64,000 nt of DNA from an uncultured delta proteobacterium (GTDB lineage: Bacteria > Desulfobacterota > Binatia > Bin18). Within the stretch, counting starts at the first letter, position 1. Each line of letters starts with the position of its first letter. The position numbers and the translations under genes were made by a program. The notes beneath the pieces were generated by a model. That model was not told where the DNA came from. It was given only the letters and a program-made list of their open reading frames with translations, and searched no databases. Shown here piece after piece: positions 1 through 64,000 of this stretch. The DNA is taken from positions 1 to 64,000 of the forward strand of contig CAVTCR010000045.1 of the NCBI GenBank assembly GCA_963733195.1, in the 5' to 3' direction.

Positions 1-200
1 AGCTACAGTCCTATGAAGGTTGTCTGCCAACACTTTCAATGTGGGGCTAGTAGTGAGGTACCAGAGGGACAGTAAGACTTAACTACACGGAGTTGATCCT
101 GAGCCTGACGAAGAACTCAGGCAGGCTCCGTGACGAAGCACTCTTGGCTTCTGGGCTCTGGTGCAGTCCTGGCAATTATGGTTTGTAATCGCCCAGAGCA

Positions 201-2819
201 ATGGCAAAGGTAAAAAAGAAACAATACTCCATTGAACCGGTTTCTCCACGCGAAAGAACGGAACCGGATCTGCTGGAGCAGTACCATAAGGCCAAGGCAC
301 AACATCCTGACGCGCTACTCTTCTTTCGCCTTGGCGATTTCTACGAGATGTTCTACGACGATGCGGCTATCGGTGCGCGTGCGTTGGACATTGCCCTGAC
401 CTCTCGTCCACACGGTCGTGGTCGTGAGCGTATACCGTTATGTGGTGTTCCCCATCACCGTCTGGAATCGTATCTCTCACGCCTAGTCGAGAAAGGTTAT
501 AAGGTCGCTATTTGTGAGCAAACCGAACGCCCGCAACGCGGACGGACTCTCATTCAGCGCGAGGTCGTTCGTATCGTTACACCGGGAACGCTCTTTGAAA
601 CAGAAGGCAAGGAGCAGACACTCGCGGCAGTGTTTACAGAGAAGGAGCGAATCGGAGCGGCTTTTCTCGAACTGGCAACAGGAGAGTTCTTCGTTGCTGA
701 AACAACGCAAGCAGAGCTTCCGAATCTTTTGACCAAATTCCAGCCACGGGAAATCATCTTGCGAGAAGGGGAAGCGTTCGATAACGCGCGCTTCCCAGAA
801 GTCTTTGTCACTCCCCGCTCCCCCGAAGATTTTGCGGTGAAAAGAGCACTGAATAATCTTTCGCATTCTTTTGGTCGTGACGTTGTTGAATCGTTGGGCT
901 TGCGACATCGTCGTGCTATTGTCGCAGCGAGCGCGTTGCTGTCCTATGTCAACGAGACGCAACGCACGTTTGTCCCCCATCTGAAAGCACCGCAGCCGTA
1001 TCGCAGCGAAGACTTCGTGTGGCTTGATCCACAAACGCAACGGAACTTGGAGCTGGTCAACAACCTGACAGATGGAACGGCGTCGGTCTCGCTCCTTTCC
1101 GTGTTGGATTACACCCAAACCCGTATGGGGAAACGGCGGCTCCGTTACTGGTTACTTCATCCGTTGGTCGCGGTCGAGAAAATCCACCACCGTCAGGAAG
1201 CCATTGGTGCGCTTATTACCCACGCATCGCTTCGTACTGACCTTCGTATTGCCCTTGCGAGTATCCTTGACCTTGAGCGTTTGACGTCTCGCATAACTTC
1301 GGCCATAGCTACTCCTCGAGATCTTTCGGCATTACGTGCCTCGCTCGCTCCACTCCCACGTATTCGCGATTCATTGACGGCACTGACCGGTACACTTCTA
1401 TCCTCACTGTGTGAAGATCTTGATCCACTGAGCGATATACATACTGAGCTGCAACGCGTACTGGTCGATGAGCCTCGCGCAGTAGCAAAAGAGGGTGGCC
1501 TCATTCGTGATGGAGTGTTGTCTGAACTTGACGAGCTGCGCATTATTCAGACTGATGGGGCCGACTGGTTGGCGACCTTCGAGCAACAAGAACGTGAGCA
1601 GACGGCTATTCCGAATCTCCGTGTCGGCTTCAATCGGGTCTTTGGTTATTACGTAGAGGTCACCAAGTCTTACCTCAATCTCGTACCGCAAACCTACCAG
1701 CGCCGCCAAACCTTGACCCATGCTGAACGGTTTGTGACAGAGAAGCTCAAGCGCTTTGAGGAGAAAGTGCTCTCAGCAACCGACCGCAGTAAGGAGCTTG
1801 AGTATGAAATGTTTGTGCGCCTCCGAGAGCAGGTTGCCATGCACGCCGAACGCTTGCGCCGTACGGCGGATATTGTAGGTGTGATTGACGTTCTCTGCTC
1901 GCTAGCAGAGATTGCTGCCAAGAAAAACTGGGTACGTCCTCACGTGACGGATTCGTACGATATCCAGATTATCGAAGGGCGGCATCCAGTTGTCGAAGCA
2001 TTGGCCGGGAATTTCGTGCCGAATGACCTCTCTCTTGATGAGCAGACGTATATGGTCCTCCTGACCGGTCCAAATGCGGCAGGGAAGAGCACGTATGTCC
2101 GGCAGGTGGCACTGTTGGTGATTCTCGCGCAGATCGGCAGCTTCATTCCGGCGGACGCGGCCACGATTGGGGTCGTCGATCGCATCTTTACCCGTGTGGG
2201 TGCCGCAGACTTTCTTGCGCGTGGACTTTCAACGTTTATGGTCGAGATGCAAGAAACCGCGAATATCTTGCGCCAAGCGACAGCAAAAAGTCTGGTCATT
2301 CTTGACGAAGTTGGACGTGGGACTGGCACCTCAGACGGACAGGCGATTGCTCAGGCTGTAGCAGAGCTGTTGGCGCGAGACATCAAAGCGAAAACGCTCT
2401 TTACCACACACTATCATGAACTGGCGCGACTCGCGGACACACTGCCTGGGGTGGCAAATGCGCGTCTCGAAGTTCGTGAGGAGAAAGAAGAGGTCACATT
2501 CCTCTACAAAGTCGTTCCTGGGGCAGCCCAGAAAAGTTACGGTATCTATGTCGCGAAACTCGCCGGTTTGCCATCAGAGGTAATCGATCGGGCCAAGGAG
2601 ATACTTGCTGAGGAACCAGAGGAACGGCAACTTCACCGAGAGCATTCTTACGAGACGCTGGGACGACAGGAAGCGTGCAGCGGAAACGACAACGAGAAAG
2701 CCCAGTCTCAAGCGATCATCGACAGATTAGTCAGTGTCGATTTGTTGCATACGACGCCGCTAGAAGCGTTGGTCCTTCTGGCAGATTTGAAAAGATTACT
2801 TGGAGAAGAGCGTGGATGA
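201..2819 (+). CDS. mutS: DNA mismatch repair protein MutS
   Basis: LFFRLGDFYEMF mismatch-binding motif, Walker A TGPNAAGKST, DRIFTRVGA, STFMVEM, LDEVGRGT, THYHEL. Confidence 0.97.
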   Translation: MAKVKKKQYSIEPVSPRERTEPDLLEQYHKAKAQHPDALLFFRLGDFYEMFYDDAAIGARALDIALTSRPHGRGRERIPLCGVPHHRLESYLSRLVEKGYKVAICEQTERPQRGRTLIQREVVRIVTPGTLFETEGKEQTLAAVFTEKERIGAAFLELATGEFFVAETTQAELPNLLTKFQPREIILREGEAFDNARFPEVFVTPRSPEDFAVKRALNNLSHSFGRDVVESLGLRHRRAIVAASALLSYVNETQRTFVPHLKAPQPYRSEDFVWLDPQTQRNLELVNNLTDGTASVSLLSVLDYTQTRMGKRRLRYWLLHPLVAVEKIHHRQEAIGALITHASLRTDLRIALASILDLERLTSRITSAIATPRDLSALRASLAPLPRIRDSLTALTGTLLSSLCEDLDPLSDIHTELQRVLVDEPRAVAKEGGLIRDGVLSELDELRIIQTDGADWLATFEQQEREQTAIPNLRVGFNRVFGYYVEVTKSYLNLVPQTYQRRQTLTHAERFVTEKLKRFEEKVLSATDRSKELEYEMFVRLREQVAMHAERLRRTADIVGVIDVLCSLAEIAAKKNWVRPHVTDSYDIQIIEGRHPVVEALAGNFVPNDLSLDEQTYMVLLTGPNAAGKSTYVRQVALLVILAQIGSFIPADAATIGVVDRIFTRVGAADFLARGLSTFMVEMQETANILRQATAKSLVILDEVGRGTGTSDGQAIAQAVAELLARDIKAKTLFTTHYHELARLADTLPGVANARLEVREEKEEVTFLYKVVPGAAQKSYGIYVAKLAGLPSEVIDRAKEILAEEPEERQLHREHSYETLGRQEACSGNDNEKAQSQAIIDRLVSVDLLHTTPLEALVLLADLKRLLGEERG

Positions 2820-3017
2820 ACACCTCACCCAATGCAACAACCTGGCCTGCTGTGTGGACTGTACTATCACTTTCTGGAATTTTCTCGTTGAATCATGCGA
2901 GCAAGCTTACGAAAGGTAAGCCGAAGAGATTTGTCGATAAGAATGGCTTTACCTCCAGACGAACAATCTTTTTGCCTCCTATCTTCTCTCTTCTATCTCC
3001 GATATTCCTTCGCCTGT

Positions 3018-4607
3018 ATGAGTATCCGTATTCTTTCTCCAGAACTGCAACAGAAGATCGCAGCTGGTGAGGTCATCGAACGGCCAGCCAGTGCAGTGAA
3101 AGAACTTGTCGAGAATGCGCTCGATGCTGGCGCGATGACGATTCGTGTCGAGGTTCAAGAAGGCGGACGACGCCTCATTCGGGTGATTGACGACGGTAGT
3201 GGCATTTCCGCAGCTGAAATGCGACTCGCCTGTGAGCGTTTTGCGACCAGTAAGATCGCACGCGAAGAGGACTTGCGGGCGGTACGAACCTTCGGTTTTC
3301 GTGGCGAGGCCCTGCCGAGTATCGCGTCGGTCTCACGTCTTCGTGTGCTATCGCGTGAGCGAAATGCGTTATTGGGGACTGAAGTCCGCCTTGAAGGAGG
3401 AACGCTGCTTTCCTTTCAGGAAGCCGGGGCGGCAATTGGCACGACGGTCGAGGTATGGGATCTCTTTTACAATACTCCAGCACGGCGGCAGTTCCTGCGG
3501 AGTTTACGAACAGAGTACGGCCACATCCTCGGAGTATTCACGCGCTTTGCACTTGCATTTCCAGAGCGTAGGTTTTCTCTGTTTTTCGATGGTCGGGAAC
3601 TGTACGCGTTTGAACCTGGTTTATTAGCAGAGCGCATCTCCTCGTGTTTTGGTCGTGAAGCGGCTTCCAGCCTAGAAGAGTTTGATAGTACCGGAATAAC
3701 CGGTCGTGTCTGGGGATTTGTTCTCCCGACAGAGGCCGTGTGGCGGCGGCGGTATTATTTCTTCGTCAACTACCGCGCTGTACGCAATCGCACCTTATAT
3801 CGTGCTGTTCGTGATGCGTTGCCAGGGGAAGGTGGCATGGTTCTTCTTTTTCTTGATGTTGCTCCTTCATCCATTGACGTGAATATCCATCCGGCCAAGA
3901 GTGAAGTGCGATTTCGTGACGACCTTGCTGTCTACGATCTTGCGCGAGGAGCCCTCCAACGTCGTATGCGGCCTGCATGGTTACAGGACGACCGCGTGGC
4001 TGAGCAAGAAGCGGTTTATGATCAACCGTCCGACAGTCGCTTCTCCTTAATCGGCCAAATTGAGAGGACGTTTCTCCTCACGATGGCCGAAGGGCATCTC
4101 TATATCCTCGATCAGCATGCAGCTGAGGAACGGGTGCTGTACGAGCAGTTGCAGAGTGGCGTTATCCAACGACGAGATTTAATTGCGCCACAAGTGGTGA
4201 CACTTTCTGTCGATGAGCGAGAGTTTCTGGAAGCCAAACACGAAGAAATCTCACAATGTGGATTTACCGTGGAGCCGTTCGGACCTCAGGTGATTGCTCT
4301 CAGGGCAGTCCCCGATTTCATTACTCCTAAAGATGCAAGTATACTTTTTTCGCGCTGGCTGGTCCGCATCCGCCAACATGGCGAGGATTTTCATCAGGCG
4401 CTTTCCTGTGTCGCTTCAGTAAAGGCAGGGCAGGAACTCGGGCGAGAGGAACAAGCACGGTTGCTTGAACGTTGGACGCAGGTTACGAATCCACATGCTT
4501 GTGCGCATAATCGGCCGGTGTATTTTCGTTTGGCGCTGGATGAGGTACGCCGCAAGATTGGTCGTACGGGACCGAGTTGCGAGTTTGTGGCTTCTCAAAC
4601 TGTATAA
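3018..4607 (+). CDS. mutL: DNA mismatch repair endonuclease MutL (start likely ATG 3018)
   Basis: IAAGEVIERPASAVKELVENALDAGA, GFRGEALPSI, DVNIHPAKSEVRF, endonuclease motif DQHAAEERVLYE. Confidence 0.96.
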   Translation: MSIRILSPELQQKIAAGEVIERPASAVKELVENALDAGAMTIRVEVQEGGRRLIRVIDDGSGISAAEMRLACERFATSKIAREEDLRAVRTFGFRGEALPSIASVSRLRVLSRERNALLGTEVRLEGGTLLSFQEAGAAIGTTVEVWDLFYNTPARRQFLRSLRTEYGHILGVFTRFALAFPERRFSLFFDGRELYAFEPGLLAERISSCFGREAASSLEEFDSTGITGRVWGFVLPTEAVWRRRYYFFVNYRAVRNRTLYRAVRDALPGEGGMVLLFLDVAPSSIDVNIHPAKSEVRFRDDLAVYDLARGALQRRMRPAWLQDDRVAEQEAVYDQPSDSRFSLIGQIERTFLLTMAEGHLYILDQHAAEERVLYEQLQSGVIQRRDLIAPQVVTLSVDEREFLEAKHEEISQCGFTVEPFGPQVIALRAVPDFITPKDASILFSRWLVRIRQHGEDFHQALSCVASVKAGQELGREEQARLLERWTQVTNPHACAHNRPVYFRLALDEVRRKIGRTGPSCEFVASQTV

Positions 4608-4702
4608 GTAGCAAACGTGAGGGGTACCCTCGCTCTGATTTATAGAGATCGTTTGGTTGATCGATACCATCAGGGTACACTGGGGGCCTCTATCTTGAGC
4701 TG

Positions 4703-6223
4703 ATGCTGGGGATCAATATTATGTTGTTTCTCTCATTGCAGTATCAGAGAAGATGTAGAGAATCGAACTGGCGCAAGAGTTTTGGCGTTCTTTTGTTCTT
4801 CTGGAGCTTGCTTTGTCCATGGGAGACCTTTGCTGCCAAACTGACGCTGACGTGGATGGATACTGCGTCCAGTGAAACCGGTTTCAGAGTTGAACGACGG
4901 ACGGAAGGTCAAGGAGACTATTTGTGGATTGCCGCACTGGGTGCCAATGTGGTTTCCTATGTTGACTCCGATGTGGAGGTTGGGAAATCGTACTGTTATC
5001 GTGTGCAAGCCTATAATCCTGATGGAGTGTCCGACTACTCGAATGAAGCATGCACGACGGTATCGACCCTCCTTCTTGGTTTTGAAAGTCCAGAACCTGG
5101 TCAGGCCGTTTCTGGTATCAGCACGATTCGTGGGTGGGCGTTTGACAGTATCGCTGGGAGAAGCGTCCAACAGGTCGAGATCTTCGTCGATGGTTCTTTT
5201 GTAGGAGAGCTGCCGTGTTGTTCATCTCGTGGAGACGTGCAGACCGCATTCTCACAGTTTCCGGCAGACAACACTGCGAACAGTGGTTGGGGAACCGGGG
5301 TTAACTGGGGAGATCTAGTGCCGGGATCACACGCAGTACAAGTGAAGGTCAAGAGTACCAGTGGCGAAATTCTGACTTCGGATACGCGAACTGTGACAGT
5401 GGTGAAACCGGGAACATCTTCCTTTGTTGATGTGTTTTCGCTTGCCGGTGCGTCAGCGCAGATCGACGGTCAGGATCTGCTTCTCAAAAGAGTCACCATT
5501 CGTGATAAATCCACGCAACAACAAAGTGACGTCAATCTCACGTTTCGGTGGTTTACGAACTTACAGTCGTTTGGCATGACGAACGCCCTTATGGTAAGTA
5601 GCGCAGCGGCATCCCAGCCGTCGCTGCTTGCGCGGGCCGCGTCAGGAGTGCGATCGTGGTGGCAGGAACGCATGTTTGGCCCAGAGCAAGCATACGCTGC
5701 TTCGAAGATCATTACGTTACTCGAAAGTCCAGATAATGGGCAAGCTGTCTTTGGTGTGAGTGTGTTGCGTGGATGGGCATTTGACGACGATCCAAACGTT
5801 ACGGTGCGGACAATCCGCCTGACAGTTGACGATGTGCCACTTACGGTCATCCCATGTTGCTCTGGGCGAGCAGACGTAGCAGTCGTCTTCCCTAACAACC
5901 CGAACGCTGGCGATAGCGGATGGGGGATGACGGCCAACTATTCTAACCTCCCCGCGGGGCCGCATACGATTGGCGTACAGGTCGAATCGTCCGCTGGGGT
6001 GGTTTTTTCCACGTCTCGGCAAATTACGGTCGTGAAGGTGGAAGGCTTTGAGTACATTGACCTTGTCGATTTCGCTGACGCCACAGCGCGGATCGAGGGA
6101 GAGGATGTGGTGGTATCAAGGGTACGGGTTCGGGATTTTGCCAGTCAGCAGACGCAAACTGTCCAATTACGCCTCCGTTGGTCGCTGAACTTACAATCGC
6201 TCGGGATTGTCGCAGTAAACTAA
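4703..6223 (+). CDS. secreted protein: FN3-like domain plus two repeated Ig-like domains
   Basis: Signal-like segment ending AFAA-type site; LTWMD..SETGFRVER..Y.YRVQAYN FN3 pattern; twice ESP..GQAV.G...RGWAFD...PCCS.R.DV...SGWG; true start may be downstream. Confidence 0.7.
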   Translation: MLGINIMLFLSLQYQRRCRESNWRKSFGVLLFFWSLLCPWETFAAKLTLTWMDTASSETGFRVERRTEGQGDYLWIAALGANVVSYVDSDVEVGKSYCYRVQAYNPDGVSDYSNEACTTVSTLLLGFESPEPGQAVSGISTIRGWAFDSIAGRSVQQVEIFVDGSFVGELPCCSSRGDVQTAFSQFPADNTANSGWGTGVNWGDLVPGSHAVQVKVKSTSGEILTSDTRTVTVVKPGTSSFVDVFSLAGASAQIDGQDLLLKRVTIRDKSTQQQSDVNLTFRWFTNLQSFGMTNALMVSSAAASQPSLLARAASGVRSWWQERMFGPEQAYAASKIITLLESPDNGQAVFGVSVLRGWAFDDDPNVTVRTIRLTVDDVPLTVIPCCSGRADVAVVFPNNPNAGDSGWGMTANYSNLPAGPHTIGVQVESSAGVVFSTSRQITVVKVEGFEYIDLVDFADATARIEGEDVVVSRVRVRDFASQQTQTVQLRLRWSLNLQSLGIVAVN

Positions 6224-6280
6224 AGAATAGCGTAAAAGGGGAACCACGAGACAAATGTCGAAGGGGGTCTCCTTTTATCT

Positions 6281-7906
6281 ATGGACAAGACACTACAGAG
6301 TCTCTTGACTCTGGCACACGAAGGGAACATCGAACGCCGCTGTGCCGCGTTGCTGGTGTTCGGTGCACTCAAGCTCGAAGAAGACAACGTTATTAAGGCT
6401 GTGAACGCGGCACTCGAACAACCCCACGCTCTTCTGAAGGGTTACGCGTTACGCTACGTCGAAGAGGTACGCCCGAAAGCAAGTCTGCCATCATTGCTGC
6501 CACTCCTTGAAGCGACGGACAAAGAGATAAGCGAGCATGCTCTTCGATTAGTTTCGAGTTTTGGCCAAGTTGCTGTGCGGCCACTCGTGCAGCAGGTGAA
6601 AGGAGCCAGCCGTTCGTGGTTGATGAACGCTGCACGGGGACTATGTTCGATCCGAGGAAAAGCCGCTTGGCAGGGTATAATGCAGATACTGTTGCAGGGC
6701 GACCCTGAAGTTAACAAAACAATTTGTGATCTTATCGCAACCACGGTTAAGGACCTTGACGACAAAGAACAGACTCTCCTGTTTACGGAAGTTGAGTCGT
6801 TTGCTGCTGACCTGAAAGGCCCAGAACAGCGGGCTGCGATCATTGCCGCGATTCGTGTGCTCGGTATCCTCGGTCGTGCTCAAGCGCGGAAGTGGCTCAT
6901 CGGTTTTGTTGGCTCCGAACAACCACACATCATTCGGTTCCATACACTGGTTGCACTGCTGCATTGTTTACGTGGACAAGAATTGCACAAAGGCGAGTTT
7001 GCCAAGCTCATCCCGCTCTTAGAGGAAAAAGAGTTCTCTGACACTGTTCGGCTGACACTTGACCTCCTTGATGCGCATGAGATGCCCGCTGAGTACCAAT
7101 CAACGCTTGCGCGTTTGTTGGAAAGCCCTCATATTGCGGTACAGAAATTCGCTCTCCGAAAGATGGGGGAATTCGATTCCCCTGTAGTAGTAAAGACACT
7201 TGTGCAACAATTGAATGATTCTGACACCGCTCGTCGAGATGCTGCAGCCCGCTCATTACGGAAAATTCCGACTGCCCGTAACGCGCTCACTAAAGAGTTC
7301 CTCGCTTGTGACAATGCCAGTAAAGCCTGGGCGATTGCTGAGATTCTCCCAACCTATGAAGGAAAATGGCGACGCGATACGCTTGATGAGGTCTGGCAAC
7401 GATTGCAGGACGCGCTAGAAGCCGAGGATCGCATTCACGGTGCGTATCTTCACTTTCTGAAGAATGTCGATGCCGAGTACGTCTACGGTCAGTTCGCCAC
7501 GCGTGGGGCGCAACTCAGAAAGAATAAAAAGTACAAGGAAGCGATTCGTTTTCTGACCCCGCTGCGAGAGTTCTCGACTTTTGCTGCTGATGAGAAATTC
7601 GCTTTGGCGATTGCTCAACTCAAACTCCATCCTCACGACGTGACATCGGTCACTGCCCGCCACGACCCAGCGCTTGATCTATTGGCGGATCTCCATCGAT
7701 CGTCGGCTTTCCCGGTGCTCGACACACTCAAGAAAGAGAAAGCCTTGGAACCGGAGGACCTTTTTTACCTCGGGTTTCGCTTTGCTGAGGGGGGGACGGA
7801 AGTGCGTTCTCTTGGTGAAGACATCCTGGAATTTGTTGCCGACCGCCACGGGCGTACCAAAGTTGGCAAAAGCGCAAAGAATAAACTCAAGCTTCTCGCT
7901 TCATAG
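6281..7906 (+). CDS. HEAT/ARM-repeat alpha-helical protein
   Basis: 541 aa Leu/Ala-rich helical ORF with HEAT-like units (VVKTLVQQLNDSDTARRDAAARSL). Confidence 0.65.
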   Translation: MDKTLQSLLTLAHEGNIERRCAALLVFGALKLEEDNVIKAVNAALEQPHALLKGYALRYVEEVRPKASLPSLLPLLEATDKEISEHALRLVSSFGQVAVRPLVQQVKGASRSWLMNAARGLCSIRGKAAWQGIMQILLQGDPEVNKTICDLIATTVKDLDDKEQTLLFTEVESFAADLKGPEQRAAIIAAIRVLGILGRAQARKWLIGFVGSEQPHIIRFHTLVALLHCLRGQELHKGEFAKLIPLLEEKEFSDTVRLTLDLLDAHEMPAEYQSTLARLLESPHIAVQKFALRKMGEFDSPVVVKTLVQQLNDSDTARRDAAARSLRKIPTARNALTKEFLACDNASKAWAIAEILPTYEGKWRRDTLDEVWQRLQDALEAEDRIHGAYLHFLKNVDAEYVYGQFATRGAQLRKNKKYKEAIRFLTPLREFSTFAADEKFALAIAQLKLHPHDVTSVTARHDPALDLLADLHRSSAFPVLDTLKKEKALEPEDLFYLGFRFAEGGTEVRSLGEDILEFVADRHGRTKVGKSAKNKLKLLAS

Positions 7907-8030
7907 GTCAGCGGGAAGAACACACTCTGCTTGTAAAGAATCTTACGCTCGTGCCGATAGAAGCCCCTGATTGCCACCGAGAGTTTGGTGGCGAGCGACC
8001 TTCACAAGTGGAAAGGTTGAGCGGGCGTAT

Positions 8031-8462
8031 ATGGCTTCGATTGCAGAGACAGACTCACTCAAGCTGCCAGTGGGTGCAACCCGAGTCGCAAAGATCGCGT
8101 CGATCGGGATCATCTCGTGTCTCGTGATCTTCTTTACGTCATTTTTGTATGCTCCAGTATCTGATGTCTACGTTCTGTTTTCCTTCCTCACAGGTGTGCT
8201 CTTGATTACTGCGGCATTTCTGCAGGCAACGGTGCGGTCGTCGACGTTTCATCCGATTGCCAAGTTCGTGCTGCTGGTTCCTATTCTGAGTCTATTCATT
8301 CTGCCTTCTGTGCTTCCCCGTCAGCTTTTCCCCGAACATGCAGACCGGCTCTATTGGGTGCATGACCTGTCGATGTTTGGCTCTGGTCTCTGTGCCGGAT
8401 TGCTTCTCTTCCGGAGGCGCGCCGAGACCTTTTTGCATTCCGAGCATCGTACACGTGCGTAG
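8031..8462 (+). CDS. hypothetical membrane protein (about 4 TM)
   Basis: Four hydrophobic stretches; ATG at 8031. Confidence 0.6.
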   Translation: MASIAETDSLKLPVGATRVAKIASIGIISCLVIFFTSFLYAPVSDVYVLFSFLTGVLLITAAFLQATVRSSTFHPIAKFVLLVPILSLFILPSVLPRQLFPEHADRLYWVHDLSMFGSGLCAGLLLFRRRAETFLHSEHRTRA

Positions 8463-8572
8463 TGGGTGAGTTTTTCCTTTCTTGACACTTATCCCGTCCT
8501 CCCCTTATAGATGACCCACCTGAAGCGTGGTTTGTTACGACGCTTCGCGGAAACTTGCGTCGAAGGAGAAGG

Positions 8573-9670
8573 ATGATGAAAGCTGCGGTGCTATACGAAG
8601 CGAACAAACCATTGGTGATCGAAGACATCAAAATCGCCCCGCCAAAGGCTGGCGAGGTGCGAGTGAAAGTCGCTGCGAACGGTGCGTGCCATAGTGATCT
8701 GCATGTTATGACCGGTGACATGCGGATGCCATTGCCAATTGTGCTCGGTCATGAAGGCGCAGGGATTGTGACGGAAGTTGGTCCAGGTGTCTCTTCGGTG
8801 AAAGAAGGCGACCACGTTGTGTTGTCATTTTCTCCAGTATGCGGGCATTGTTTCTCATGTACCCAAGGAACGCCGCACTTATGCGAAACTCGCCCAAAAT
8901 CCCTTGGGACACTGCTCGATGGAACTACGCGCCTGAGCAAGAGTGGAACAGACATATTCCACTTCGCGTTCACTGCGTCCTTTGCAGAAGAAACTGTGAT
9001 ACCAGAGAGTTGTGCGATCAAGATCCGTGACGATATGCCACTTGATCGCGCCTGTTTTGTCGGTTGTGGCACCATGACTGGTGTTGGCGCGGCTATCAAC
9101 ACTGCACAAGTGCAGCCAGGAACAACAGTGGCGGTGATTGGTTGTGGTGGGGTCGGGCTCAATGTTATTCAAGGTGCAGCATTAGCTGGTGCACGCCAGG
9201 TTATTGCGATTGACCTCCTTCAGAAGAAGCTCGATTTTGCCAGAACATTCGGTGCGACACATTTCGTGAACCCATCACAAGATGAACCATTTAAGGCGGT
9301 GATGGATCTCACTGGTGGTCGAGGGGTTGATTATGCGTTCGAGGTCATCAGCACGGCCAAGACCATTGAGTTGGCATTTAAGATGACAGCGCGACGTGGG
9401 ACCTGTACGATCGTCGGAGTTTCTCCCGAAGGAGCCCGCATTTCGATCAATCCTAATATCTTTACGATGATGGAGAAGCGGCTGATCGGTTCTTTCTATG
9501 GATCAACTCGTCCACGCATCGACATGCCTCGGCTGGTTGACCTCTATATGGAAAAGAAAATTAAGATTGACGAGTTGGTCTCGCGTACGTTCCCGCTTGA
9601 AGGCGTGAACGAAGCCTACGACTTGCTGAAGAAGGGCGAAGTCGCGCGGAGTGTGGTGAAGTTTTTCTAA
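8573..9670 (+). CDS. Zn-dependent alcohol dehydrogenase (MDR, class III-like)
   Basis: CHSDLH, GHEGAG, CGHC..C...C structural Zn, GCGGVG Rossmann motif; AAGGAG RBS. Confidence 0.93.
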   Translation: MMKAAVLYEANKPLVIEDIKIAPPKAGEVRVKVAANGACHSDLHVMTGDMRMPLPIVLGHEGAGIVTEVGPGVSSVKEGDHVVLSFSPVCGHCFSCTQGTPHLCETRPKSLGTLLDGTTRLSKSGTDIFHFAFTASFAEETVIPESCAIKIRDDMPLDRACFVGCGTMTGVGAAINTAQVQPGTTVAVIGCGGVGLNVIQGAALAGARQVIAIDLLQKKLDFARTFGATHFVNPSQDEPFKAVMDLTGGRGVDYAFEVISTAKTIELAFKMTARRGTCTIVGVSPEGARISINPNIFTMMEKRLIGSFYGSTRPRIDMPRLVDLYMEKKIKIDELVSRTFPLEGVNEAYDLLKKGEVARSVVKFF

Positions 9671-9959
9671 GAGTCTGTCTCAAGAGTGGACAAGACATGT
9701 CATTGCGAGGAGCACGAGGCGACGAAGCAATCTCTTTTTTAGGCAAGATTGTTCGCTGCGCTGCTCAGAAACAAAATGCTCCGCCTACTGCCCCCTGGAT
9801 TCCAGCTTGCGCTGGAATGACGCAGACGACATGCCCGTCATTCCGGGCGAGCACCGCGAGACCCGGAATCCAGGCGCATCCAGTTTCTGCCTCCATGCTT
9901 AGCGCCCGCGCTATGGAGAACTCGCAATGACTGGAACCCCCGACTTCTCAAACAACTCT
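9670..9959. repeat. nested palindromic REP/MITE-like element
   Basis: Outer imperfect IR AGAGTCTGTCTCAAGAGT / ACTTCTCAAACAACTCT; inner perfect IR GTCATTGCGAG (9699) / CTCGCAATGAC (9921); innermost CCTGGATTCC..GGAATGACG / CGTCATTCC..GGAATCCAGG. Confidence 0.75.
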
Positions 9960-9976
9960 CAACCTTACAAGCCTTG

Positions 9977-11192
9977 TCAATCTGTCACAGCCGATTCTTG
10001 ATTACTGAGCGTCGTGGGTTGCAATCTGCGGGGCACCTTCTTTGTAAGCGGATAACAGAGCGCGATGAGTGCGATGTTCAGCAGTCCACCGCTCCAAAAG
10101 GCACTCTGCAAACTCCACTGTCGGGCAATCGCGCCAAATAACACCGGGCCGATCATCATACCCACACCATGAGCGAGCATGAGGAGACTCATCACGGTTC
10201 CCATGCCATAACCACGGGCTTGCTCCATTGCCAAAGCGACATGGGCGGGAAAGGCCAGACCGTACGCCGCCCCGACAAGAATGTTGAGAAAAAATAATTG
10301 CCAGAATCCCGTCGCCCACGGAAAGACACATAACGCCAGTGCACTGAGCAAACCGCCAATGCCAATCAAGTGAGCTTTACTCATACGGTCGGCAAGCCGA
10401 CCGCTAGGACTTTGGAGCAGTGCACTGACGATAACGTTGACGGACACCAGCAAACCAACTTGGGTGGTGCTCAATGGCAGCAAGTGCGTGGCGAGTAAAG
10501 GAAGGAAAACCCAGGTGAGCGCATTAGCCATCGCATAGCCCAGGCGAAACCCGGCAACCCCAGAATCGGCGGACACGGCAAGAGCGCCCATTGGGAAGTG
10601 GTGGCGGTGTGGCCCGTTTTTTTATGACTCTCTGCCTCGGGGAGAAAGAATGCCAGTAAAAGCAGCGCAAGAAGACTCAACCCTGCCATGACAAAAAAAT
10701 TCATCTCCATACTAAAGTGATCTTTCAGCAGGCCACCGAGTAAGGGTCCGCCACCAATCCCCTAAGCAGGGCAGTATTGATGTAGCCACTGTAGATTCCC
10801 TCCTGCCCTTTGGGGGCGATATCACCAACGTAGGCCATGGCGATGGGGTGAACGACGGCAGTAGCTGTGCCATGCGCGAGCATAACGAGAATGAACGCAA
10901 TGAAAGTTCCAGCAGGAATGTAGGCAAGGGAAGAGAGGATGTAACACAGCACTCCAAAGAGAAGGAATGCTTTACGATCCCAACGATCTGAGAGTTTGCC
11001 AACAAACGGGAGAATCACTATCCGTGTTGCGGCGTGGACGCTAAAGAGTAAGCCCGCACCAAACTCACTCACATGGAACTGCTGAACGTAGAGCGGAAGA
11101 AACGGCATGACCATGCTGTTACCGGCCATAGTGGAGAAGACAGCAAGAGAGAGCACGAGCAGGGCACGGTTTTGCATAGATATGTCGGTCAT
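9977..11192 (-). CDS. MFS transporter (split over three frames, probable sequence errors)
   Basis: Motif A twice (GKLSDRWDRK, GRLADRMSK); ORFs 10725-11192, 10471-10710 and 9977-10591 are collinear pieces. Confidence 0.85.
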
Positions 11193-11223
11193 ACCAAGAT
11201 ACAGATTGGCAGCTCAGCATGTT

Positions 11224-11283
11224 GGCGGGCACAGCCCGCCCTACGTGGCTGCGGGCCTGGTGTAGGGCAGGCTGCGCCTGCCG
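11224..11283. repeat. GTAG-family REP pair
   Basis: GGCGGGCACAGCCCGCCCTAC ... GTAGGGCAGGCTGCGCCTGCC in inverted orientation. Confidence 0.65.
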
Positions 11284-11429
11284 AGGAGAAAGGGACGGCC
11301 ACACCAGAGGCAAAGAACAATCGAGATCTTGGTGTGTTCTGCATGGAACATCTACTACCCGTCTCAAAGAGAATTCCTATATGAAAAAGAGACAACCAAC
11401 TCAGTCTGTCGCGACTGTTCGTGAGATGA

Positions 11430-12209
11430 TCAGCGGCTGGTTTTTTCCAAGCGCTCGGCTTGCCTGACAAGAGACCCGACCATATCCTGTAAATGGCGCA
11501 GACGATCGGCGAGACCATCTTCTCCCTCGGTCCCGCGCGTTACCAAGCAGCCACGTTCAATCAGCCCAACGAAAGCGGTGGCGATGTCATCCACCCGTTC
11601 TCCGCTGGTACTGTACCACTTATGAATCCAGGCACACATCCCAAGGATTGCATAAGCGGTCAGTTTGACATCCAGTTCACGAAAAATACCCTGCGTGATC
11701 CCTTCACGCAGAATGTTCTCCAGACCTGCTGCCACGCGTTGTCGTGCTTCGTTTACTTCCGCTCGTAAGCGATCGGGGAGATCGGCTTCTTCTCCGTAAA
11801 AGACGGTGAAGAGTGCGACGTTTTCGCCAATCGTACGGAGGAGGTGTTGTATGGCACGCCGAAGCTTCTCTTCTGGCGGAATTTGCGCGACGAGCAAGGG
11901 TTGGAGGCCAAGCGCGAATGTACCGGCGACTTTCAGAAAGATTTTTGCCAAGAGTTCCTGCTTGTTCTCGAAGTAGCGATACATGGACGCTTTCGCTACG
12001 CCTGCATGTCGCGCAATATCTTCTAACGTGGTTTGTCGATAGCCAGTATTGGCGAAGCGCTTGGCTGCAGTGTCGAGCAAATGTTCTTCAATGACGGTCC
12101 GGCGCGACAGCAACGGTTCCTCGTCTCCCCTCTGCGATGGAGGAATTCTAGTGCCTTTTGCTTTCTGGCGCGACCGAGACGAACGTGAAACTGCTGCAGA
12201 AAATACCAT
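11430..12209 (-). CDS. TetR/AcrR family transcriptional regulator (KstR2-like C-terminus)
   Basis: AAKRFANTGYRQTTLEDIARHAGVAKASMYRYFENK HTH; ILGMCAWIHKWY. Confidence 0.92.
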   Translation of the reverse strand: MVFSAAVSRSSRSRQKAKGTRIPPSQRGDEEPLLSRRTVIEEHLLDTAAKRFANTGYRQTTLEDIARHAGVAKASMYRYFENKQELLAKIFLKVAGTFALGLQPLLVAQIPPEEKLRRAIQHLLRTIGENVALFTVFYGEEADLPDRLRAEVNEARQRVAAGLENILREGITQGIFRELDVKLTAYAILGMCAWIHKWYSTSGERVDDIATAFVGLIERGCLVTRGTEGEDGLADRLRHLQDMVGSLVRQAERLEKTSR

Positions 12210-12348
12210 GATGATTATACCTTACTTGACTCATAAGTCTCAAAATTATACTCTCAAAATGTCTGAGAGAGTTTCAAAACTATACTACTTGGTCAGTTTC
12301 GACAACTATGCACCGAGGTCGGCCCGGTGACGCAAGGAGTAGCAAGCG

Positions 12349-13611
12349 ATGAACAGAACATTTGTATGGGCAGCCATTGTCATCGGCATCCTAACCTCCT
12401 TCCACTATGCCGCAGCGGAGACTGTGGTGTCCGAACCATTCCGATCAGCATTCTATCCGTATAGTCAGGAAACTGCACGTCACGAGGGCATTACCCCAGG
12501 AATGACCATCGGTCAACAGAACTGGCAAGTAGCGGAAAAAGTGCTCCCTGCGGAGATTCTCCGCGTGCTCCAAGCCGGTGACTTTACCATTACAGTACAA
12601 GAGACGACCGACTTGCCAGCGCGCGAAGCGTATGTGTCTGCGACAGAGCAATATGCAAGCGCTGTCTCACTTGACGGTGGCTATAGAGTACATAGTTATC
12701 AAGGCGGGCGCCCCTTTCCCATCATTGATCCGAGTGATCCTCGTGCAGGCGAGAAGGCCGCTTGGAACTTTCGCTACCGCGACATGCCGGATTCCATGGA
12801 AATGCGTGGGACTATGCAAGGAGTCAATAACGCCGGAACGATTGATCGTTCCAACATCGGTCGTATGCGTATCCGCTTTGGGATGTATCGCGTTGGTGAA
12901 GAAGAAAATGATCCCCAATGGCAAGAGCGCGGAGTTCATGCCAAAGCTATGTTCGAGTCGCTGGCGCCTTCAGACCAAGAAGGCAACATGCGGATCACAA
13001 CGTTGTATGATGACGGGAGTCAAGCCAACGACGATCTGAGTTACAGCCCACAAAACCGCCGTACTCGCAAAGGCTACATGAACATGCTCGCACGCATGGG
13101 TGGTGGACGGTATGACGTGCTTGCTGAAGAGCAACCCCCCTTCTTCTTTATCGGCTATCTGCACGAATACAATTGGACCCACAAAGGCGAACAGATTATG
13201 CTGGTGCCGGGATTTCTTCGTGCCGATAACCTCACATTTAGTGGGAAAAGCAATTGGTATCCAAATGCCCCGTGGGAACTGCGTCGCGTCATTGTCCTTG
13301 AAGCGACGCCGAAAGGGCAGCACCCGTATAGCAAACGGATCTTTTATCTTGATGCCCAGACCTACACGCCTTTCTCTGTTCTGAGTTATGGTCTTCAGGG
13401 CGAACTGGTTCGTCTCTCGCTCATCGTGCACGGCAATCCGGACTTTGTTCCGGGAGCACGTGGGATTCGCCTGCCGGTACCGCTCGGTGCTGCGTGGGTG
13501 AATTTTTCTCAGAATCAGGCCTCGCAGATGGTTGCAGGAGGGCCCCTCTTCAAGCAGGACTATTCCCCGCGACGGTTTGAGTTGATGGAACTATTGCGCA
13601 GAGGGAAATAA
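12349..13611 (+). CDS. DUF1329 / outer-membrane lipoprotein-sorting-like secreted protein
   Basis: Signal peptide; GRPFP.IDPSDPRAGEKAAWNF; WELRRVIVLEATPK..HPYSKRIFYLDAQ. Confidence 0.85.
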   Translation: MNRTFVWAAIVIGILTSFHYAAAETVVSEPFRSAFYPYSQETARHEGITPGMTIGQQNWQVAEKVLPAEILRVLQAGDFTITVQETTDLPAREAYVSATEQYASAVSLDGGYRVHSYQGGRPFPIIDPSDPRAGEKAAWNFRYRDMPDSMEMRGTMQGVNNAGTIDRSNIGRMRIRFGMYRVGEEENDPQWQERGVHAKAMFESLAPSDQEGNMRITTLYDDGSQANDDLSYSPQNRRTRKGYMNMLARMGGGRYDVLAEEQPPFFFIGYLHEYNWTHKGEQIMLVPGFLRADNLTFSGKSNWYPNAPWELRRVIVLEATPKGQHPYSKRIFYLDAQTYTPFSVLSYGLQGELVRLSLIVHGNPDFVPGARGIRLPVPLGAAWVNFSQNQASQMVAGGPLFKQDYSPRRFELMELLRRGK

Positions 13612-13897
13612 CAGGCCATGGGCTGAAGGGGAAGGCAACGAAACTGCTCAAGCCCGAATGGTCAGTCTGTCGCCTTCCCTCAGGCTAACAACTCCTTCCA
13701 GCCTCCTCCTCTCTCCCTTATCTTGTTATCTTTTATCCTCAATTCACCTTCAGTCTACAACTTATAGCCTGTCCGTTGCCCCTTTTCTCATCCCTCCAGC
13801 CTACACCCTGTAGCTTATTGGTCCTCTCCTTCCTCTCCCTAGTTGCTCTCTGCTACGGTAGGAGAAAAGCAACCACAAAACGGAGTGAATAACGCAT

Positions 13898-15691
13898 ATG
13901 AAAAAAATCTTTGTGCGCATACTGGCGACGATTGGCGCCGTCACTGTTTGTTTGATGCTGTTAGGAATTCTCAGCATGAGTTTGTTGATGCGTCGATTGA
14001 CCGGTGACGGTATTCCGGCCAAAACCGTGCTGGTGATCAACTTAGAGCAAGGTTTGGTTGAATACGTTCCTGATGGCTCAATGGTTGGTGTCTTCTCGCG
14101 CAGGGTGCCAACCGTTCGCGATGTGGTTGATGCCTTAGATGAAGCTGCTCGCGACGAACGTGTAGTGGCAGTTCTGGCTAGGGTCGGGAGTCGGGGGCTC
14201 GGATTAGCACAGATTCAAGAGGTTCGTGATGCTGTGCTGAAGTTTCGGCAATCGGAGAAACCGACGATTGCGTATGCGGAAACGTTTGGTGAGGCGGGAC
14301 CAGGGACCGGCGCATACTATCTTGCTACCGCTTTCGAGAGCATTCACCTGCAACCTTCTGGTGATGTAGGTCTCTCGGGGTTAATTGCTGAATCCCCTTT
14401 CATTCGCGGGACACTGGATAAAATCGGCTTAGAGCCACGCTTTGCCCAGCGGCGTGAGTATAAGAATGCGATGAATGTGTTTACGGAGCGGAAGTTTACC
14501 GGGCCACATCGGGAAGCAACCCAGAAAGTAATAGACTCGCAGTTTGGACAGATCGTCAAAGGTATCGCGACAGCGCGTGCGCTCAGCGAAGAGGCTGTGC
14601 GCGTACTCATTGACAAAGGCCCCCTCTCTAGCCAACAGGCACTCGACGGCAAGCTCGTTGATGGTCTTGCCTACCGAGATGAGGTGATTGCGAAACTGAA
14701 AGAGAAAGTCGGGAAGGATGTCAAAGCGTTATCGTTCACCAAATATTTGGCGCGCGCCGGGCGGCCGCATGAGAGTGGCAAAACCATTGCGCTCATTTAC
14801 GGTGTCGGAGGCGTACAACGCGGAAAAGGCGGATACGACCCGATGTCGGGCAGTGTGAGTATGGGGGCAGATTCGGTGACTGCTGCCTTCCGTTCTGCCG
14901 TCGAGGATAAAGAAGTTAAGGCAATCTTGTTTCGTATCGATAGCCCAGGTGGATCGTATGTCGCTTCTGACACGATTTGGCGTGAGACGCTGCGGGCGAA
15001 GGAGGCTGGCAAACCTGTAATTGCGTCGATGGGAGACGTTGCCGGGTCGGGTGGTTATTTTGTGGCAATGGCAGCAGACAAAATCGTCGCGCAACCCGGA
15101 ACGATTACTGGCTCAATCGGTGTGCTCTCCGGCAAAATGCTCACGAATGGTTTCTGGGACAAGGTGGGAGTGTCCTGGGATGAAGTTCACACTACTGAGA
15201 ACGCGTTATTGTGGACAAGTCGACACGATTACACGCCGTCACAATGGACGCAGTTTCAGTCCTCGCTTGACCGCATTTACGAGGACTTTACTAGCAAGGC
15301 AGCACAGGGAAGAAATCTGTCGAAGGACAAAATTCTCGCTGCGGCAAAAGGGCGCATCTGGACCGGAGAAGATGCGAAAGCACTAGGGCTGGTTGATGAA
15401 TTGGGGGGATTTCCTCTAGCCTTGCGTCTCGCAAAAGAAGCTGCTGGGATGACAGAAGATACAGAAGTCCGGGTCGAGGTTTTCCCACGACAGAAGCCGA
15501 CCTTGCGGCAAGTGTTAATGGAACGCATTTTTGAAGACGATACTGAGGAAGAAGAAGGTGCTGCCGCACCTACAGAAGCACTCACGCAAAGTTTGCAAAA
15601 ACTCCAGCCGCTGTTTCAACTTGCTCACCAACTGGGTCTCACCTCAACTTCTGAGGTGTTGAGCATGCCGGAAGTTGAGATTGTGTATTAG
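13898..15691 (+). CDS. sppA: signal peptide peptidase SppA (protease IV, long form)
   Basis: N-terminal TM; RIDSPGGS, SMGDVAGSGGY, TITGSIGV, GRIWTGEDA..LGLVDELGG. Confidence 0.95.
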   Translation: MKKIFVRILATIGAVTVCLMLLGILSMSLLMRRLTGDGIPAKTVLVINLEQGLVEYVPDGSMVGVFSRRVPTVRDVVDALDEAARDERVVAVLARVGSRGLGLAQIQEVRDAVLKFRQSEKPTIAYAETFGEAGPGTGAYYLATAFESIHLQPSGDVGLSGLIAESPFIRGTLDKIGLEPRFAQRREYKNAMNVFTERKFTGPHREATQKVIDSQFGQIVKGIATARALSEEAVRVLIDKGPLSSQQALDGKLVDGLAYRDEVIAKLKEKVGKDVKALSFTKYLARAGRPHESGKTIALIYGVGGVQRGKGGYDPMSGSVSMGADSVTAAFRSAVEDKEVKAILFRIDSPGGSYVASDTIWRETLRAKEAGKPVIASMGDVAGSGGYFVAMAADKIVAQPGTITGSIGVLSGKMLTNGFWDKVGVSWDEVHTTENALLWTSRHDYTPSQWTQFQSSLDRIYEDFTSKAAQGRNLSKDKILAAAKGRIWTGEDAKALGLVDELGGFPLALRLAKEAAGMTEDTEVRVEVFPRQKPTLRQVLMERIFEDDTEEEEGAAAPTEALTQSLQKLQPLFQLAHQLGLTSTSEVLSMPEVEIVY

Positions 15692-15790
15692 AAACCTGTC
15701 TGAAAACTGGGAAACCCCTGTCGTTGCGAGGAGCCCTTCGACTCCGCGGCACTCTGTTCGGGATAAACTTCGTGACAAAGCAATCTTCGC
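15690..15790. repeat. REP/MITE-like remnant related to 9670-9959
   Basis: AGAAACCTGTCTGAAAACT end, then GTCGTTGCGAGGAGCCCTTCGACT..GTGACAAAGCAATCT. Confidence 0.55.
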
Positions 15791-15811
15791 CAGTACGAAT
15801 TTCTGTAGTAG

Positions 15812-16612
15812 ATGAATAATGGGATTGCCATGAACGAATACGGACGGACCGGGGCCTCGTTCTACGATTTTTATTCCCTCGGATTAGAAGGAGACGTACA
15901 GTTCTACCTTGAGGAAGCACGTAAGGCCGGTGCGCCGATGCTGGAAATTGGCTGTGGTACAGGACGTATTCTCTTACCAATTGCCCAAGCGGGAAACGCC
16001 GTGGTTGGTCTCGACCGTTCCCCGGAAATGCTCGCGGGCCTGCGACGCAAGCTTGCCAAACTGACTCCTGAGGTCCAAGCGCGTGTCGAACTCGTTGAAG
16101 GTGATATGCGAGATTTCTCGTTGGACAGACGCTTCAGCCTGATTACGATCCCCTATCGCGCCTTCCTGCATTTGCTGACGCCAAAAGCTCAGCGCCAAGC
16201 GTTGGAATGCATTCGTGAGCATTTGGCTGACGACGGACGCTTGATCTTCAACATCTTTGATCCCAGCTACGAAATGATTACTTCTTATTTGAGCCTGACG
16301 GGATCAGGCCTCAAACGCGATAGCGACTTTATCCATCCAGAAACAGGGAATCGAGTCATTGTCTGGTACACTGGCCAGTATGACCCTGAGATCCAGCTCC
16401 TCAATGCCTATTTCATTTTTGAAGAAATCGATAACGACGGAAAAGTCCTCCAGAAGACATACAATCCTCTCACCCTTCGCTATATCCACCGCTACGAGAT
16501 GCGTTATCTGTTGGAACTCAGCGGCTATAAAGTCGAAGCCCTCTACGGTGATTTCCAACGCGGCCCTTTCCGCTACAGCGGTGAACAGATCTGGATTGTG
16601 CGGAAAGCGTAG
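15812..16612 (+). CDS. class I SAM-dependent methyltransferase
   Basis: LEIGCGTGR motif I, GLDRSPEML, GDMRDF. Confidence 0.92.
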   Translation: MNNGIAMNEYGRTGASFYDFYSLGLEGDVQFYLEEARKAGAPMLEIGCGTGRILLPIAQAGNAVVGLDRSPEMLAGLRRKLAKLTPEVQARVELVEGDMRDFSLDRRFSLITIPYRAFLHLLTPKAQRQALECIREHLADDGRLIFNIFDPSYEMITSYLSLTGSGLKRDSDFIHPETGNRVIVWYTGQYDPEIQLLNAYFIFEEIDNDGKVLQKTYNPLTLRYIHRYEMRYLLELSGYKVEALYGDFQRGPFRYSGEQIWIVRKA

Positions 16613-16723
16613 CGAATTTTCTGCTCACTGATCTTCAGATTTCCTTCACAACTGCAATATGATAGAAAAGGATTCTGCGTTTAGGGGGATAGGGAATCTT
16701 CCGCAGAGGTAAGGGAGGCTGCG

Positions 16724-16969
16724 GTGACGGAAGAAAAGGGTAAATATTTCTATTACTGTACTAACTGTGAGCAACAGATTTCGGCACTCGCGACCGGAGT
16801 TTGCCCGCTATGTAATTCACAAGCAGTTATGCCAATAGGATGGGATCAAGTCTCCCCGCAGGAACGAAGCGACTGGTTCAAACGCATCAGTGGCGGGCGG
16901 CGAAGCCTGCCTGCTCGTGCGCACATGCCCCAGCAGCACCAACAGATCACAGACAAGTCTAAAGTGTAG
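16724..16969 (+). CDS. small zinc-ribbon protein
   Basis: CTNC...CPLC; GGGAGG RBS before GTG. Confidence 0.6.
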   Translation: MTEEKGKYFYYCTNCEQQISALATGVCPLCNSQAVMPIGWDQVSPQERSDWFKRISGGRRSLPARAHMPQQHQQITDKSKV

Positions 16970-17023
16970 ACACGCGGGGTACACTGTTTAGCGCACCCCG
17001 CAAATAAGCGCAAAGCGTGGAGG

Positions 17024-17783
17024 CTACGCCGCGAGCCGCCGGCTGCCTTGCGTGACCGGTACCAACGGGTCCATCGCGAAGCGTAACTTCGGCAGGTCTG
17101 TGTCACAACGACAGAACGTTGCATGCATGGGATTCGTGCATTGCAGCTTCCCATCAGCTCCCCATGCCTCTGACTGGAGGGAGATCAAGTGCGGTTTCCC
17201 CCGTTGGGCACTGTGGAAAACATATTCAGGATCGACCTGCACGAGCAGCTGATGTTTCTTTTCCATTTTCGACGATGCGTGCGAGATTCAGGTTATCGAG
17301 GTAAGTGACATCACTACCAGAGACCTGTTCGGGATTCTCTAACTCCATATTCAGAATCGTTTGTCCTCCACTTGCCACTGTCCCGATCACGCGATCGTGC
17401 CGTGATTGAAGCGTCAGGGTACCAATGCCAACTGAGAATCCCCATCGCGCTCGCAATTCACTCGCAGCCTTCTCTGAGTCAGTATACGCCCCTAAGAGAT
17501 AGCCACGTGGTCGGATGCCAGCACGTACGACGAGTCGGACTTGCGCAAGCATAAACGGACCGACTGGACTGATGGGAAAGCGAGCAACTGAGAGTGCCGC
17601 ATACGGTGGAATACTGGGATGCAGGGCAGGTGGCACCAGCCACTCAGCTGGGGCTTCGACGACTTCAAAGGCGAGGTGGAGAATTTCCGCATTCTTCAAC
17701 TCCCACATGTTAGTGTCGAACCCGCTCATGAGTGGAGCACGAGTCGCAGCAGTCTGCACATCTTGTTTTCCAAAGATCGGCAT
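17024..17783 (-). CDS. acetoacetate decarboxylase-like family protein (frameshift near 17240)
   Basis: WLVPPALHPSIPP..SPVGPFMLAQVR; continues in ORF 17024-17266 (LLVQVDPEYVFH..DLPKLRF); 1-nt TAATG overlap with the LLM gene. Confidence 0.75.
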
Positions 17784-18892
17784 TAGCGGCTTCCTCCTGC
17801 TGCGGCGCGAGCATGTGACTCGGCGAATGCTGGCATCACTTCCTTGGCAAACAGCCGGAGGCTGTTGAGCACCTGCTCTTGCGGAATATTCTCAGCCGCG
17901 TTGAGGAGGAAATTCACGCGATCAACACCACAGGCTTCCCATTTCCTCAATTCGTTGATGAGGTGGGCCGGGTTCCCGACCGCGATACCTTCCGGAGCTT
18001 TTGCTTGTTCCCCTGGACTACTCGCTTGTCGTCGCAGTGAAGGGAGCAGGCCAGCGGAAGGGTAGGATTTGGTTGGTACTGCCTCTTTAGCCATGTCGAG
18101 CTGCGCTGCCAGATAATTGAAATACTGAATCATACGCATGCCGACCTTCGTCCCAGTTTCACTCTCTTCGTGGCAGTAGAGAAAGTTCACCGTATTCACT
18201 TGATTGTTGACAAAGCCACCAACCGGATTGCAGTTCTGAATGCGACGACGATATTCCTTCACTTTTGCTTCTTGCTCAGCAAACGAGGTGAAGGTGACTC
18301 CTAAGCTACCAATGCCACGGTCGCCAGCGTCGAGTTCAGTCCCAGGGCTGGTGACTGCCACCCACATCGGCGGGTGGGGTTTCTGGTATGGCTTTGGTAA
18401 CACTGCACGTGAGGGCATCGAGAAATAACGACCTTCATAGCTGAAACGCTCTTGCATCCACATTTTGGGGATGCAGTGGACGAACTCGTCCCAACTCTTC
18501 TTCGTTTCATCAGGATTGGCGCGAAATCCGCCCAGCTCGGTCCAGGTAGCAGAGCGACCAGTACCGAATTCGAGACGCCCACCAGAAAGAATATCCAGCA
18601 CAGCAGCACGTTCGGCGATGCGAATCGGATGATTGAACTCGGGCACGCAAATCACAATGCCGTGCCCGACGTGAATATCCTTCGTCTGCATGGCACAAGC
18701 AGTGAGAAATAATTCTGGAGCAGAGCAGTGCGAGTATTCTTCGAGGAAATGGTGCTCCACTGCCCAGACTTGGTCGAAGCCAAGTTCATCAGCCAAGCGT
18801 ACTTGCTCTAAAGCATTCATGTACACTTTGCGCTCAGCCTCTTGATCCCACGGGCGTGGAACGGAAAGTTCGTAAAAGATCCCAAATTTCAT
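17783..18892 (-). CDS. LLM class flavin-dependent oxidoreductase
   Basis: MKFGIF, ADELGFDQVWAVEHHF, LDILSGGRLEFGTGR, PKPYQKPHPPMW. Confidence 0.93.
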   Translation of the reverse strand: MKFGIFYELSVPRPWDQEAERKVYMNALEQVRLADELGFDQVWAVEHHFLEEYSHCSAPELFLTACAMQTKDIHVGHGIVICVPEFNHPIRIAERAAVLDILSGGRLEFGTGRSATWTELGGFRANPDETKKSWDEFVHCIPKMWMQERFSYEGRYFSMPSRAVLPKPYQKPHPPMWVAVTSPGTELDAGDRGIGSLGVTFTSFAEQEAKVKEYRRRIQNCNPVGGFVNNQVNTVNFLYCHEESETGTKVGMRMIQYFNYLAAQLDMAKEAVPTKSYPSAGLLPSLRRQASSPGEQAKAPEGIAVGNPAHLINELRKWEACGVDRVNFLLNAAENIPQEQVLNSLRLFAKEVMPAFAESHARAAAGGSR

Positions 18893-19071
18893 AATTTCCT
18901 CCTTTGCTTACGGTTGGCATTCAGCATTAAGCGTTCAGTTTCCTTTTCCTGGCTGACGACTGACTGATGGCTTCCTTCTGCTTTAGCGCATTTCGCGCAG
19001 TAGGGTAAAGAGGGCGAAACTAAACTGGAGTGCATGACATTCGTACACTTGACGAAGTGCCCACTCAGTTG

Positions 19072-19918
19072 GGTAGTGCTATCCAGGTAAGGCTGCACCT
19101 TTGGTGAGGTTGTAATCACAAATGAAGTACTTAATGGCGCCGATATGATTAGCCAGTTTCTTCGAGAACGATAACGTGGCACGCACGAGTCGGGAGACCC
19201 GCTGCCGCAACGTGCAGTTGAAGCGTTCGACATGATTAGTCTTCCGAGCCAACTTGGTAATGGCACGGTGTTGCGCTGGGGGAATGACATCTTTATAGAC
19301 TTCGTAACAATCAGTGTAGAACATGGCCTGCTCTTGATACTCTGTCGGAATCTTATCCCATAAGGCTTCCGCGCTCTGGCGACTGCGATCTCCCACATGG
19401 AAGGCAAGGATTTGGCGAGTGACGGCGTCCATGGCAATCCAGACCCATTGCCGATTCGCCTTCTTCCCGACAGAGCTCCAGAGCTCGTCTACCTCGGCTT
19501 CCAGCCGGTGCAGAATCACTCTTTGAGCGCCTGCAGTCGACTGGACATACAGATGCTCCGGAGCTGCGGTAAAGCGTTCGACCATGAAATACAAGAGCCA
19601 GCGGAGGCCTACTCCTATCGCACGGCAGATCCCGCGCAACGAGATTCTCTCCAACAACAGTCGCTCAATCAGCGCGCGTTGCTCCTCCGTGATGACACGA
19701 TTTTCTGGAACCAGAACAAAAGCACGTCCACAGGCCTTGCACTTGTAGTTTTGTTTGCCCGTATGAATGCGGCCATTCCGCTTATACTGCCGCGATCCAC
19801 ATTGTGGACACGCTTCTCTTATGATCATCGTGCTACCTCTCGCTTCCCCTCTACCAATGTACGGTTCTGGCCAAGAAGAGCACGAATACTACGAGAGCCT
19901 TACCTGGATAGCACCACC
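19072..19918 (-). mobile_element. IS1 family insertion sequence
   Basis: 23-bp IRs GGTAGTGCTATCCAGGTAAGGCT (19072) / AGCCTTACCTGGATAGCACCACC (to 19918) around a transposase. Confidence 0.92.
19079..19828 (-). CDS. IS1 family transposase (InsA-InsB in one frame)
   Basis: CPQC..YKCKAC zinc finger, HTH, EVDELWS, YTDCY, TNHVERFNCTLRQR. Confidence 0.93.
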   Translation of the reverse strand: MIIREACPQCGSRQYKRNGRIHTGKQNYKCKACGRAFVLVPENRVITEEQRALIERLLLERISLRGICRAIGVGLRWLLYFMVERFTAAPEHLYVQSTAGAQRVILHRLEAEVDELWSSVGKKANRQWVWIAMDAVTRQILAFHVGDRSRQSAEALWDKIPTEYQEQAMFYTDCYEVYKDVIPPAQHRAITKLARKTNHVERFNCTLRQRVSRLVRATLSFSKKLANHIGAIKYFICDYNLTKGAALPG

Positions 19919-20412
19919 CATGAAATTTCTTGAGAAAATTGAGGTATACAAAGACCGTCTTATCCTTAGCTCACAAGTTGAAATGGAGTACAAAAAGAAT
20001 CGGCAAACTGTCATTTTGGACAGTCTCGGTAAATGTGCTACTCCGGACTGGGGAAAGCTCATAATCCCAGCTCTAGTGTCAGAGACACGAGCCGCCGAAA
20101 TGATCAAAAAGAATAAAAAAGAAATAACAAAACAGCAAAAGCTCATATCAGAAAAAATTCGAAACATCCTCGAAAAACCCACAAATCACGACGAGATTTA
20201 TAAATTACTTCAGCGAATTTTTAAACACAAATCAGACTTTAATCTAAATCGTGGATCAAAACGCCGCTTTGCAATTCGTCGTTCAGCTAGAAAGAGATTT
20301 TGTTTAGGTTACCCACCAAAAAAGAAAGACGATAACTCGGTTGGCGATGCTATTAACTGGGAATAGATCGTTCAATGCGCAATAGATAGTGGGAAGGATA
20401 TTGTGATTGTCA
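19919..20412 (+). pseudogene. PIN-like (DUF4935-type) nuclease fragment
   Basis: LILSSQVEMEYKKNR..GYPPKKKDDNSVGDAINWE*IVQCA..DIVIVS; N-terminus cut by IS1, TAG at 20364; AT-rich. Confidence 0.65.
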
Positions 20413-21053
20413 GCCAAACCTCATAACTGTGCCCCCAAAGACAGCAGGGAGCAGACCCGACGCAAAAGATGTTATTACCACAATGGGTTTCGCCAATATT
20501 ATCCCTAGCGGATCGCTGTCCGCCATTAAATAATCCACTATCGCTAAGCGGAATGAGGGAACAGTAAAGAATAATATTTCGTATACGACTGAGACCATAA
20601 TTAGAGAAGCCCCTATTACCCCTATCAGTAGTTTGCTGTCTATACGTAGTTTGATTGGCCTCGCTTCTCTTTCGCGGAGGATCATATCTATTTCATGAAG
20701 TGCATCCGTTTGCCGTTGCTCAATCGGATTTCGTCGCGCAAAAGCCTCAACAAAAGGGTACGCCAGAACAAGCGAACCAAGGCCAAGAATCAGCTCGGAA
20801 AGATTTGTATTGCCGTGCATGTAATACCACAGAGCGAACCCGGCAATCCCCAATTCAGCAATGAGCCAAACGACAAAAAAACGTTTGAGCTTAGATTTTC
20901 TCTAGCCGGATAGAACTACCTTGCGATGCACTTGCTCATCGTAAAGCTCATCGTTCGTACACTGAGTAAGCAGCTTATTAGGTTGGCTCGTCTCATCGTG
21001 AATATGCAAGCTGCCCCCTACATTGATGTCATGACCCGCTTTAAAATCACGCA
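20410..21053 (-). pseudogene. degraded hypothetical membrane protein
   Basis: ORF 20410-20853 is hydrophobic; an upstream ATG at 21053 (MRDFKAGHDINV) joins it only through frameshifts and a stop. Confidence 0.45.
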
Positions 21054-21408
21054 TAGTTTCTCGCTTACCCGACTTTGTCTAGTTATGAGGTCTACCTTTC
21101 AACACCCATTAACGCAGTATGAAGCATACCAACAAACTGTGGTGGCTGATAGCATCGCTGGCAAACAAAAGGCGGGGGGTTATTTTCCACAACGAAATTA
21201 TCACATGTTGTCATACGGTCAAAAGGCACCTTAAGGTGGAGGTGAAAAAGCCGCCTATACTGTCAACAATCTCATGAAAGAAGACAGGGAAAGAAATCTA
21301 TCGGGAATTGCATTAGCGTTGATGCCGTCGAGAAGGCTTGCCGGCCAGCGTGCTGGTGAGGCCGTGAACTGAATGGCGATGAATAAAAGCCCCGCCTTCA
21401 TTTTTTCT

Positions 21409-21437
21409 TTGACATGCGACATGTGACACGCTACAGT
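21409..21437 (+). promoter_or_regulatory. sigma70 promoter of higBA (probably leaderless)
   Basis: TTGACA-17 nt-TACAGT, 5 nt before ATG 21443; no RBS. Confidence 0.7.
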
Positions 21438-21442
21438 TTCTT

Positions 21443-21721
21443 ATGATACGAAGCTTTCGGCATCGGGGGCTGAAACGGCTCTATGAGCGAGGCGAACGCC
21501 GTCATCTCCGGCCCGATCAGGTAGATAAGATCGAGCGTATTCTGGCCCGCCTCGATGAAGCCAGTGACGTGAGCAATATGGATTTGCCTGGCTTCCGGCT
21601 TCATCCCCTGAAGGGAGACCTTGCGGGCTTTTGGGCCGTGACGGTCAGCGCCAACTGGCGCGTGATCTTCCGTTTTGAGGACGGCCACGCCCATGATGTC
21701 GATTTGGTGGATTATCACTAG
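21443..21721 (+). CDS. higB: HigB/RelE family toxin (plasmid killer type)
   Basis: MIRSFRHRGLKRLY..PGFRLHPLKGDLAGFWAVTVSANWRVIFRF..VDLVDYH. Confidence 0.93.
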   Translation: MIRSFRHRGLKRLYERGERRHLRPDQVDKIERILARLDEASDVSNMDLPGFRLHPLKGDLAGFWAVTVSANWRVIFRFEDGHAHDVDLVDYH

Positions 21722-21733
21722 GAGGACTGAACC

Positions 21734-22021
21734 ATGCCGATGAAGAACCCGCCCCATCCCGGCTTGTCTGTGAAGCATGACTGTCTGGAGCCGTTGGAGC
21801 TGAGCATTACCAAGGGAGCGGAAGTCCTTGGGGTGACCCGTCAGACGCTTAACGATCTTGTCCACGGCCACAGGGGCATTTCCCCGGAAATGGCTCTGCG
21901 CCTTGACATGGCGTTCGGCGGCGGGGCGGATACCTGGCTGCGCCTGCAGGCGGCCTATGACCTTGCCCAGGCCCGCCAGCACGCCGGCCGGATTAAGGTC
22001 AAACGCTACGAACCAGCATGA
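21734..22021 (+). CDS. higA: HigA antitoxin
   Basis: [31 protein letters not shown]. Confidence 0.93.
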
Positions 22022-22080
22022 AGGAGCGCAGCGTAATAACAAGCCGGTATGGAAACTCTGTCTATCGACGAAAGATTCCT

Positions 22081-22233
22081 TTAGATGAACAGTCGGTAGT
22101 CCTATGTCATAGGACTAAAGCGTTGCAACAACATGCCCAATTGCGCGATCTGTTTCGATGAGTACACCGTCGCCGGCAATTTGGAATACAGGTCGGCGGA
22201 ATTCCAATCCATTTTGGATAGACCAAAAATCTC
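22081..22233 (-). pseudogene. prokaryotic Argonaute PIWI C-terminal remnant
   Basis: EIFGLSKMDWNSADLYSKLPATVYSSKQIAQLGMLLQRFSPMT*DYRLFI* matches the pAgo terminal LxKxxWN..xLPAT..YxxFx pattern. Confidence 0.75.
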
Positions 22234-22343
22234 GGTAGTGCTATCCAAGTAATGCTGGCAAACGAATGTAAATCCATAAGACACCGGATAAGAACAGCTT
22301 TTACGCGCGGTGCTCTGGGCAGAGCATTACCAGGATAGTACTA
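22234..22343. mobile_element. IS1-derived MITE (right IR interrupted by IS982)
   Basis: GGTAGTGCTATCCAAGTAATGCT ... AGCATTACCAGGATAGTACTA, resuming after 23243; no transposase. Confidence 0.75.
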
Positions 22344-23242
22344 ACGATTGGTGCTAGTTGGTTACAAACTGAACTCGGCTAACGAGAGATGGATGAAGCC
22401 GTGCGCATCAGGAGTGAGGCCATGCCACTGCACGAGGAGATTAAAGGTCGCCAGCGTAAAGGCGAGGCGGGTTTGGAACGCCGCCCAGGTCCGATGCGCC
22501 ACTTTCTTCAGATGACAGACGCCGTGGATCATCGACAGCACGGTTTCGACCAACATTCTCGTATTCCAGGTGCCGCGGTCACAGAGTTTGAGATTGGCTG
22601 GATCGCCCTCTTTGGCGTGGAACGCGGAATCACTCAGGACGATCATCTCCTCCTCAAAGGTCTCAATCAGCGGATGGAAGGCGGTGTCGGGTGCATTGGC
22701 CCCGGCACAATCCCACGCCACGACCAGCCCCAGGTGATTGAGCAACAGACAGAGTTTGCCGCCCACAATCCAGCGATGATTCGATTTCCCTTTGCGGCCG
22801 ATTTGCTGGCGACTACGACCTTCACGCATCGGATGGAGCAATTCAATGCCATAGCTATCGACGACGCCCAAGACCGAGGGCAGGGCCAGAAACTCTTCGC
22901 TCCACGTCCGGTGCGTGGCCAAGAGCCGGAACAGGCGTGTTCGCTCCGGCAGCGTGGGAAACAAGGGCCGCCAATCGCGACTCAGCCAGCGATAGAACGC
23001 ACGTGTCCCGCTCCCTTTGAGGGCAAAGAGAATCCCCAAGGTGACGATTTCGCTCGGCCACAAATTTGCCAAGGGATGCTTGCGGCTGTCCGTCATGGCT
23101 TCATCTATCCGATAGAACAACTCGCTGATAAAGTCTTCGGTCGTCATGCGGGGGCCTCCTTGCGCTGCGTAGGTGTTGCAACCCGCAGCTTGAGGCCATC
23201 GCATGGCGCTTTTCAAGATCCGCTTAAACTAGCACCAGTCGT
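22344..23242 (-). mobile_element. IS982 family insertion sequence
   Basis: 16-bp IRs ACGATTGGTGCTAGTT / AACTAGCACCAGTCGT; 5-bp TSD TACTA at 22339-22343 and 23243-23247. Confidence 0.85.
22362..23147 (-). CDS. IS982-like DDE transposase
   Basis: LFPTLPERTRLFR, VVDSYGIE, GGKLCLL, LSDSAFH, RMLVETVLS. Confidence 0.85.
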   Translation of the reverse strand: MTTEDFISELFYRIDEAMTDSRKHPLANLWPSEIVTLGILFALKGSGTRAFYRWLSRDWRPLFPTLPERTRLFRLLATHRTWSEEFLALPSVLGVVDSYGIELLHPMREGRSRQQIGRKGKSNHRWIVGGKLCLLLNHLGLVVAWDCAGANAPDTAFHPLIETFEEEMIVLSDSAFHAKEGDPANLKLCDRGTWNTRMLVETVLSMIHGVCHLKKVAHRTWAAFQTRLAFTLATFNLLVQWHGLTPDAHGFIHLSLAEFSL

Positions 23243-23330
23243 TACTACTCAGTCGTGTCATTCTTCGCTTTGCTCAGAATGACACAACTGAGTGGGCGCT
23301 GCGTCAAGTGTACGAATAATGCGCTCTAGC

Positions 23331-23744
23331 TTAGTTCTCGACAGTTTGTACCGACCGTACTCGGAGGATACCTTTCTTTGGTTGTAGCCAACCTTCAATG
23401 ATAATTAGACGATCATGCATACCCGGTGTTTGTAACAGGGTTAGAACCTTCTCTTCGGCAAGGAAACGCAATCCTAAAGCAGAAACACGACGAAGTTGCT
23501 CTTCTGCGTGATAGGAGGAAAAGACTGCTTCAACGTGCGCAACACGAAAGATGCGTGGGCGATCGTCTATCCATACCCTGAGTACCGGAAACACTGAAGG
23601 TTGTGGGTCTCGGACGATCTCAAGCACGCCAGTGAGACGAAGTAAGGGGGTAGGGTGAACGTCAGGAACAATCGTTTGCGCAGAAGTCAATGAGAGCACA
23701 AACAGGGCAAAGAAGAGCCTAACGAAAAACGTTGGCAAATGCAT
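23331..23744 (-). CDS. hypothetical secreted protein
   Basis: Signal peptide; GAGTAAGGGA upstream of ATG. Confidence 0.6.
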   Translation of the reverse strand: MHLPTFFVRLFFALFVLSLTSAQTIVPDVHPTPLLRLTGVLEIVRDPQPSVFPVLRVWIDDRPRIFRVAHVEAVFSSYHAEEQLRRVSALGLRFLAEEKVLTLLQTPGMHDRLIIIEGWLQPKKGILRVRSVQTVEN

Positions 23745-23826
23745 GTCCCTTACTCTTTTCCTTTTGCCCCTTACGTTGTTGTCCTTCTCTCCCTTGGGGA
23801 GAAAAGGAACCTGAGGCTCTCATTGG

Positions 23827-24612
23827 TTATCTACGCGTCCCGCGTAATGGTGCCAACGCCTCCGCCGCACGTTGTGCTTCCCGTCGCATCAATATCAAGT
23901 CCGTACCATAGAGCAGATACTGCGCCCCACTCTCAACCACGGCTTTCATGTTCTCTGGACGGTTGACTGCACCCGCAGTAGCGATCCCGCGTTGTTTACA
24001 GAGTTGCAGGACATGACTCTGAGCTTTGCGTAACTCCGGATTGTCGTATTGGCCTGGAACACCAAGGCTTTGGGCAAGATCTTGGTATCCCACCAGGACG
24101 AGATCAATTCCCGGAATGAGAATCTCCTCGACGTTTTCCAGCGCCTCCTTGGTTTCAACAATGACACCCAACAGAGTATTGGCGTTGGCATGACTCATAG
24201 CGACGGCTGGATCAACATCTTCATAGTCGGTATTGGCTCCCATCAAGATCGCCATCCCGCGTTTGCCTTCGGGATGATACTTGGCCATCTCGATGAAGCG
24301 CCGGACCTCAGCGCCGGTTTTGACGTGCGGAACAATGAGACTTTGACAGCCACTGTCCAACAATCTCGTTACATGTTGATAGTCTAAGTCAGGAATACGC
24401 ACGACCGGTGAAATACCTGCCGCGTGAGCATGGGCGACGAGATCGACAACCGTTTCGAGATTATATGCCGAGTGTTCGGTGCAGATCATGACATAGTCCA
24501 TCCCGGCTTGTGCAAGCGTGTGCAGGACGCCACGCCCGCGGGTATCCCACAGCAACGTGCCGAGCGCGACTCCGCCAGACTTAAGTGTCTTCTTCAGTTG
24601 ATTGATGCGCAT
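23827..24612 (-). CDS. HpcH/HpaI aldolase family protein
   Basis: MICTEHS, PVVRIP, LLDSGCQSLIVPHV, YHPEGKRG, IVETKEALENVEEI. Confidence 0.92.
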   Translation of the reverse strand: MRINQLKKTLKSGGVALGTLLWDTRGRGVLHTLAQAGMDYVMICTEHSAYNLETVVDLVAHAHAAGISPVVRIPDLDYQHVTRLLDSGCQSLIVPHVKTGAEVRRFIEMAKYHPEGKRGMAILMGANTDYEDVDPAVAMSHANANTLLGVIVETKEALENVEEILIPGIDLVLVGYQDLAQSLGVPGQYDNPELRKAQSHVLQLCKQRGIATAGAVNRPENMKAVVESGAQYLLYGTDLILMRREAQRAAEALAPLRGTRR

Positions 24613-24697
24613 GCTATTCCCCTCCTACCGGACGGGATTATCACACGGGCGGGGGGCGAGCTATATGAGCGGGCAATCGAGATCGGACTGTAGAACG

Positions 24698-25285
24698 TTA
24701 CTTCGGCTTTGGCTTACTTTGTTCGCTCTCGATTTTCGCGAACAGAGTATCAACAATTTTTTCTATGGTGCCAAGCAGGTGATGAAACGATTTGTCAGTC
24801 CTATCGAGTAGGCGTTTTTTCATTGCTCCTTCAATATCTTTGGCTTGTTTGATTTCCCGTTTGTGTCGCGTCGTTCGCTTGGCATAGTCAATCATGAAGA
24901 CTTCGAGGTTCTCCATGACTTCTATTCCTAGGGTTTGAAAGAGCTTCTGGATCGTGGCTTGGGTGCGGAGTGCCTCGAAGGCAAAGAGGGTATTCAACCG
25001 TCCAATTTCTGCTTCTGTGGCGAGATCGAGCCGCGTCTTTTCGACTTTGACTGCTCGATCCATTTGTTCTTTGAGTAACGTTATTTCTTTGCGCAGGAAC
25101 TCTTTAGTCGCTCGCCGTTTGTCGAGCCATGGGATCTTATCGTTTTCAAGGATTTGGGGGAGGGAGTCGAGGCTTGGCGCGTTGACTCGCATCTCCGACC
25201 CCATAGAGTCAGATCCTTTGGTCTGTTCGGTGGTGTGTGCTTCTGTGAGTGGTGTTGGAACAAGGAGTTCGCTTTTTTCTGTCAT
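24698..25285 (-). CDS. hypothetical coiled-coil protein
   Basis: 195 aa charged helical ORF with AGAGAG upstream; no recognisable motif. Confidence 0.6.
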   Translation of the reverse strand: MTEKSELLVPTPLTEAHTTEQTKGSDSMGSEMRVNAPSLDSLPQILENDKIPWLDKRRATKEFLRKEITLLKEQMDRAVKVEKTRLDLATEAEIGRLNTLFAFEALRTQATIQKLFQTLGIEVMENLEVFMIDYAKRTTRHKREIKQAKDIEGAMKKRLLDRTDKSFHHLLGTIEKIVDTLFAKIESEQSKPKPK

Positions 25286-25298
25286 GAGGATAGCTCTC

Positions 25299-26066
25299 TT
25301 ACTGTACGGTCGTCAGTAGCGTTTCGTAGTTGTTATCAATTTCGCTTAAAGTTTGATCGAAGCACGTGAGGTCTTCGGTCGTCATCTTTTTACGTCGCCG
25401 CTGCTTACTGACATGTTGGCAGAGCACGGCTAATTCTTTGGTTGTTTTTAAGTCAATCGTATTCGCTAATGAGAGGAACAGCGCAGCTTGAGCTGAGGTG
25501 GCGATCCGGTGTTGTTCGCGAATGAATGTTCTCTGCTCTTGGCGACGCAGCGCGCGGACCTTTGCTCTGAACCTGCGTTCATGCCACAGGCTTGTCCATT
25601 TCCAAGCGAGGCGATACGGAGTTTGTCGTAGCCATAGGAGCCCCGCTCGTACCCGGTGCCATCCTTGTCTTCGCGTTCGCTGTGTAGAGGTACGGGTGAG
25701 TTCCTCTACGTTGCCATGGACCACCGGAGTCTGGTCAGCACAGGAGTGCTGTAAGTAGCCGCTGCGGCTCTGGTTCTCAATTGTAGAATTTCGGGATGTA
25801 CGAAGCGGAGAAAACAATTGGCGACTCTGCTGCAATGTTTCTTTGTAGAACACAAGAGAGCAGAGCCGTGATTTCTGTGTACTTTGAGACGACTCAACGG
25901 CGCGGCAGTGGCGAAAATGGCGGAGCACATGGACATTTTGGTATGTGAGAAGCAAAAGTTTCATCACATAGGATGCCCCAATGAGATGTTGCCTGCAGCG
26001 GTACCAGGTCTTTCTCAGACGAGTTGCGAAGGTCAAGGAATGAAAGGGCACAAGACGGTCGTCCAA
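25299..26066 (-). CDS. hypothetical basic protein
   Basis: 255 aa ORF, GAGGAG RBS before TTG, 13 nt from next ORF; no recognisable motif. Confidence 0.4.
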   Translation of the reverse strand: MDDRLVPFHSLTFATRLRKTWYRCRQHLIGASYVMKLLLLTYQNVHVLRHFRHCRAVESSQSTQKSRLCSLVFYKETLQQSRQLFSPLRTSRNSTIENQSRSGYLQHSCADQTPVVHGNVEELTRTSTQRTRRQGWHRVRAGLLWLRQTPYRLAWKWTSLWHERRFRAKVRALRRQEQRTFIREQHRIATSAQAALFLSLANTIDLKTTKELAVLCQHVSKQRRRKKMTTEDLTCFDQTLSEIDNNYETLLTTVQ

Positions 26067-26767
26067 ACAGGATTCTCCTCGTTTCTCATTTACTACTTAG
26101 GAACATTCTGCAAGAGTCGGCCTGACAAAACGATGGAAACGTCTGACGGCCTTACGAAATGTCCTGGAATGCGTCTCCTACGACAGGCAAGACAAATGGC
26201 AACATCAATACAGGCGTACGCTTAGGGTTGCTGTTCCACTCGCTGATCTTTGCGATTGGCGGTTGCTCGGAAAGTTCGCTGTCGTACCTGGCGATGTTCA
26301 CACATGAAATACCCCACACCTTTGGAGACCTGACTGCACCATTTAAGCATGGTTTCAGTTGCCTACTCAAGCACTCAGGGCACATAGATTCAGCAGTTGA
26401 CACACGGGTGATGACGTACTCCTTGGCAAGACCATATAACCATGTCCAACTAGAGCAAGATCGGCCTGTTGTCTGAAGCCTATAACCTTGACGTCACAAC
26501 TCCCAACAAAAACGAGGCGAGATGAGACAGTAGATCGGTTGTCAGAATGAGTAGAGGGCTTATAGGCCTCAGGCTGTAGGCTTGAGGGAGAAAAAGAGAA
26601 GTCAAAAGTAAAAGCCAAAGTCCAAGCCAAAAGTGCGAAGACAGCTAGATTGCTAAGCCTGGTGAGTCCTAATGAGGGTTGAGGCTCTGGGGTTGGTAAC
26701 AGACTCACCTTTCTCTTTCCCTTATCCCTTATCCTTATTCCTATTCCCCATTTCGCCATTTCCCCTT

Positions 26768-28773
26768 TTACCCCAACTTTTCTAGTTCCACCCGAGCATC
26801 GTTGAAGCACGCGCCACCGCCTACATCATTAACGTGTGACGGACAAAGCGCAGTCGAGGTAAATCCATTGCGCGAGGATTTTTGCCAGGCTCCTTTGGGC
26901 ATGAGCACAACGCCGGGGCGAATATCCGTGCTTACTTTGGCGCGACAATGCACTTCACCGAGTGCATTGAACACACGGACAGTATCACCAACAGAGATTC
27001 TTCGCGCTGTTGCATCTTCAGGATGAAGGGTGAGCCACAACTCTGGATAATTAAACTCACCGAGGGTGCTGGTGATCATTTTATTGTTACTCGGACTGAT
27101 AAGCGCGAGCGGGAAGCGTTCGTCTTTAACTGCCTGATAACGAAACGGTGTCTTTCCCAAAGCAGCGGGCGTAAGATGAATCTTTCCATCTGAGGTGCGC
27201 GGCGCAACGGTATCGAACTGAATTGGGCTCTCGCCGGGGAAATCATAGCGCTGGGTTTTTCCTGCCTGCCACAGCGAAAAGTCAGCTGATTGGTGACCAA
27301 GTTTCAGTGTTTCGGCGATCCTCTGCATGTAGGTCTCAGTGTCCCAATAAAATGGCTCGTGTTGCCAACCCATAGCCCGTCCGAGCAGGGCAAATACTTC
27401 CTCATTCGGCTTGGCCTCGCCTTGTGGAGGAATCACTGGTTGTACCCCACCAACTACATAGCTGCCGTAGGAACGTCTGATCTCACGTTGTTCCAGGAAC
27501 GTGACCGCCGGTAAAAGAATATCAGCATACTTAGCAGTATCAGTCATCACTTGTTCAGAAACCACGGTGAATAGATCTTCCCGAGCGAGTCCGCGTAGGA
27601 CGGCATTCTGGTCGGGAGCGGTGACTGCGGGATTACAATTATAGACAAACAACCCTTTCACTGGCGGTTGGAGATTCAGACTCAGAACATCGCCGAGTTG
27701 TGTTTGGTTAATAATCCGAGTTTGCCAGGGATGCGGACCGAATACTTGGGTGACATCGAGTTGTGCTGCGCCACTATTACTCATGGTGTACCCACCACCG
27801 CGCACACCAAACTTGCCGAGCAATGCTGGCATGGCGAGAATCGCTGCGAGTGCCTGTCCACCGTTGCGATTACGTTCTGTTCCCCAGCCAGTGCGGAGCA
27901 GGGCAGGGGTCGATTCGGCATACACTTGCGCCAAGGTGCGAATAGATTCGGGAGAAACGCGAGCTTCTGCTGCTGCGCGTTCGACCGTCCATGCTTGCGC
28001 TTGCTGCAGTAGTGGTTCGAGGCCATCGGCGTGTTGACGAAGAAATTCGAGGTCGAATCGCTCAGCTTCATGCCAGAGTCGGATCATTGCCAGTGCGACC
28101 GGCAAGTCTGCACCAGGATACACAGGCAGATGTAAATCGATCTCGTGATCGGAAAATGTCTTAATCGGATTAACAACCGCAATGAACGCGCCGTTCTTTT
28201 TGGCTTGCCGAAGCAGCGGGACAAGATGAATATTGGTGGCTTTGGGATTCGCTCCCCAGATGATGATGCACTTTGCGTGGGGATAGTCCTCGAATGCCAC
28301 TCCCGGCATGCGACCATACATATCGCGTGCGACCGCGGTTGATGGCGCAGCGCAGAAGGTCTTTGCCATCCGTGACGCGCCCAGCGTGGCAAAGTAGAAA
28401 TCGTCGATGAATGCGTCAGCCAGGAAGCCGTTCGAGCCACCATAGTGATACGGCAAGAATCGCTTCACCACCCCACTGCTGAATAATCGTTTTGAAACGG
28501 GTAGTGATCTCGGCAATCGCGTCATCCCACGAGATACGAGTGAATGCCCCTTCACCTTTCTTGCCAACCCGACGCATGGGATAGAGCAGACGGTCTTCAT
28601 GATACACGCGCCGGGCAAAATGCGAGACTTTGTCGCAAATGAATCCGTTGGTCGTTGGGTGATCGTGGGTCCCCCAGAATGCGTTGAATCTTACCATCAG
28701 TGACCGTGACTTCAAGGCCGCAAGTATCAGGGCAATCCATCGTGCAAGTGGTGTGAATGATTTGTGTGGTCAT
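26768..28773 (-). CDS. molybdopterin-dependent oxidoreductase (frameshifts near N-terminus)
   Basis: CTMDCPDTC, GFICDKV, RLLYPMRRVG, MTDTAKYADILLPA, LHPEDA..GDTVRVFN; three collinear frames. Confidence 0.9.
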
Positions 28774-28918
28774 AGCGTGTTCCTTAATACAAAACGGGGT
28801 AGAAAAGGGCAATGGCGAAAAAGGAAATGCCTTTTGCGACTCCCAGACCTAGATCTTCTTCGCCCTTTTGCCGTTTCGCCCGTTCAGCGTCGTAGGGCAG
28901 GCATGCCTGCCGATTCTC

Positions 28919-29800
28919 TTACCGCGCCGGCATATGCTCCTTAAACCAGGCGTTGGTGTGCTTCACGACTTGTTCAAATCCGTCACCACGATAGACATCC
29001 TCATGGATCATATTTTCCAGCACAACCAGTTTCTTCGGATGTCGAGCCTTGGCGTACATGCTTTGCGCTTCATACAAGGGAACAAGTTTGTCCTTGTCGG
29101 TATGAATCCACAGAATAGCACGCGGAGAAATGCGATCTGCCACTGCTTCGGGTTTGAACTCCATGATATCGGCTATTGATTCAAACGTGACTTCTGGCCG
29201 CCATTGCGGGAATGCTTTCTGTGCCTTTTCGAGATCGGCAACGACATCGGGGTCACGTGCCATCATGCGCGCCGTTTGCATATAGGTGACTTTTCCGGTC
29301 GTGACAAACTCCGCTTTCGCACGTCGCACTTTGTCCATAAACGCATCAAAGTTCGGACCCATGCGAAACTGCCGTTCGCAGTCGCCTGGCCCGACTACTG
29401 CGACTGTACATTTTGCGCGCTCATCGACCCCAGCAGTATAGACGACATTGGCACAGCCAAAGCTCGTGCCGTACAGACCGATACGATCAGGATTCACTTC
29501 TGGCAGGCTCTGCATGTAAGTCATGGCATTGCGAATATCAGTGACTTGGGCCATCGGGATCAAGCGGCAACGCGGTTCGCCGCCGCTTGCACCAAAATAG
29601 CGATAATCAAAATTCAACGTGATGTAGCCTTCCGCTCGTAGCCGTGCGGCATTGTTCGGCAGATACATTTCTTTGACGCCGGTGAACCCTTGGCAGAAGA
29701 TGACCGCTCCACGTTTCTCCCCAGCTTTATAGTCATCCGGAATTCCCAAAATACCGACACACGGCGTGCCTTCGCTGTAGAATTGCACTGTGCGTTCCAT
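28919..29800 (-). CDS. alpha/beta hydrolase
   Basis: FDYRYFGASGGEPR, nucleophile GTSFG, catalytic D and H region. Confidence 0.9.
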   Translation of the reverse strand: MERTVQFYSEGTPCVGILGIPDDYKAGEKRGAVIFCQGFTGVKEMYLPNNAARLRAEGYITLNFDYRYFGASGGEPRCRLIPMAQVTDIRNAMTYMQSLPEVNPDRIGLYGTSFGCANVVYTAGVDERAKCTVAVVGPGDCERQFRMGPNFDAFMDKVRRAKAEFVTTGKVTYMQTARMMARDPDVVADLEKAQKAFPQWRPEVTFESIADIMEFKPEAVADRISPRAILWIHTDKDKLVPLYEAQSMYAKARHPKKLVVLENMIHEDVYRGDGFEQVVKHTNAWFKEHMPAR

Positions 29801-29995
29801 AGCTTCCTCCTTTTTTCAGAACGAAACCGGTGAAACAGGAGAAATCGAAGCAAAACAGAATCGGAGAAACGGAGAGCGGGAGAAACGGAGCACAGACGCT
29901 TTTCTTCGACCCCTAGACTCGTCAGACTCCTTTATCATGCTTGGCGTCGCCGAATTCTCCGTTTCGCCTTTCCCCTCTTTCCTTTTCTGTTGACC

Positions 29996-30651
29996 TTAAA
30001 CGCCGCGCATCCCACCAGACTTATCTTTTGGATACAAACTCGCCGTGGCGCTTGGGCGAGCGGCTGACGCGGTCGAACCACGCGGTCATGTTCTTCAAGC
30101 TGGGATTGATCGTCTGACCCACACCCACGCCGAAGTCGAGCGCTGAGAAGAGAATCATGTCAGGAAGGGTGAAACGATTGCCGACAATGAACTGTTTCCC
30201 TTCCATGAGCTTATCCAACCATGCGAGCTTCTCTTGCACGATGGCTTTCAGGCCAGCCGCTGCTTCCGGCAAACAGTGCATGCGATCCTTAAAGAGCTGC
30301 AGTCCTTCAGCATAGCGGAAACCGTTATACAGATGTTCGGTGATGTTGAGTTCGATGCGACGCTGCCACATGCGGGTTTCGGCACGTTCTTCGGCGGTCG
30401 CCCCAACTAAATGCTGGAGTCGGATTCTTTTCTTCAAGATACTCACAGATCGCGACTGTTTCGCCAAGCGTGCTGCCGTTATCGAGTTCCAGGGCTGGCA
30501 TCTGACCGCCGGGATTTTTGTCCGTATACGGTGGCTTGCGATTATCTGCTGCCATCAGATTGACTTCAGTTGACGGGATAGAGATTCCTTTCTCGGCCAT
30601 GAACATGCGCACACAGCGCGGGTTCGGGCCGAGTGAATTGTAGAATTTCAT
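29996..30651 (-). CDS. glutathione S-transferase (frameshifted)
   Basis: GPNPRCVRMFMAEKG, NPGGQMPALELD, ETVAICEYLEE, FIVGNRFTLPD. Confidence 0.88.
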
Positions 30652-31096
30652 TGTCTGTTCCTCCTCTGTGAGATTGGATTATGATGGACCGTTTCCTATC
30701 TATCCGGCATCGCTAGGTGGTGCAACCGCTACTGGGTTGTGAGAGAGTCGAACGGTTGACAACGCCCCTCGCACCGCGCCATAACCGCCCTTGATGAGTA
30801 GCAAGATCCTCTACCTCCCCCAGCGGGCTGCGACGCCAACCAGTGAACGTACGGCCAGGCCGATCGTCGGACGCGACGCGGAACTGGCGGCGTTGCACCA
30901 GCGGCTGGAGACGCGTTGCAAGGTCAAGGAGGTTCGGCAGGTCCTGTTCATTGCGGGCGAGCCAGGCATTGGCAAGACGGCGCTGGTCGATACATTCCTG
31001 GCGCAGATTCGTGAACGAGACGGACATCCGTATTACTTCCGGGCAGTGCGTGGAGCAATACGGTCGCAGGCGAAGCTTATCTGCCGCTGCTCGAAG

Positions 31097-34000
31097 CAGC
31101 AATCCCCGGTTGCGCCTAACCCGGATTATTCATGAACAAAGAGGAGAAGAGAGAAAGCTGTACAGAACAGTCCGATAGGAATCATGAATATGACGAACAG
31201 GGATGAGTAAAGAAAAAAGGGCGAGAATCGCAAGCAACGACAGGCCAACAGAGGGGCTTGAGGGCAAGGGGAGACGGACGCCTCCCTACTGACGGAAGGA
31301 GCGACAGCGAAAAGAGAGAGAACTTTCTGTGAGGAGACTACGATTACGCTGAGGACAGGACGGGCGGCACCGCGAGGATCGTGGCCAGTTGCCGGAACAC
31401 TCGCGCCAACGGAAACGCGAACGGAAGCCGCACGAGCACCCGGCGCGTCGACTGCGAGACAATGGCCGCTACTTTCAAGAGCTGCAGCCGCAAGAGTATC
31501 GAACTGCGCCCGGCCCAGCTGCGGCGCCAACGGTGCGACCTGGGTGCGCAGGGCATGGAAGAGGACATAAGCCGCCGCGTGTTCGAGCAAGCGAAAGAAG
31601 TTGGCGGCAAACGTCGAACAGGAGAGGCGATCGGCCTGCAGGGCATTCTTGAAGTCTTTAATAAAATTCTCACACTGGCCTCGCTCACAATACGCGTGAT
31701 AGAGCAGCGCGGGAGCGAACTCCGGGAGCGAGGTCACCACAAACCGGGGATTGGCGCCGTGCTCACTGACTTCCGCTTTCATGACCACGTGTCGGGCCTG
31801 CGGCCAGCTCTCCGCCGCATAGGCAAAGGCGTCAAAGTGTTGCACGGTCTGCTTCGTGGCTTGAAAGCGCCGACGCGCTTCGCTTAAGGCTGTCGCGCCG
31901 GCGCGGAGCAGGACGGCATTCTGGGCGAGCCCAACGACGTAAGCGATGCCGCCCACTTCCCGATTCAGTTCCTCCAGCATCCGCAACACGCGTGGGACGG
32001 CAAATGCGGAATCGCCCCGCACCACAATCTGCACGTGAGGAAAGCGCTGCTTGAGGCGCTGAATAATCCGTCGTAGGACTCCCATCGCGCCGCGCGCCGC
32101 ATGGGCATTACCCGGGCGCGGCACCGCACTCACTAACTGCCCCCGCTCCCCATCAAAGATCACCAAGGGATGATACATGTGTTGATCGTAGTACCCGTGG
32201 AAGAAGGAGAGTTGCTGTTGCCCGTGGGTGGGATCGTCCGTGGAGTCAATATCCAAGATGATGACTTCCGGCGCTGTAGTGAAGGACCTCACATACTGTT
32301 CCTCAATCTCACAGACAGAGCGCGCGCAGCCTTCCGACGTCCACCGCGTTCTCCAACCGCGAGAGCGTCGGTTGCGAGGAGAGGCCTGCCGCGTGCGGGG
32401 GCCGATCGCACGCACTCTTGAGGACCGGGTCCTGCCGCAGCCGATCGGCGTAATTGCCGTCCGCATACCCCAAGGCAATCTGATAGAGCCGCTGCCGCAG
32501 TTGCTCGCGGCGATCATGTTGCACTTTGCGCGGATCGCGCTCATCCGGGAGCAACGCCGCCAATCGTTCGCTCAATCCCAGACGATCATCCATCTGGCGC
32601 AGCAACAGCGCTCCGCCATCACTGGAGATGTGGGGCGCGTCAAAAGCGACGGTGATCGGGTGGGTCGGATGGAAGTTCAGCGCCAGTTGTGCAATACACT
32701 CTGCCATCGGCTCGCTCCTTTGCGACTGGTCCGAAAGTCTTGACAGCTTCAGACCTTAGCAGAGGCGAGCCGTTTCGTCCCGCATTCTCATGAATAATCC
32801 GGGTTAAAGGCCCGTAAACAAGGGGTGGGAGCGCGGGAGTTCTTGCGCTTTGCTACCCTGTAGAGAGGCGTCCCCTCAAGAGTCTTACCCTCCAAGCAAT
32901 TGTTGACCTCCTCGCTACTACGTTTGGCGCGGGGGCTGAGGCCCGCGCAGTCGAGCAGCTCCGCTATCCCCTGCAGGACACCCTGAGGAGTGGCTTTGCG
33001 ATGATGGTTTTTCAGCATGCCAGTCTCTTACAGTTTCAGCGGGCGAGGGAACAGAAGCGCGGGCGGTGTAATTTGCAGACGATCTTCAGCGTGCACGAGG
33101 TGCCTGCGGATACGCAGATGCGCGAGATTCTTGACGGCGTGGAGGTCGAGTGGGTCCGCCCGCTGCTCCCGCAGCTCTGGGAGAAAGTGCGCCGAGCGGG
33201 CTGGGGCGGGCGCTTCACCACCACACTGCCGAGTGGGCAACACCAGGGGACGTACTCTACGGGGGCGCTCGATGGCAGTGAGTATTTCCGCTCGACCCAG
33301 ATTCAGTGTCCCCATTGTCTGCGCCAGGCGGATAGCCAAGGGCGGGGCCACTATTGGCACGAGATCGTGGGGGCGACGGTGGTGCGCGCCGGGGCGCATC
33401 AGGTCCTCCCGCTGGATGTAGAAGAAGTGCGCAAGGCTACGGCGGAGAGTGCCCCGCAAGATTGGGAACTGACGGCGGGCAAGCGGCTGATTGCGCGTCT
33501 GCGGCGCGAGCACCCGCAGATGGCGCTCAGTGTGATGGGGATGACCTCTACTCGCGGGTGCCCTTTATCGAACAACTGCAGCTGTTACGTCAGCCCTACG
33601 TGGTAGTGGCCAAACCGAGCTCGCATCCGACCTTGCGGGCGGCAGTAGCCGCCGCGGAAGGGACGGAGCAGAGTCAGACCGGGCAGTGGACCGCCGGCAG
33701 TGGTGCCCGGCAGAAGACCTCTACCTCTCGGCTCGGACGGCACGTGCCCTTGGCGCTGGAGAGCACGGGACGCGTCACCTATGTCGCGGTCTGGGAACAT
33801 AACGCGGGCGGCAAGCTACTCGGGGATGATGATTGGGTGACGGATCTCGACGTCGACTCCGTCAATGTGGCCGTGGTGGTCCAGATCGGACGCACGCGCT
33901 GGAAGATTGAGAATGAGCAGTTCAACGTCCACAAAAATCACGGCTATGAGCTCTCCCCCAATTACGGCCATGGGCAACAGCCCTTGTCGAGGGTGTTCTA

Positions 34001-34422
34001 GCTCTTGAATCTCTTGGCCTACGTGGCCCATGGGGTCTTGGCCTTGGGCGATCGGCTCTATCAGCGCTGCCGCGCCCAGGAATCGCGGCGGGAATTATGG
34101 AACGCGTTGCGGACGCTGGGGAACGCGCTGCTGGTGGAGAGTTGGTTCCGCCTGTTACTCGTCTCTCTGGACAACGCGGATGCGCGTCCCTAGCGGTACG
34201 CCGTCGTCGGCTATCCCCCGCAGTATTTCTGAGCCTCTCCCCGCTCCGCAAGCCGATGCGCGGACGTGTGTCTCTTGCGAGGCAACAGTCCGTGCGTTAG
34301 GTCTCCTTCGGCACTTCCCACCGCCCGCTCCAGCGAAACCGACCTGGGTTTCCTGCTCCGCTCGCTCGCTGGCGCCCTTGCTCGTCCTTCCTCCTCCTTT
34401 TCCCCCTCACCCAGAATTGCTG
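31097..34422 (+). mobile_element. ISNCY-like IS (degenerate transposase about 32900-34193) containing an IS1380
   Basis: Ends CAGCAATCCCCGGTTG / CACCCAGAATTGCTG; perfect 9-bp TSD TGCTCGAAG (31088-31096, 34423-34431); ALDGSEYF, GRTRWKIENEQFNVHKNHGY. Confidence 0.85.
31120..32803 (-). mobile_element. IS1380 family IS (frameshifted transposase 31344-32707)
   Basis: 16-bp IRs CCCGGATTATTCATGA / TCATGAATAATCCGGG; ISSDGGALLL, SQPTLSRLEN, LDIDSTDDPTHGQQQ, RGDSAF, YCERGQCENFIK. Confidence 0.9.
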
Positions 34423-35505
34423 TGCTCGAAGCCACCACCGGACTCTGTCGTGGACCGGGTAGTGAGCGACGCATCGCGTCACTCAAGCGCTACGCACCAA
34501 GCTGGTTGCACAATTGCCAGGGCTCTTGGAGCCGCACGAGTTCGACCTGTTGCAGCAACGTGTGCGAGGGACGAGCCAGGAGCGGATGTTGCGCGAGATG
34601 GTCGAAGCGGCGGAACTGTTTCACCGTCAGCGTGGGCTGGTCGTGGTGCTCGAAGATTTGCACTGGAGCGATGTCTCGACACTGGACTGGGTGACCTATA
34701 TGGCGCGGAGACGCGAGCCGGCCAAGCTGCTGATCATCGGACGTACCGTCCTGCCGACATGCTAGCCAGTAATCATCCGCTCCGAGGGATCGTGCAGGAG
34801 TTACAAGCGCGGCGACAATGTGAAGAACTGCGGGTGATGCCTTTGGAGAAAGCGGCGATCGGGGAGTATCTGCATAGTCGGTTTGGTGAGCTCGCGTTAT
34901 CAGAGGAACTAATAGCGACGCTGGCTCGCCGGACGGACGGCAATCCTCTCTTTTTTAGTCAACACGGTCAATGATCTCGTACGCCAAGGGATACTGGTCA
35001 CAGACGGAGGACAGTGGATGTTCCACGAAGAAAAGATCAAAGAATTCGGTGAGAGTGTCCCCGACAGCTTGCGACAGTTGATCGAGCGGCAGCTAGAGCG
35101 GTTACCGGAGACGGAGCAGGAGCTATTAGAAGTGGCCAGTGTGGCAGAAGCTAAGTTTGTCGTAGCGGAGGTTGCGGCGGGAAGTAGGGCTGAGAGTGAA
35201 CAAATCGAGGCGCAGTGTGAGAGGTTAGCACGGAGGGGACATTTTTTGCGGGCAGAGGGTGTCACCGAGTGGCCGGATGGGACCCTGAGTGGGCGTAAGT
35301 TTTCGCATGCGGTGTACCATGAGGTGATCTATGGGCGCGTGGCAGAGGCGCATCGGGTGCAGTTGCATCGATGGATTGCCGAGACGCATCCTCGCCTTGG
35401 ACAGTATCGGGCCCGCACGATTAAGACCGGTAATATCTGTGTCTATACTCCCGACCCGCATCAGCCAGTGACGTGGGAGTTCTAATCGCGGCGTGGGCCT
35501 ATGAA

Positions 35506-36166
35506 TTATCGTCGGCGAAAAGACAGAAACCCCTCCGAGAGATCGGCGTCGACTGCCCACTCGACTTGTCGCACCTGAGCCTGCTCTCGGGCTTCAGGCG
35601 TCGCCCACTGTTCCCCAATCACGACAGCAATCGCGTGTGCGCCGCTCCGCTTGAGCGTGTTCGCGCGCCGCTCTGCACGACTCACGTCTTGACGGTCTAC
35701 CTGCAAAGACACTTCAATGATCGCGACCTGCTCCCCCTTCCACCAGATGAGATCGGCAAGAAAAGGATCATCCTCCGCGTCGGGCATCTCCACAGCCAAT
35801 AGTGAGCCTAGCTGCGTGGTTAACCGTTGTTGGATGTCTGGCTGATCTAGAGAGCCTCCCTGGCCGCCATTGAACAGGGCGGGCGCTCGTCTCTCAGTGT
35901 ATCACGCTCATACCGTTCGCCATCTCGTCGTCCCGCTTCACCGCGCTGCCACGCTAGCAGACCAGCGTCAGCTCGTCCTCCGTACGTGCCTGTGCTGTAG
36001 CAAGCTGTTGGAACCCTTGCTCGGTGTCGCGTCGGAGGTGGGCAACTTGCTCGGGCAGAGCGAGCAGTTCCTCCGTCAGTACCAAACGGCGTAATTCCGC
36101 CCGCCATTCAGGGCGTTCCTCCACCAGGCGTACAAGGTCATGAAACTCTGCCACTGTAAACGACAT
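35506..36166 (-). pseudogene. coiled-coil plus PD-(D/E)XK-like protein (DUF3782-like), disrupted
   Basis: MSFTVAEFHDLVRLVEERPEWRAELRRLVLTEELLALP..ADLIW..IIEVSLQVDRQDVSRAERRA; stops in the middle part. Confidence 0.6.
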
Positions 36167-36373
36167 GTCCAAAGCCTCTCTGTATTTCCTTATACGCATT
36201 CTGCCATGATTGGCCAAGTCGGTATTTCTTCCTGGATGATGCTGCGCTTCATCCAGGCGACGTTCTTTCGCCCCCTTTTCCGTTTTCCCTTTCGCTTTTT
36301 CCCCTTCAGCCTTCGGCCTATAGCCTTCAGCTTTTTCTTTCCCCCTTTTCGCCTGAACCCCCGTTCCCTTTTC

Positions 36374-36430
36374 GTTCCATCCACCTGGAACAACCCCGTC
36401 TGCCACTATTTGTCACGCCTTACTCTACAG
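36374..36430 (+). promoter_or_regulatory. shared operator/promoter motif, copy A
   Basis: GTTCCA-tccacc-TGGAAC..TTTGTCACGCCTT-ACTCTACAG, then AAAGGAGG RBS. Confidence 0.65.
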
Positions 36431-36829
36431 AAGATTTGCCACAGCAGAGAAAGGAGGCGACAGCCATGCAAAGATAACACTGGATAACGCCGGGAATCGG
36501 AGAAACGGGGACTGAAGAATTGGAAGAGAAACAACTGACAACCTCAGAGCTGAAAGCTGATCGCTGACAGCTCAAAGAAAGGAACACGATCATGACACAG
36601 ACACATATACGCCCGAGGGCGCATGGCGCCGATTGGCGCGCGCCCGAGCACATGTCCGAGAAGCGCAGCACGCCTGTGCCGGTCAGCGGCTGGACGGCGC
36701 AGTCGCCAGCCGCTGGCGGCCGCAAGCGCGGAGTCTGAGGGGCCGTGATCGCCGATATTAGGCGCGAGTGAGCCTGGTCCGGGGTGGTCTGGGGGCAATG
36801 GGGGCAGGCGAGCGAGCCACCCGACACGT

Positions 36830-37045
36830 TTTCCCATAGCCTGAGCGCTCTAGCGCTCGCACTCACAACCTTTACGGCGAGCGCAGCTAGTGCCGCGGTC
36901 TTGAAAGCAGATTTTAACAATGACGGCTATGAGGACCTGGCGGTTGGCAGCCCCTACGAAGATGTCGGGTCCATTCAGGGATGCCGGAGCAATCTCGGTG
37001 CTCTATGGCTCAGCCGGCAGCCTGCCTGCGTTTCCGAGTCAGCAG
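36830..37045 (+). pseudogene. FG-GAP repeat secreted protein fragment
   Basis: Signal-like LALALTTFTASAASA, then ADFNNDGYEDLAVGSPYED. Confidence 0.7.
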
Positions 37046-37062
37046 TGGTATCAAAGAGAATA

Positions 37063-37271
37063 TTAGTGGAGATTGCCAAAGACGTCGGTAATCCTTTTCC
37101 CTTTGCCGGCGACAGCACGTAAAGTTGCCATCACTTCTTCCCCAAACAGCACCTGATCCAACGCCTTGTCCACTGCGTCGGCTGCCGTCCGAGCATCCAG
37201 TAACCGTTGGACGCGCTGGAGTTTGCTCTCGTCAATCTAACCCTTGTCCGTTTGCTCATGGGTAAGGCCAT
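37063..37271 (-). pseudogene. VapB-like antitoxin (frameshift) with possible VapC N-terminal stub
   Basis: MSKRT..IDESKLQRVQRLLDARTAADAVDKALDQVL..GNLH*; overlapping frame reads ILFDT (PIN start); AAGGAG RBS. Confidence 0.5.
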
Positions 37272-37472
37272 GTCGTTCTCCTTCATGCATGTATGACTTA
37301 TAGCAAGCAGTTTTGTATTCGACCAGAAGGAATCCTGCCACTCTCGCGATGTAGTTTCCTAAGTTCCATTACACTCAGACCACATTCCTTCGCCTGCTCA
37401 CCCGTTCGCCCCTTCGCCCGTTCGTTCTTTTCCCCTTTCCCCCTTTCGCCTTTTACCCCCGTTCCCCTTTTC

Positions 37473-37518
37473 GTTCCATCCACCTGGAACGGCCCCGTTC
37501 CATCATTTGTCACGCCTT
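37473..37518 (+). promoter_or_regulatory. shared operator/promoter motif, copy B
   Basis: GTTCCA-tccacc-TGGAAC-ggcccc-GTTCCA-tca-TTTGTCACGCCTT upstream of PP2C. Confidence 0.7.
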
Positions 37519-37539
37519 TCTTATCAGGAGGAAAACATT

Positions 37540-38307
37540 ATGACGATCACCAGCGCAGTCCGAACCGATCGAGGCAAAGTGCGATCCCGCAACGAAGATG
37601 CCTTCGGAATCTTTCCTGAGTTACAGACCTACGTCGTTGCTGATGGCATGGGTGGACAGCAGGGTGGCGTTGTCGCTAGCACGCTCACTGTGGAGACGAT
37701 CTGTCGCGCACTGCAAGACGTGGATGAGCACCCCCACCGGACAAACGGGGTGAAGATGCCACCCAGCCTGTCGTTGCTCAACGCCGTACAGCAGGCGCAT
37801 GCGCAGGTGTTGGAGTTGAGTCGGTGTCAATTATCATTGCTCGGCATGGGCACTACCGTTGCAGCCGTATCCTTCAGCTCGTCCCAGCAGGCCGCCGTGA
37901 TCTGTCATGTCGGCGACACGCGGGTGTATCGGCTCCGCGATACCGTCCTGGAGCAATTGACTGAAGATCACACAATCGGCCAGCAGCTTGTGCGGGCGGG
38001 GTTGATGAGTCCGCAAAAATTGACGACCAGCCGGTATCGTCACCTCCTGACGCAAGCGGTCGGTGTCAGTGCGGAGATTCATCCCGCCGTGCGGCTTGAG
38101 ACCCCGCAGACTGGGGACCTGTTTCTGATTTGTAGTGATGGCGTGTATCGAGAAATCCCGGACGAAGAAATAAGAGACACCGTGCAAGAGGCAGGAACTG
38201 ATCTCCAGCAGGCCTGTGACGCGCTGGTGGCGTTAGCCAACGCCCACGGCGGGCGAGATGATAGTACGATCGTGGCCCTTCGATACGGTTCGGACACAGT
38301 TTTGTAG
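37540..38307 (+). CDS. PP2C/PPM family Ser/Thr phosphatase
   Basis: RSRNEDA, VADGMGG, GMGTT, HVGDTRVY, LTEDH, CSDG, GGRDDST. Confidence 0.93.
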   Translation: MTITSAVRTDRGKVRSRNEDAFGIFPELQTYVVADGMGGQQGGVVASTLTVETICRALQDVDEHPHRTNGVKMPPSLSLLNAVQQAHAQVLELSRCQLSLLGMGTTVAAVSFSSSQQAAVICHVGDTRVYRLRDTVLEQLTEDHTIGQQLVRAGLMSPQKLTTSRYRHLLTQAVGVSAEIHPAVRLETPQTGDLFLICSDGVYREIPDEEIRDTVQEAGTDLQQACDALVALANAHGGRDDSTIVALRYGSDTVL

Positions 38308-38366
38308 CCTGAATGGAGCGGAGCAAAATCCAGGAAAAGGAATCCCGAATTTCATTCGGGCTACGG
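38304..38366. repeat. GTAG-family REP pair
   Basis: GTAGCCTGAATG..AATCCAGG and CCCGAATTTCATTCGGGCTAC between convergent genes. Confidence 0.65.
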
Positions 38367-38458
38367 CACTACGTTACTCTGAGGTTAACAGCGTTGCGTG
38401 ATGCGTGAAACGTGAAGCATAAGTGTGACGCCTTCTTCCTTCATTTACGGTTTACACA

Positions 38459-38926
38459 TTACGTTTCTGCTTCAATCGGAAACGAAAATCGCAATGACTT
38501 CGCACCTTGCATGATCGTCTGTGTACGCGTGAGCTGCAGGTCAGGACTCATGCCTTCGGTGAGCGCAAAGTCGCGGCTGCACGAGAGTAGGAAGCCGAGT
38601 TCTGGTACACCCATCTTCTTGTAAAACTCAGCGTACCCACAGCGTGTGATATTGAAGGCATAGCGGTCGTCCGTGTGTTCAACCTCCTCGACTTCGAGTG
38701 CGCCACCGGCAGAAAAGCGTGACAATCCAGAAGCCATCTTCTCAATCGGGTTTCCTTCGCCTTGCTGCGTAGCAAGCGCTTCTCCATGCTTATGGGCGAT
38801 GTCAGTGATGACCTTGCGTGCGATTGCGTTGGCTCGATCGACACCAAACTCGGCTTGGAACGCTTTAATGAGTGGAACCAGAACGTTCGCTTCAATCTGC
38901 CGTTGTTCGAGTAAGGTTACTGCCAT
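38459..38926 (-). CDS. L-2-amino-thiazoline-4-carboxylic acid hydrolase family protein
   Basis: FNITRCGYAEFY..ELGFLLSCSRDF..LTRTQTIMQGA. Confidence 0.85.
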   Translation of the reverse strand: MAVTLLEQRQIEANVLVPLIKAFQAEFGVDRANAIARKVITDIAHKHGEALATQQGEGNPIEKMASGLSRFSAGGALEVEEVEHTDDRYAFNITRCGYAEFYKKMGVPELGFLLSCSRDFALTEGMSPDLQLTRTQTIMQGAKSLRFSFPIEAET

Positions 38927-40211
38927 GTGGTAACCCTCCTTTGATTGGGAATTCTTCACTCTTCGTGATTTTTGGCTCTTTCGTCCACCCAAGAGGCAAC
39001 ATTAACACTGCGCTGATGACCGTAGCAGGAATCAGAATGCTGAGTGCCAAGTGATACGAACCAGTGGCGTCGAAGACTTTTCCCATGAGTAATGGTCCTA
39101 ACATCCCACCAAACGCGAACGCACCGTAGATGCAGCCAAAAATTCTTCCGAATGACGACAGTCCGAAATGCTGAGCGATGAGATACGGCATCAGGTCAGT
39201 TTCTGCCCCGAAGCCGAGTCCGATCATGGCTGCGAATATGAGGGCCTGCGGGAGGTCTTCGGCTCCAAAAGCGGCGACGAGACCAAGAACCACTCCGAGA
39301 AAGAGTCCAGCTGCCACTAAGTGGGCTGGCAGGCGATCAACGAGATACCCAGCAATGATTCTTCCTAAGACTCCCATCGCTGACAACAGCATCAGCGCGG
39401 TTGCTGCTTGTTGCGGTGAAAGCCCTTTATCAGTCAGCAATGGAGCGAAGTGGGTGATAGCGGCGTGTGAGACAGCACTCAGAAGAGCAAAACTCACTGC
39501 CATGCACCAGAACGGTAGCGTCCTCCGGGCTTCGGCCAATGTCATGCTCAGATTACTTGCGTGATGAGTTGTAGACGCCTCTCCAGCTTCGCCTTCTCCC
39601 AGAGGACGCAACCCTTTGTCTTGGGGACTATCACTCAGAAAGAACAGTGTCATAGGAAACGCCACACACCACACGATGAGCCCGAGTGTGACATATGCCC
39701 AGCGCCAGTCTGCGGTCGTAATAATGTGAGTAACCAGCGGTGGTGCATACATTCCGCCTAGAAAAACCCCAGTGCCCATGAAACCCAACGCAATGCCACG
39801 TTGCCGGGTGAACCAGCGGGAGATGATAGTAGCGAAGGGAAGGGAGGTCAGGCTGGCACCGCCAAGGGCAGTCAAAAGATATGAGCCATAAAACTGCCAG
39901 AGCGAATTGGAAAGGAACCAAAACGAGCAGAAGCCGGCACCAAATACGACTGCCCCACTCATAATAACGACACGTGGCCCAAAGCGGTCGATCAGGATGC
40001 CAAGGACTGGCGCATAGAACGCGATTATGAACGCAACGAGCGAGAAACCGAACGAGATATCGCCACGACTCCAAGCGAATGTTTCGGCTAAGGGTTTGAT
40101 AAAGAGGCTAAACGTTCCTGTGATGAGAATTGGCCCAGCGGCCATGGCAATACCGCAGACCAGCACCATCCACCAGCCATAGAATACGCGTGAAGGTACG
40201 AGAGCAGTCAT
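38892..40211 (-). CDS. MFS transporter (MCT/OFA-like)
   Basis: FYGWWMV, GILIDRFGPR, ISRWFTRQRGIALG, about 12 TM. Confidence 0.92.
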   Translation of the reverse strand: MTALVPSRVFYGWWMVLVCGIAMAAGPILITGTFSLFIKPLAETFAWSRGDISFGFSLVAFIIAFYAPVLGILIDRFGPRVVIMSGAVVFGAGFCSFWFLSNSLWQFYGSYLLTALGGASLTSLPFATIISRWFTRQRGIALGFMGTGVFLGGMYAPPLVTHIITTADWRWAYVTLGLIVWCVAFPMTLFFLSDSPQDKGLRPLGEGEAGEASTTHHASNLSMTLAEARRTLPFWCMAVSFALLSAVSHAAITHFAPLLTDKGLSPQQAATALMLLSAMGVLGRIIAGYLVDRLPAHLVAAGLFLGVVLGLVAAFGAEDLPQALIFAAMIGLGFGAETDLMPYLIAQHFGLSSFGRIFGCIYGAFAFGGMLGPLLMGKVFDATGSYHLALSILIPATVISAVLMLPLGWTKEPKITKSEEFPIKGGLPHGSNLTRTTAD

Positions 40212-40380
40212 AGCCGCCCTCTTAGCGCAGTTGAGAGAGCGAAGCCAGAGGCAGAGGAAATTAAGAATGAAGAGGGAAGCGTGAAAAATGAGGAATGGAG
40301 AAAGGAGAAGGGATAAAGGATAAAGGGAAACGTGCTACGTGTTGCGTGAAACGAGAAACCTGAAACCCCTATCTTGGACT

Positions 40381-41157
40381 TTAGGCCTTGGACTTTGGAC
40401 TTCTGCATATCACCGCAAACACGCGATGATGTGCCGCAAGCGGATCTTCAGGAAATCGTGCTTGCAAGAGCTTTTGTAGATCGGTATCGAAGCGTGCAAC
40501 CTGTTCGGGAGAAAGACTCGCTGCGATACCTGCACTCGCACGAATCCGTCCACGCCACGCCTCGTGACTATAGGGAACAAAGAGGTCGAATGAGAACGTT
40601 TCGATATCGTGAAATCCAGCAATCGCAACATCACTCAACCAGCGCGAATACATCCCTCGTCCGCCGCTCATCTTCCATTCTGGATTATGCTGTTCGATCA
40701 GTTTTTCTGTTGCTTCGACGACATTACCTGGGAGCGGAATCCAGTCGAAGTGAGCGATGACCAGCCAACCTTGGGGAACAAGTAAACGACGTACTTCTTG
40801 TGCGGCTTTCGGACGATCAAACCAATGCCAACACTGTCCAGCAGTCACAACCTCAAAGCTGGCATCGGGTAACCCTGTTTGTTCAGCCTTGCCGATGACG
40901 TAGTTGATGGACACGCCAGCTTCTTGGTCTAACCGTTTGGCTTCTTCTGTGAGCGAAGTAGAAGGGTCGAGACCTGTCACTTGGCATCCTCGTAGTGCAA
41001 ACCCTCGGGCCAGTGTTCCTGTTCCGGTGCCGAGGTCGAGCACTCGTTGGCCAGTACTACCAATACCGAATGTTGCGAGGCGCTCAAAAAGGGCAGGGGG
41101 AAACCCAGCACGATAACGACCATAGTCTTGAGCGGTTTTGCCGAAGTCGATCTGCAT
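40381..41157 (-). CDS. class I SAM-dependent methyltransferase
   Basis: VLDLGTGTG, TAGQCWHWFD. Confidence 0.92.
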   Translation of the reverse strand: MQIDFGKTAQDYGRYRAGFPPALFERLATFGIGSTGQRVLDLGTGTGTLARGFALRGCQVTGLDPSTSLTEEAKRLDQEAGVSINYVIGKAEQTGLPDASFEVVTAGQCWHWFDRPKAAQEVRRLLVPQGWLVIAHFDWIPLPGNVVEATEKLIEQHNPEWKMSGGRGMYSRWLSDVAIAGFHDIETFSFDLFVPYSHEAWRGRIRASAGIAASLSPEQVARFDTDLQKLLQARFPEDPLAAHHRVFAVICRSPKSKA

Positions 41158-41301
41158 GAGTATTTCGTTACGGTTTAGCGACCCAAACAAACTGTGGCGG
41201 CTCTTTTCACGCATCACGTCGTACGTGTAACGTGGTACGTGTTGCGTGAAGTGTTGCTACTCATTACATATTCCACGTTTTACGTATTACGTCTCACGTT
41301 T

Positions 41302-42330
41302 TCAGAATCCCAACGCCTTGGCGGCCATGTCCAAGACGACCGGCACGGAGTATGTTGTGCGGGCCAGACGCAAATCCTTGTTCTTTCCTTCAGCGAACAG
41401 ACCCGACGCACTAAGCCAGAAAGCTGTACTGCGCATCATGTAGAGAATTTGGTAATAGCGGCAGGCGTCGAAGTCGATAGTCAGTCCGGTAAGCTGTTGA
41501 TAGGTGTCGATGAAGAACTCGCGTTCGACCACGCACGATAGTAGTGGCGAACCTTCTCGGTTTAAGTCTGACAGAACATACGCGACATCGTACATCGGGT
41601 CGCCAATCACTTGCAGTTCCCAATCGATGATGGCGGAAATGAGGTCATCTTTGATCATGAGGTTGCCGGTGCGATACGCACCGTGGACAAAGGTGAGGCG
41701 CTGCGTCTTTGGTGCGTTCGCTTTCAGCCACATGAGCACTTCAGTCAGTACTGGCTCGGGTTTACGCAACGACTGCTGAATCAACGATTCCCATTTCGCT
41801 ACTTCACGGAGAGCGAACTCCGTTCCTGGGCCAGGAACGCCGATAAAGTCGAGGCCAGCCGCACGCCAATCGAGATTGTGTAATGAGGCGAGTGCCTCAA
41901 TGAAACTGCGCGGTAGCTTCCCGCGTTTGGCAGCTTCAGCGTAATACTGCTTGCCGACTTTGGACCACGGGTTGGTCGCTTCTCCTTCGACTTTCTCCAT
42001 GATGAAGAACGGGCCACCGAGTAGGGTAGGATCTTCCTCATACCAGTAGACTTTCGGTGTCGGTGCTGAAGTAGGTTCGAGTGCCTGCAGGACACGATAT
42101 TGTTCTTTCAAATCGGACAGATTGCGCAAAAGACCAACGCCAGGATCTTTGCGTAAGCAGAAGCCTCGTGTTACTTCGTGTCCGCCTTCTTTCCAATGTG
42201 CATAAAAGACGTAAATTTCATGTGACCAGCCGACTGCGGTCTGGACGAACTGTGAAAGTGATAAGTCTCTTGCTTGGGGAAGTTTGCTGGAGAGATAAGA
42301 AATGATTTTGTTTTGTGTCGATTCGGCCAT
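41302..42330 (-). CDS. APH-family phosphotransferase (ACAD10/11 N-terminal like)
   Basis: GWSHE, LGGPFFIMEKVEG, HGAYRTGN, IIDWE, GDPMYDV. Confidence 0.88.
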   Translation of the reverse strand: MAESTQNKIISYLSSKLPQARDLSLSQFVQTAVGWSHEIYVFYAHWKEGGHEVTRGFCLRKDPGVGLLRNLSDLKEQYRVLQALEPTSAPTPKVYWYEEDPTLLGGPFFIMEKVEGEATNPWSKVGKQYYAEAAKRGKLPRSFIEALASLHNLDWRAAGLDFIGVPGPGTEFALREVAKWESLIQQSLRKPEPVLTEVLMWLKANAPKTQRLTFVHGAYRTGNLMIKDDLISAIIDWELQVIGDPMYDVAYVLSDLNREGSPLLSCVVEREFFIDTYQQLTGLTIDFDACRYYQILYMMRSTAFWLSASGLFAEGKNKDLRLARTTYSVPVVLDMAAKALGF

Positions 42331-42392
42331 GTGAATTGTCCGTGTTGCGTGGAGCGTGTTACATCTTCGCTTTACGTATCACGTATCACGCA

Positions 42393-42791
42393 TCATTCTT
42401 TAGTCCCCGCTATCTTCAACTCTTGATCCAACAACTGTCGCAACGTCGTTCTCACACGCTGATTGATGGCAGCGAACGCTTCCGGGCCAAGACGATCCTT
42501 CTCTGCATACGACCATTCAATGAGGCGACAGAGTCGTGCTTCCTGGTCCGGATCATCTGAAGAGAGGCCCTTTCCGGTGAGCAGCGAGCCGAGGTCAGCA
42601 AACACACTGTTTAGGATTTGTGTTTTCTCGTTAGGGAGGTCGCTTCGTTCCTCGACCTGACGTGAAACGAATTCAAGGATGACCGCAGCCATGTATGCCT
42701 GAGACTTTGGATAAGGGTCGGCAATTGCCGGAGCGATGACGTTACGGAGTGAGGCAACGAGTTCTTCGAGTAAACGATGAGCAGTCAGCAT
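42393..42791 (-). CDS. hypothetical protein (DUF6285-like partner of the APH kinase)
   Basis: 132 aa helical ORF directly upstream of the kinase gene. Confidence 0.6.
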   Translation of the reverse strand: MLTAHRLLEELVASLRNVIAPAIADPYPKSQAYMAAVILEFVSRQVEERSDLPNEKTQILNSVFADLGSLLTGKGLSSDDPDQEARLCRLIEWSYAEKDRLGPEAFAAINQRVRTTLRQLLDQELKIAGTKE

Positions 42792-42920
42792 GGTGAGATG
42801 TCATAGAGGAAAGGCGGAGAGTTTGTCAAACGCTTGCGTGTACTTTTCTCCCTTTGACAGGAGAAACCTGAGCGCGATATAAGTCAGCGCGTCTTCTGTG
42901 AAAGAGACAGGAGGGGAATC

Positions 42921-44084
42921 ATGAGTATCAAAGGAAAAGCGGCAATTACGGGGATCGCTGAATTACGTCCGCAGAGAGATGCTGAGGGGCGGTCGCCTCT
43001 CGGCATGGTGGCGCAAGTGGCAAGGGAAGCCATTGCCGATGCTGGACTGGAGAAGAAAGACATCGATGGGCTGCTGACAGGTTGGGCCATCGGTGAGTAC
43101 AGTGTCTTGTGGCCGTCGATCATTGCTGAGTACCTGCGTCTTCAACCAAAGTATTTTAACCAAGTCGAGCTCGGTGGAGCCTCCGCCGCTGGAATGGCGT
43201 GGCGGGCCGCGGCAGCGATTGAGGCGGGCATGTGTTCGACGGTGCTGTGTGTTGTAGCGGATACGCGCGGTGTGACGACTCCCGGTCGCAAGCTCCCTCC
43301 ATTTCCGCCCATTGATGCAGAATTCGATGCTCCGTATGGTCTTATCGCTGCCAATCCTGGCTATGCACTCATTGCTCAACGGCACATGGCGGAGTTCGGT
43401 ACAACTCCACAACAGATGGCTAAGGTCGCTGTGGACCAGCGTAAGAATGCCTGTAAGAATCCGACCGCGATGTTCGGCAGTAAAGAGATTACGGTTGATG
43501 ATGTGTTGAATTCGCGGATGATTGTCGATCCCTTGCATTTATTGGAGATCGTGAGCCCCTGCTCAGGTGGCGCTGCGTTTATCGTGACAAGTGCGGACCG
43601 AGCCAAACGTGGGCCGCAGCGACCAGTCTATCTACTTGGTGCAGGTGAAGCAGGTGGCCATTGCAGCATTACCAATGCCAAAAGCTTGACGACGTCACTC
43701 GTGAAACCCGCAGCCGAGTCTGCGTTCAAGATGGCGGGGATGACTCCCAAGGATATGCACTTTGTCCAGCCCTACGATTGCTACACAATTACCGTGATCG
43801 TGACGCTGGAAGATGCCGGATTCTGTAAAAAAGGGGAGGGCGGACGTTTCGTCGAGGAGCACGATCTCTCCTATAAAGGTGACTTCCCCTGCAACACGCA
43901 CGGCGGGCAACTGTCGTTCGGTCAGCCTGGACTCGCTGGAGGGATGAGCCACGTCATCGAAGGAGTGCGTCAGCTCATGGGTCGTGGTGGTGAACGCCAA
44001 GTGAAGAATGCCACCATCGGCTACGTCAACGGCAATGGCGGTATAATGAGTGAACAGTGCAGTTTGGTGTTGGGAGTACAATAA
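42921..44084 (+). CDS. thiolase family protein (SCP-x / lipid-transfer type)
   Basis: AAITGIAE, PYDCYTIT, CNTHGGQLS; adjacent DUF35 gene. Confidence 0.92.
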   Translation: MSIKGKAAITGIAELRPQRDAEGRSPLGMVAQVAREAIADAGLEKKDIDGLLTGWAIGEYSVLWPSIIAEYLRLQPKYFNQVELGGASAAGMAWRAAAAIEAGMCSTVLCVVADTRGVTTPGRKLPPFPPIDAEFDAPYGLIAANPGYALIAQRHMAEFGTTPQQMAKVAVDQRKNACKNPTAMFGSKEITVDDVLNSRMIVDPLHLLEIVSPCSGGAAFIVTSADRAKRGPQRPVYLLGAGEAGGHCSITNAKSLTTSLVKPAAESAFKMAGMTPKDMHFVQPYDCYTITVIVTLEDAGFCKKGEGGRFVEEHDLSYKGDFPCNTHGGQLSFGQPGLAGGMSHVIEGVRQLMGRGGERQVKNATIGYVNGNGGIMSEQCSLVLGVQ

Positions 44085-44192
44085 AGGTCACGGGAGCCAG
44101 GGGCCGGGGGTTGGGAGGCAGATTCTATTTACCACAGCTTTATACCGCCCTCTGATCCCTGGCCCCTGATCCCTGAGAAATGGAGTGATCTT

Positions 44193-44600
44193 ATGACGCA
44201 ATATAAGAAACCGCTGCCGCAGCCGACCCCGGTCTCGAAACCGTTTTGGGATGCGGCGAAACGGCATGAATTACAACTTCAACATTGTAACAAATGTAGC
44301 ACTCACGTGTTTTATCCAAGGGAAGTCTGTCCAGAGTGCTTAGCCCCGGATCTGACGTGGGTGAAAGTATCTGGTAAAGGAACGCTCTATTCATATACGA
44401 TCGCGCAAGCTCCAACGCACCATACTTTTACAGAGGATGTTCCATACGTCATTGCGATCGTTGAGCTTGCAGAAGGTCCGCACGTGACGACGAATATCAC
44501 TGGATGTGCACCTGACAAAGTGAAAGTCGGCATGCCTGTCGTCGCCGCGTTTGATGATGTAACTCCAGAGATCACATTGGTGAAATTTCGACCAGCGTAA
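44193..44600 (+). CDS. DUF35 Zn-ribbon/OB-fold protein
   Basis: PFWDAA, CNKC..YPREVCPEC, GTLYSYT, VELAEGP. Confidence 0.92.
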   Translation: MTQYKKPLPQPTPVSKPFWDAAKRHELQLQHCNKCSTHVFYPREVCPECLAPDLTWVKVSGKGTLYSYTIAQAPTHHTFTEDVPYVIAIVELAEGPHVTTNITGCAPDKVKVGMPVVAAFDDVTPEITLVKFRPA

Positions 44601-44805
44601 GCTGGAGCTGAATCGGAGAGCGGTTTCTTGAAGTCGCTGTTTCCCCGGCTCTCCGCGCAAGATTCTGCCGACTGTGGAATTAGAGGAGGTCCTAGAGGGA
44701 TTAGAGTAAAAGGACCAACCCTCACTTGTACTGACGAATGCGTAGAGAGATAATGTCCCGTACTTTCCATGTATTGCTGGTAAGAGTGAGTAAGGAGGCA
44801 TGTAA

Positions 44806-45570
44806 ATGAAAACCTACAAGCAGTCTTATTGGTTGCTCGTGGCCGCCTTACTCTGTATTGGCGTGCTGCCACTTGCTGCGCAGGGCGCTCAACCCGCTGT
44901 TGCCCCTCCAGTAGAAGAAAGTGAAGAAGTCCCGCCAGGCCAGCGGATCGGAGCCCCTCAGGTCCTTGAGATTGCGCCTCAGCCCGAGGAACCCAGATTA
45001 GAGATGCAAGCTCAACCGCAGGAGACTTCTCCTCCTGCGGCTCCCCCTAGGACTGTAGAACGTACAGAACCATCAGCGATTGAACAACCTGCACGAACGG
45101 CAGACCGTTTACCACAGCAAGGGGAGAATCTTCCCTCTGGAGAGCCCGCTCAAAGAGTTGCTGGGCAACGGAACTACCTTGGAGTGCTCTATGCGACTGC
45201 AGAGGAAGGTCCAGTCGGAGTCAAGGTGCTCGACGTAGTGCCAGGGAGTCCTGCCGAGCGTGCGGGATTTTCTGGTGCCAATCGTCCATCCGAAGGGCAA
45301 AGCAATCTACTTAAAGCAGCCATTGTCGTGCTAGCCATGTCACCCGCAGGGCCTTTCGCGATCCCCCTTGCGATTGCACACGACATGTATATGACCCGTC
45401 ACACCCCAGGAGATGTAATCGTAGCAATCAATAACCAGCCGGTGCATAGTGCTCAGGAGTTTAGCGAAGTTATGCGTCGCTATCAGCCTCGGGAAACGGT
45501 AACGTTTTCAATTCTTCGAAGTGGAAAACCAAGGCAGATTTCCGTGCAGCTGGAAGAAGAACCGGGATAA
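44806..45570 (+). CDS. secreted PDZ-domain protein
   Basis: Signal peptide, Pro/Glu/Gln linker, YLGV..VVPGSPAERAG..GDVIVAINN. Confidence 0.8.
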   Translation: MKTYKQSYWLLVAALLCIGVLPLAAQGAQPAVAPPVEESEEVPPGQRIGAPQVLEIAPQPEEPRLEMQAQPQETSPPAAPPRTVERTEPSAIEQPARTADRLPQQGENLPSGEPAQRVAGQRNYLGVLYATAEEGPVGVKVLDVVPGSPAERAGFSGANRPSEGQSNLLKAAIVVLAMSPAGPFAIPLAIAHDMYMTRHTPGDVIVAINNQPVHSAQEFSEVMRRYQPRETVTFSILRSGKPRQISVQLEEEPG

Positions 45571-45635
45571 GAAGAGTGAAGAGTGAAGAATGAAGAGTGA
45601 AAAATGACAAAGAAAGTTTTCCTAACTCTTAACTC

Positions 45636-46526
45636 TTAACTCTTAATTCTTAACTCTTCGTTGCTACTGCCGGCCTGTGCCTTGAATGCCTTCACCGTGT
45701 TCTGCATCAGCATCGACACCGTCACTGGTCCCACCCCCCCTGGGACAGGGGTAATAAAAGCCGCGCGCTTTTCTGCTGGCGCAAATTCAACGTCCCCAAC
45801 AATTCGTGATCCGACCTGATTGATCCCGACATCAATCACTACTGCGTCCGGGCGAATCCATTCTCCCCTGATGATCTCAGGTGATCCGACTGCGACGACG
45901 AGGATCTCAGCCCGTCGTACATGATCGGCAAGGAACCCGCGTTTTGCGGTAGCGATATGACTAATGGTGACCGTTGCCATACGGTCGAGTAACATCAGAC
46001 TCAAAGGTTTGCCGACAAGTTCACTATGACCCACAATGACGGCTTCTTTGCCTTCGAATGTGGTCTTGGTAGCTTCCAAGAGCCGTATCACGGCAAGGGC
46101 GGTACAAGACCCGACCCGCATCTCCCCAATCAAAGCTGCTCCAACATTCTCAGGATGGGTTCCATCGACATCCTTCAAAGGATCAATGGCATTCACCAGG
46201 GCTGACCGGCGGAGATGGGACGGAAGAGGTAATTGGAGAATGATTCCGGAGACCTCAGGGTCGCGGTTGAGCTGATCAAGGCGGCGGAGCACCTCCCGTT
46301 CCTCCACGGTGTCTGGGAGATGATACCAGCGGTACTCAATTCCCAGCATCCGGGCGATACGGTTTTGTGAACGGATATAGACCTCAATAGCTGGGTGGGA
46401 ACCTACATAAACACTTACGAGAACCGGTCGTCGTCCCGTTTGGGAAATGAGCTGGGGAATCTCTTGCTTGAGTTCCTCGTATACCCTATCGGCGATCACT
46501 TTGCCTTTGACAACCTGGGCACTCAT
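45636..46526 (-). CDS. folD: bifunctional methylene-THF dehydrogenase/cyclohydrolase FolD
   Basis: GIILQLPLP, KDVDG, GHSELVGKP, VIDVGIN, ITPVPGGVGPVT. Confidence 0.95.
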   Translation of the reverse strand: MSAQVVKGKVIADRVYEELKQEIPQLISQTGRRPVLVSVYVGSHPAIEVYIRSQNRIARMLGIEYRWYHLPDTVEEREVLRRLDQLNRDPEVSGIILQLPLPSHLRRSALVNAIDPLKDVDGTHPENVGAALIGEMRVGSCTALAVIRLLEATKTTFEGKEAVIVGHSELVGKPLSLMLLDRMATVTISHIATAKRGFLADHVRRAEILVVAVGSPEIIRGEWIRPDAVVIDVGINQVGSRIVGDVEFAPAEKRAAFITPVPGGVGPVTVSMLMQNTVKAFKAQAGSSNEELRIKS

Positions 46527-46715
46527 TAAACTTACCCTACCATTCAGCCGAATATGAAAACAAGGAGCATGACGAAACAGAAACGGACACAAAGGGTTAC
46601 CTGTCTCTCCGTCGAATGTCAGATGTGACTGTCAGAAATGACAAAGAATTGACACTTCTGTCGTCTTTGTTTGTCACTAGAAGAGGCGAATAGGGCTAGA
46701 AGCAGGAAAATTAAT

Positions 46716-46730
46716 TGGCGCAAGAATTGC
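46716..46730 (+). promoter_or_regulatory. sigma54 -24/-12 promoter
   Basis: TGGCGC-AAGAA-TTGC (GG-N10-GC); upstream palindrome TGTCA-GAAA-TGACA at 46630-46643. Confidence 0.7.
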
Positions 46731-46771
46731 GTAGTACCGCAAGCGAAGGGGAAAAAGAGTAAGGAGCCCAT

Positions 46772-47128
46772 ATGGAACTACATGATGAGTCGCAAGATCT
46801 TATTACACTGGCTGATCTTATTCCGATCCAACTGAGCGATCCGATTGCTGTCCGGTTGCGGATGAGTGGGGAATTTCGCTTGCTGTGGGCAGTGCTCGAA
46901 GATGCGATCGAGTGCTACCTGCGCTATGTTGACCATCCTTCTACCGCGATGCGAGAGCTATTCCAGGAGGCGAAAGACTGGATTGAAGCGAAAGAAGGGG
47001 AAGACCTCTGCAGTTTTACAGGGATTTGTGGTGCATTTCAGATTGAACCCGACTACCTCCGACGTGGTCTTCGGCGTCGGCTGCAAGAAGTCCGCGAGCA
47101 ACATGTCCCGCTCAAGCGTGCTGCGTAA
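46772..47128 (+). CDS. conserved hypothetical protein
   Basis: AAGGAG RBS; LLWAVLEDAIECY..AKDWI..SFTGIC..PDYLRRGL. Confidence 0.75.
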   Translation: MELHDESQDLITLADLIPIQLSDPIAVRLRMSGEFRLLWAVLEDAIECYLRYVDHPSTAMRELFQEAKDWIEAKEGEDLCSFTGICGAFQIEPDYLRRGLRRRLQEVREQHVPLKRAA

Positions 47129-47143
47129 CCAAAGCGTGGACAG

Positions 47144-47314
47144 ATGAAGACATTTTTTGAATATTTCCTTGATGAAGTCCTACGTAAACAAGAAGCCGGA
47201 GAGATCGAGGAAGCAACGGCTCAGCGGTGGATAACTGATATCAAGAACCAACTTCAGGAGTACGCTCAGTCCGTTCCTGGCGCTCCAATTGTCCAGATGC
47301 CTATTCTTCATTAA
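47144..47314 (+). CDS. small hypothetical protein (56 aa, below ORF-track cutoff)
   Basis: [45 protein letters not shown]; 15 nt after previous stop. Confidence 0.5.
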
Positions 47315-47594
47315 CGGATCTCGAGAGAGTGTTCCTGATTGGAAAGGTAGGCGGAACAGTCCGACTTCGATACCTCAACTACCACTGGGTTTCCCTTCCT
47401 CACTTCTACCGGCATTTTTCTGTCTCTTGTCTGACTCCGACCCTAGAATAATCCTGGTACACTGTTCCGCACCTTTCCTAACGCACTTTTGGTGCTTGTC
47501 ACCATTGTCGTTCCATGGCTGGCTTACGCGGTTGAAGCCAACCTCGCCCTCATATACTGTCAAGCGTGAGTCTCTTATGGAGGAGTCAACACGC

Positions 47595-48719
47595 ATGGAA
47601 CGAATGCCCACACGAGCGGTGCGGATTGGCAAGGTGCAAGTGGGAGGTGGTGCGCCCATCGTTGTCCAGAGCATGTGTGCCACCAAGACCTCTGCAATTG
47701 ATGCCACTGTGGCGCAAGTACACCAGCTTGAGAAAGCCAAGGCTGGGATTGTCCGTATTGCCGTCGATAACCCAAAGGAAGCGGCGGCATTGAAAGAGAT
47801 CCGTGCGCAAACCACGGCGACGCTTTCTATCGATTTGCAAGAAAATTACAAAATGGCGGAATTAGTCGCACCCTACGTGGACAAGATCCGCTACAATCCT
47901 GGACACTTGCATCATATCGAGAAGGGGAAGACGATCCCACAAAAAGTGTCCTGGTTGGTTGATGTTGCCCGTGCGCATGATATCGCCGTTCGCATTGGCG
48001 TGAACTGCGGCTCAGTGGCTCCAGCATTCCTGGAAAAGTATCCTGGTGATCAGATGGAAGCGTTGATCCAATCAACCCTCTATCACTGCCAGTTAATGGA
48101 AGATTTAGGGTTCGACCGCTTTGTCGTCTCGATGAAGGACTCTGACCCGACCAAAGTGGTCGAAGCCAACTCCCGCTTTGCCAAGGCACGTCCTGACATT
48201 CCTATTCATCTTGGGGTGACAGAGGCCGGCTTACCTCCCGACGGAATCATGAAGAGCCGGATCGCGTTTGAGAAACTGTTGGCCGGTGGAATTGGAGATA
48301 CGCTACGGGTTTCGTTGACGCTCCCGAATGACCGCAAACACGAAGAGGTCACTGCTGGATTACAGATTATCGACGATGTGAAGCAGGGACGGTTCGTTTC
48401 GGTACCTGATTTCGGCAAAGGCATGAACATTATTTCGTGTCCAAGCTGTTCGCGAGTTGAAAACGAGAAGTTTGTCGAGCTTGCGCAGCAGGTCAAAGCC
48501 ATGACTGCATATGCAAAGGACCATCACATTACCATTGCTGTCATGGGGTGCCGTGTGAATGGGCCTGGAGAGACCGATGATGCCGATCTGGGTCTCTGGT
48601 GTGGGCCGACGACAGTTAATCTCAAGAAGAAAAGTGTCAAGTTGGGGAATTTTGGCTACGATGTCGTCTTAACTCGCTTGAAGGTTGAACTCGATAAACT
48701 CATTACTGAGCAAGCGTAA
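47595..48719 (+). CDS. ispG: 4-hydroxy-3-methylbut-2-en-1-yl diphosphate synthase IspG
   Basis: [50 protein letters not shown]; AGGAG RBS at 47581. Confidence 0.95.
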
Positions 48720-48782
48720 GCCTCCGTAGGGGTGGTCCACAAACTGCCCCTGCACTATCTTCCCGAAGATATTCCCCCTGAC

Positions 48783-49718
48783 ATGACCAAACGCCGCCAG
48801 AACAAAACGACCTCTCTGGCCAGTGCGATCCGTGAGTTGGTGCGTGACGGGGATCGCTTAGCCATAGGGCTCTGTCTTGAGTCACTTATTCCCTTCGCTG
48901 CTGGTCATGAACTGGTCCGCCAGAACAAGAAGTCTCTCTCTCTAATTGGTCCTATCTCCGATATTCTTTTTGATGAACTGATCGGTGCCGGGTGTGTGAA
49001 GGAAATTATTGCTGCTTGGGTTGGCAATGTCGGCGCAGGCATGGGCTATAACTTCCGCCGCGCGGTAGAGAAGGGAATGCCCCAGCCGCTGCTATTGCAA
49101 GAACACTCAAACTTCACAATCACTCTCGCTCTGAAAGCCGCAGCACTGGGAGTGCCTTTTCTCCCAACGAGAACCGGAGCAGGTGGGGACATCATCAAGA
49201 ACGAGGACGCGTTTCGTTCAGTGAAATGTCCGTTTACTGAAGAGTCGCTGACCGCGGTGAAAGCGGTGGTGCCTGATGTCACGATTCTCCACGTGCAGCG
49301 TGCGGATGCCTTTGGTAACGCGCATATATGGGGAAATCTTGGGATTGCTGTCGAAGCCGCATACGCTGCCGAACGAGTGATTCTCACTTGCGAAGAACTT
49401 GTCGATCGAGAGGTCATTGCTGCCGACCCCAATCGTACGTTGATTCCAGGTCTTCTGGTTGACGCGGTTGTACACGAACCGCTTGGAGCGCATCCATCGC
49501 CGGTGCAAGGATTCTGGAAGCGCGATGACGCCTACTTCCTCCGCTATCATGAGCGTTCACGAGCACGTGAGGATTTTCTCACATGGCTTAAAGAGTGGGT
49601 GACTGATCTTCCCGATCGAGAGGCCTACCGCGCCAAATTGGGAGAGCCTCAAATGCAAGCGTTACGAATTACGGAAAAGCGCTTGCCGATTGGTGAGGTG
49701 AATTATGGATTTTCATAA
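48783..49718 (+). CDS. CoA-transferase subunit A (GctA/CatI-like)
   Basis: PFAAGHELVRQ, AAALGVPFLP, HVQRADAFGNA, AHPSP. Confidence 0.88.
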   Translation: MTKRRQNKTTSLASAIRELVRDGDRLAIGLCLESLIPFAAGHELVRQNKKSLSLIGPISDILFDELIGAGCVKEIIAAWVGNVGAGMGYNFRRAVEKGMPQPLLLQEHSNFTITLALKAAALGVPFLPTRTGAGGDIIKNEDAFRSVKCPFTEESLTAVKAVVPDVTILHVQRADAFGNAHIWGNLGIAVEAAYAAERVILTCEELVDREVIAADPNRTLIPGLLVDAVVHEPLGAHPSPVQGFWKRDDAYFLRYHERSRAREDFLTWLKEWVTDLPDREAYRAKLGEPQMQALRITEKRLPIGEVNYGFS

Positions 49719-49777
49719 TCTCTGTTTCTACCTCTGTCTGCTGACGTGTTACGTATTACGTGTTACGTGCGGATCTA

Positions 49778-50513
49778 ATGTCTGATCCTTTCACTACTCG
49801 CGAGATTATGATTGCCGCTGCTGCCCGTGAGATCCACGACAGCGAAGTGGTCTTCGTGGGCATGCGCCTTCCGCTTGTCGCATTTGCTGTTGCCAAAGAA
49901 CTGCACGCCCCTACGGCGATTGGGATTTTTGAGAACGGAGTGATTCGCGATCGTCGTCCTCTCAGCCCGATTGTAACCATGGGGGACTCCTCCGAACATT
50001 GCCGCAGCTATTGCTTGTAACGGACTCATTGATGTCATGGCGCTGTTACAACGTGGTCGTATCGACCTTGGCTTTATTGGTGGTGCAGAAATTGATCGCT
50101 TCGGGAACTTGAACACCAACTGGACGCCGGAGATTCGCTTACCTGGCAGTGGTGGAGCGGCAGATATTGCCTCGTTCGCTCGCCGTACTGTCATCATCAT
50201 GACTCACGAGCCGCGACGGTTTCGTGAACGCGTGCAGTATTTGACCTCTGCTGGGCATGGCACAGGCAAAGGCTGGCGGCAAGCTGTCGGTTTGTCCGGC
50301 GGTGGACCAAGTAAAGTAGTGACCTCACTCGGTGTGTTCGGTTTTGATGAATCCGGCGAAATGGTACTCGCATCGTTGCATCCGGGAATCACCACCGAAG
50401 AAGTACAAGCAAATACTGGCTGGCCTTTACGCTCCGCTCTGACAGTGACAGAAACGCAAGCCCCAACGCCAGAAGAACTGACCCTTATTCGGCGGTTTGA
50501 TACGTTGGGGTAA
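49778..50513 (+). CDS. CoA-transferase subunit B (frameshift near 49985)
   Basis: IFENG active-site Glu, GGAEIDRFGNLN, RLPGSGGAADIA, TGWPL. Confidence 0.88.
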
Positions 50514-50538
50514 CGGACTGCCAAAAGGATAACGCTCG

Positions 50539-50736
50539 ATGATTTCTCCCTGGGAACTATCTCATGCAGGCAGGAAGGCCTTCGTGATTTCCGACCGGCC
50601 GTTGCTAAATCAGTTGAACGAGCGCATGGCAGACCTCCGCACTCGTGCTCAAGAGGCGACGACATCAGCGAGCCGAGCTGAACTGTTACGCCTGGCTGAG
50701 CGCCTAGCAGAACGGAAAGCGCAAATCATACAATGA
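50539..50736 (+). CDS. small hypothetical protein
   Basis: 65 aa helical ORF following the CoA-transferase genes. Confidence 0.35.
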   Translation: MISPWELSHAGRKAFVISDRPLLNQLNERMADLRTRAQEATTSASRAELLRLAERLAERKAQIIQ

Positions 50737-50860
50737 AGACAGGAAGTGCGATAAGTAGAGAGTCTGAAAGGAGAAGTGAAAAGTCGTTTCCCTACTCTGA
50801 GGTCTCGCTCTACGGAGAAGCCTCGGTGAACATTCCTCAAAGGAAAACGTGCGACAATAC

Positions 50861-52693
50861 CTACTTCTCTGCCTGTGAGGTGGGCAGCAGTGGGAGCACG
50901 AGGAACGATGGCCGTTCCTCACTATGATGCACTACATTAGTCGCGATACGGATGTCCGCCGCGGTGTCGTTCGCCAGCACGGCGTTGCCGCTGTTCGTGT
51001 TGCGGGCCCGGCGGGGAAAGTTGCTACTCGTAATATCCACTTGCAGGCGACTGCCGGCCGGACAGGTATGATGGATATCGCCCAGATGAATCTTTACCTG
51101 ATAGACCTGATCAGGCGCTAAGTGCTGCGGCCCAGCCGCCGCGTTCCGATACATCGCGCGCACTACCCCGTCCATCAGCAGCATAGCGCTCCCATCCGGT
51201 TGCAGCTCGATGAACTTCGCGACAAAATCGGTATCCCGGCAATTCGATTGTATGTGGAGCGTGACGTACACCGCTCCCGCTATGGTGAGATCCTCGTCGA
51301 GAACTTCGCCCCGATACTGTAACCCATAGTTCGGTAATGCTTGCACTGGGCGTTGATCACGCGGCCCGCTGTCGATCAACATATTGCGACCGCCGAGCGT
51401 TGGAATAGGATGATTGGGATCGTAGAGGTAACTTCTCGCGTCGCCGCTTGGGCCGTCCGCGCTGAGGCGGCCATCACCAGTCAGATACAGCCGCTGCTGG
51501 ACGGTTCCTGGCGGTGGCCAGTGCTCCGCGTGGCGCCAGTCAGTGGCAACGTAGTTTTTGTGATCCGCCACCCACGAGCGGGGCGAATAGAAGACCGCTG
51601 GCTCCTCCATAATCCTGGTAGGCTCACTTTTGAGCCAGTGGTCAAACCACTCAAAGTACGGATCGCGTGGCCAGAAATTGCGTTCATAGACAAAATAGTG
51701 GGCGTTGGGTCCAATCCACAGCCGCTGGTTACCGACACGGGTTTGGATGTCGGTAAAGGCCGCTAATACGCTCGTCAGGAAAATATCGAACCAAGTCGTG
51801 ACGTGAAAGCCGGGCACGTTGATCGTCGCGCGAAAGTTATGCCGGGCCCGAAACGCATCTGGGGCGGGATGACTGATGATTTCATCCAGGTAGGGCTGCC
51901 ACACCGAGAAGTCTGGATACCCAGTCAACGGCAAGCGCATCCAGTCGGCTGAATCAATAAACGGCGGGTTTGCCTGCCGTGCGGCATCGAGAGCCAGATA
52001 ACGCGCATTGGCCGACTTAGCGATGTCAGTAAGCTGTTCAGCAGTCAGATTGTACTTCCGCATCACCGCCTCGCGATGGGAAGGCGAAAGCCCTGGAATG
52101 TTCCTGGCCACCCACAGCCATAACCGCTCCATCTCGATTGATTGGCCCTCGTAGACTACATCATCATAGATACTCGATCCGCCGACTTGAGCGAAAAACG
52201 CACGCACACTGGGATGACACTGTGAGGCGGCAGCCAACGCCGTCGTCGCCCCGGCGGACGAGCCAGAGAGCCCCACATGATGGTTCGTCCACGGTTCACT
52301 TGCGATCCATGCGAGCGTGTCGTATCCGTCTGCCGCATCGTCACCATAGACACGGTCTTCTCCTTCCGAGCCGTAGCGTCCTCGCGTATCCTGGTAAACT
52401 GCGGCGTAGCCTCGACGTACGATCTCGCGCCAACCACGTAAGATCGAACCACGCAGGGGATCTTGCGGATTCGGCAACCAGCCTTTGGTCGGGTCGGTCA
52501 CGTTCTTGCCTTCAGGTGAAGTAATGCCGTAGGGCGTACGGTGCAGAATCACCGGATAACGCGGCCCATCACTTTCGGGAAGAAACACGAACGTATTCAG
52601 CCGCACTCCATCTCGCATCGGCACCATCGCCTGAAAGCAGCGCGCGCCGTCAATCCCGTGTAACATACCTGATTCCTTCACTTGTGGTGACAT
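50861..52693 (-). CDS. CocE/NonD family hydrolase
   Basis: VPMRDGVRL, RTPYG, QDTRGRYGSEG, GSSAG, DITSSNFPR. Confidence 0.92.
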   Translation of the reverse strand: MSPQVKESGMLHGIDGARCFQAMVPMRDGVRLNTFVFLPESDGPRYPVILHRTPYGITSPEGKNVTDPTKGWLPNPQDPLRGSILRGWREIVRRGYAAVYQDTRGRYGSEGEDRVYGDDAADGYDTLAWIASEPWTNHHVGLSGSSAGATTALAAASQCHPSVRAFFAQVGGSSIYDDVVYEGQSIEMERLWLWVARNIPGLSPSHREAVMRKYNLTAEQLTDIAKSANARYLALDAARQANPPFIDSADWMRLPLTGYPDFSVWQPYLDEIISHPAPDAFRARHNFRATINVPGFHVTTWFDIFLTSVLAAFTDIQTRVGNQRLWIGPNAHYFVYERNFWPRDPYFEWFDHWLKSEPTRIMEEPAVFYSPRSWVADHKNYVATDWRHAEHWPPPGTVQQRLYLTGDGRLSADGPSGDARSYLYDPNHPIPTLGGRNMLIDSGPRDQRPVQALPNYGLQYRGEVLDEDLTIAGAVYVTLHIQSNCRDTDFVAKFIELQPDGSAMLLMDGVVRAMYRNAAAGPQHLAPDQVYQVKIHLGDIHHTCPAGSRLQVDITSSNFPRRARNTNSGNAVLANDTAADIRIATNVVHHSEERPSFLVLPLLPTSQAEK

Positions 52694-52694
52694 T

Positions 52695-53450
52695 CTATTT
52701 AACCAGTGCTCTGACCTCAGCCGGGCTCGGGCCTCCGGGTCGTATGAGGACCACGGCGTCATCAAACCCGGCGTCGGCAAAGCGTTGAAGAATGTCTTTG
52801 GTCCGTCCCAAGTCGTGATCGGCAGTCAACTGAATGGTGGACACGATTGCGCGTTTCCCTCCTGCGGCACGAAAGCGACCGAGTAATTCGATGACTTGAT
52901 CGGCAGTGCGATAATGGGCAGACGCCACCCAGCCATCAAAATCCTTTGCTGCTCGCTCTACACCGGCTCCCCACGTTCCGAAGATAAGCGGTGGGCCTCC
53001 AACGACGGTCTTCCAGGGGGTCAGATTTGCACGTTCATCTTTTCCGTCAGCCAACAGGGTTTTCAGGCGAGCAAGTGTAGTGTTGAACGTCTTGAATCGC
53101 TTAGCATAGTCACGCTCAAAGGCGATAAAATCAGTTTCTGTCGATCCGGCGCCAACACCGAGTGTCAGACGGTTGCCACAAATTTGCATTAACGAGAAAA
53201 TACGATGCGCCAGGTCGGTCGGTTGATACAAAGAAATCTGCACGACCGCCGTCCCGAGTTCTATGTCTTTGGTTGCTGTCGCCACAACTGCCAACGCCAC
53301 AAATGGGTCTGGAATGATGAACCCTCTGCCAATTGCTTGAGGCAGCCACAGACTGTCGAAGCCCTCGCCAGCATAGCGCTTGGCTTGCTCAGCTAGGTCC
53401 GTGGGTTGGGACTGTGGCGGTAAGAAGCCAATAAGTGCACCGAGTCTCAT
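52695..53450 (-). CDS. LLM class flavin/F420-dependent oxidoreductase
   Basis: GFDSLW, DPFVALAVVATAT..IELGTAV, RLTLGVGAG. Confidence 0.88.
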   Translation of the reverse strand: MRLGALIGFLPPQSQPTDLAEQAKRYAGEGFDSLWLPQAIGRGFIIPDPFVALAVVATATKDIELGTAVVQISLYQPTDLAHRIFSLMQICGNRLTLGVGAGSTETDFIAFERDYAKRFKTFNTTLARLKTLLADGKDERANLTPWKTVVGGPPLIFGTWGAGVERAAKDFDGWVASAHYRTADQVIELLGRFRAAGGKRAIVSTIQLTADHDLGRTKDILQRFADAGFDDAVVLIRPGGPSPAEVRALVK

Positions 53451-53640
53451 AGCGGCCTCCTTTGCGTCGTAGGGTCAGCAATGCGAGTCGATGGATTCGC
53501 ACGTGAATCAACCGCATCCCGCAGTCCAGCAGGTTGTATGGGAAGAGATGCCGCACTGTCAAACCTGCGATTTAGAGTTTTTGTTTCTGAACGATGCAGT
53601 AAAGCAATCTTTGCTTAAAGATGCTAAAGAGCAACACCTC

Positions 53641-54124
53641 ATGAGGAGACGCGTCGTGATCATCTTGTCTGTAGTGGTAGGTATTGCTGCAACCCTCACT
53701 GTGGCACATCGCCTCGTCCCGACCATCCTCAGATCCGAACGACATGCACTGCTGAGTGGGCACATCATGCTCATCACGATGAAAAACCGTGACACCTCAA
53801 ATCTGATCTCATTTCCCGTGGATTACCGACGTGAGGGAAATAGCGTGTATGTTGGCAGTGATTCAGCGTGGTGGAAACATCTTGAAGGCGGAGCGGAAGT
53901 GCGTATGCTAATTAAGGGAACCGAAGTTCGTTGGCTGGGCGACTCCTATTATTGACGATCCCGAGCACATCAAGGAGGGGTTCAAGAAACTGCGGCCGTG
54001 GACCTACAAACGAGCGCTGTGGAGTGGGGCTGTGTTTGTGGAGATCCAACTTCAAGGCTCGCAGCCAGGATGGAGTGGAACACAATCCAGGAAAACAACT
54101 AGAAGAGGAATCTATGCAGACTAG
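53641..54124 (+). CDS. deazaflavin-dependent nitroreductase-like split-barrel protein (frameshifted)
   Basis: ILRSERHALLSGHIMLIT..FPVDYRREG..WWKHLEGGAEV; N-terminal TM; end approximate. Confidence 0.5.
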
Positions 54125-54189
54125 CTCAGCGTGATATTTACCCTGTGTGAATATTTCTTTGGGAAGCCGCTCCTTGGTCGCAGGCTCCT

Positions 54190-54740
54190 CTAGTCTCCGT
54201 AGTGTACCTCGTAGATGTCTTCGAGCCCATCTTCCTCATCCACATGCGAGCCGATCCGTTTGAAGCCGAACTGCTCAGCCAACCGACGCGAAGGTATATT
54301 ATCCGGGCGAATCGACACGACAAAGCGAGTCACCTGATGTACTTGATACGCCCACTGCATCAGCGCCTCACACGCTTCGCGGGCATAGCCCTGCCGCCGA
54401 AAGGCGGAAAAGACCGTATACCCAAATTCGACTCCACCGGGAACAAGGTCGCGCAAGTAGTCTGCTCCAGGCTGGGTATGGAAGCCAATATGGCCGATCA
54501 TCACATGCTGGTGGCGGAGGGCGATCGCCCGCAGTAGCCAAGGTTGGAGGGCAGAGTTTCGGTGGAGGTCGTTCAAACGTACCTGTATGAGCTGTGTTCT
54601 GTAAACCATTCCGTAGGGATGGCAAGCCCCAGAAGTGCCTCAGCCGTCGTGGAGTCGCCCTGCAGCGAGGCCTGTAAAAAATCTGGAGTCAGAGGAATGA
54701 GGTCTAAGCGTTCAGAGGAAACGATAGGAGTGGGTGTCAT
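54190..54740 (-). CDS. GNAT acetyltransferase, RimJ/RimL type (frameshifted)
   Basis: SERLDLIP, IGHIGFH, EFGYTVFSAFRRQGYAREA, NIPSRRLAEQFGF. Confidence 0.85.
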
Positions 54741-55135
54741 GACACCTCCGATACTTCTCGAAACAAATCCCGCGCGCTTCGGGGAGCTAGCGGGCTAACG
54801 CCTTTATTTCCTGTTCAGCCGCGAGCCACCAAACTATAAAATAAATCGTTTTGAATTTATCCAGTTCATGTCCCAGTCTTGCAAAGGGCAGCGAGCCTAT
54901 AACGCTTGGTAGATCCTGTACAATAACGCTGAGAATGAGACATAACAGTTCGCAAACACGACTCCAAACCAGACAATCGCTCTCATGGGCATCAGTTTCA
55001 CGGTGATCTTCCTAATGTCTAACGTATGCTAGTTAGCCAATACAAAGTGGCAAATGCTTCGCCCCTACTCACGCATACGGTCTAATGCTAAAAGAGACGA
55101 CACATTATCCAGCAGAGGAAATCGGAGGAACATTC

Positions 55136-56861
55136 ATGCATGATCTGTTAATCCGTGGCGGAACGATCGTTGATGGGACTGGAAGCCGGCGTTTTCCGGA
55201 GATGTCGCCATTCGTGATGGACGTATCGCAGCGGTCGGCAAAAACCTGGGCAGTGCTACGCGTACGGTCAATGCTGATGGCCTGCTGGTCACGCCAGCCT
55301 GGGTCGATGTGCATACCCACTATGACGCCCAAGTGGCGTGGGACGAACAGCTCACCCCGTCTCTCTGGCATGGCGTTGCCACAGTCGTGATGGGCAACTG
55401 CGGAGTGGGCTTTGCGCCTGCGGCCCCTGATCGCCACGAGTGGCTGATTGGCCTCATGGAAGGCGTTGAGGATATTCCTGGACCATCATTGGCCGCGGGT
55501 CTGCCGTGGGGCTGGCAGAGCTTTCCCGAGTATTATGACGTTCTGGAGAAGATGCCACGGACGTTAGACGTAGCTGGGATGATCACTCATGGTGCGGTTC
55601 GTGCGTATGTGATGGGCGAACGCGGAGCCAAGAACCAACCGGCCACCGCCGACGATATTGCCCAGATGGCCGCGTTGGTCAAAGAAGCTGTGCTGGCTGG
55701 AGCGTTAGGGTTCTCCAGTTCTCGTACCCCGGTGCACATCGCTAAGGACGGGGTACCAGTACCAGGTACTTTTGCCACAGAAGACGAACTGCTCGGCATT
55801 GTGAAGGGCATGCGCGAAACCGGACGTGGCATCTTTGAGGTGGTGCCGGCAGGCGTTGTCGGTGAAGCGCCGAATGCCCTCAAGCCAGAAGTCGAAATGA
55901 TGATTCGCATCGCGCGGGCTTCGGGCTGTCCACTGACCTTTTTACTCGGCCAGGCAAACCGTGAGCCCCACGCATGGCGGGAAGTGCTGCAGATGTGCTC
56001 GACCGCTGTAAACGCAGGCGTGCCAATCACCCCAATGGTCTTTGCTCGCCCTGTGACCATACTCTTAAGTTGGCAGAGCGAAAATCCGTTCAAGTCGCTG
56101 CCGAGTTTCAAGCCGTTGCGCAATCTGCCGTTAGCTGAGAAAGATCGCAGCACTGACGGAACCCTGAAATCCGCCGAGCACTACTGGCTGAGCGTGAAGC
56201 CAGAGCTTCACGAGCGGCGCTGATGTACCACGACGCTTTCTGGGAAAAGACCTATCGCATGGGCCAGCCGTTGAACTATCTTCCCAGCCCTGACCAATCG
56301 ATCGCTGCGATTGCCCAGCGTGAAGGACGCAACGTCCTCGATGTCGTCTATGACGCACTGCTTGAGCAGGACGGGCGGGCTTTCTTGATGAACACTGTTG
56401 CTGGCTATGCTGAAGGCAACGCCAAAGCCCTACGCGAGATGATTACCCATCCGATTACGGCGTTGGGTGGCAGCGATGCTGGTGCGCATGTCAATCAGAT
56501 CATGGATGCCAGTATGCCGACCTATATGTTGGCGCATTGGGTACGTGACCTGCCTGCAGATCATCCTGACCATCTGCCGCTGGAGATGGTGGTCAAGAAG
56601 CTGACGCATGACGGCGCGCGGCTGTTTGGTCTCAAAGATCGCGGCACCCTAGAGCCAGGGGCCAAGGCCGATGTCAACTTGATTGACTACAAGAACTTGC
56701 ACGTCAATCACCCAGAAGTGGTCCACGACCTACCTGCGGGCATGCCGCGCCTGATGCAAACCGCAAACGGTTATGTGGCAACCTACGTGAGTGGTCAAGC
56801 AGTACAAGAGAATGGCCACGACACTGGCGCACGACCGGGGAAAATCGTGCGCAGTGCGTAG
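55136..56861 (+). CDS. N-acyl-D-amino-acid deacylase family amidohydrolase (2 frameshifts)
   Basis: IRGGTIVDGTG, DVHTHYD, MGNCGVGFAP, SDAGAH, DRGTLEPGAKADVN. Confidence 0.9.
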
Positions 56862-56929
56862 CGCTGATTGATGAGATCCGCAGGCAATAGAGTTCGGACA
56901 TTCATGATGTCGGGCGGCTTTAGGTGCCT

Positions 56930-57023
56930 TCTCCCCTCCGGGAGAAGCCTGTCCTGAGCTTGTCGAAGGGGCCAGGATGAGGGGAAGAAAGAGTGGTATT
57001 CCTTATTCGATCCCCTCACCCTA
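56930..57023. repeat. nested REP-like palindromes
   Basis: CTCCCCTCCGGGAGA[GCCTGTCCTGAGCTTGTCGAAGG]..TGAGGGG ... CCCCTCACCCTA. Confidence 0.55.
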
Positions 57024-57346
57024 GGGGATGCCCGTGCGCGGATACTGGCCGAGCTGGATGACCCACCCGTAGTGTGACACCTCGGGACCCTGTTTGAGGG
57101 TGATGTGTATCTCCTGAGTTTTGCAGGGCAGGAAAACTGGGTTCAGCAGCGCCCAAATTTCCTGTACCTCACTGGGAGTTAAGGGACGATGACGAACGAG
57201 GCGCATGGGTAGCGCGGTGGGGGGATCAATCGACTGTGTCAGTCCTGGGAAAGTGTTCATGAGTTCTTCTCCTTTTGCGTATTTTGCTGCGTCCGCCCGA
57301 CGATTAATCGTCGGGCGGAAGGGACGCCTGGTAACGAATACCCAGC

Positions 57347-57933
57347 TCAAAACAACGGCCCTGAGGTTTCCACCTTGATCTCGCCGCGATTGATCGCCGG
57401 GAGCAGCAGCTCCATAAGTTCTTCGTGTTGCTCTCTCGTGAGTTGTCCCATAGACACGCGCAGGGTGTGCGCGTCTTCGTCGGTCCAACGTTTGGCTGCG
57501 AGGGCGGTGCGTACGGCTGAGACGCACTTTGATACGCGGCTTTGTTCTCCGGCGTGTCGCGCAGTTGCGCGTTGGCGATCTCTTGTGCGCGTGCCTGTTG
57601 GGCCTCGGGACTCCACTCCGCCAGCGCCTGCTGGAGTTCTTGACGAAGGATTTTGGTTAGCACTGTTGAGTCACCGCGTCACCAGACGGCACAATCGCGT
57701 TAGGTCGGTTCAGGACGAACATCTGGTGAGTTGTTTCGTTCTAACGACTGCGTTAAGGCAGTCACTGCCTGTTCGAGTTGCGCGAACTGCTGGTCATAGC
57801 GCGGCTCATGGTCTGCTGTGGTCGTTTGCACTGTCGAGGCGTGTGGCATCCACATCATCGTTCCCGCCCCCAGGGCGATACCAACACTGAACGCCACTGC
57901 CGTCATCCATCTGCCATTATTCTGTAGTGTCAT
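57347..57933 (-). CDS. membrane-anchored coiled-coil hypothetical protein (frameshifted), partner of the tandem paralogs
   Basis: TM (AVAFSVGIALG), coiled coil, C-terminal AKRWTDEDA..LLPAINRGEIKVETSGPLF*; three collinear frames. Confidence 0.6.
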
Positions 57934-58033
57934 AACTCTGTTTCCTTTCTTGAATGCTGGTGGCAATACTACACCGTCCACCACGCGGGAACGACCAAAC
58001 GCGCCCACGTGGTGCGGCAACTGTCTGTCTCAC

Positions 58034-58436
58034 TTATCGAAGGAGGTCCGATGCGTTGTTGACGATGATGTAGGTCGCAGGTGGTGGTACCGGCCGGCAT
58101 AGAGAAATAAATGTAGGAACTGGTTGGTCATGGTCTGCGACCGCAATCAATTTTGGATCGTAACGTCCAGCAGTTAAGAGACAGCACCATTTTTATCGCA
58201 GCGAAACAGCTCATATACGAGACGAGTAAGCAGCCTTGACTGACTGCACAGCCGATGTATTGCCTGTTGTCACTACTGAAACGTGCTGACTGCACAGCGC
58301 CCTGCAGCGCTAGAGGCTGCCTGCCACGATAGACCTCATAGTTGGAGGCGTAGCCCGCCCAGGTGGGACCGGTGTGAGCCAAGAGTGTCAAGCCCAGAAC
58401 CGCTCCGCCGATGATGTTTTTCACATGTGCTTTCAT
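58034..58436 (-). CDS. small secreted Cys-containing protein, paralog 3
   Basis: MKAHVKNIIGGAVLGLTLLAHTGPTWAG..SARFSSDNRQYIGC..SCFA; ends LLR*; frameshifts. Confidence 0.7.
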
Positions 58437-58512
58437 GATGAGATTCTCCTTTCTGCGTTGTTGAAGCGGGAGCATCCCAACGCTCCCGCGTGGTGCGTTA
58501 CCTCTGCCGTGC

Positions 58513-58922
58513 TTATCTGAGGTGGTACGATGCGTTATCGACGTCGATGATAGTTGCAGGTGGAGCGTACCGGGCGGCATCTGGAAAAAAATGTATGAAC
58601 AGCCGGTTATGGCATGGGCTACTGCAATCAACTGTGGATCGGCACGTCTCACAGGTAAATCGTGGCGCCATTTTTATCCCTGCGGCGGCTACAGAACATA
58701 CGAGACGGCAGAAGACTCCGAACTACGGAACAGCCGATATATTGCAGAGTTGTCGGTACTGTACCGCGCTGCCGGAAGAGCGCCCGTTGCATGAGAGCTG
58801 TCTGCTACGAAGATCTCGATTGGCGGGAGTCACTAGAACCCCGCCCAGGTCGGAACCGTGGTGGCCAAGAGTGCCAGGCCAAGAGCTGCTCCGCCGATGA
58901 TGTTTTTCAAATGCGCTTTCAT
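58513..58922 (-). CDS. small secreted Cys-containing protein, paralog 2
   Basis: MKAHLKNIIGGAALGLAL..PTWAG..ARYSTD..QYIGC; ends LR*; frameshifts. Confidence 0.7.
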
Positions 58923-59000
58923 GATTCGTTCTCCTTTCTCAGTTGTTGAAGCGGGAAGCATGCCAAACTCCCCATGTTGTGCGTCAACCATCTGCCGTGC

Positions 59001-59405
59001 TTATCTGAGGACGATCGATGAGTTGTCGAGTGGAGGGAATTGCAGGCAGAGGGATAATCGGACGCGCGCAGTGAAATAAATGTATGAATGGTCGGTCATG
59101 GTACGGGCTACGGCCAATCAATTTTGGATCTGTAACTTAAACAGCATGCGCAGAGCGCCATATATATCCTGGGCGAAACAGCTCACATACAAGCGATCAG
59201 AAGCAGTCTTATAGACTGTGACAACTGATGTATTGCAGTTGGTCGATACTGTACCGCGCTGCATGCAGAGCGCCCGAATGCCGATAAGTTGTCCGATCTT
59301 GACCTCTGAGAGGAACGCTAAACCCGCCCAGGTCGGAGCAGAGTTCGCCAACAGTGCCAGGCCAAGAGCCGCTCCGCCGATGATTTTTTTCAGATACGTT
59401 TTCAT
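59001..59405 (-). CDS. small secreted Cys-containing protein, paralog 1
   Basis: MKTYLKKIIGGAALGLALLANSAPTWAG..YVSCFAQD; ends LR*; frameshifts. Confidence 0.7.
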
Positions 59406-59526
59406 GATTCGTTTCTCCTTTCTTTTTTAGTTGTCCGTTATCAGTTCTGTGTTATTGCTAATGGGGATTCACTCATTCCGCGTTCAAATCATTGGTCATT
59501 GCTCTCCTTTCGCTTGCGCATTTTGT

Positions 59527-59589
59527 TGTGACCTCTGTAGAGAAAGGCGTAACAAAGCGATGAACACCTGTGTTCATTGGGGAGTGAAC
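59527..59589 (-). promoter_or_regulatory. shared operator/promoter motif, copy C
   Basis: Minus strand GTTCA-ctccccaa-TGAAC-acaggt-GTTCA-tcgc-TTTGTTACGCCTTTCTCTACAGAGGTCACA. Confidence 0.7.
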
Positions 59590-59802
59590 ACTTGGAGGGA
59601 GGGGGTTTAATCTTCTGGGAGGGGGAAAGTGAACGGACGTGGCGTTAGAACTGCCAGGTCAGCAGCGTATGTGGGTCAGAGACGTAGCGGTAAACGGTCA
59701 GTCTTGATGATGCATTGGGGGTCGCGGGTAGGGGCGACGCTTGTCCCTGTCGTGATCAGGCGTCCGCATGACCCACCTAGTGCTAATGTCATGTGGTTTG
59801 GT

Positions 59803-62265
59803 CTAGTTGCCACTGTTGCTCGTCGGCACCGTGACGGTGGCCGTCACTGCATCTTTCGTGATTGCCAGAGGCATCAGTCGCACGGTAGGTGATGGTATAC
59901 ACCCGACCAGTGCTTTGACCGCCAGTGCCACGTTCAGACCGTAAGGAAAACGCACGATCATCAGTGCCGATGGTTGCCCCTTGAATGTCTGGTCCCTTGT
60001 CTCCATTCCCTAAGAACCCGGTTTCCGGTTCGTTACTGGTCACGGACACCAAGGTAATCCTAGGATTGGGATCACAATTATCCGGTCACCGTAATGGTCG
60101 CCGTAATGTCTTGGAACTTATGATTCGGTGGCCACAGGGTCGTGGGCGATACGGTCACTGTCAGTGTAGGTTGAACCTCATAAAGAATCCGCAACGGTGC
60201 TGAACCGGTAGCTGTCAGAAAGTTACTCACGAAGTCCTTAAAAGCCAGGGATGCGCTTGCGCTAGTAAAATCGCCTGGACAAGCATTGAGCGGCACGGTG
60301 AAATTGCTCGTCCGAGTCGCACTTCCTCCGACCACAATGGCACCCATCTCCTCCACCTGCGTTCCCCCGTCTGGTCGCGTATCAGTAAGCACGGCTTCCA
60401 AGGCTGGCCCGCGGCCCGAGTTGCTGATCTGAGTGGTGTAGGTCAATACATCCGCAGGACGAGCCGTTGCCGGACCAGTTTTGTCTACCACGACCCCAGG
60501 TGCTGCCATCGCAGCCATAAATTCCCGCGCCTCTCGGATCGTGTCAGGGTCGGCTTCGTCCTCAGCATAAACTCCCGCACCATCGGCATAGTTGTCCGCC
60601 ATTGTTCGGAAGTTATACTTCAGATTCTGCCAATCATCGAAACCAGTTAGTAGAGTGAACTCTCCATCACCGTTAATGTCAGCTTGGACGTTGGTGGTAT
60701 TGGGCGGTGGACAGGTCGTGCCTTCGAGCACGTCGTCAGCATCCCACTTCCTCGCCCCAAAGCCGAGCTGTCCCCGGATCGATGCCGATACATTCATCCA
60801 GCTGATGTTTCAAGCAGTTGAGTTTTAGCTGGCGGGAGCGGCGGGGGAAGGGCAATGCGCGAGTAATCACACCCGCCGGGGAAAAACCCATTAGGGCTAG
60901 GGGTAACAGTGCATTATTGGAATGCATAATTCATCACACTGAGATAGTTTGGCTTATCGTTGGTTTGCGCCTGATCTCCGCCATGATGCGAGACCGAGCG
61001 TATGCCCAAGTTCGTGCATGAACGTGCAAGCTTGTTGCTCACGACTCCCAACCGAGAAACCATTCGCATCGGGAATCCAACAAGGGAAACCAACGACATT
61101 AACGCCGCCGAGCGTAACCATGAAGTCGTTGCCATGAACTTCCCCTTGTCCACTCGTGCAGTCGTTGGTTGGTCGGCGGAAGTTCGTCTGGTGCCCAAAG
61201 ATCGCGTAGCGGAATATCGCTGTACGCACGGGGTTAAAGTTCGCCTGCTTCAGATCGTAGAAATTCGTTGCCGGGTCCCCAAGCGCGCCATTGAAATCGA
61301 TGATCGTATTTCCTGCCTCAGGAATCTGACTCCCGCCGCCACCAAGGTTTCCGTACGTTCCAATTACTCCGCCCGTCCCAGGGACAGGAACGATAGTCCC
61401 GGCTCCGAACAGCGAACCAGTATCGACATGCAATTGCACTCCGGTAGTACCATCGGGGTTGGCAACAGGGGCATTCGGCGAAGGAGCGAACAACATCATC
61501 TATGGCATCTTGCCGAGGGCAATGCGAATGGGTTGCGGCAACCAAACAATCCACCTCAACGAAGATATCTTTACGCTGCGGATTGGCACCCAATGCAGGC
61601 AGGTTGACATCAATCGAGCCGTCACCATTCGCATCAAAGCCGCTCAGCTCCCAACCGTCCAGTAACCCGTCGCCATCCTCATCACCAAGAGAGATGTCAA
61701 AACAGGTCTTCACTGCATTGCCACCAGTCCCGGTAACGCAATTTTCCGGCCATTCAACATCCCCCATCCACCGTCCGGTAGTCAAATCCACTTCGAGGTC
61801 TACCACCTTTTTCGGGCCAGGATTAATATCGGCGAGATCACTCTCACTCAGGGAATCGTAATCAATAATCTCAATACGTATAGCGACAGTTCCCTGGTTC
61901 GGTGAGATGTTCCGCACCAACACCCAGGACGGGTGAGGAATCAGCGGCCCAGATGGAAGGATAAACCCGCCATCAAAATCGAACCGATGATTAAACGTAC
62001 TCAGTTCCACTCCATCGATGGAGACGTGAGCATAGAAGATCCCCGAGGGAAGAGATGGGGAAGCCATCGAAATCGCCCCCGAACTGCTCAAGTTCAGTGA
62101 TCGTCACGGTGACCGGCTGGGTTTGCGCATGACTGCCAGTGGGGAACAGCGTTAAACGAGGCAAAGCCGGCAAGTAGAGTAAGTACAACACGACGAAAAT
62201 GCTGATAAGTAAACATGGTAGTCCTTCCTTTTCTTCCTTGATTCTTTGTGGTGATTGTTGGTCAT
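59803..62265 (-). CDS. large secreted zinc metalloprotease-like protein (multiple frameshifts)
   Basis: DGDGLLDGWE, GANPQRKDIFVEVD, FMHELGHTLGL, KPNYLSVMNY Met-turn, DUF11-like VDKTGP..LTYT, LWPPNHKF, GRVYTITYRATDASGN. Confidence 0.75.
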
Positions 62266-62289
62266 GAAACCAGTTCGTTAGGTGTTCCG

Positions 62290-62478
62290 TTACGCGGCCT
62301 GTTGATACTCAGTGGTTTGGGGCTTCGTCGAAGAGCGAGTCTGAGGCTGCGTCGAGTTTCCGCGTAGCGCGGCCAGGGCAATCCCCCAGACGCTGCCTAG
62401 GAGTAGGGTCCACAGCCCGATCCCTAACCAAAATCCGACCTCCGGAAACGAAACCGTTGCCGTTGCGATGCTCCACAT
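62290..62478 (-). CDS. small membrane protein
   Basis: AAAGGAG RBS; one TM; first gene after motif copy D. Confidence 0.55.
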   Translation of the reverse strand: MWSIATATVSFPEVGFWLGIGLWTLLLGSVWGIALAALRGNSTQPQTRSSTKPQTTEYQQAA

Positions 62479-62530
62479 AAGCGATCTCCTTTCTTCGTGA
62501 ATTAGTTTGTCTATTCACTGCAGTTTGTGT

Positions 62531-62594
62531 TGTGACCTCTGTAGAGGAAGGCGTAACAAAGCGATGAACGATCGGTGTTCATCGGTGAGTGAAC
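62531..62594 (-). promoter_or_regulatory. shared operator/promoter motif, copy D
   Basis: Minus strand GTTCA-ctcaccga-TGAAC-accgatc-GTTCA-tcgc-TTTGTTACGCCTTCCTCTACAGAGGTCACA. Confidence 0.7.
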
Positions 62595-62814
62595 ACAGCG
62601 AAACGGGAAAAGGGGGAAATGGGGAAATGGAGAAAAGGGAAGAAAAACGAATGGGCGGAAGGGAGAAACGGAGAAGGGCAGCGCGGTAGTGTGCGAAGGC
62701 GCTCAGGATACGGCTAACGAGGCGGGGGCCGATCCATAAGCCGACGCTCAAGCGCCGGGCGGCGACTGGGCCAATCTTATGTGGTTCGATTGAGCCGCCT
62801 CTCGGTTGTAGCGT

Positions 62815-63147
62815 TCAACCATGAGTGGCTTCTGCGAGCACCTCGGTCGCCCATTGATTAAGGCTCTTGCCTGCGGCTTGGGCGGCGACCAAAGCCGCAC
62901 CGTGCACCTCCGGTGGTACGCGCAACATGAGCTTGCCAGACGCAGGTTTCTCCGGGCGCACACCTTGTTCCTTACAGTCGCGCAAGAACTCTTCGATAGC
63001 CGTCACGAGCGCAGCACGCAACTCTTTCACCGTTTCACCATGAAAGCTGATCATGGTGCGCAAGCCAAGAACGCGACCGACAAAGATGTTGTCGCGCTCG
63101 TCGAATTCGATGCGAGCGGTGTACCCCTTATGAGTCATGGTGTTCAT
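62815..63147 (-). CDS. hicB: HicB antitoxin
   Basis: MTHKGYTARIEFD..ISFHGETVKEL..SGKLMLRVPPEVH..GKSLNQW. Confidence 0.92.
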   Translation of the reverse strand: MNTMTHKGYTARIEFDERDNIFVGRVLGLRTMISFHGETVKELRAALVTAIEEFLRDCKEQGVRPEKPASGKLMLRVPPEVHGAALVAAQAAGKSLNQWATEVLAEATHG

Positions 63148-63215
63148 GGTTTGACCCCTATCCGTTCCAGCAACTCGCGGGCCTCTTCGACCTGATAGCG
63201 CTCTCGATGGTAGGT
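63144..63215 (-). pseudogene. hicA: HicA toxin C-terminal remnant
   Basis: RYQVEEARELLERIGVKP* with ATGA overlap into hicB. Confidence 0.65.
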
Positions 63216-63356
63216 GAGGCGTCCGGTGGGCCGTGCGCGCAGCCTGCATACACAACACAAATTTTACACCTTGGATATTTGCAGTCAGGGTTCAAAAATA
63301 CAAGGGAAGGAAAAATAACAACTCGTTCGTACAGACTGCGGGGCAACTTTCTCTTC

Positions 63357-64000
63357 TTAAAACTCCCAGCTCAGCTGTGCATGGGGCTCAGGAACGTAGG
63401 AACAAAATGTGCCGGTCTTGATGGTTTGGGTGAAATACTGCCCGAGGGCGGGATGCACCTCCGCGACTCGGGTAATTGCTGTACGAATGGCACGAGTGAC
63501 GTTCACACGTGCACGCTCCTGCGGTGAGGCGGATTTGCGGGCTCGGCCTCTGAGTCCTACCGCGCCCGCTAACTCTTGCGTCACGAACTCAAGTTCGTCT
63601 TGCAGCTTTTCTACCCGACCGACATCGTTAAACTCGCGCGCTTCTTCGAGTTCGGCCTGTAGCTCGGTCAGGCGCTGGCGGTACGCCGCTTTGGCTTGCG
63701 GATCGAGCACTTCACCAGCATCGGTAAAGCCAGCGATATGTACAGTTGCCGTTGCTGGGTCTCGGGTCTCATCAACAAGACTGATCCCCGTCAGGGAACT
63801 TGTGTTGAGGTCAGGCGTATCGGCAGCGAGAGCAAGGGCGGAAAACTCTTGGTCAGGGTGTTGGAGCAAATGGGCGAGGTACTGCATGCCGCGCGTATCT
63901 TTGATGCGGGCGACTGTTCCGTGAAACACCAGCGTCCAATACTCGCCTTCGGAACGGAAGGTGTTGGGAGCTAGGGGTTGGGGGTTGGGTGCTAGGGAGG
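63357..64000 (-). CDS. C-terminal putative winged-helix domain of an AAA/STAND-type regulator (partial, runs off window)
   Basis: FRSEGEYWTLVF..RGMQYLAHLL.HP..ERARVNVTRAIR..TIKTGTFCSYVP..WEF*; same terminus as the 35485 ATPase relic. Confidence 0.75.
   Translation of the reverse strand, partial: SLAPNPQPLAPNTFRSEGEYWTLVFHGTVARIKDTRGMQYLAHLLQHPDQEFSALALAADTPDLNTSSLTGISLVDETRDPATATVHIAGFTDAGEVLDPQAKAAYRQRLTELQAELEEAREFNDVGRVEKLQDELEFVTQELAGAVGLRGRARKSASPQERARVNVTRAIRTAITRVAEVHPALGQYFTQTIKTGTFCSYVPEPHAQLSWEF

What the first reader, a model, noticed from the sequence alone, without database searches (positions are those of the whole stretch)
30791..64000. Candidate regulatory system: paralogous STAND-like regulators, each with its own variant of a shared operator/promoter driving secreted or signalling cargo
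Seen: four copies of one architecture, an 18-bp palindrome, a 6-7 nt spacer, a third half-site, then TTTGTYACGCCTT (usually followed by CTCTACAG) and a strong RBS. Copies A (36374) and B (37473) use GTTCCA-N6-TGGAAC; the third half-site is degenerate in A. Copies C (59589) and D (62594) use GTTCA-N8-TGAAC. A and B lie downstream of, and co-directional with, the AAA_16 gene ending IKTGNICVYTPDP..WEF. C and D lie likewise after the paralog ending IKTGTFCSYVPEP..WEF. Downstream genes are an FG-GAP relic, PP2C, a metalloprotease and the small secreted paralogs. Inference: the C-terminal domain is an OmpR-like winged helix with a helical insert, and paralogs have diverged in half-site specificity while sharing a non-canonical core promoter box. 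I do not know this motif from any described regulon.
Basis: partly seen in the sequence, partly recalled or inferred. Interest (0 to 1): 0.78.

Follow-up and report, generated by a model that had tools for sequence, protein, structure and literature searches.

The report
Shared promoter module beside uncharacterised regulators
Four copies of a GTTC-repeat operator joined to an invariant 13-base box sit in front of secreted-protein and signalling genes, next to regulators carrying an unannotated, probably DNA-binding end domain, and the same arrangement recurs in related uncultured bacteria.

Summary
Four composite sites lie at the stated coordinates (4 found, 0.00 expected). A profile of the module finds 19 sites in the window and in 9 loci from six related assemblies, and nothing else. 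All 19 share GTTC-N5-TTTGTYACGCCTT-nCT-nnn-CAGA. The upstream repeats come in three types.

A gene with the same C-terminal domain (CTD) lies in 5 of 9 motif loci and in 0 of 15 chance loci. Operator type follows regulator clade.

The CTD has no Pfam or NCBIfam model, yet 12,476 cluster representatives carry it. It ends AAA_16-TPR, cyclase, kinase, GAF and receiver proteins. Its model (pLDDT 84) and a profile comparison point weakly but consistently to an OmpR-like winged helix split by a coiled-coil insert.

Corrections:
- The first regulator is a dead relic, with IS insertions, frame changes and a deletion of about 710 residues.
- Much of the cargo is broken.
- The box matches no sigma-70 promoter, and its role as a core promoter is inferred.

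Best reading: signal-controlled activators binding GTTC repeats at about -35 of an unusual promoter. This is a new variant of a known kind.

The parts
36374..36430 (+). Site A (type III). Palindrome GTTCCA-N6-TGGAAC, degenerate third half-site TCTGCC, box TTTGTCACGCCTT at 36409-36421, then ACTCTACAG.
   Evidence: nhmmer 29.3 bits.
37473..37527 (+). Site B (type III). The same palindrome, GTTCCA third half-site, box at 37506-37518, then TCTTATCAG overlapping AGGAGG.
   Evidence: nhmmer 31.4 bits.
59535..59589 (-). Site C (type II). GTTCA-N8-TGAAC, ACAGGT, GTTCA, TCGC, box at 59556-59544, then TCTCTACAG.
   Evidence: nhmmer 35.2 bits.
62539..62594 (-). Site D (type II). GTTCA-N8-TGAAC, ACCGATC, GTTCA, TCGC, box at 62560-62548, then CCTCTACAG.
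   Evidence: nhmmer 32.6 bits. Matches L008 site 3039, which precedes the same 62-aa gene.
30791..31135 (+). 5' piece of the dead regulator R1 (start of the AAA_16 NTPase). It is cut off from the rest by IS insertions.
   Evidence: tblastn: residues 88-152 of the 1234-aa L021 regulator match 30863-31064.
31126..32544 (-). Intact IS transposase (DDE_Tnp_1_4, 472 aa) inserted in R1.
   Evidence: Pfam E 1.5e-88.
32818..34001 (+). Second transposase-like remnant in two frames, also inside R1. The transposase call rests on reading the translation only.
   Evidence: Translation; no Pfam hit.
34416..35485 (+). Rest of the R1 relic. NTPase and arm region with frame changes near 34741 and 34952, joined directly to the last 37 residues or so of the end domain. 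About 710 residues are deleted.
   Evidence: tblastn with 7 full-length relatives; alignment.
63357..63998 (-). Regulator R2: the last 213 residues, which are the whole end domain (CTD). The gene runs off the window.
62815..63258 (-). HicB-family antitoxin gene lying between R2 and site D.
   Evidence: Pfam PF05534, E 2.2e-18.
36226..36373 (+). Pyrimidine-rich tract upstream of A. Similar tracts lie at 37351-37472 before B and at 62725-62595 (- strand) before D.
   Evidence: C+T 0.81-0.85 against a background of 0.50, sd 0.07.
36466..36477 (+). Three-codon mini-ORF behind the first ribosome-binding site of A, 57 nt from the box start.
36784..37122 (+). FG-GAP repeat fragment; relic cargo of A.
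   Evidence: Pfam PF01839, E 2.6e-08.
37540..38307 (+). PP2C-type phosphatase, 255 aa, open frame; cargo of B.
   Evidence: Pfam PF13672, E 5.6e-15.
62290..62478 (-). 62-aa hydrophobic peptide gene (MWSIATATV...); first cargo of D.
   Evidence: A homologue follows L008 site 3039.
60078..62103 (-). Metalloprotease-like gene in three frames. HELGH lies at 61016-61002, and a DUF11-type repeat lies in the last piece.
   Evidence: TIGR01451 E 9.9e-07 and TIGR03296 E 0.075.
59473..59499 (-). Eight-codon mini-ORF behind the first ribosome-binding site of C, 57 nt from the box start.
58050..59405 (-). Three tandem small secreted-protein paralogues starting at 59405, 58922 and 58436. Each has in-frame stops relative to a 139-aa homologue.

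Best explanation
The four sites are regulated promoters of one lineage-specific family. Each combines an array of GTTC half-sites with an invariant core, GTTC-N5-TTTGTYACGCCTT-nCT-nnn-CAGA, and a leader carrying a strong ribosome-binding site.

The half-sites are the operator of regulators whose output is a roughly 200-residue end domain (CTD). The CTD is most likely an OmpR/PhoB-like winged helix-turn-helix whose recognition helix and wing are separated from the N-terminal half by a disordered linker and a coiled-coil hairpin.

Input modules vary: AAA_16-TPR STAND NTPases, cyclase-homology, kinase, GAF and receiver domains. On a signal, the regulator binds the half-site array. If transcription starts at the conserved CA (box position +19/+20), the half-site nearest the box sits at about -29 to -26 and the proximal palindrome is centred near -32. 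From there the regulator would recruit or adapt RNA polymerase to a core that lacks sigma-70 hexamers, much as SARP/AfsR does.

Regulator clades have diverged in half-site flank and spacing (types I, II, III) while the core stayed fixed. Cargo is mostly secreted or envelope proteins and signalling enzymes.

Within this window the system is decaying. Regulator R1 is dead and several cargo genes are broken.

Shown here: the motif, its recurrence, its adjacency to CTD genes, and the domain combinations. Inferred: DNA binding by the CTD, activation rather than repression, the transcription start, and which sigma factor is used.
For: - Composite motif: 4 found, 0.00 expected.
- One genome scan with box+nCTnnnCAG returned 24 loci. 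Nine carry a GTTC half-site 5 nt upstream of the box and a ribosome-binding site downstream.
- Within those 9 loci plus the window there are 19 sites. A profile of positions -12..+24 recovers exactly these at 29-41 bits, and the next hit scores 5.6 bits.
- Positions GTTC (-9..-6), box 0-12, C14, T15 and C19-A20-G21-A22 are kept in 17-19 of 19 sites.
- CTD genes occur in 5 of 9 motif loci and 0 of 15 non-motif loci. The Fisher point probability is 0.003 for this table, and 0.0003 if only the 6 loci with at least 1 kb of upstream flank are counted.
- In L002, L017, L018 and L021 the site is 165-475 bp behind the regulator's stop codon on the same strand.
- Type II sites go with R2 and the L008 regulator, which are 76% identical. 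Type I sites go with four regulators that are 47-52% identical to R2.
- The exact type I palindrome GAACAATTGTTC occurs only next to boxes (11 of 12 type I sites), plus three distal copies 54-62 bp upstream.
- CTD family size: 12,476 representatives at E<=1e-3.
- Of 40 relatives scanned, 15 have AAA_16, 15 have TPR only, 2 have only a cyclase domain and 8 have nothing; among the 15 AAA_16 proteins one also carries a kinase domain and one a receiver.
- 22 of the 120 listed short relatives are receiver + CTD, which puts the CTD in the output slot of response regulators. GAF + CTD and hydrolase + CTD forms also occur.
- AlphaFold model with alignment: pLDDT 84.2, pTM 0.64, with topology beta1-3, alpha, beta, alpha, linker, two long helices, helix, helix, strand.
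- 12 of the top 20 Foldseek PDB hits are OmpR-family DNA-binding domains.
- The insert-deleted profile aligns colinearly over 89 columns with 8 E. coli OmpR-family domains, pairwise E 0.0056. The receiver-domain control gives 0.87.
- No sigma-70-like hexamer pair lies at the sites.
- SARP/AfsR precedent for a box centred at -29.5: PMC10936776, passages read.
Against: - No fold or sequence match to a DNA-binding domain is significant. The best Foldseek E is 0.46 and hhalign probability is 2.8%. Pfam Trans_reg_C is not hit in any of 40 members even at E<=10.
- Some relatives carry a bona fide Trans_reg_C or GerE domain as well as the CTD. This is unexpected if the CTD is itself the DNA-binding domain.
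- Four motif loci show no CTD gene. Three of them have under 1 kb of upstream flank, but L020 has three sites in 7.8 kb and none.
- The 15 control loci come from other taxa, so the contrast overstates the association.
- Loci L017, L018 and L021-7353 are orthologous (same ICMT-like cargo) and are not independent. A and B are duplicates.
- In L008 the regulator is divergent from the sites, not upstream of them.
- No transcription start data exist. A 13-base invariant block is not how known -35/-10 promoters look.
- In the window R1 is dead, yet sites A and B are intact.
Confidence: 0.58

Rival explanations
1. The sites and the proteins are as in the main explanation, but the regulator represses or acts like MerR. 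The true promoter overlaps the proximal palindrome. For example, a -10-like CATCAT lies just before the box in type I sites. The palindrome would then sit in or on the promoter, and the box would be early transcribed sequence.
For: - The operator is a palindrome immediately next to the conserved core.
- Type I sites read GTTC-CATCA-T, a 4-of-6 match to TATAAT by inspection.
- Sites A and B stay intact although R1 is dead. That is easier to accept if the promoter works without the regulator.
Against: - The -10-like hexamer is absent from type II sites (ATCGCT) and no -35 partner is conserved.
- Distal extra half-sites and arrays are more typical of cooperative activators such as MalT or OmpR. 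That comparison is recalled, not tested here.
Confidence: 0.15
2. The core is recognised by a dedicated alternative (ECF-type) sigma factor. GAAC would serve as the -35 and GTY of the box as the -10. The CTD proteins would control that sigma factor or cooperate with it.
For: - In L008 an ECF sigma gene (8503-9372) lies directly upstream of the cyclase-CTD gene on the same strand.
- GGAAC/TGAAC ... GTT resembles ECF promoters (recalled, not tested).
Against: - The GAAC-to-GTY spacing is 15 nt in type I, 17-18 nt in type II, and 17 nt (B) or 19 nt (A) in type III (read). That is too variable for one sigma factor.
- No ECF gene is seen next to the regulators in L017, L018 or L021.
- This reading leaves the invariant ACGCCTT-nCT-CAGA unexplained.
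Confidence: 0.1
3. The box acts in RNA. CGCCUUUCU in the 5' leader pairs with the GAAAGGAGG ribosome-binding site and masks it.
For: - In most single-sequence folds the box pairs with the first ribosome-binding site.
- The one site with box T12 changed to C has a G opposite it.
- A GAAAGGAGG element at about +40..+50 is kept even where no start codon follows, in L010 and L020-1341.
Against: - The alignment fold gives only 4 pairs at -0.76 kcal/mol, with 1 pair showing a double change.
- Single-sequence z-scores run from -1.85 to +0.31.
- TTTGTYA is invariant without any partner.
- In B the ribosome-binding site abuts the box, so no hairpin can form.
- No Rfam family matches.
Confidence: 0.07
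4. The palindromes are something generic: LexA SOS boxes (GAAC-N4-GTTC), intrinsic terminators of the upstream gene, or recombination or mobile-element ends.
For: - Type I sites fit GAAC-N4-GTTC. That phrase appears in two SOS-response papers; I saw only the search listing.
- The consensus scan flags the proximal palindrome plus TTTGT as terminator-like at B and D.
Against: - The window's own sites have N6-N10 spacing.
- Cargo is secreted and envelope proteins, not repair genes.
- The stems are 4-7 bp with only three T after them.
- The palindrome never occurs without the box.
- No recombinase or terminal repeats flank the units.
- Anti-phage STAND models do not match.
Confidence: 0.04

Closest known systems
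MalT / LAL (large ATP-binding LuxR-type) STAND transcription activators
   Same: Domain order: NTPase (AAA_16), then TPR/MalT-like sensor arm, then a C-terminal output domain. Several binding sites lie upstream of the target promoter.
   Different: The output is not a GerE/LuxR helix-turn-helix; no PF00196 is found in the CTD. It is an unannotated domain of about 200 residues. The target motif and core promoter are unlike MalT boxes (recalled).
SARP regulators with NOD and TPR (AfsR)
   Same: An OmpR-type DNA-binding fold joined to a STAND NTPase and TPR. The box lies over the -35 and spacer region of a promoter with poor hexamers (PMC10936776, passages read). AfsR appears among the fold hits at rank 38. 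Some relatives have the CTD in front of AAA_16, as in AfsR (P0044 and P0065).
   Different: AfsR has its DNA-binding domain plus BTAD at the N-terminus and binds two 11-bp direct repeats. Here the domain is usually C-terminal, is split by a coiled-coil insert, has no BTAD, and the sites are inverted repeats.
OmpR/PhoB-family response regulators
   Same: Many relatives are receiver + CTD proteins of 340-370 residues (22 of 120 listed). The predicted secondary-structure order and a colinear profile alignment match the OmpR effector domain.
   Different: Pfam Trans_reg_C is not matched. About 90 residues are inserted between helix 2 and the recognition helix. The operators are palindromic.
LexA SOS box of Gram-positive type (GAAC-N4-GTTC)
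   Same: The type I proximal palindrome GAACAATTGTTC fits the pattern.
   Different: The window's sites have other spacings. Every palindrome is fused to the 13-base box. The cargo is not DNA repair.

Membership tests
OmpR/PhoB winged helix (Pfam Trans_reg_C, PF00486) | Sequence match to the family model | tested here: not met
   No PF00486 hit for the window CTD, nor for any of the 40 family members at E<=10. The profile search of PDB sequences gave only coiled-coil noise.
OmpR/PhoB winged helix (Pfam Trans_reg_C, PF00486) | Fold: N-terminal beta sheet, three helices with the third as recognition helix, C-terminal beta hairpin (wing) | tested here: inconclusive
   The model has the right order of elements, with an insert. 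12 of the top 20 Foldseek hits are OmpR-family domains, but at E 0.46-1.3 and TM 0.14-0.20 normalised to the query. hhalign of the insert-deleted profile gives pairwise E 0.0056 and probability 2.8%, against 0.87 for the control.
OmpR/PhoB winged helix (Pfam Trans_reg_C, PF00486) | Binds DNA repeats | not testable with these tools
   Only genomic adjacency of CTD genes and GTTC repeats is available.
STAND NTPase regulators (MalT/LAL type) | AAA_16/NOD NTPase followed by TPR-type sensor repeats | tested here: inconclusive
   R1 keeps NTPase pieces but has lost the TPR. R2 runs off the window, so only its CTD is visible. Relatives at 84-86% identity and the L018 and L021 regulators have AAA_16, with TPR in the relatives and L021. 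A 76% relative and L008 are cyclase + CTD instead.
STAND NTPase regulators (MalT/LAL type) | C-terminal LuxR/GerE helix-turn-helix | tested here: not met
   No PF00196 in the CTD or in the 40 relatives scanned.
SARP (AfsR-like) | N-terminal OmpR-type domain plus BTAD; 11-bp direct repeats | tested here: not met
   No BTAD or Trans_reg_C in the regulators next to the sites. The repeats are inverted. A minority of distant relatives do carry PF00486 as well.
Sigma-70 type promoter | TTGACA-like and TATAAT-like hexamers 16-18 nt apart | tested here: not met
   The consensus scan finds none at A, B, C or D.
Sigma-54 promoter | GG at -24 and GC at -12, ten bases apart | tested here: not met
   By inspection, TGTYACG-N4-nCT has T in place of the second G and CT in place of GC. 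The consensus itself is recalled.
Known RNA families (Rfam 15) | Match at gathering score | tested here: not met
   0 matches in the whole window.
Anti-phage STAND systems (Avs-like, PADLOC) | Match to a defence-system model | tested here: not met
   Only a generic TPR model, and for L008 generic cyclase (PycC) models, were hit. No Avs or NACHT defence model matched, in 6 proteins.

The most novel reading that the evidence does not exclude
The roughly 120-bp unit is a portable, self-contained expression cassette. It comprises a pyrimidine tract, GTTC array, invariant 13-base core, leader, ribosome-binding site and start codon. It uses an initiation mode not yet described: a split winged-helix output domain that stands in for -35 recognition on a core lacking sigma-70 hexamers.

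The cassette has been copied in front of unrelated secreted-protein genes. That would explain why 9 of 19 sites keep a 2-8-codon start-stop mini-ORF 54-61 nt from the box, followed by the cargo gene's own ribosome-binding site. It would also explain why near-identical leaders precede unrelated genes within one genome.

If so, the CTD is a large, unrecognised family of transcription output domains, with 12,476 representatives, and its DNA code could be read from adjacency.
Probability: 0.25. Interest if true: 0.8.

Novelty: new variant of a known kind. Interest (0 to 1): 0.62.

Why it matters
An output domain present in more than twelve thousand protein clusters has no family model and no assigned function. 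It is attached to STAND NTPases, cyclases, kinases, GAF and receiver domains.

This window and its relatives give the first concrete, testable target for it: GTTC repeats fused to an invariant core. They also provide three natural specificity variants for swap experiments.

The work also yields a first candidate regulated promoter for a poorly known uncultured lineage, whose records are labelled Deltaproteobacteria or Candidatus Binatia. This promoter does not look like a sigma-70 promoter.

If the mechanism resembles SARP or PafBC 'sigma adaptation', it would extend that principle beyond actinobacteria.

Tried and rejected
- Single-sequence structure prediction was too poor to use (pLDDT 46.5).
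- The homodimer prediction of the CTD gave no verdict (score 0.00, mark 0.42). It says nothing either way.
- The ESM Atlas could not be used.
- Pfam and NCBIfam on the CTD gave nothing. The PDB sequence-profile search gave coiled-coil noise only.
- Rfam gave nothing.
- The RNA hairpin idea is weak.
- The terminator reading rests on two consensus flags at background frequency.
- Sigma-54, ECF spacing, integron attC-like cores and a LexA box were considered by inspection and rejected. The reasons are spacing, missing invariant dinucleotides, and cargo.
- I looked for extra, weaker sites, for example autoregulatory ones in front of regulators, with an nhmmer profile. None scored above 6 bits.
- No ECF sigma gene was found next to the type I regulators.
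- PADLOC gave no defence-system match.
- Literature searches gave nothing on this domain or motif. For all papers except PMC10936776 I saw only the listings.
- Coordinate slips and a search-term slip were corrected and resent.

Full report
**1. The observation**

A (36374-36430) and B (37473-37527) lie on the + strand. C (59589-59535) and D (62594-62539) lie on the - strand.

Each copy has the same order of parts:
- an 18-bp palindrome: GTTCCA-N6-TGGAAC in A and B, GTTCA-N8-TGAAC in C and D;
- 6-7 nt of spacer;
- a third half-site, which is degenerate in A;
- 3-4 nt;
- TTTGTYACGCCTT;
- nCT(CTA)CAG.

The composite pattern occurs 4 times against 0.00 expected, and 0 of 100 shuffles reached that. 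GTTC-N10-GAAC alone occurs 6 times against 1.27 expected, with two unrelated extras. The 13-mer with up to two mismatches is not significant on its own (6 against 2.75).

A and B also share the palindrome's inner spacer and about 16 upstream bases, so they are one duplication event. Pyrimidine-rich tracts (0.81-0.85 C+T) precede A, B and D, against a window background of 0.50, sd 0.07.

**2. The genes around it**

*Regulator R1.* The 'AAA_16 gene' in front of A and B is a wreck. I ran tblastn with seven full-length relatives.
- The start of the NTPase lies at 30863-31064.
- An intact IS follows (31126-32544, - strand, DDE_Tnp_1_4, E 1.5e-88).
- A second transposase-like remnant follows at 32818-34001. 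That call rests on reading the translation only.
- The NTPase and arm region resume at 34416-35383, with frame changes near 34741 and 34952.
- The last 37 residues or so of the end domain follow directly (35369-35479).
- About 710 residues are missing, covering the TPR region and most of the end domain.

*Regulator R2.* R2 (63998-63357, - strand) shows only its last 213 residues before the window ends.
- Its nearest long relatives are AAA_16-TPR proteins of about 1170 residues at 84-86% identity.
- A 488-residue relative at 76% identity is cyclase-homology domain plus end domain.
- The L008 protein, 75.6% identical by tblastn, has the same cyclase plus end-domain build.
- A HicB gene lies between R2 and D.

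*Cargo.*
- A: a 3-codon mini-ORF, then an FG-GAP fragment.
- B: an apparently whole PP2C phosphatase.
- D: a 62-residue hydrophobic peptide, then a metalloprotease-like gene in three frames, with HELGH and a DUF11-type repeat.
- C: an 8-codon mini-ORF, then three tandem small secreted-protein genes.

These rest. All three secreted-protein genes carry in-frame stops relative to a 139-residue homologue.

*Gene decay.* Other genes in the window are split too. The amidohydrolase at 55309-56861 and the MFS transporter at 9980-11213 are examples. Some breaks could therefore be assembly errors. The IS insertions and the 2-kb deletion in R1 cannot be.

**3. Related sequences**

Fifteen are chance hits in unrelated taxa. 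Nine carry a GTTC half-site five bases before the box, usually a pyrimidine tract upstream, and a ribosome-binding site downstream. Those nine are L002, L007, L008, L010, L016, L017, L018, L020 and L021.

The nine loci come from six assemblies, labelled Deltaproteobacteria bacterium, Candidatus Binatia bacterium or (implausibly) Enterobacteriaceae. The window's IspG is 89-90% identical to proteins named Deltaproteobacteria or Candidatus Binatia.

A relaxed search inside these loci raised the count to 19 sites including the window's four, with up to three per locus, always on the coding strand of the next gene. An nhmmer profile of positions -12..+24 recovers exactly these 19 at 29-41 bits. Nothing else scores above 5.6 bits in about 128 kb.

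Kept in 17-19 of the 19 sites:
- GTTC at -9..-6;
- the box at 0-12;
- C14 and T15;
- C19-A20-G21-A22.

The upstream repeats fall into three types:

| Type | Repeat | Sites |
|---|---|---|
| I | GTGAACAATTGTTCC | 12 sites |
| II | GTGTTCAC-N6-ATGAACAC-N4/5-GTGTTCAT | window C and D; L008, three sites |
| III | GTTCCA-N6-TGGAAC-N6-GTTCCA | window A and B |

The exact type I palindrome occurs only beside boxes, apart from three extra copies 54-62 bp upstream. L008 (type II) and L016 (type I) come from one assembly, just as the window holds types II and III.

**4. Association with the regulators**

tblastn with R2's end domain finds such a gene in 5 of the 9 motif loci and in 0 of the 15 chance loci. 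The Fisher point probability is 0.003 for this table, and 0.0003 if only the six loci with at least 1 kb of upstream flank are counted.

In L002, L017, L018 and L021 the site lies 165-475 bp behind the regulator's stop codon on the same strand. In the window the distances are 924 and 797 bp. In L008 the regulator lies on the other strand, behind a DUF2703 gene and an ECF sigma gene, divergent from the first site.

Type II sites go with R2 and the L008 protein. Type I sites go with four AAA_16/TPR proteins that are 47-52% identical to R2.

Weaknesses in this evidence:
- The control loci come from other taxa.
- L017, L018 and L021-7353 are orthologous, sharing an ICMT/PEMT-like membrane protein as cargo.
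- L020 has three sites and no such gene in 7.8 kb.

**5. The end domain (CTD)**

It has no Pfam or NCBIfam model. Even so, 12,476 cluster representatives match at E<=1e-3, and 2,214 match at 1e-30.

It usually ends the protein. Of 40 relatives scanned, 15 have AAA_16, 15 have TPR only, 2 have only a cyclase domain and 8 have nothing more; among the 15 AAA_16 proteins one also carries a kinase domain and one a receiver. Among 120 listed short relatives, 22 are receiver + CTD. Among long ones there are GAF + CTD, hydrolase + CTD and kinase-AAA_16-CTD forms. A few also carry Trans_reg_C.

This is the pattern of an output domain. Source names say only 'AAA family ATPase', 'response regulator' or 'hypothetical'.

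With a 40-row alignment the model reaches pLDDT 84.2. Its elements, in order:
- three strands, helix, strand, helix (residues 12-69);
- a disordered linker (70-99);
- a two-helix hairpin (100-147);
- the conserved GLGGRxR loop;
- a helix carrying the invariant ERxR (159-181);
- a short helix, a strand, and the invariant TG..C...W tail.

Foldseek finds nothing at E<=0.001. However, 12 of its top 20 hits are OmpR-family DNA-binding domains: NsrR, CosR, RstA, OmpR, KdpE, PhoB, GlnR and VicR. AfsR appears at rank 38.

A profile with the insert removed aligns colinearly with eight E. coli OmpR-family domains. Helix 1/2 lies on helix 1/2, the ERARVNVTRAI helix lies on the recognition helix, and IKTG.FC.Y lies on the wing. 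The pairwise E is 0.0056, against 0.87 for the receiver-domain control.

**6. How it probably works**

I take the GTTC arrays as the operator of CTD proteins and the invariant block as a core promoter.

The conserved CA at +19/+20 is a likely start, for two reasons. Conservation ends there. In B, a start there would give a short leader beginning with AGGAGG.

On that numbering the fixed GTTC sits at about -29..-26 and the proximal palindrome is centred near -32. This is close to where the AfsR box sits (-29.5) on a promoter with poor hexamers (PMC10936776, passages read). No sigma-70 hexamer pair is present. By inspection the sigma-54 dinucleotides are absent.

Which sigma factor reads TTTGTYACGCCTT is unknown. 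The single ECF gene beside the L008 regulator is a lead, not a pattern.

Rival readings:
- Repression or MerR-like action.
- An RNA-level anti-ribosome-binding-site role for the box. The alignment fold gives only 4 pairs at -0.76 kcal/mol.
- LexA boxes.
- Terminators.
- Mobile-element ends.

These are set out with their evidence in the rival explanations.

**7. Unexplained features**

- Nine of 19 sites have a 2-8-codon ORF starting 54-61 nt after the box start, followed about 75 nt later by a second ribosome-binding site and the real gene. In three other sites a long ORF starts at +55..+57.
- Within one assembly, four of five leaders are near-identical for about 50 nt and include a CAGTGCACTG palindrome. 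The cargo genes behind them are unrelated.
- Together these suggest a cassette that is copied as a unit, or a functional start-stop element.

**8. Comparison, novelty and verdict**

In function the system resembles MalT/LAL and AfsR-type STAND activators and OmpR-type response regulators. It fails the sequence definitions of LuxR/GerE, Trans_reg_C and SARP/BTAD.

My searches found no paper on the domain or the motif (listings only, except the AfsR paper).

I rate it a new variant of a known kind. It is interesting chiefly because it gives a very large orphan domain family a testable DNA target, and because it shows an unusual conserved promoter core.

Not checked:
- metagenome and viral contig collections (closed);
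- AlphaFold DB fold search (not on hand);
- ESM Atlas;
- CTD dimerisation (no verdict).

Noticed in passing
window 36466-36477 and 59499-59473; L002, L017, L018, L020, L021: Nine of 19 sites carry a 2-8-codon mini-ORF with its own strong ribosome-binding site at a fixed 54-61 nt from the box start. A second ribosome-binding site and the real gene follow about 75 nt later. The peptides are not conserved.
   Followed up: partly
L007, L010, L016, L020, L021 leaders, about +25..+34 from box start: A conserved 10-bp palindrome CAGTGCACTG sits in near-identical leaders in front of unrelated cargo genes. This includes four of five sites in one assembly.
   Followed up: no
window 36226-36373, 37351-37472, 62725-62595 (-); also 13701-13850, 26701-26800, 40350-40226 (-), 31275-31176 (-): Strongly pyrimidine-rich, G-poor tracts (at least 75% C+T over 100 nt). 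Only 0.37% of windows reach this level. Twelve of 18 motif sites have at least 64% C+T upstream. A Rho-loading or insulating role is conceivable but untested.
   Followed up: partly
L008 7992-10822: DUF2703 gene, ECF sigma factor gene and cyclase-CTD regulator lie in a row on one strand, divergent from a type II site.
   Followed up: partly
window 62815-63258 (-) and 37060-37275 (-): A HicB-family antitoxin gene lies between R2 and site D (Pfam). A short frame-broken ORF between the FG-GAP relic and site B reads like a VapB-type antitoxin. That name is recalled and no family search was run. A PIN-domain ORF lies at 19767-20363.
   Followed up: no
window 19082-19888, 22365-23228, 31126-32544, 32818-34001; 9980-11213; 55309-56861: Several IS transposase genes or remnants (IS1, DDE_Tnp_1_3, DDE_Tnp_1_4) and split genes (MFS transporter, amidohydrolase) lie alongside intact housekeeping genes (mutS, mutL, ispG, folD). 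This is either a pseudogene-rich genome or indel errors in the assembly.
   Followed up: no
L010 2413, L018 5922, L020 1270: A second exact GAACAATTGTTC palindrome lies 54-62 bp upstream of the box-proximal one. This suggests cooperative or looping binding.
   Followed up: partly
proteins P0394, P0397, P0420, P0431, P0184: Some family members combine the CTD with a recognised DNA-binding domain (Trans_reg_C or GerE). This is odd if the CTD is itself the DNA binder.
   Followed up: no
L016 1-2493: An AAA_16-TPR protein without a detectable CTD lies convergent to the cargo of a type I site, in the same assembly as L008.
   Followed up: no
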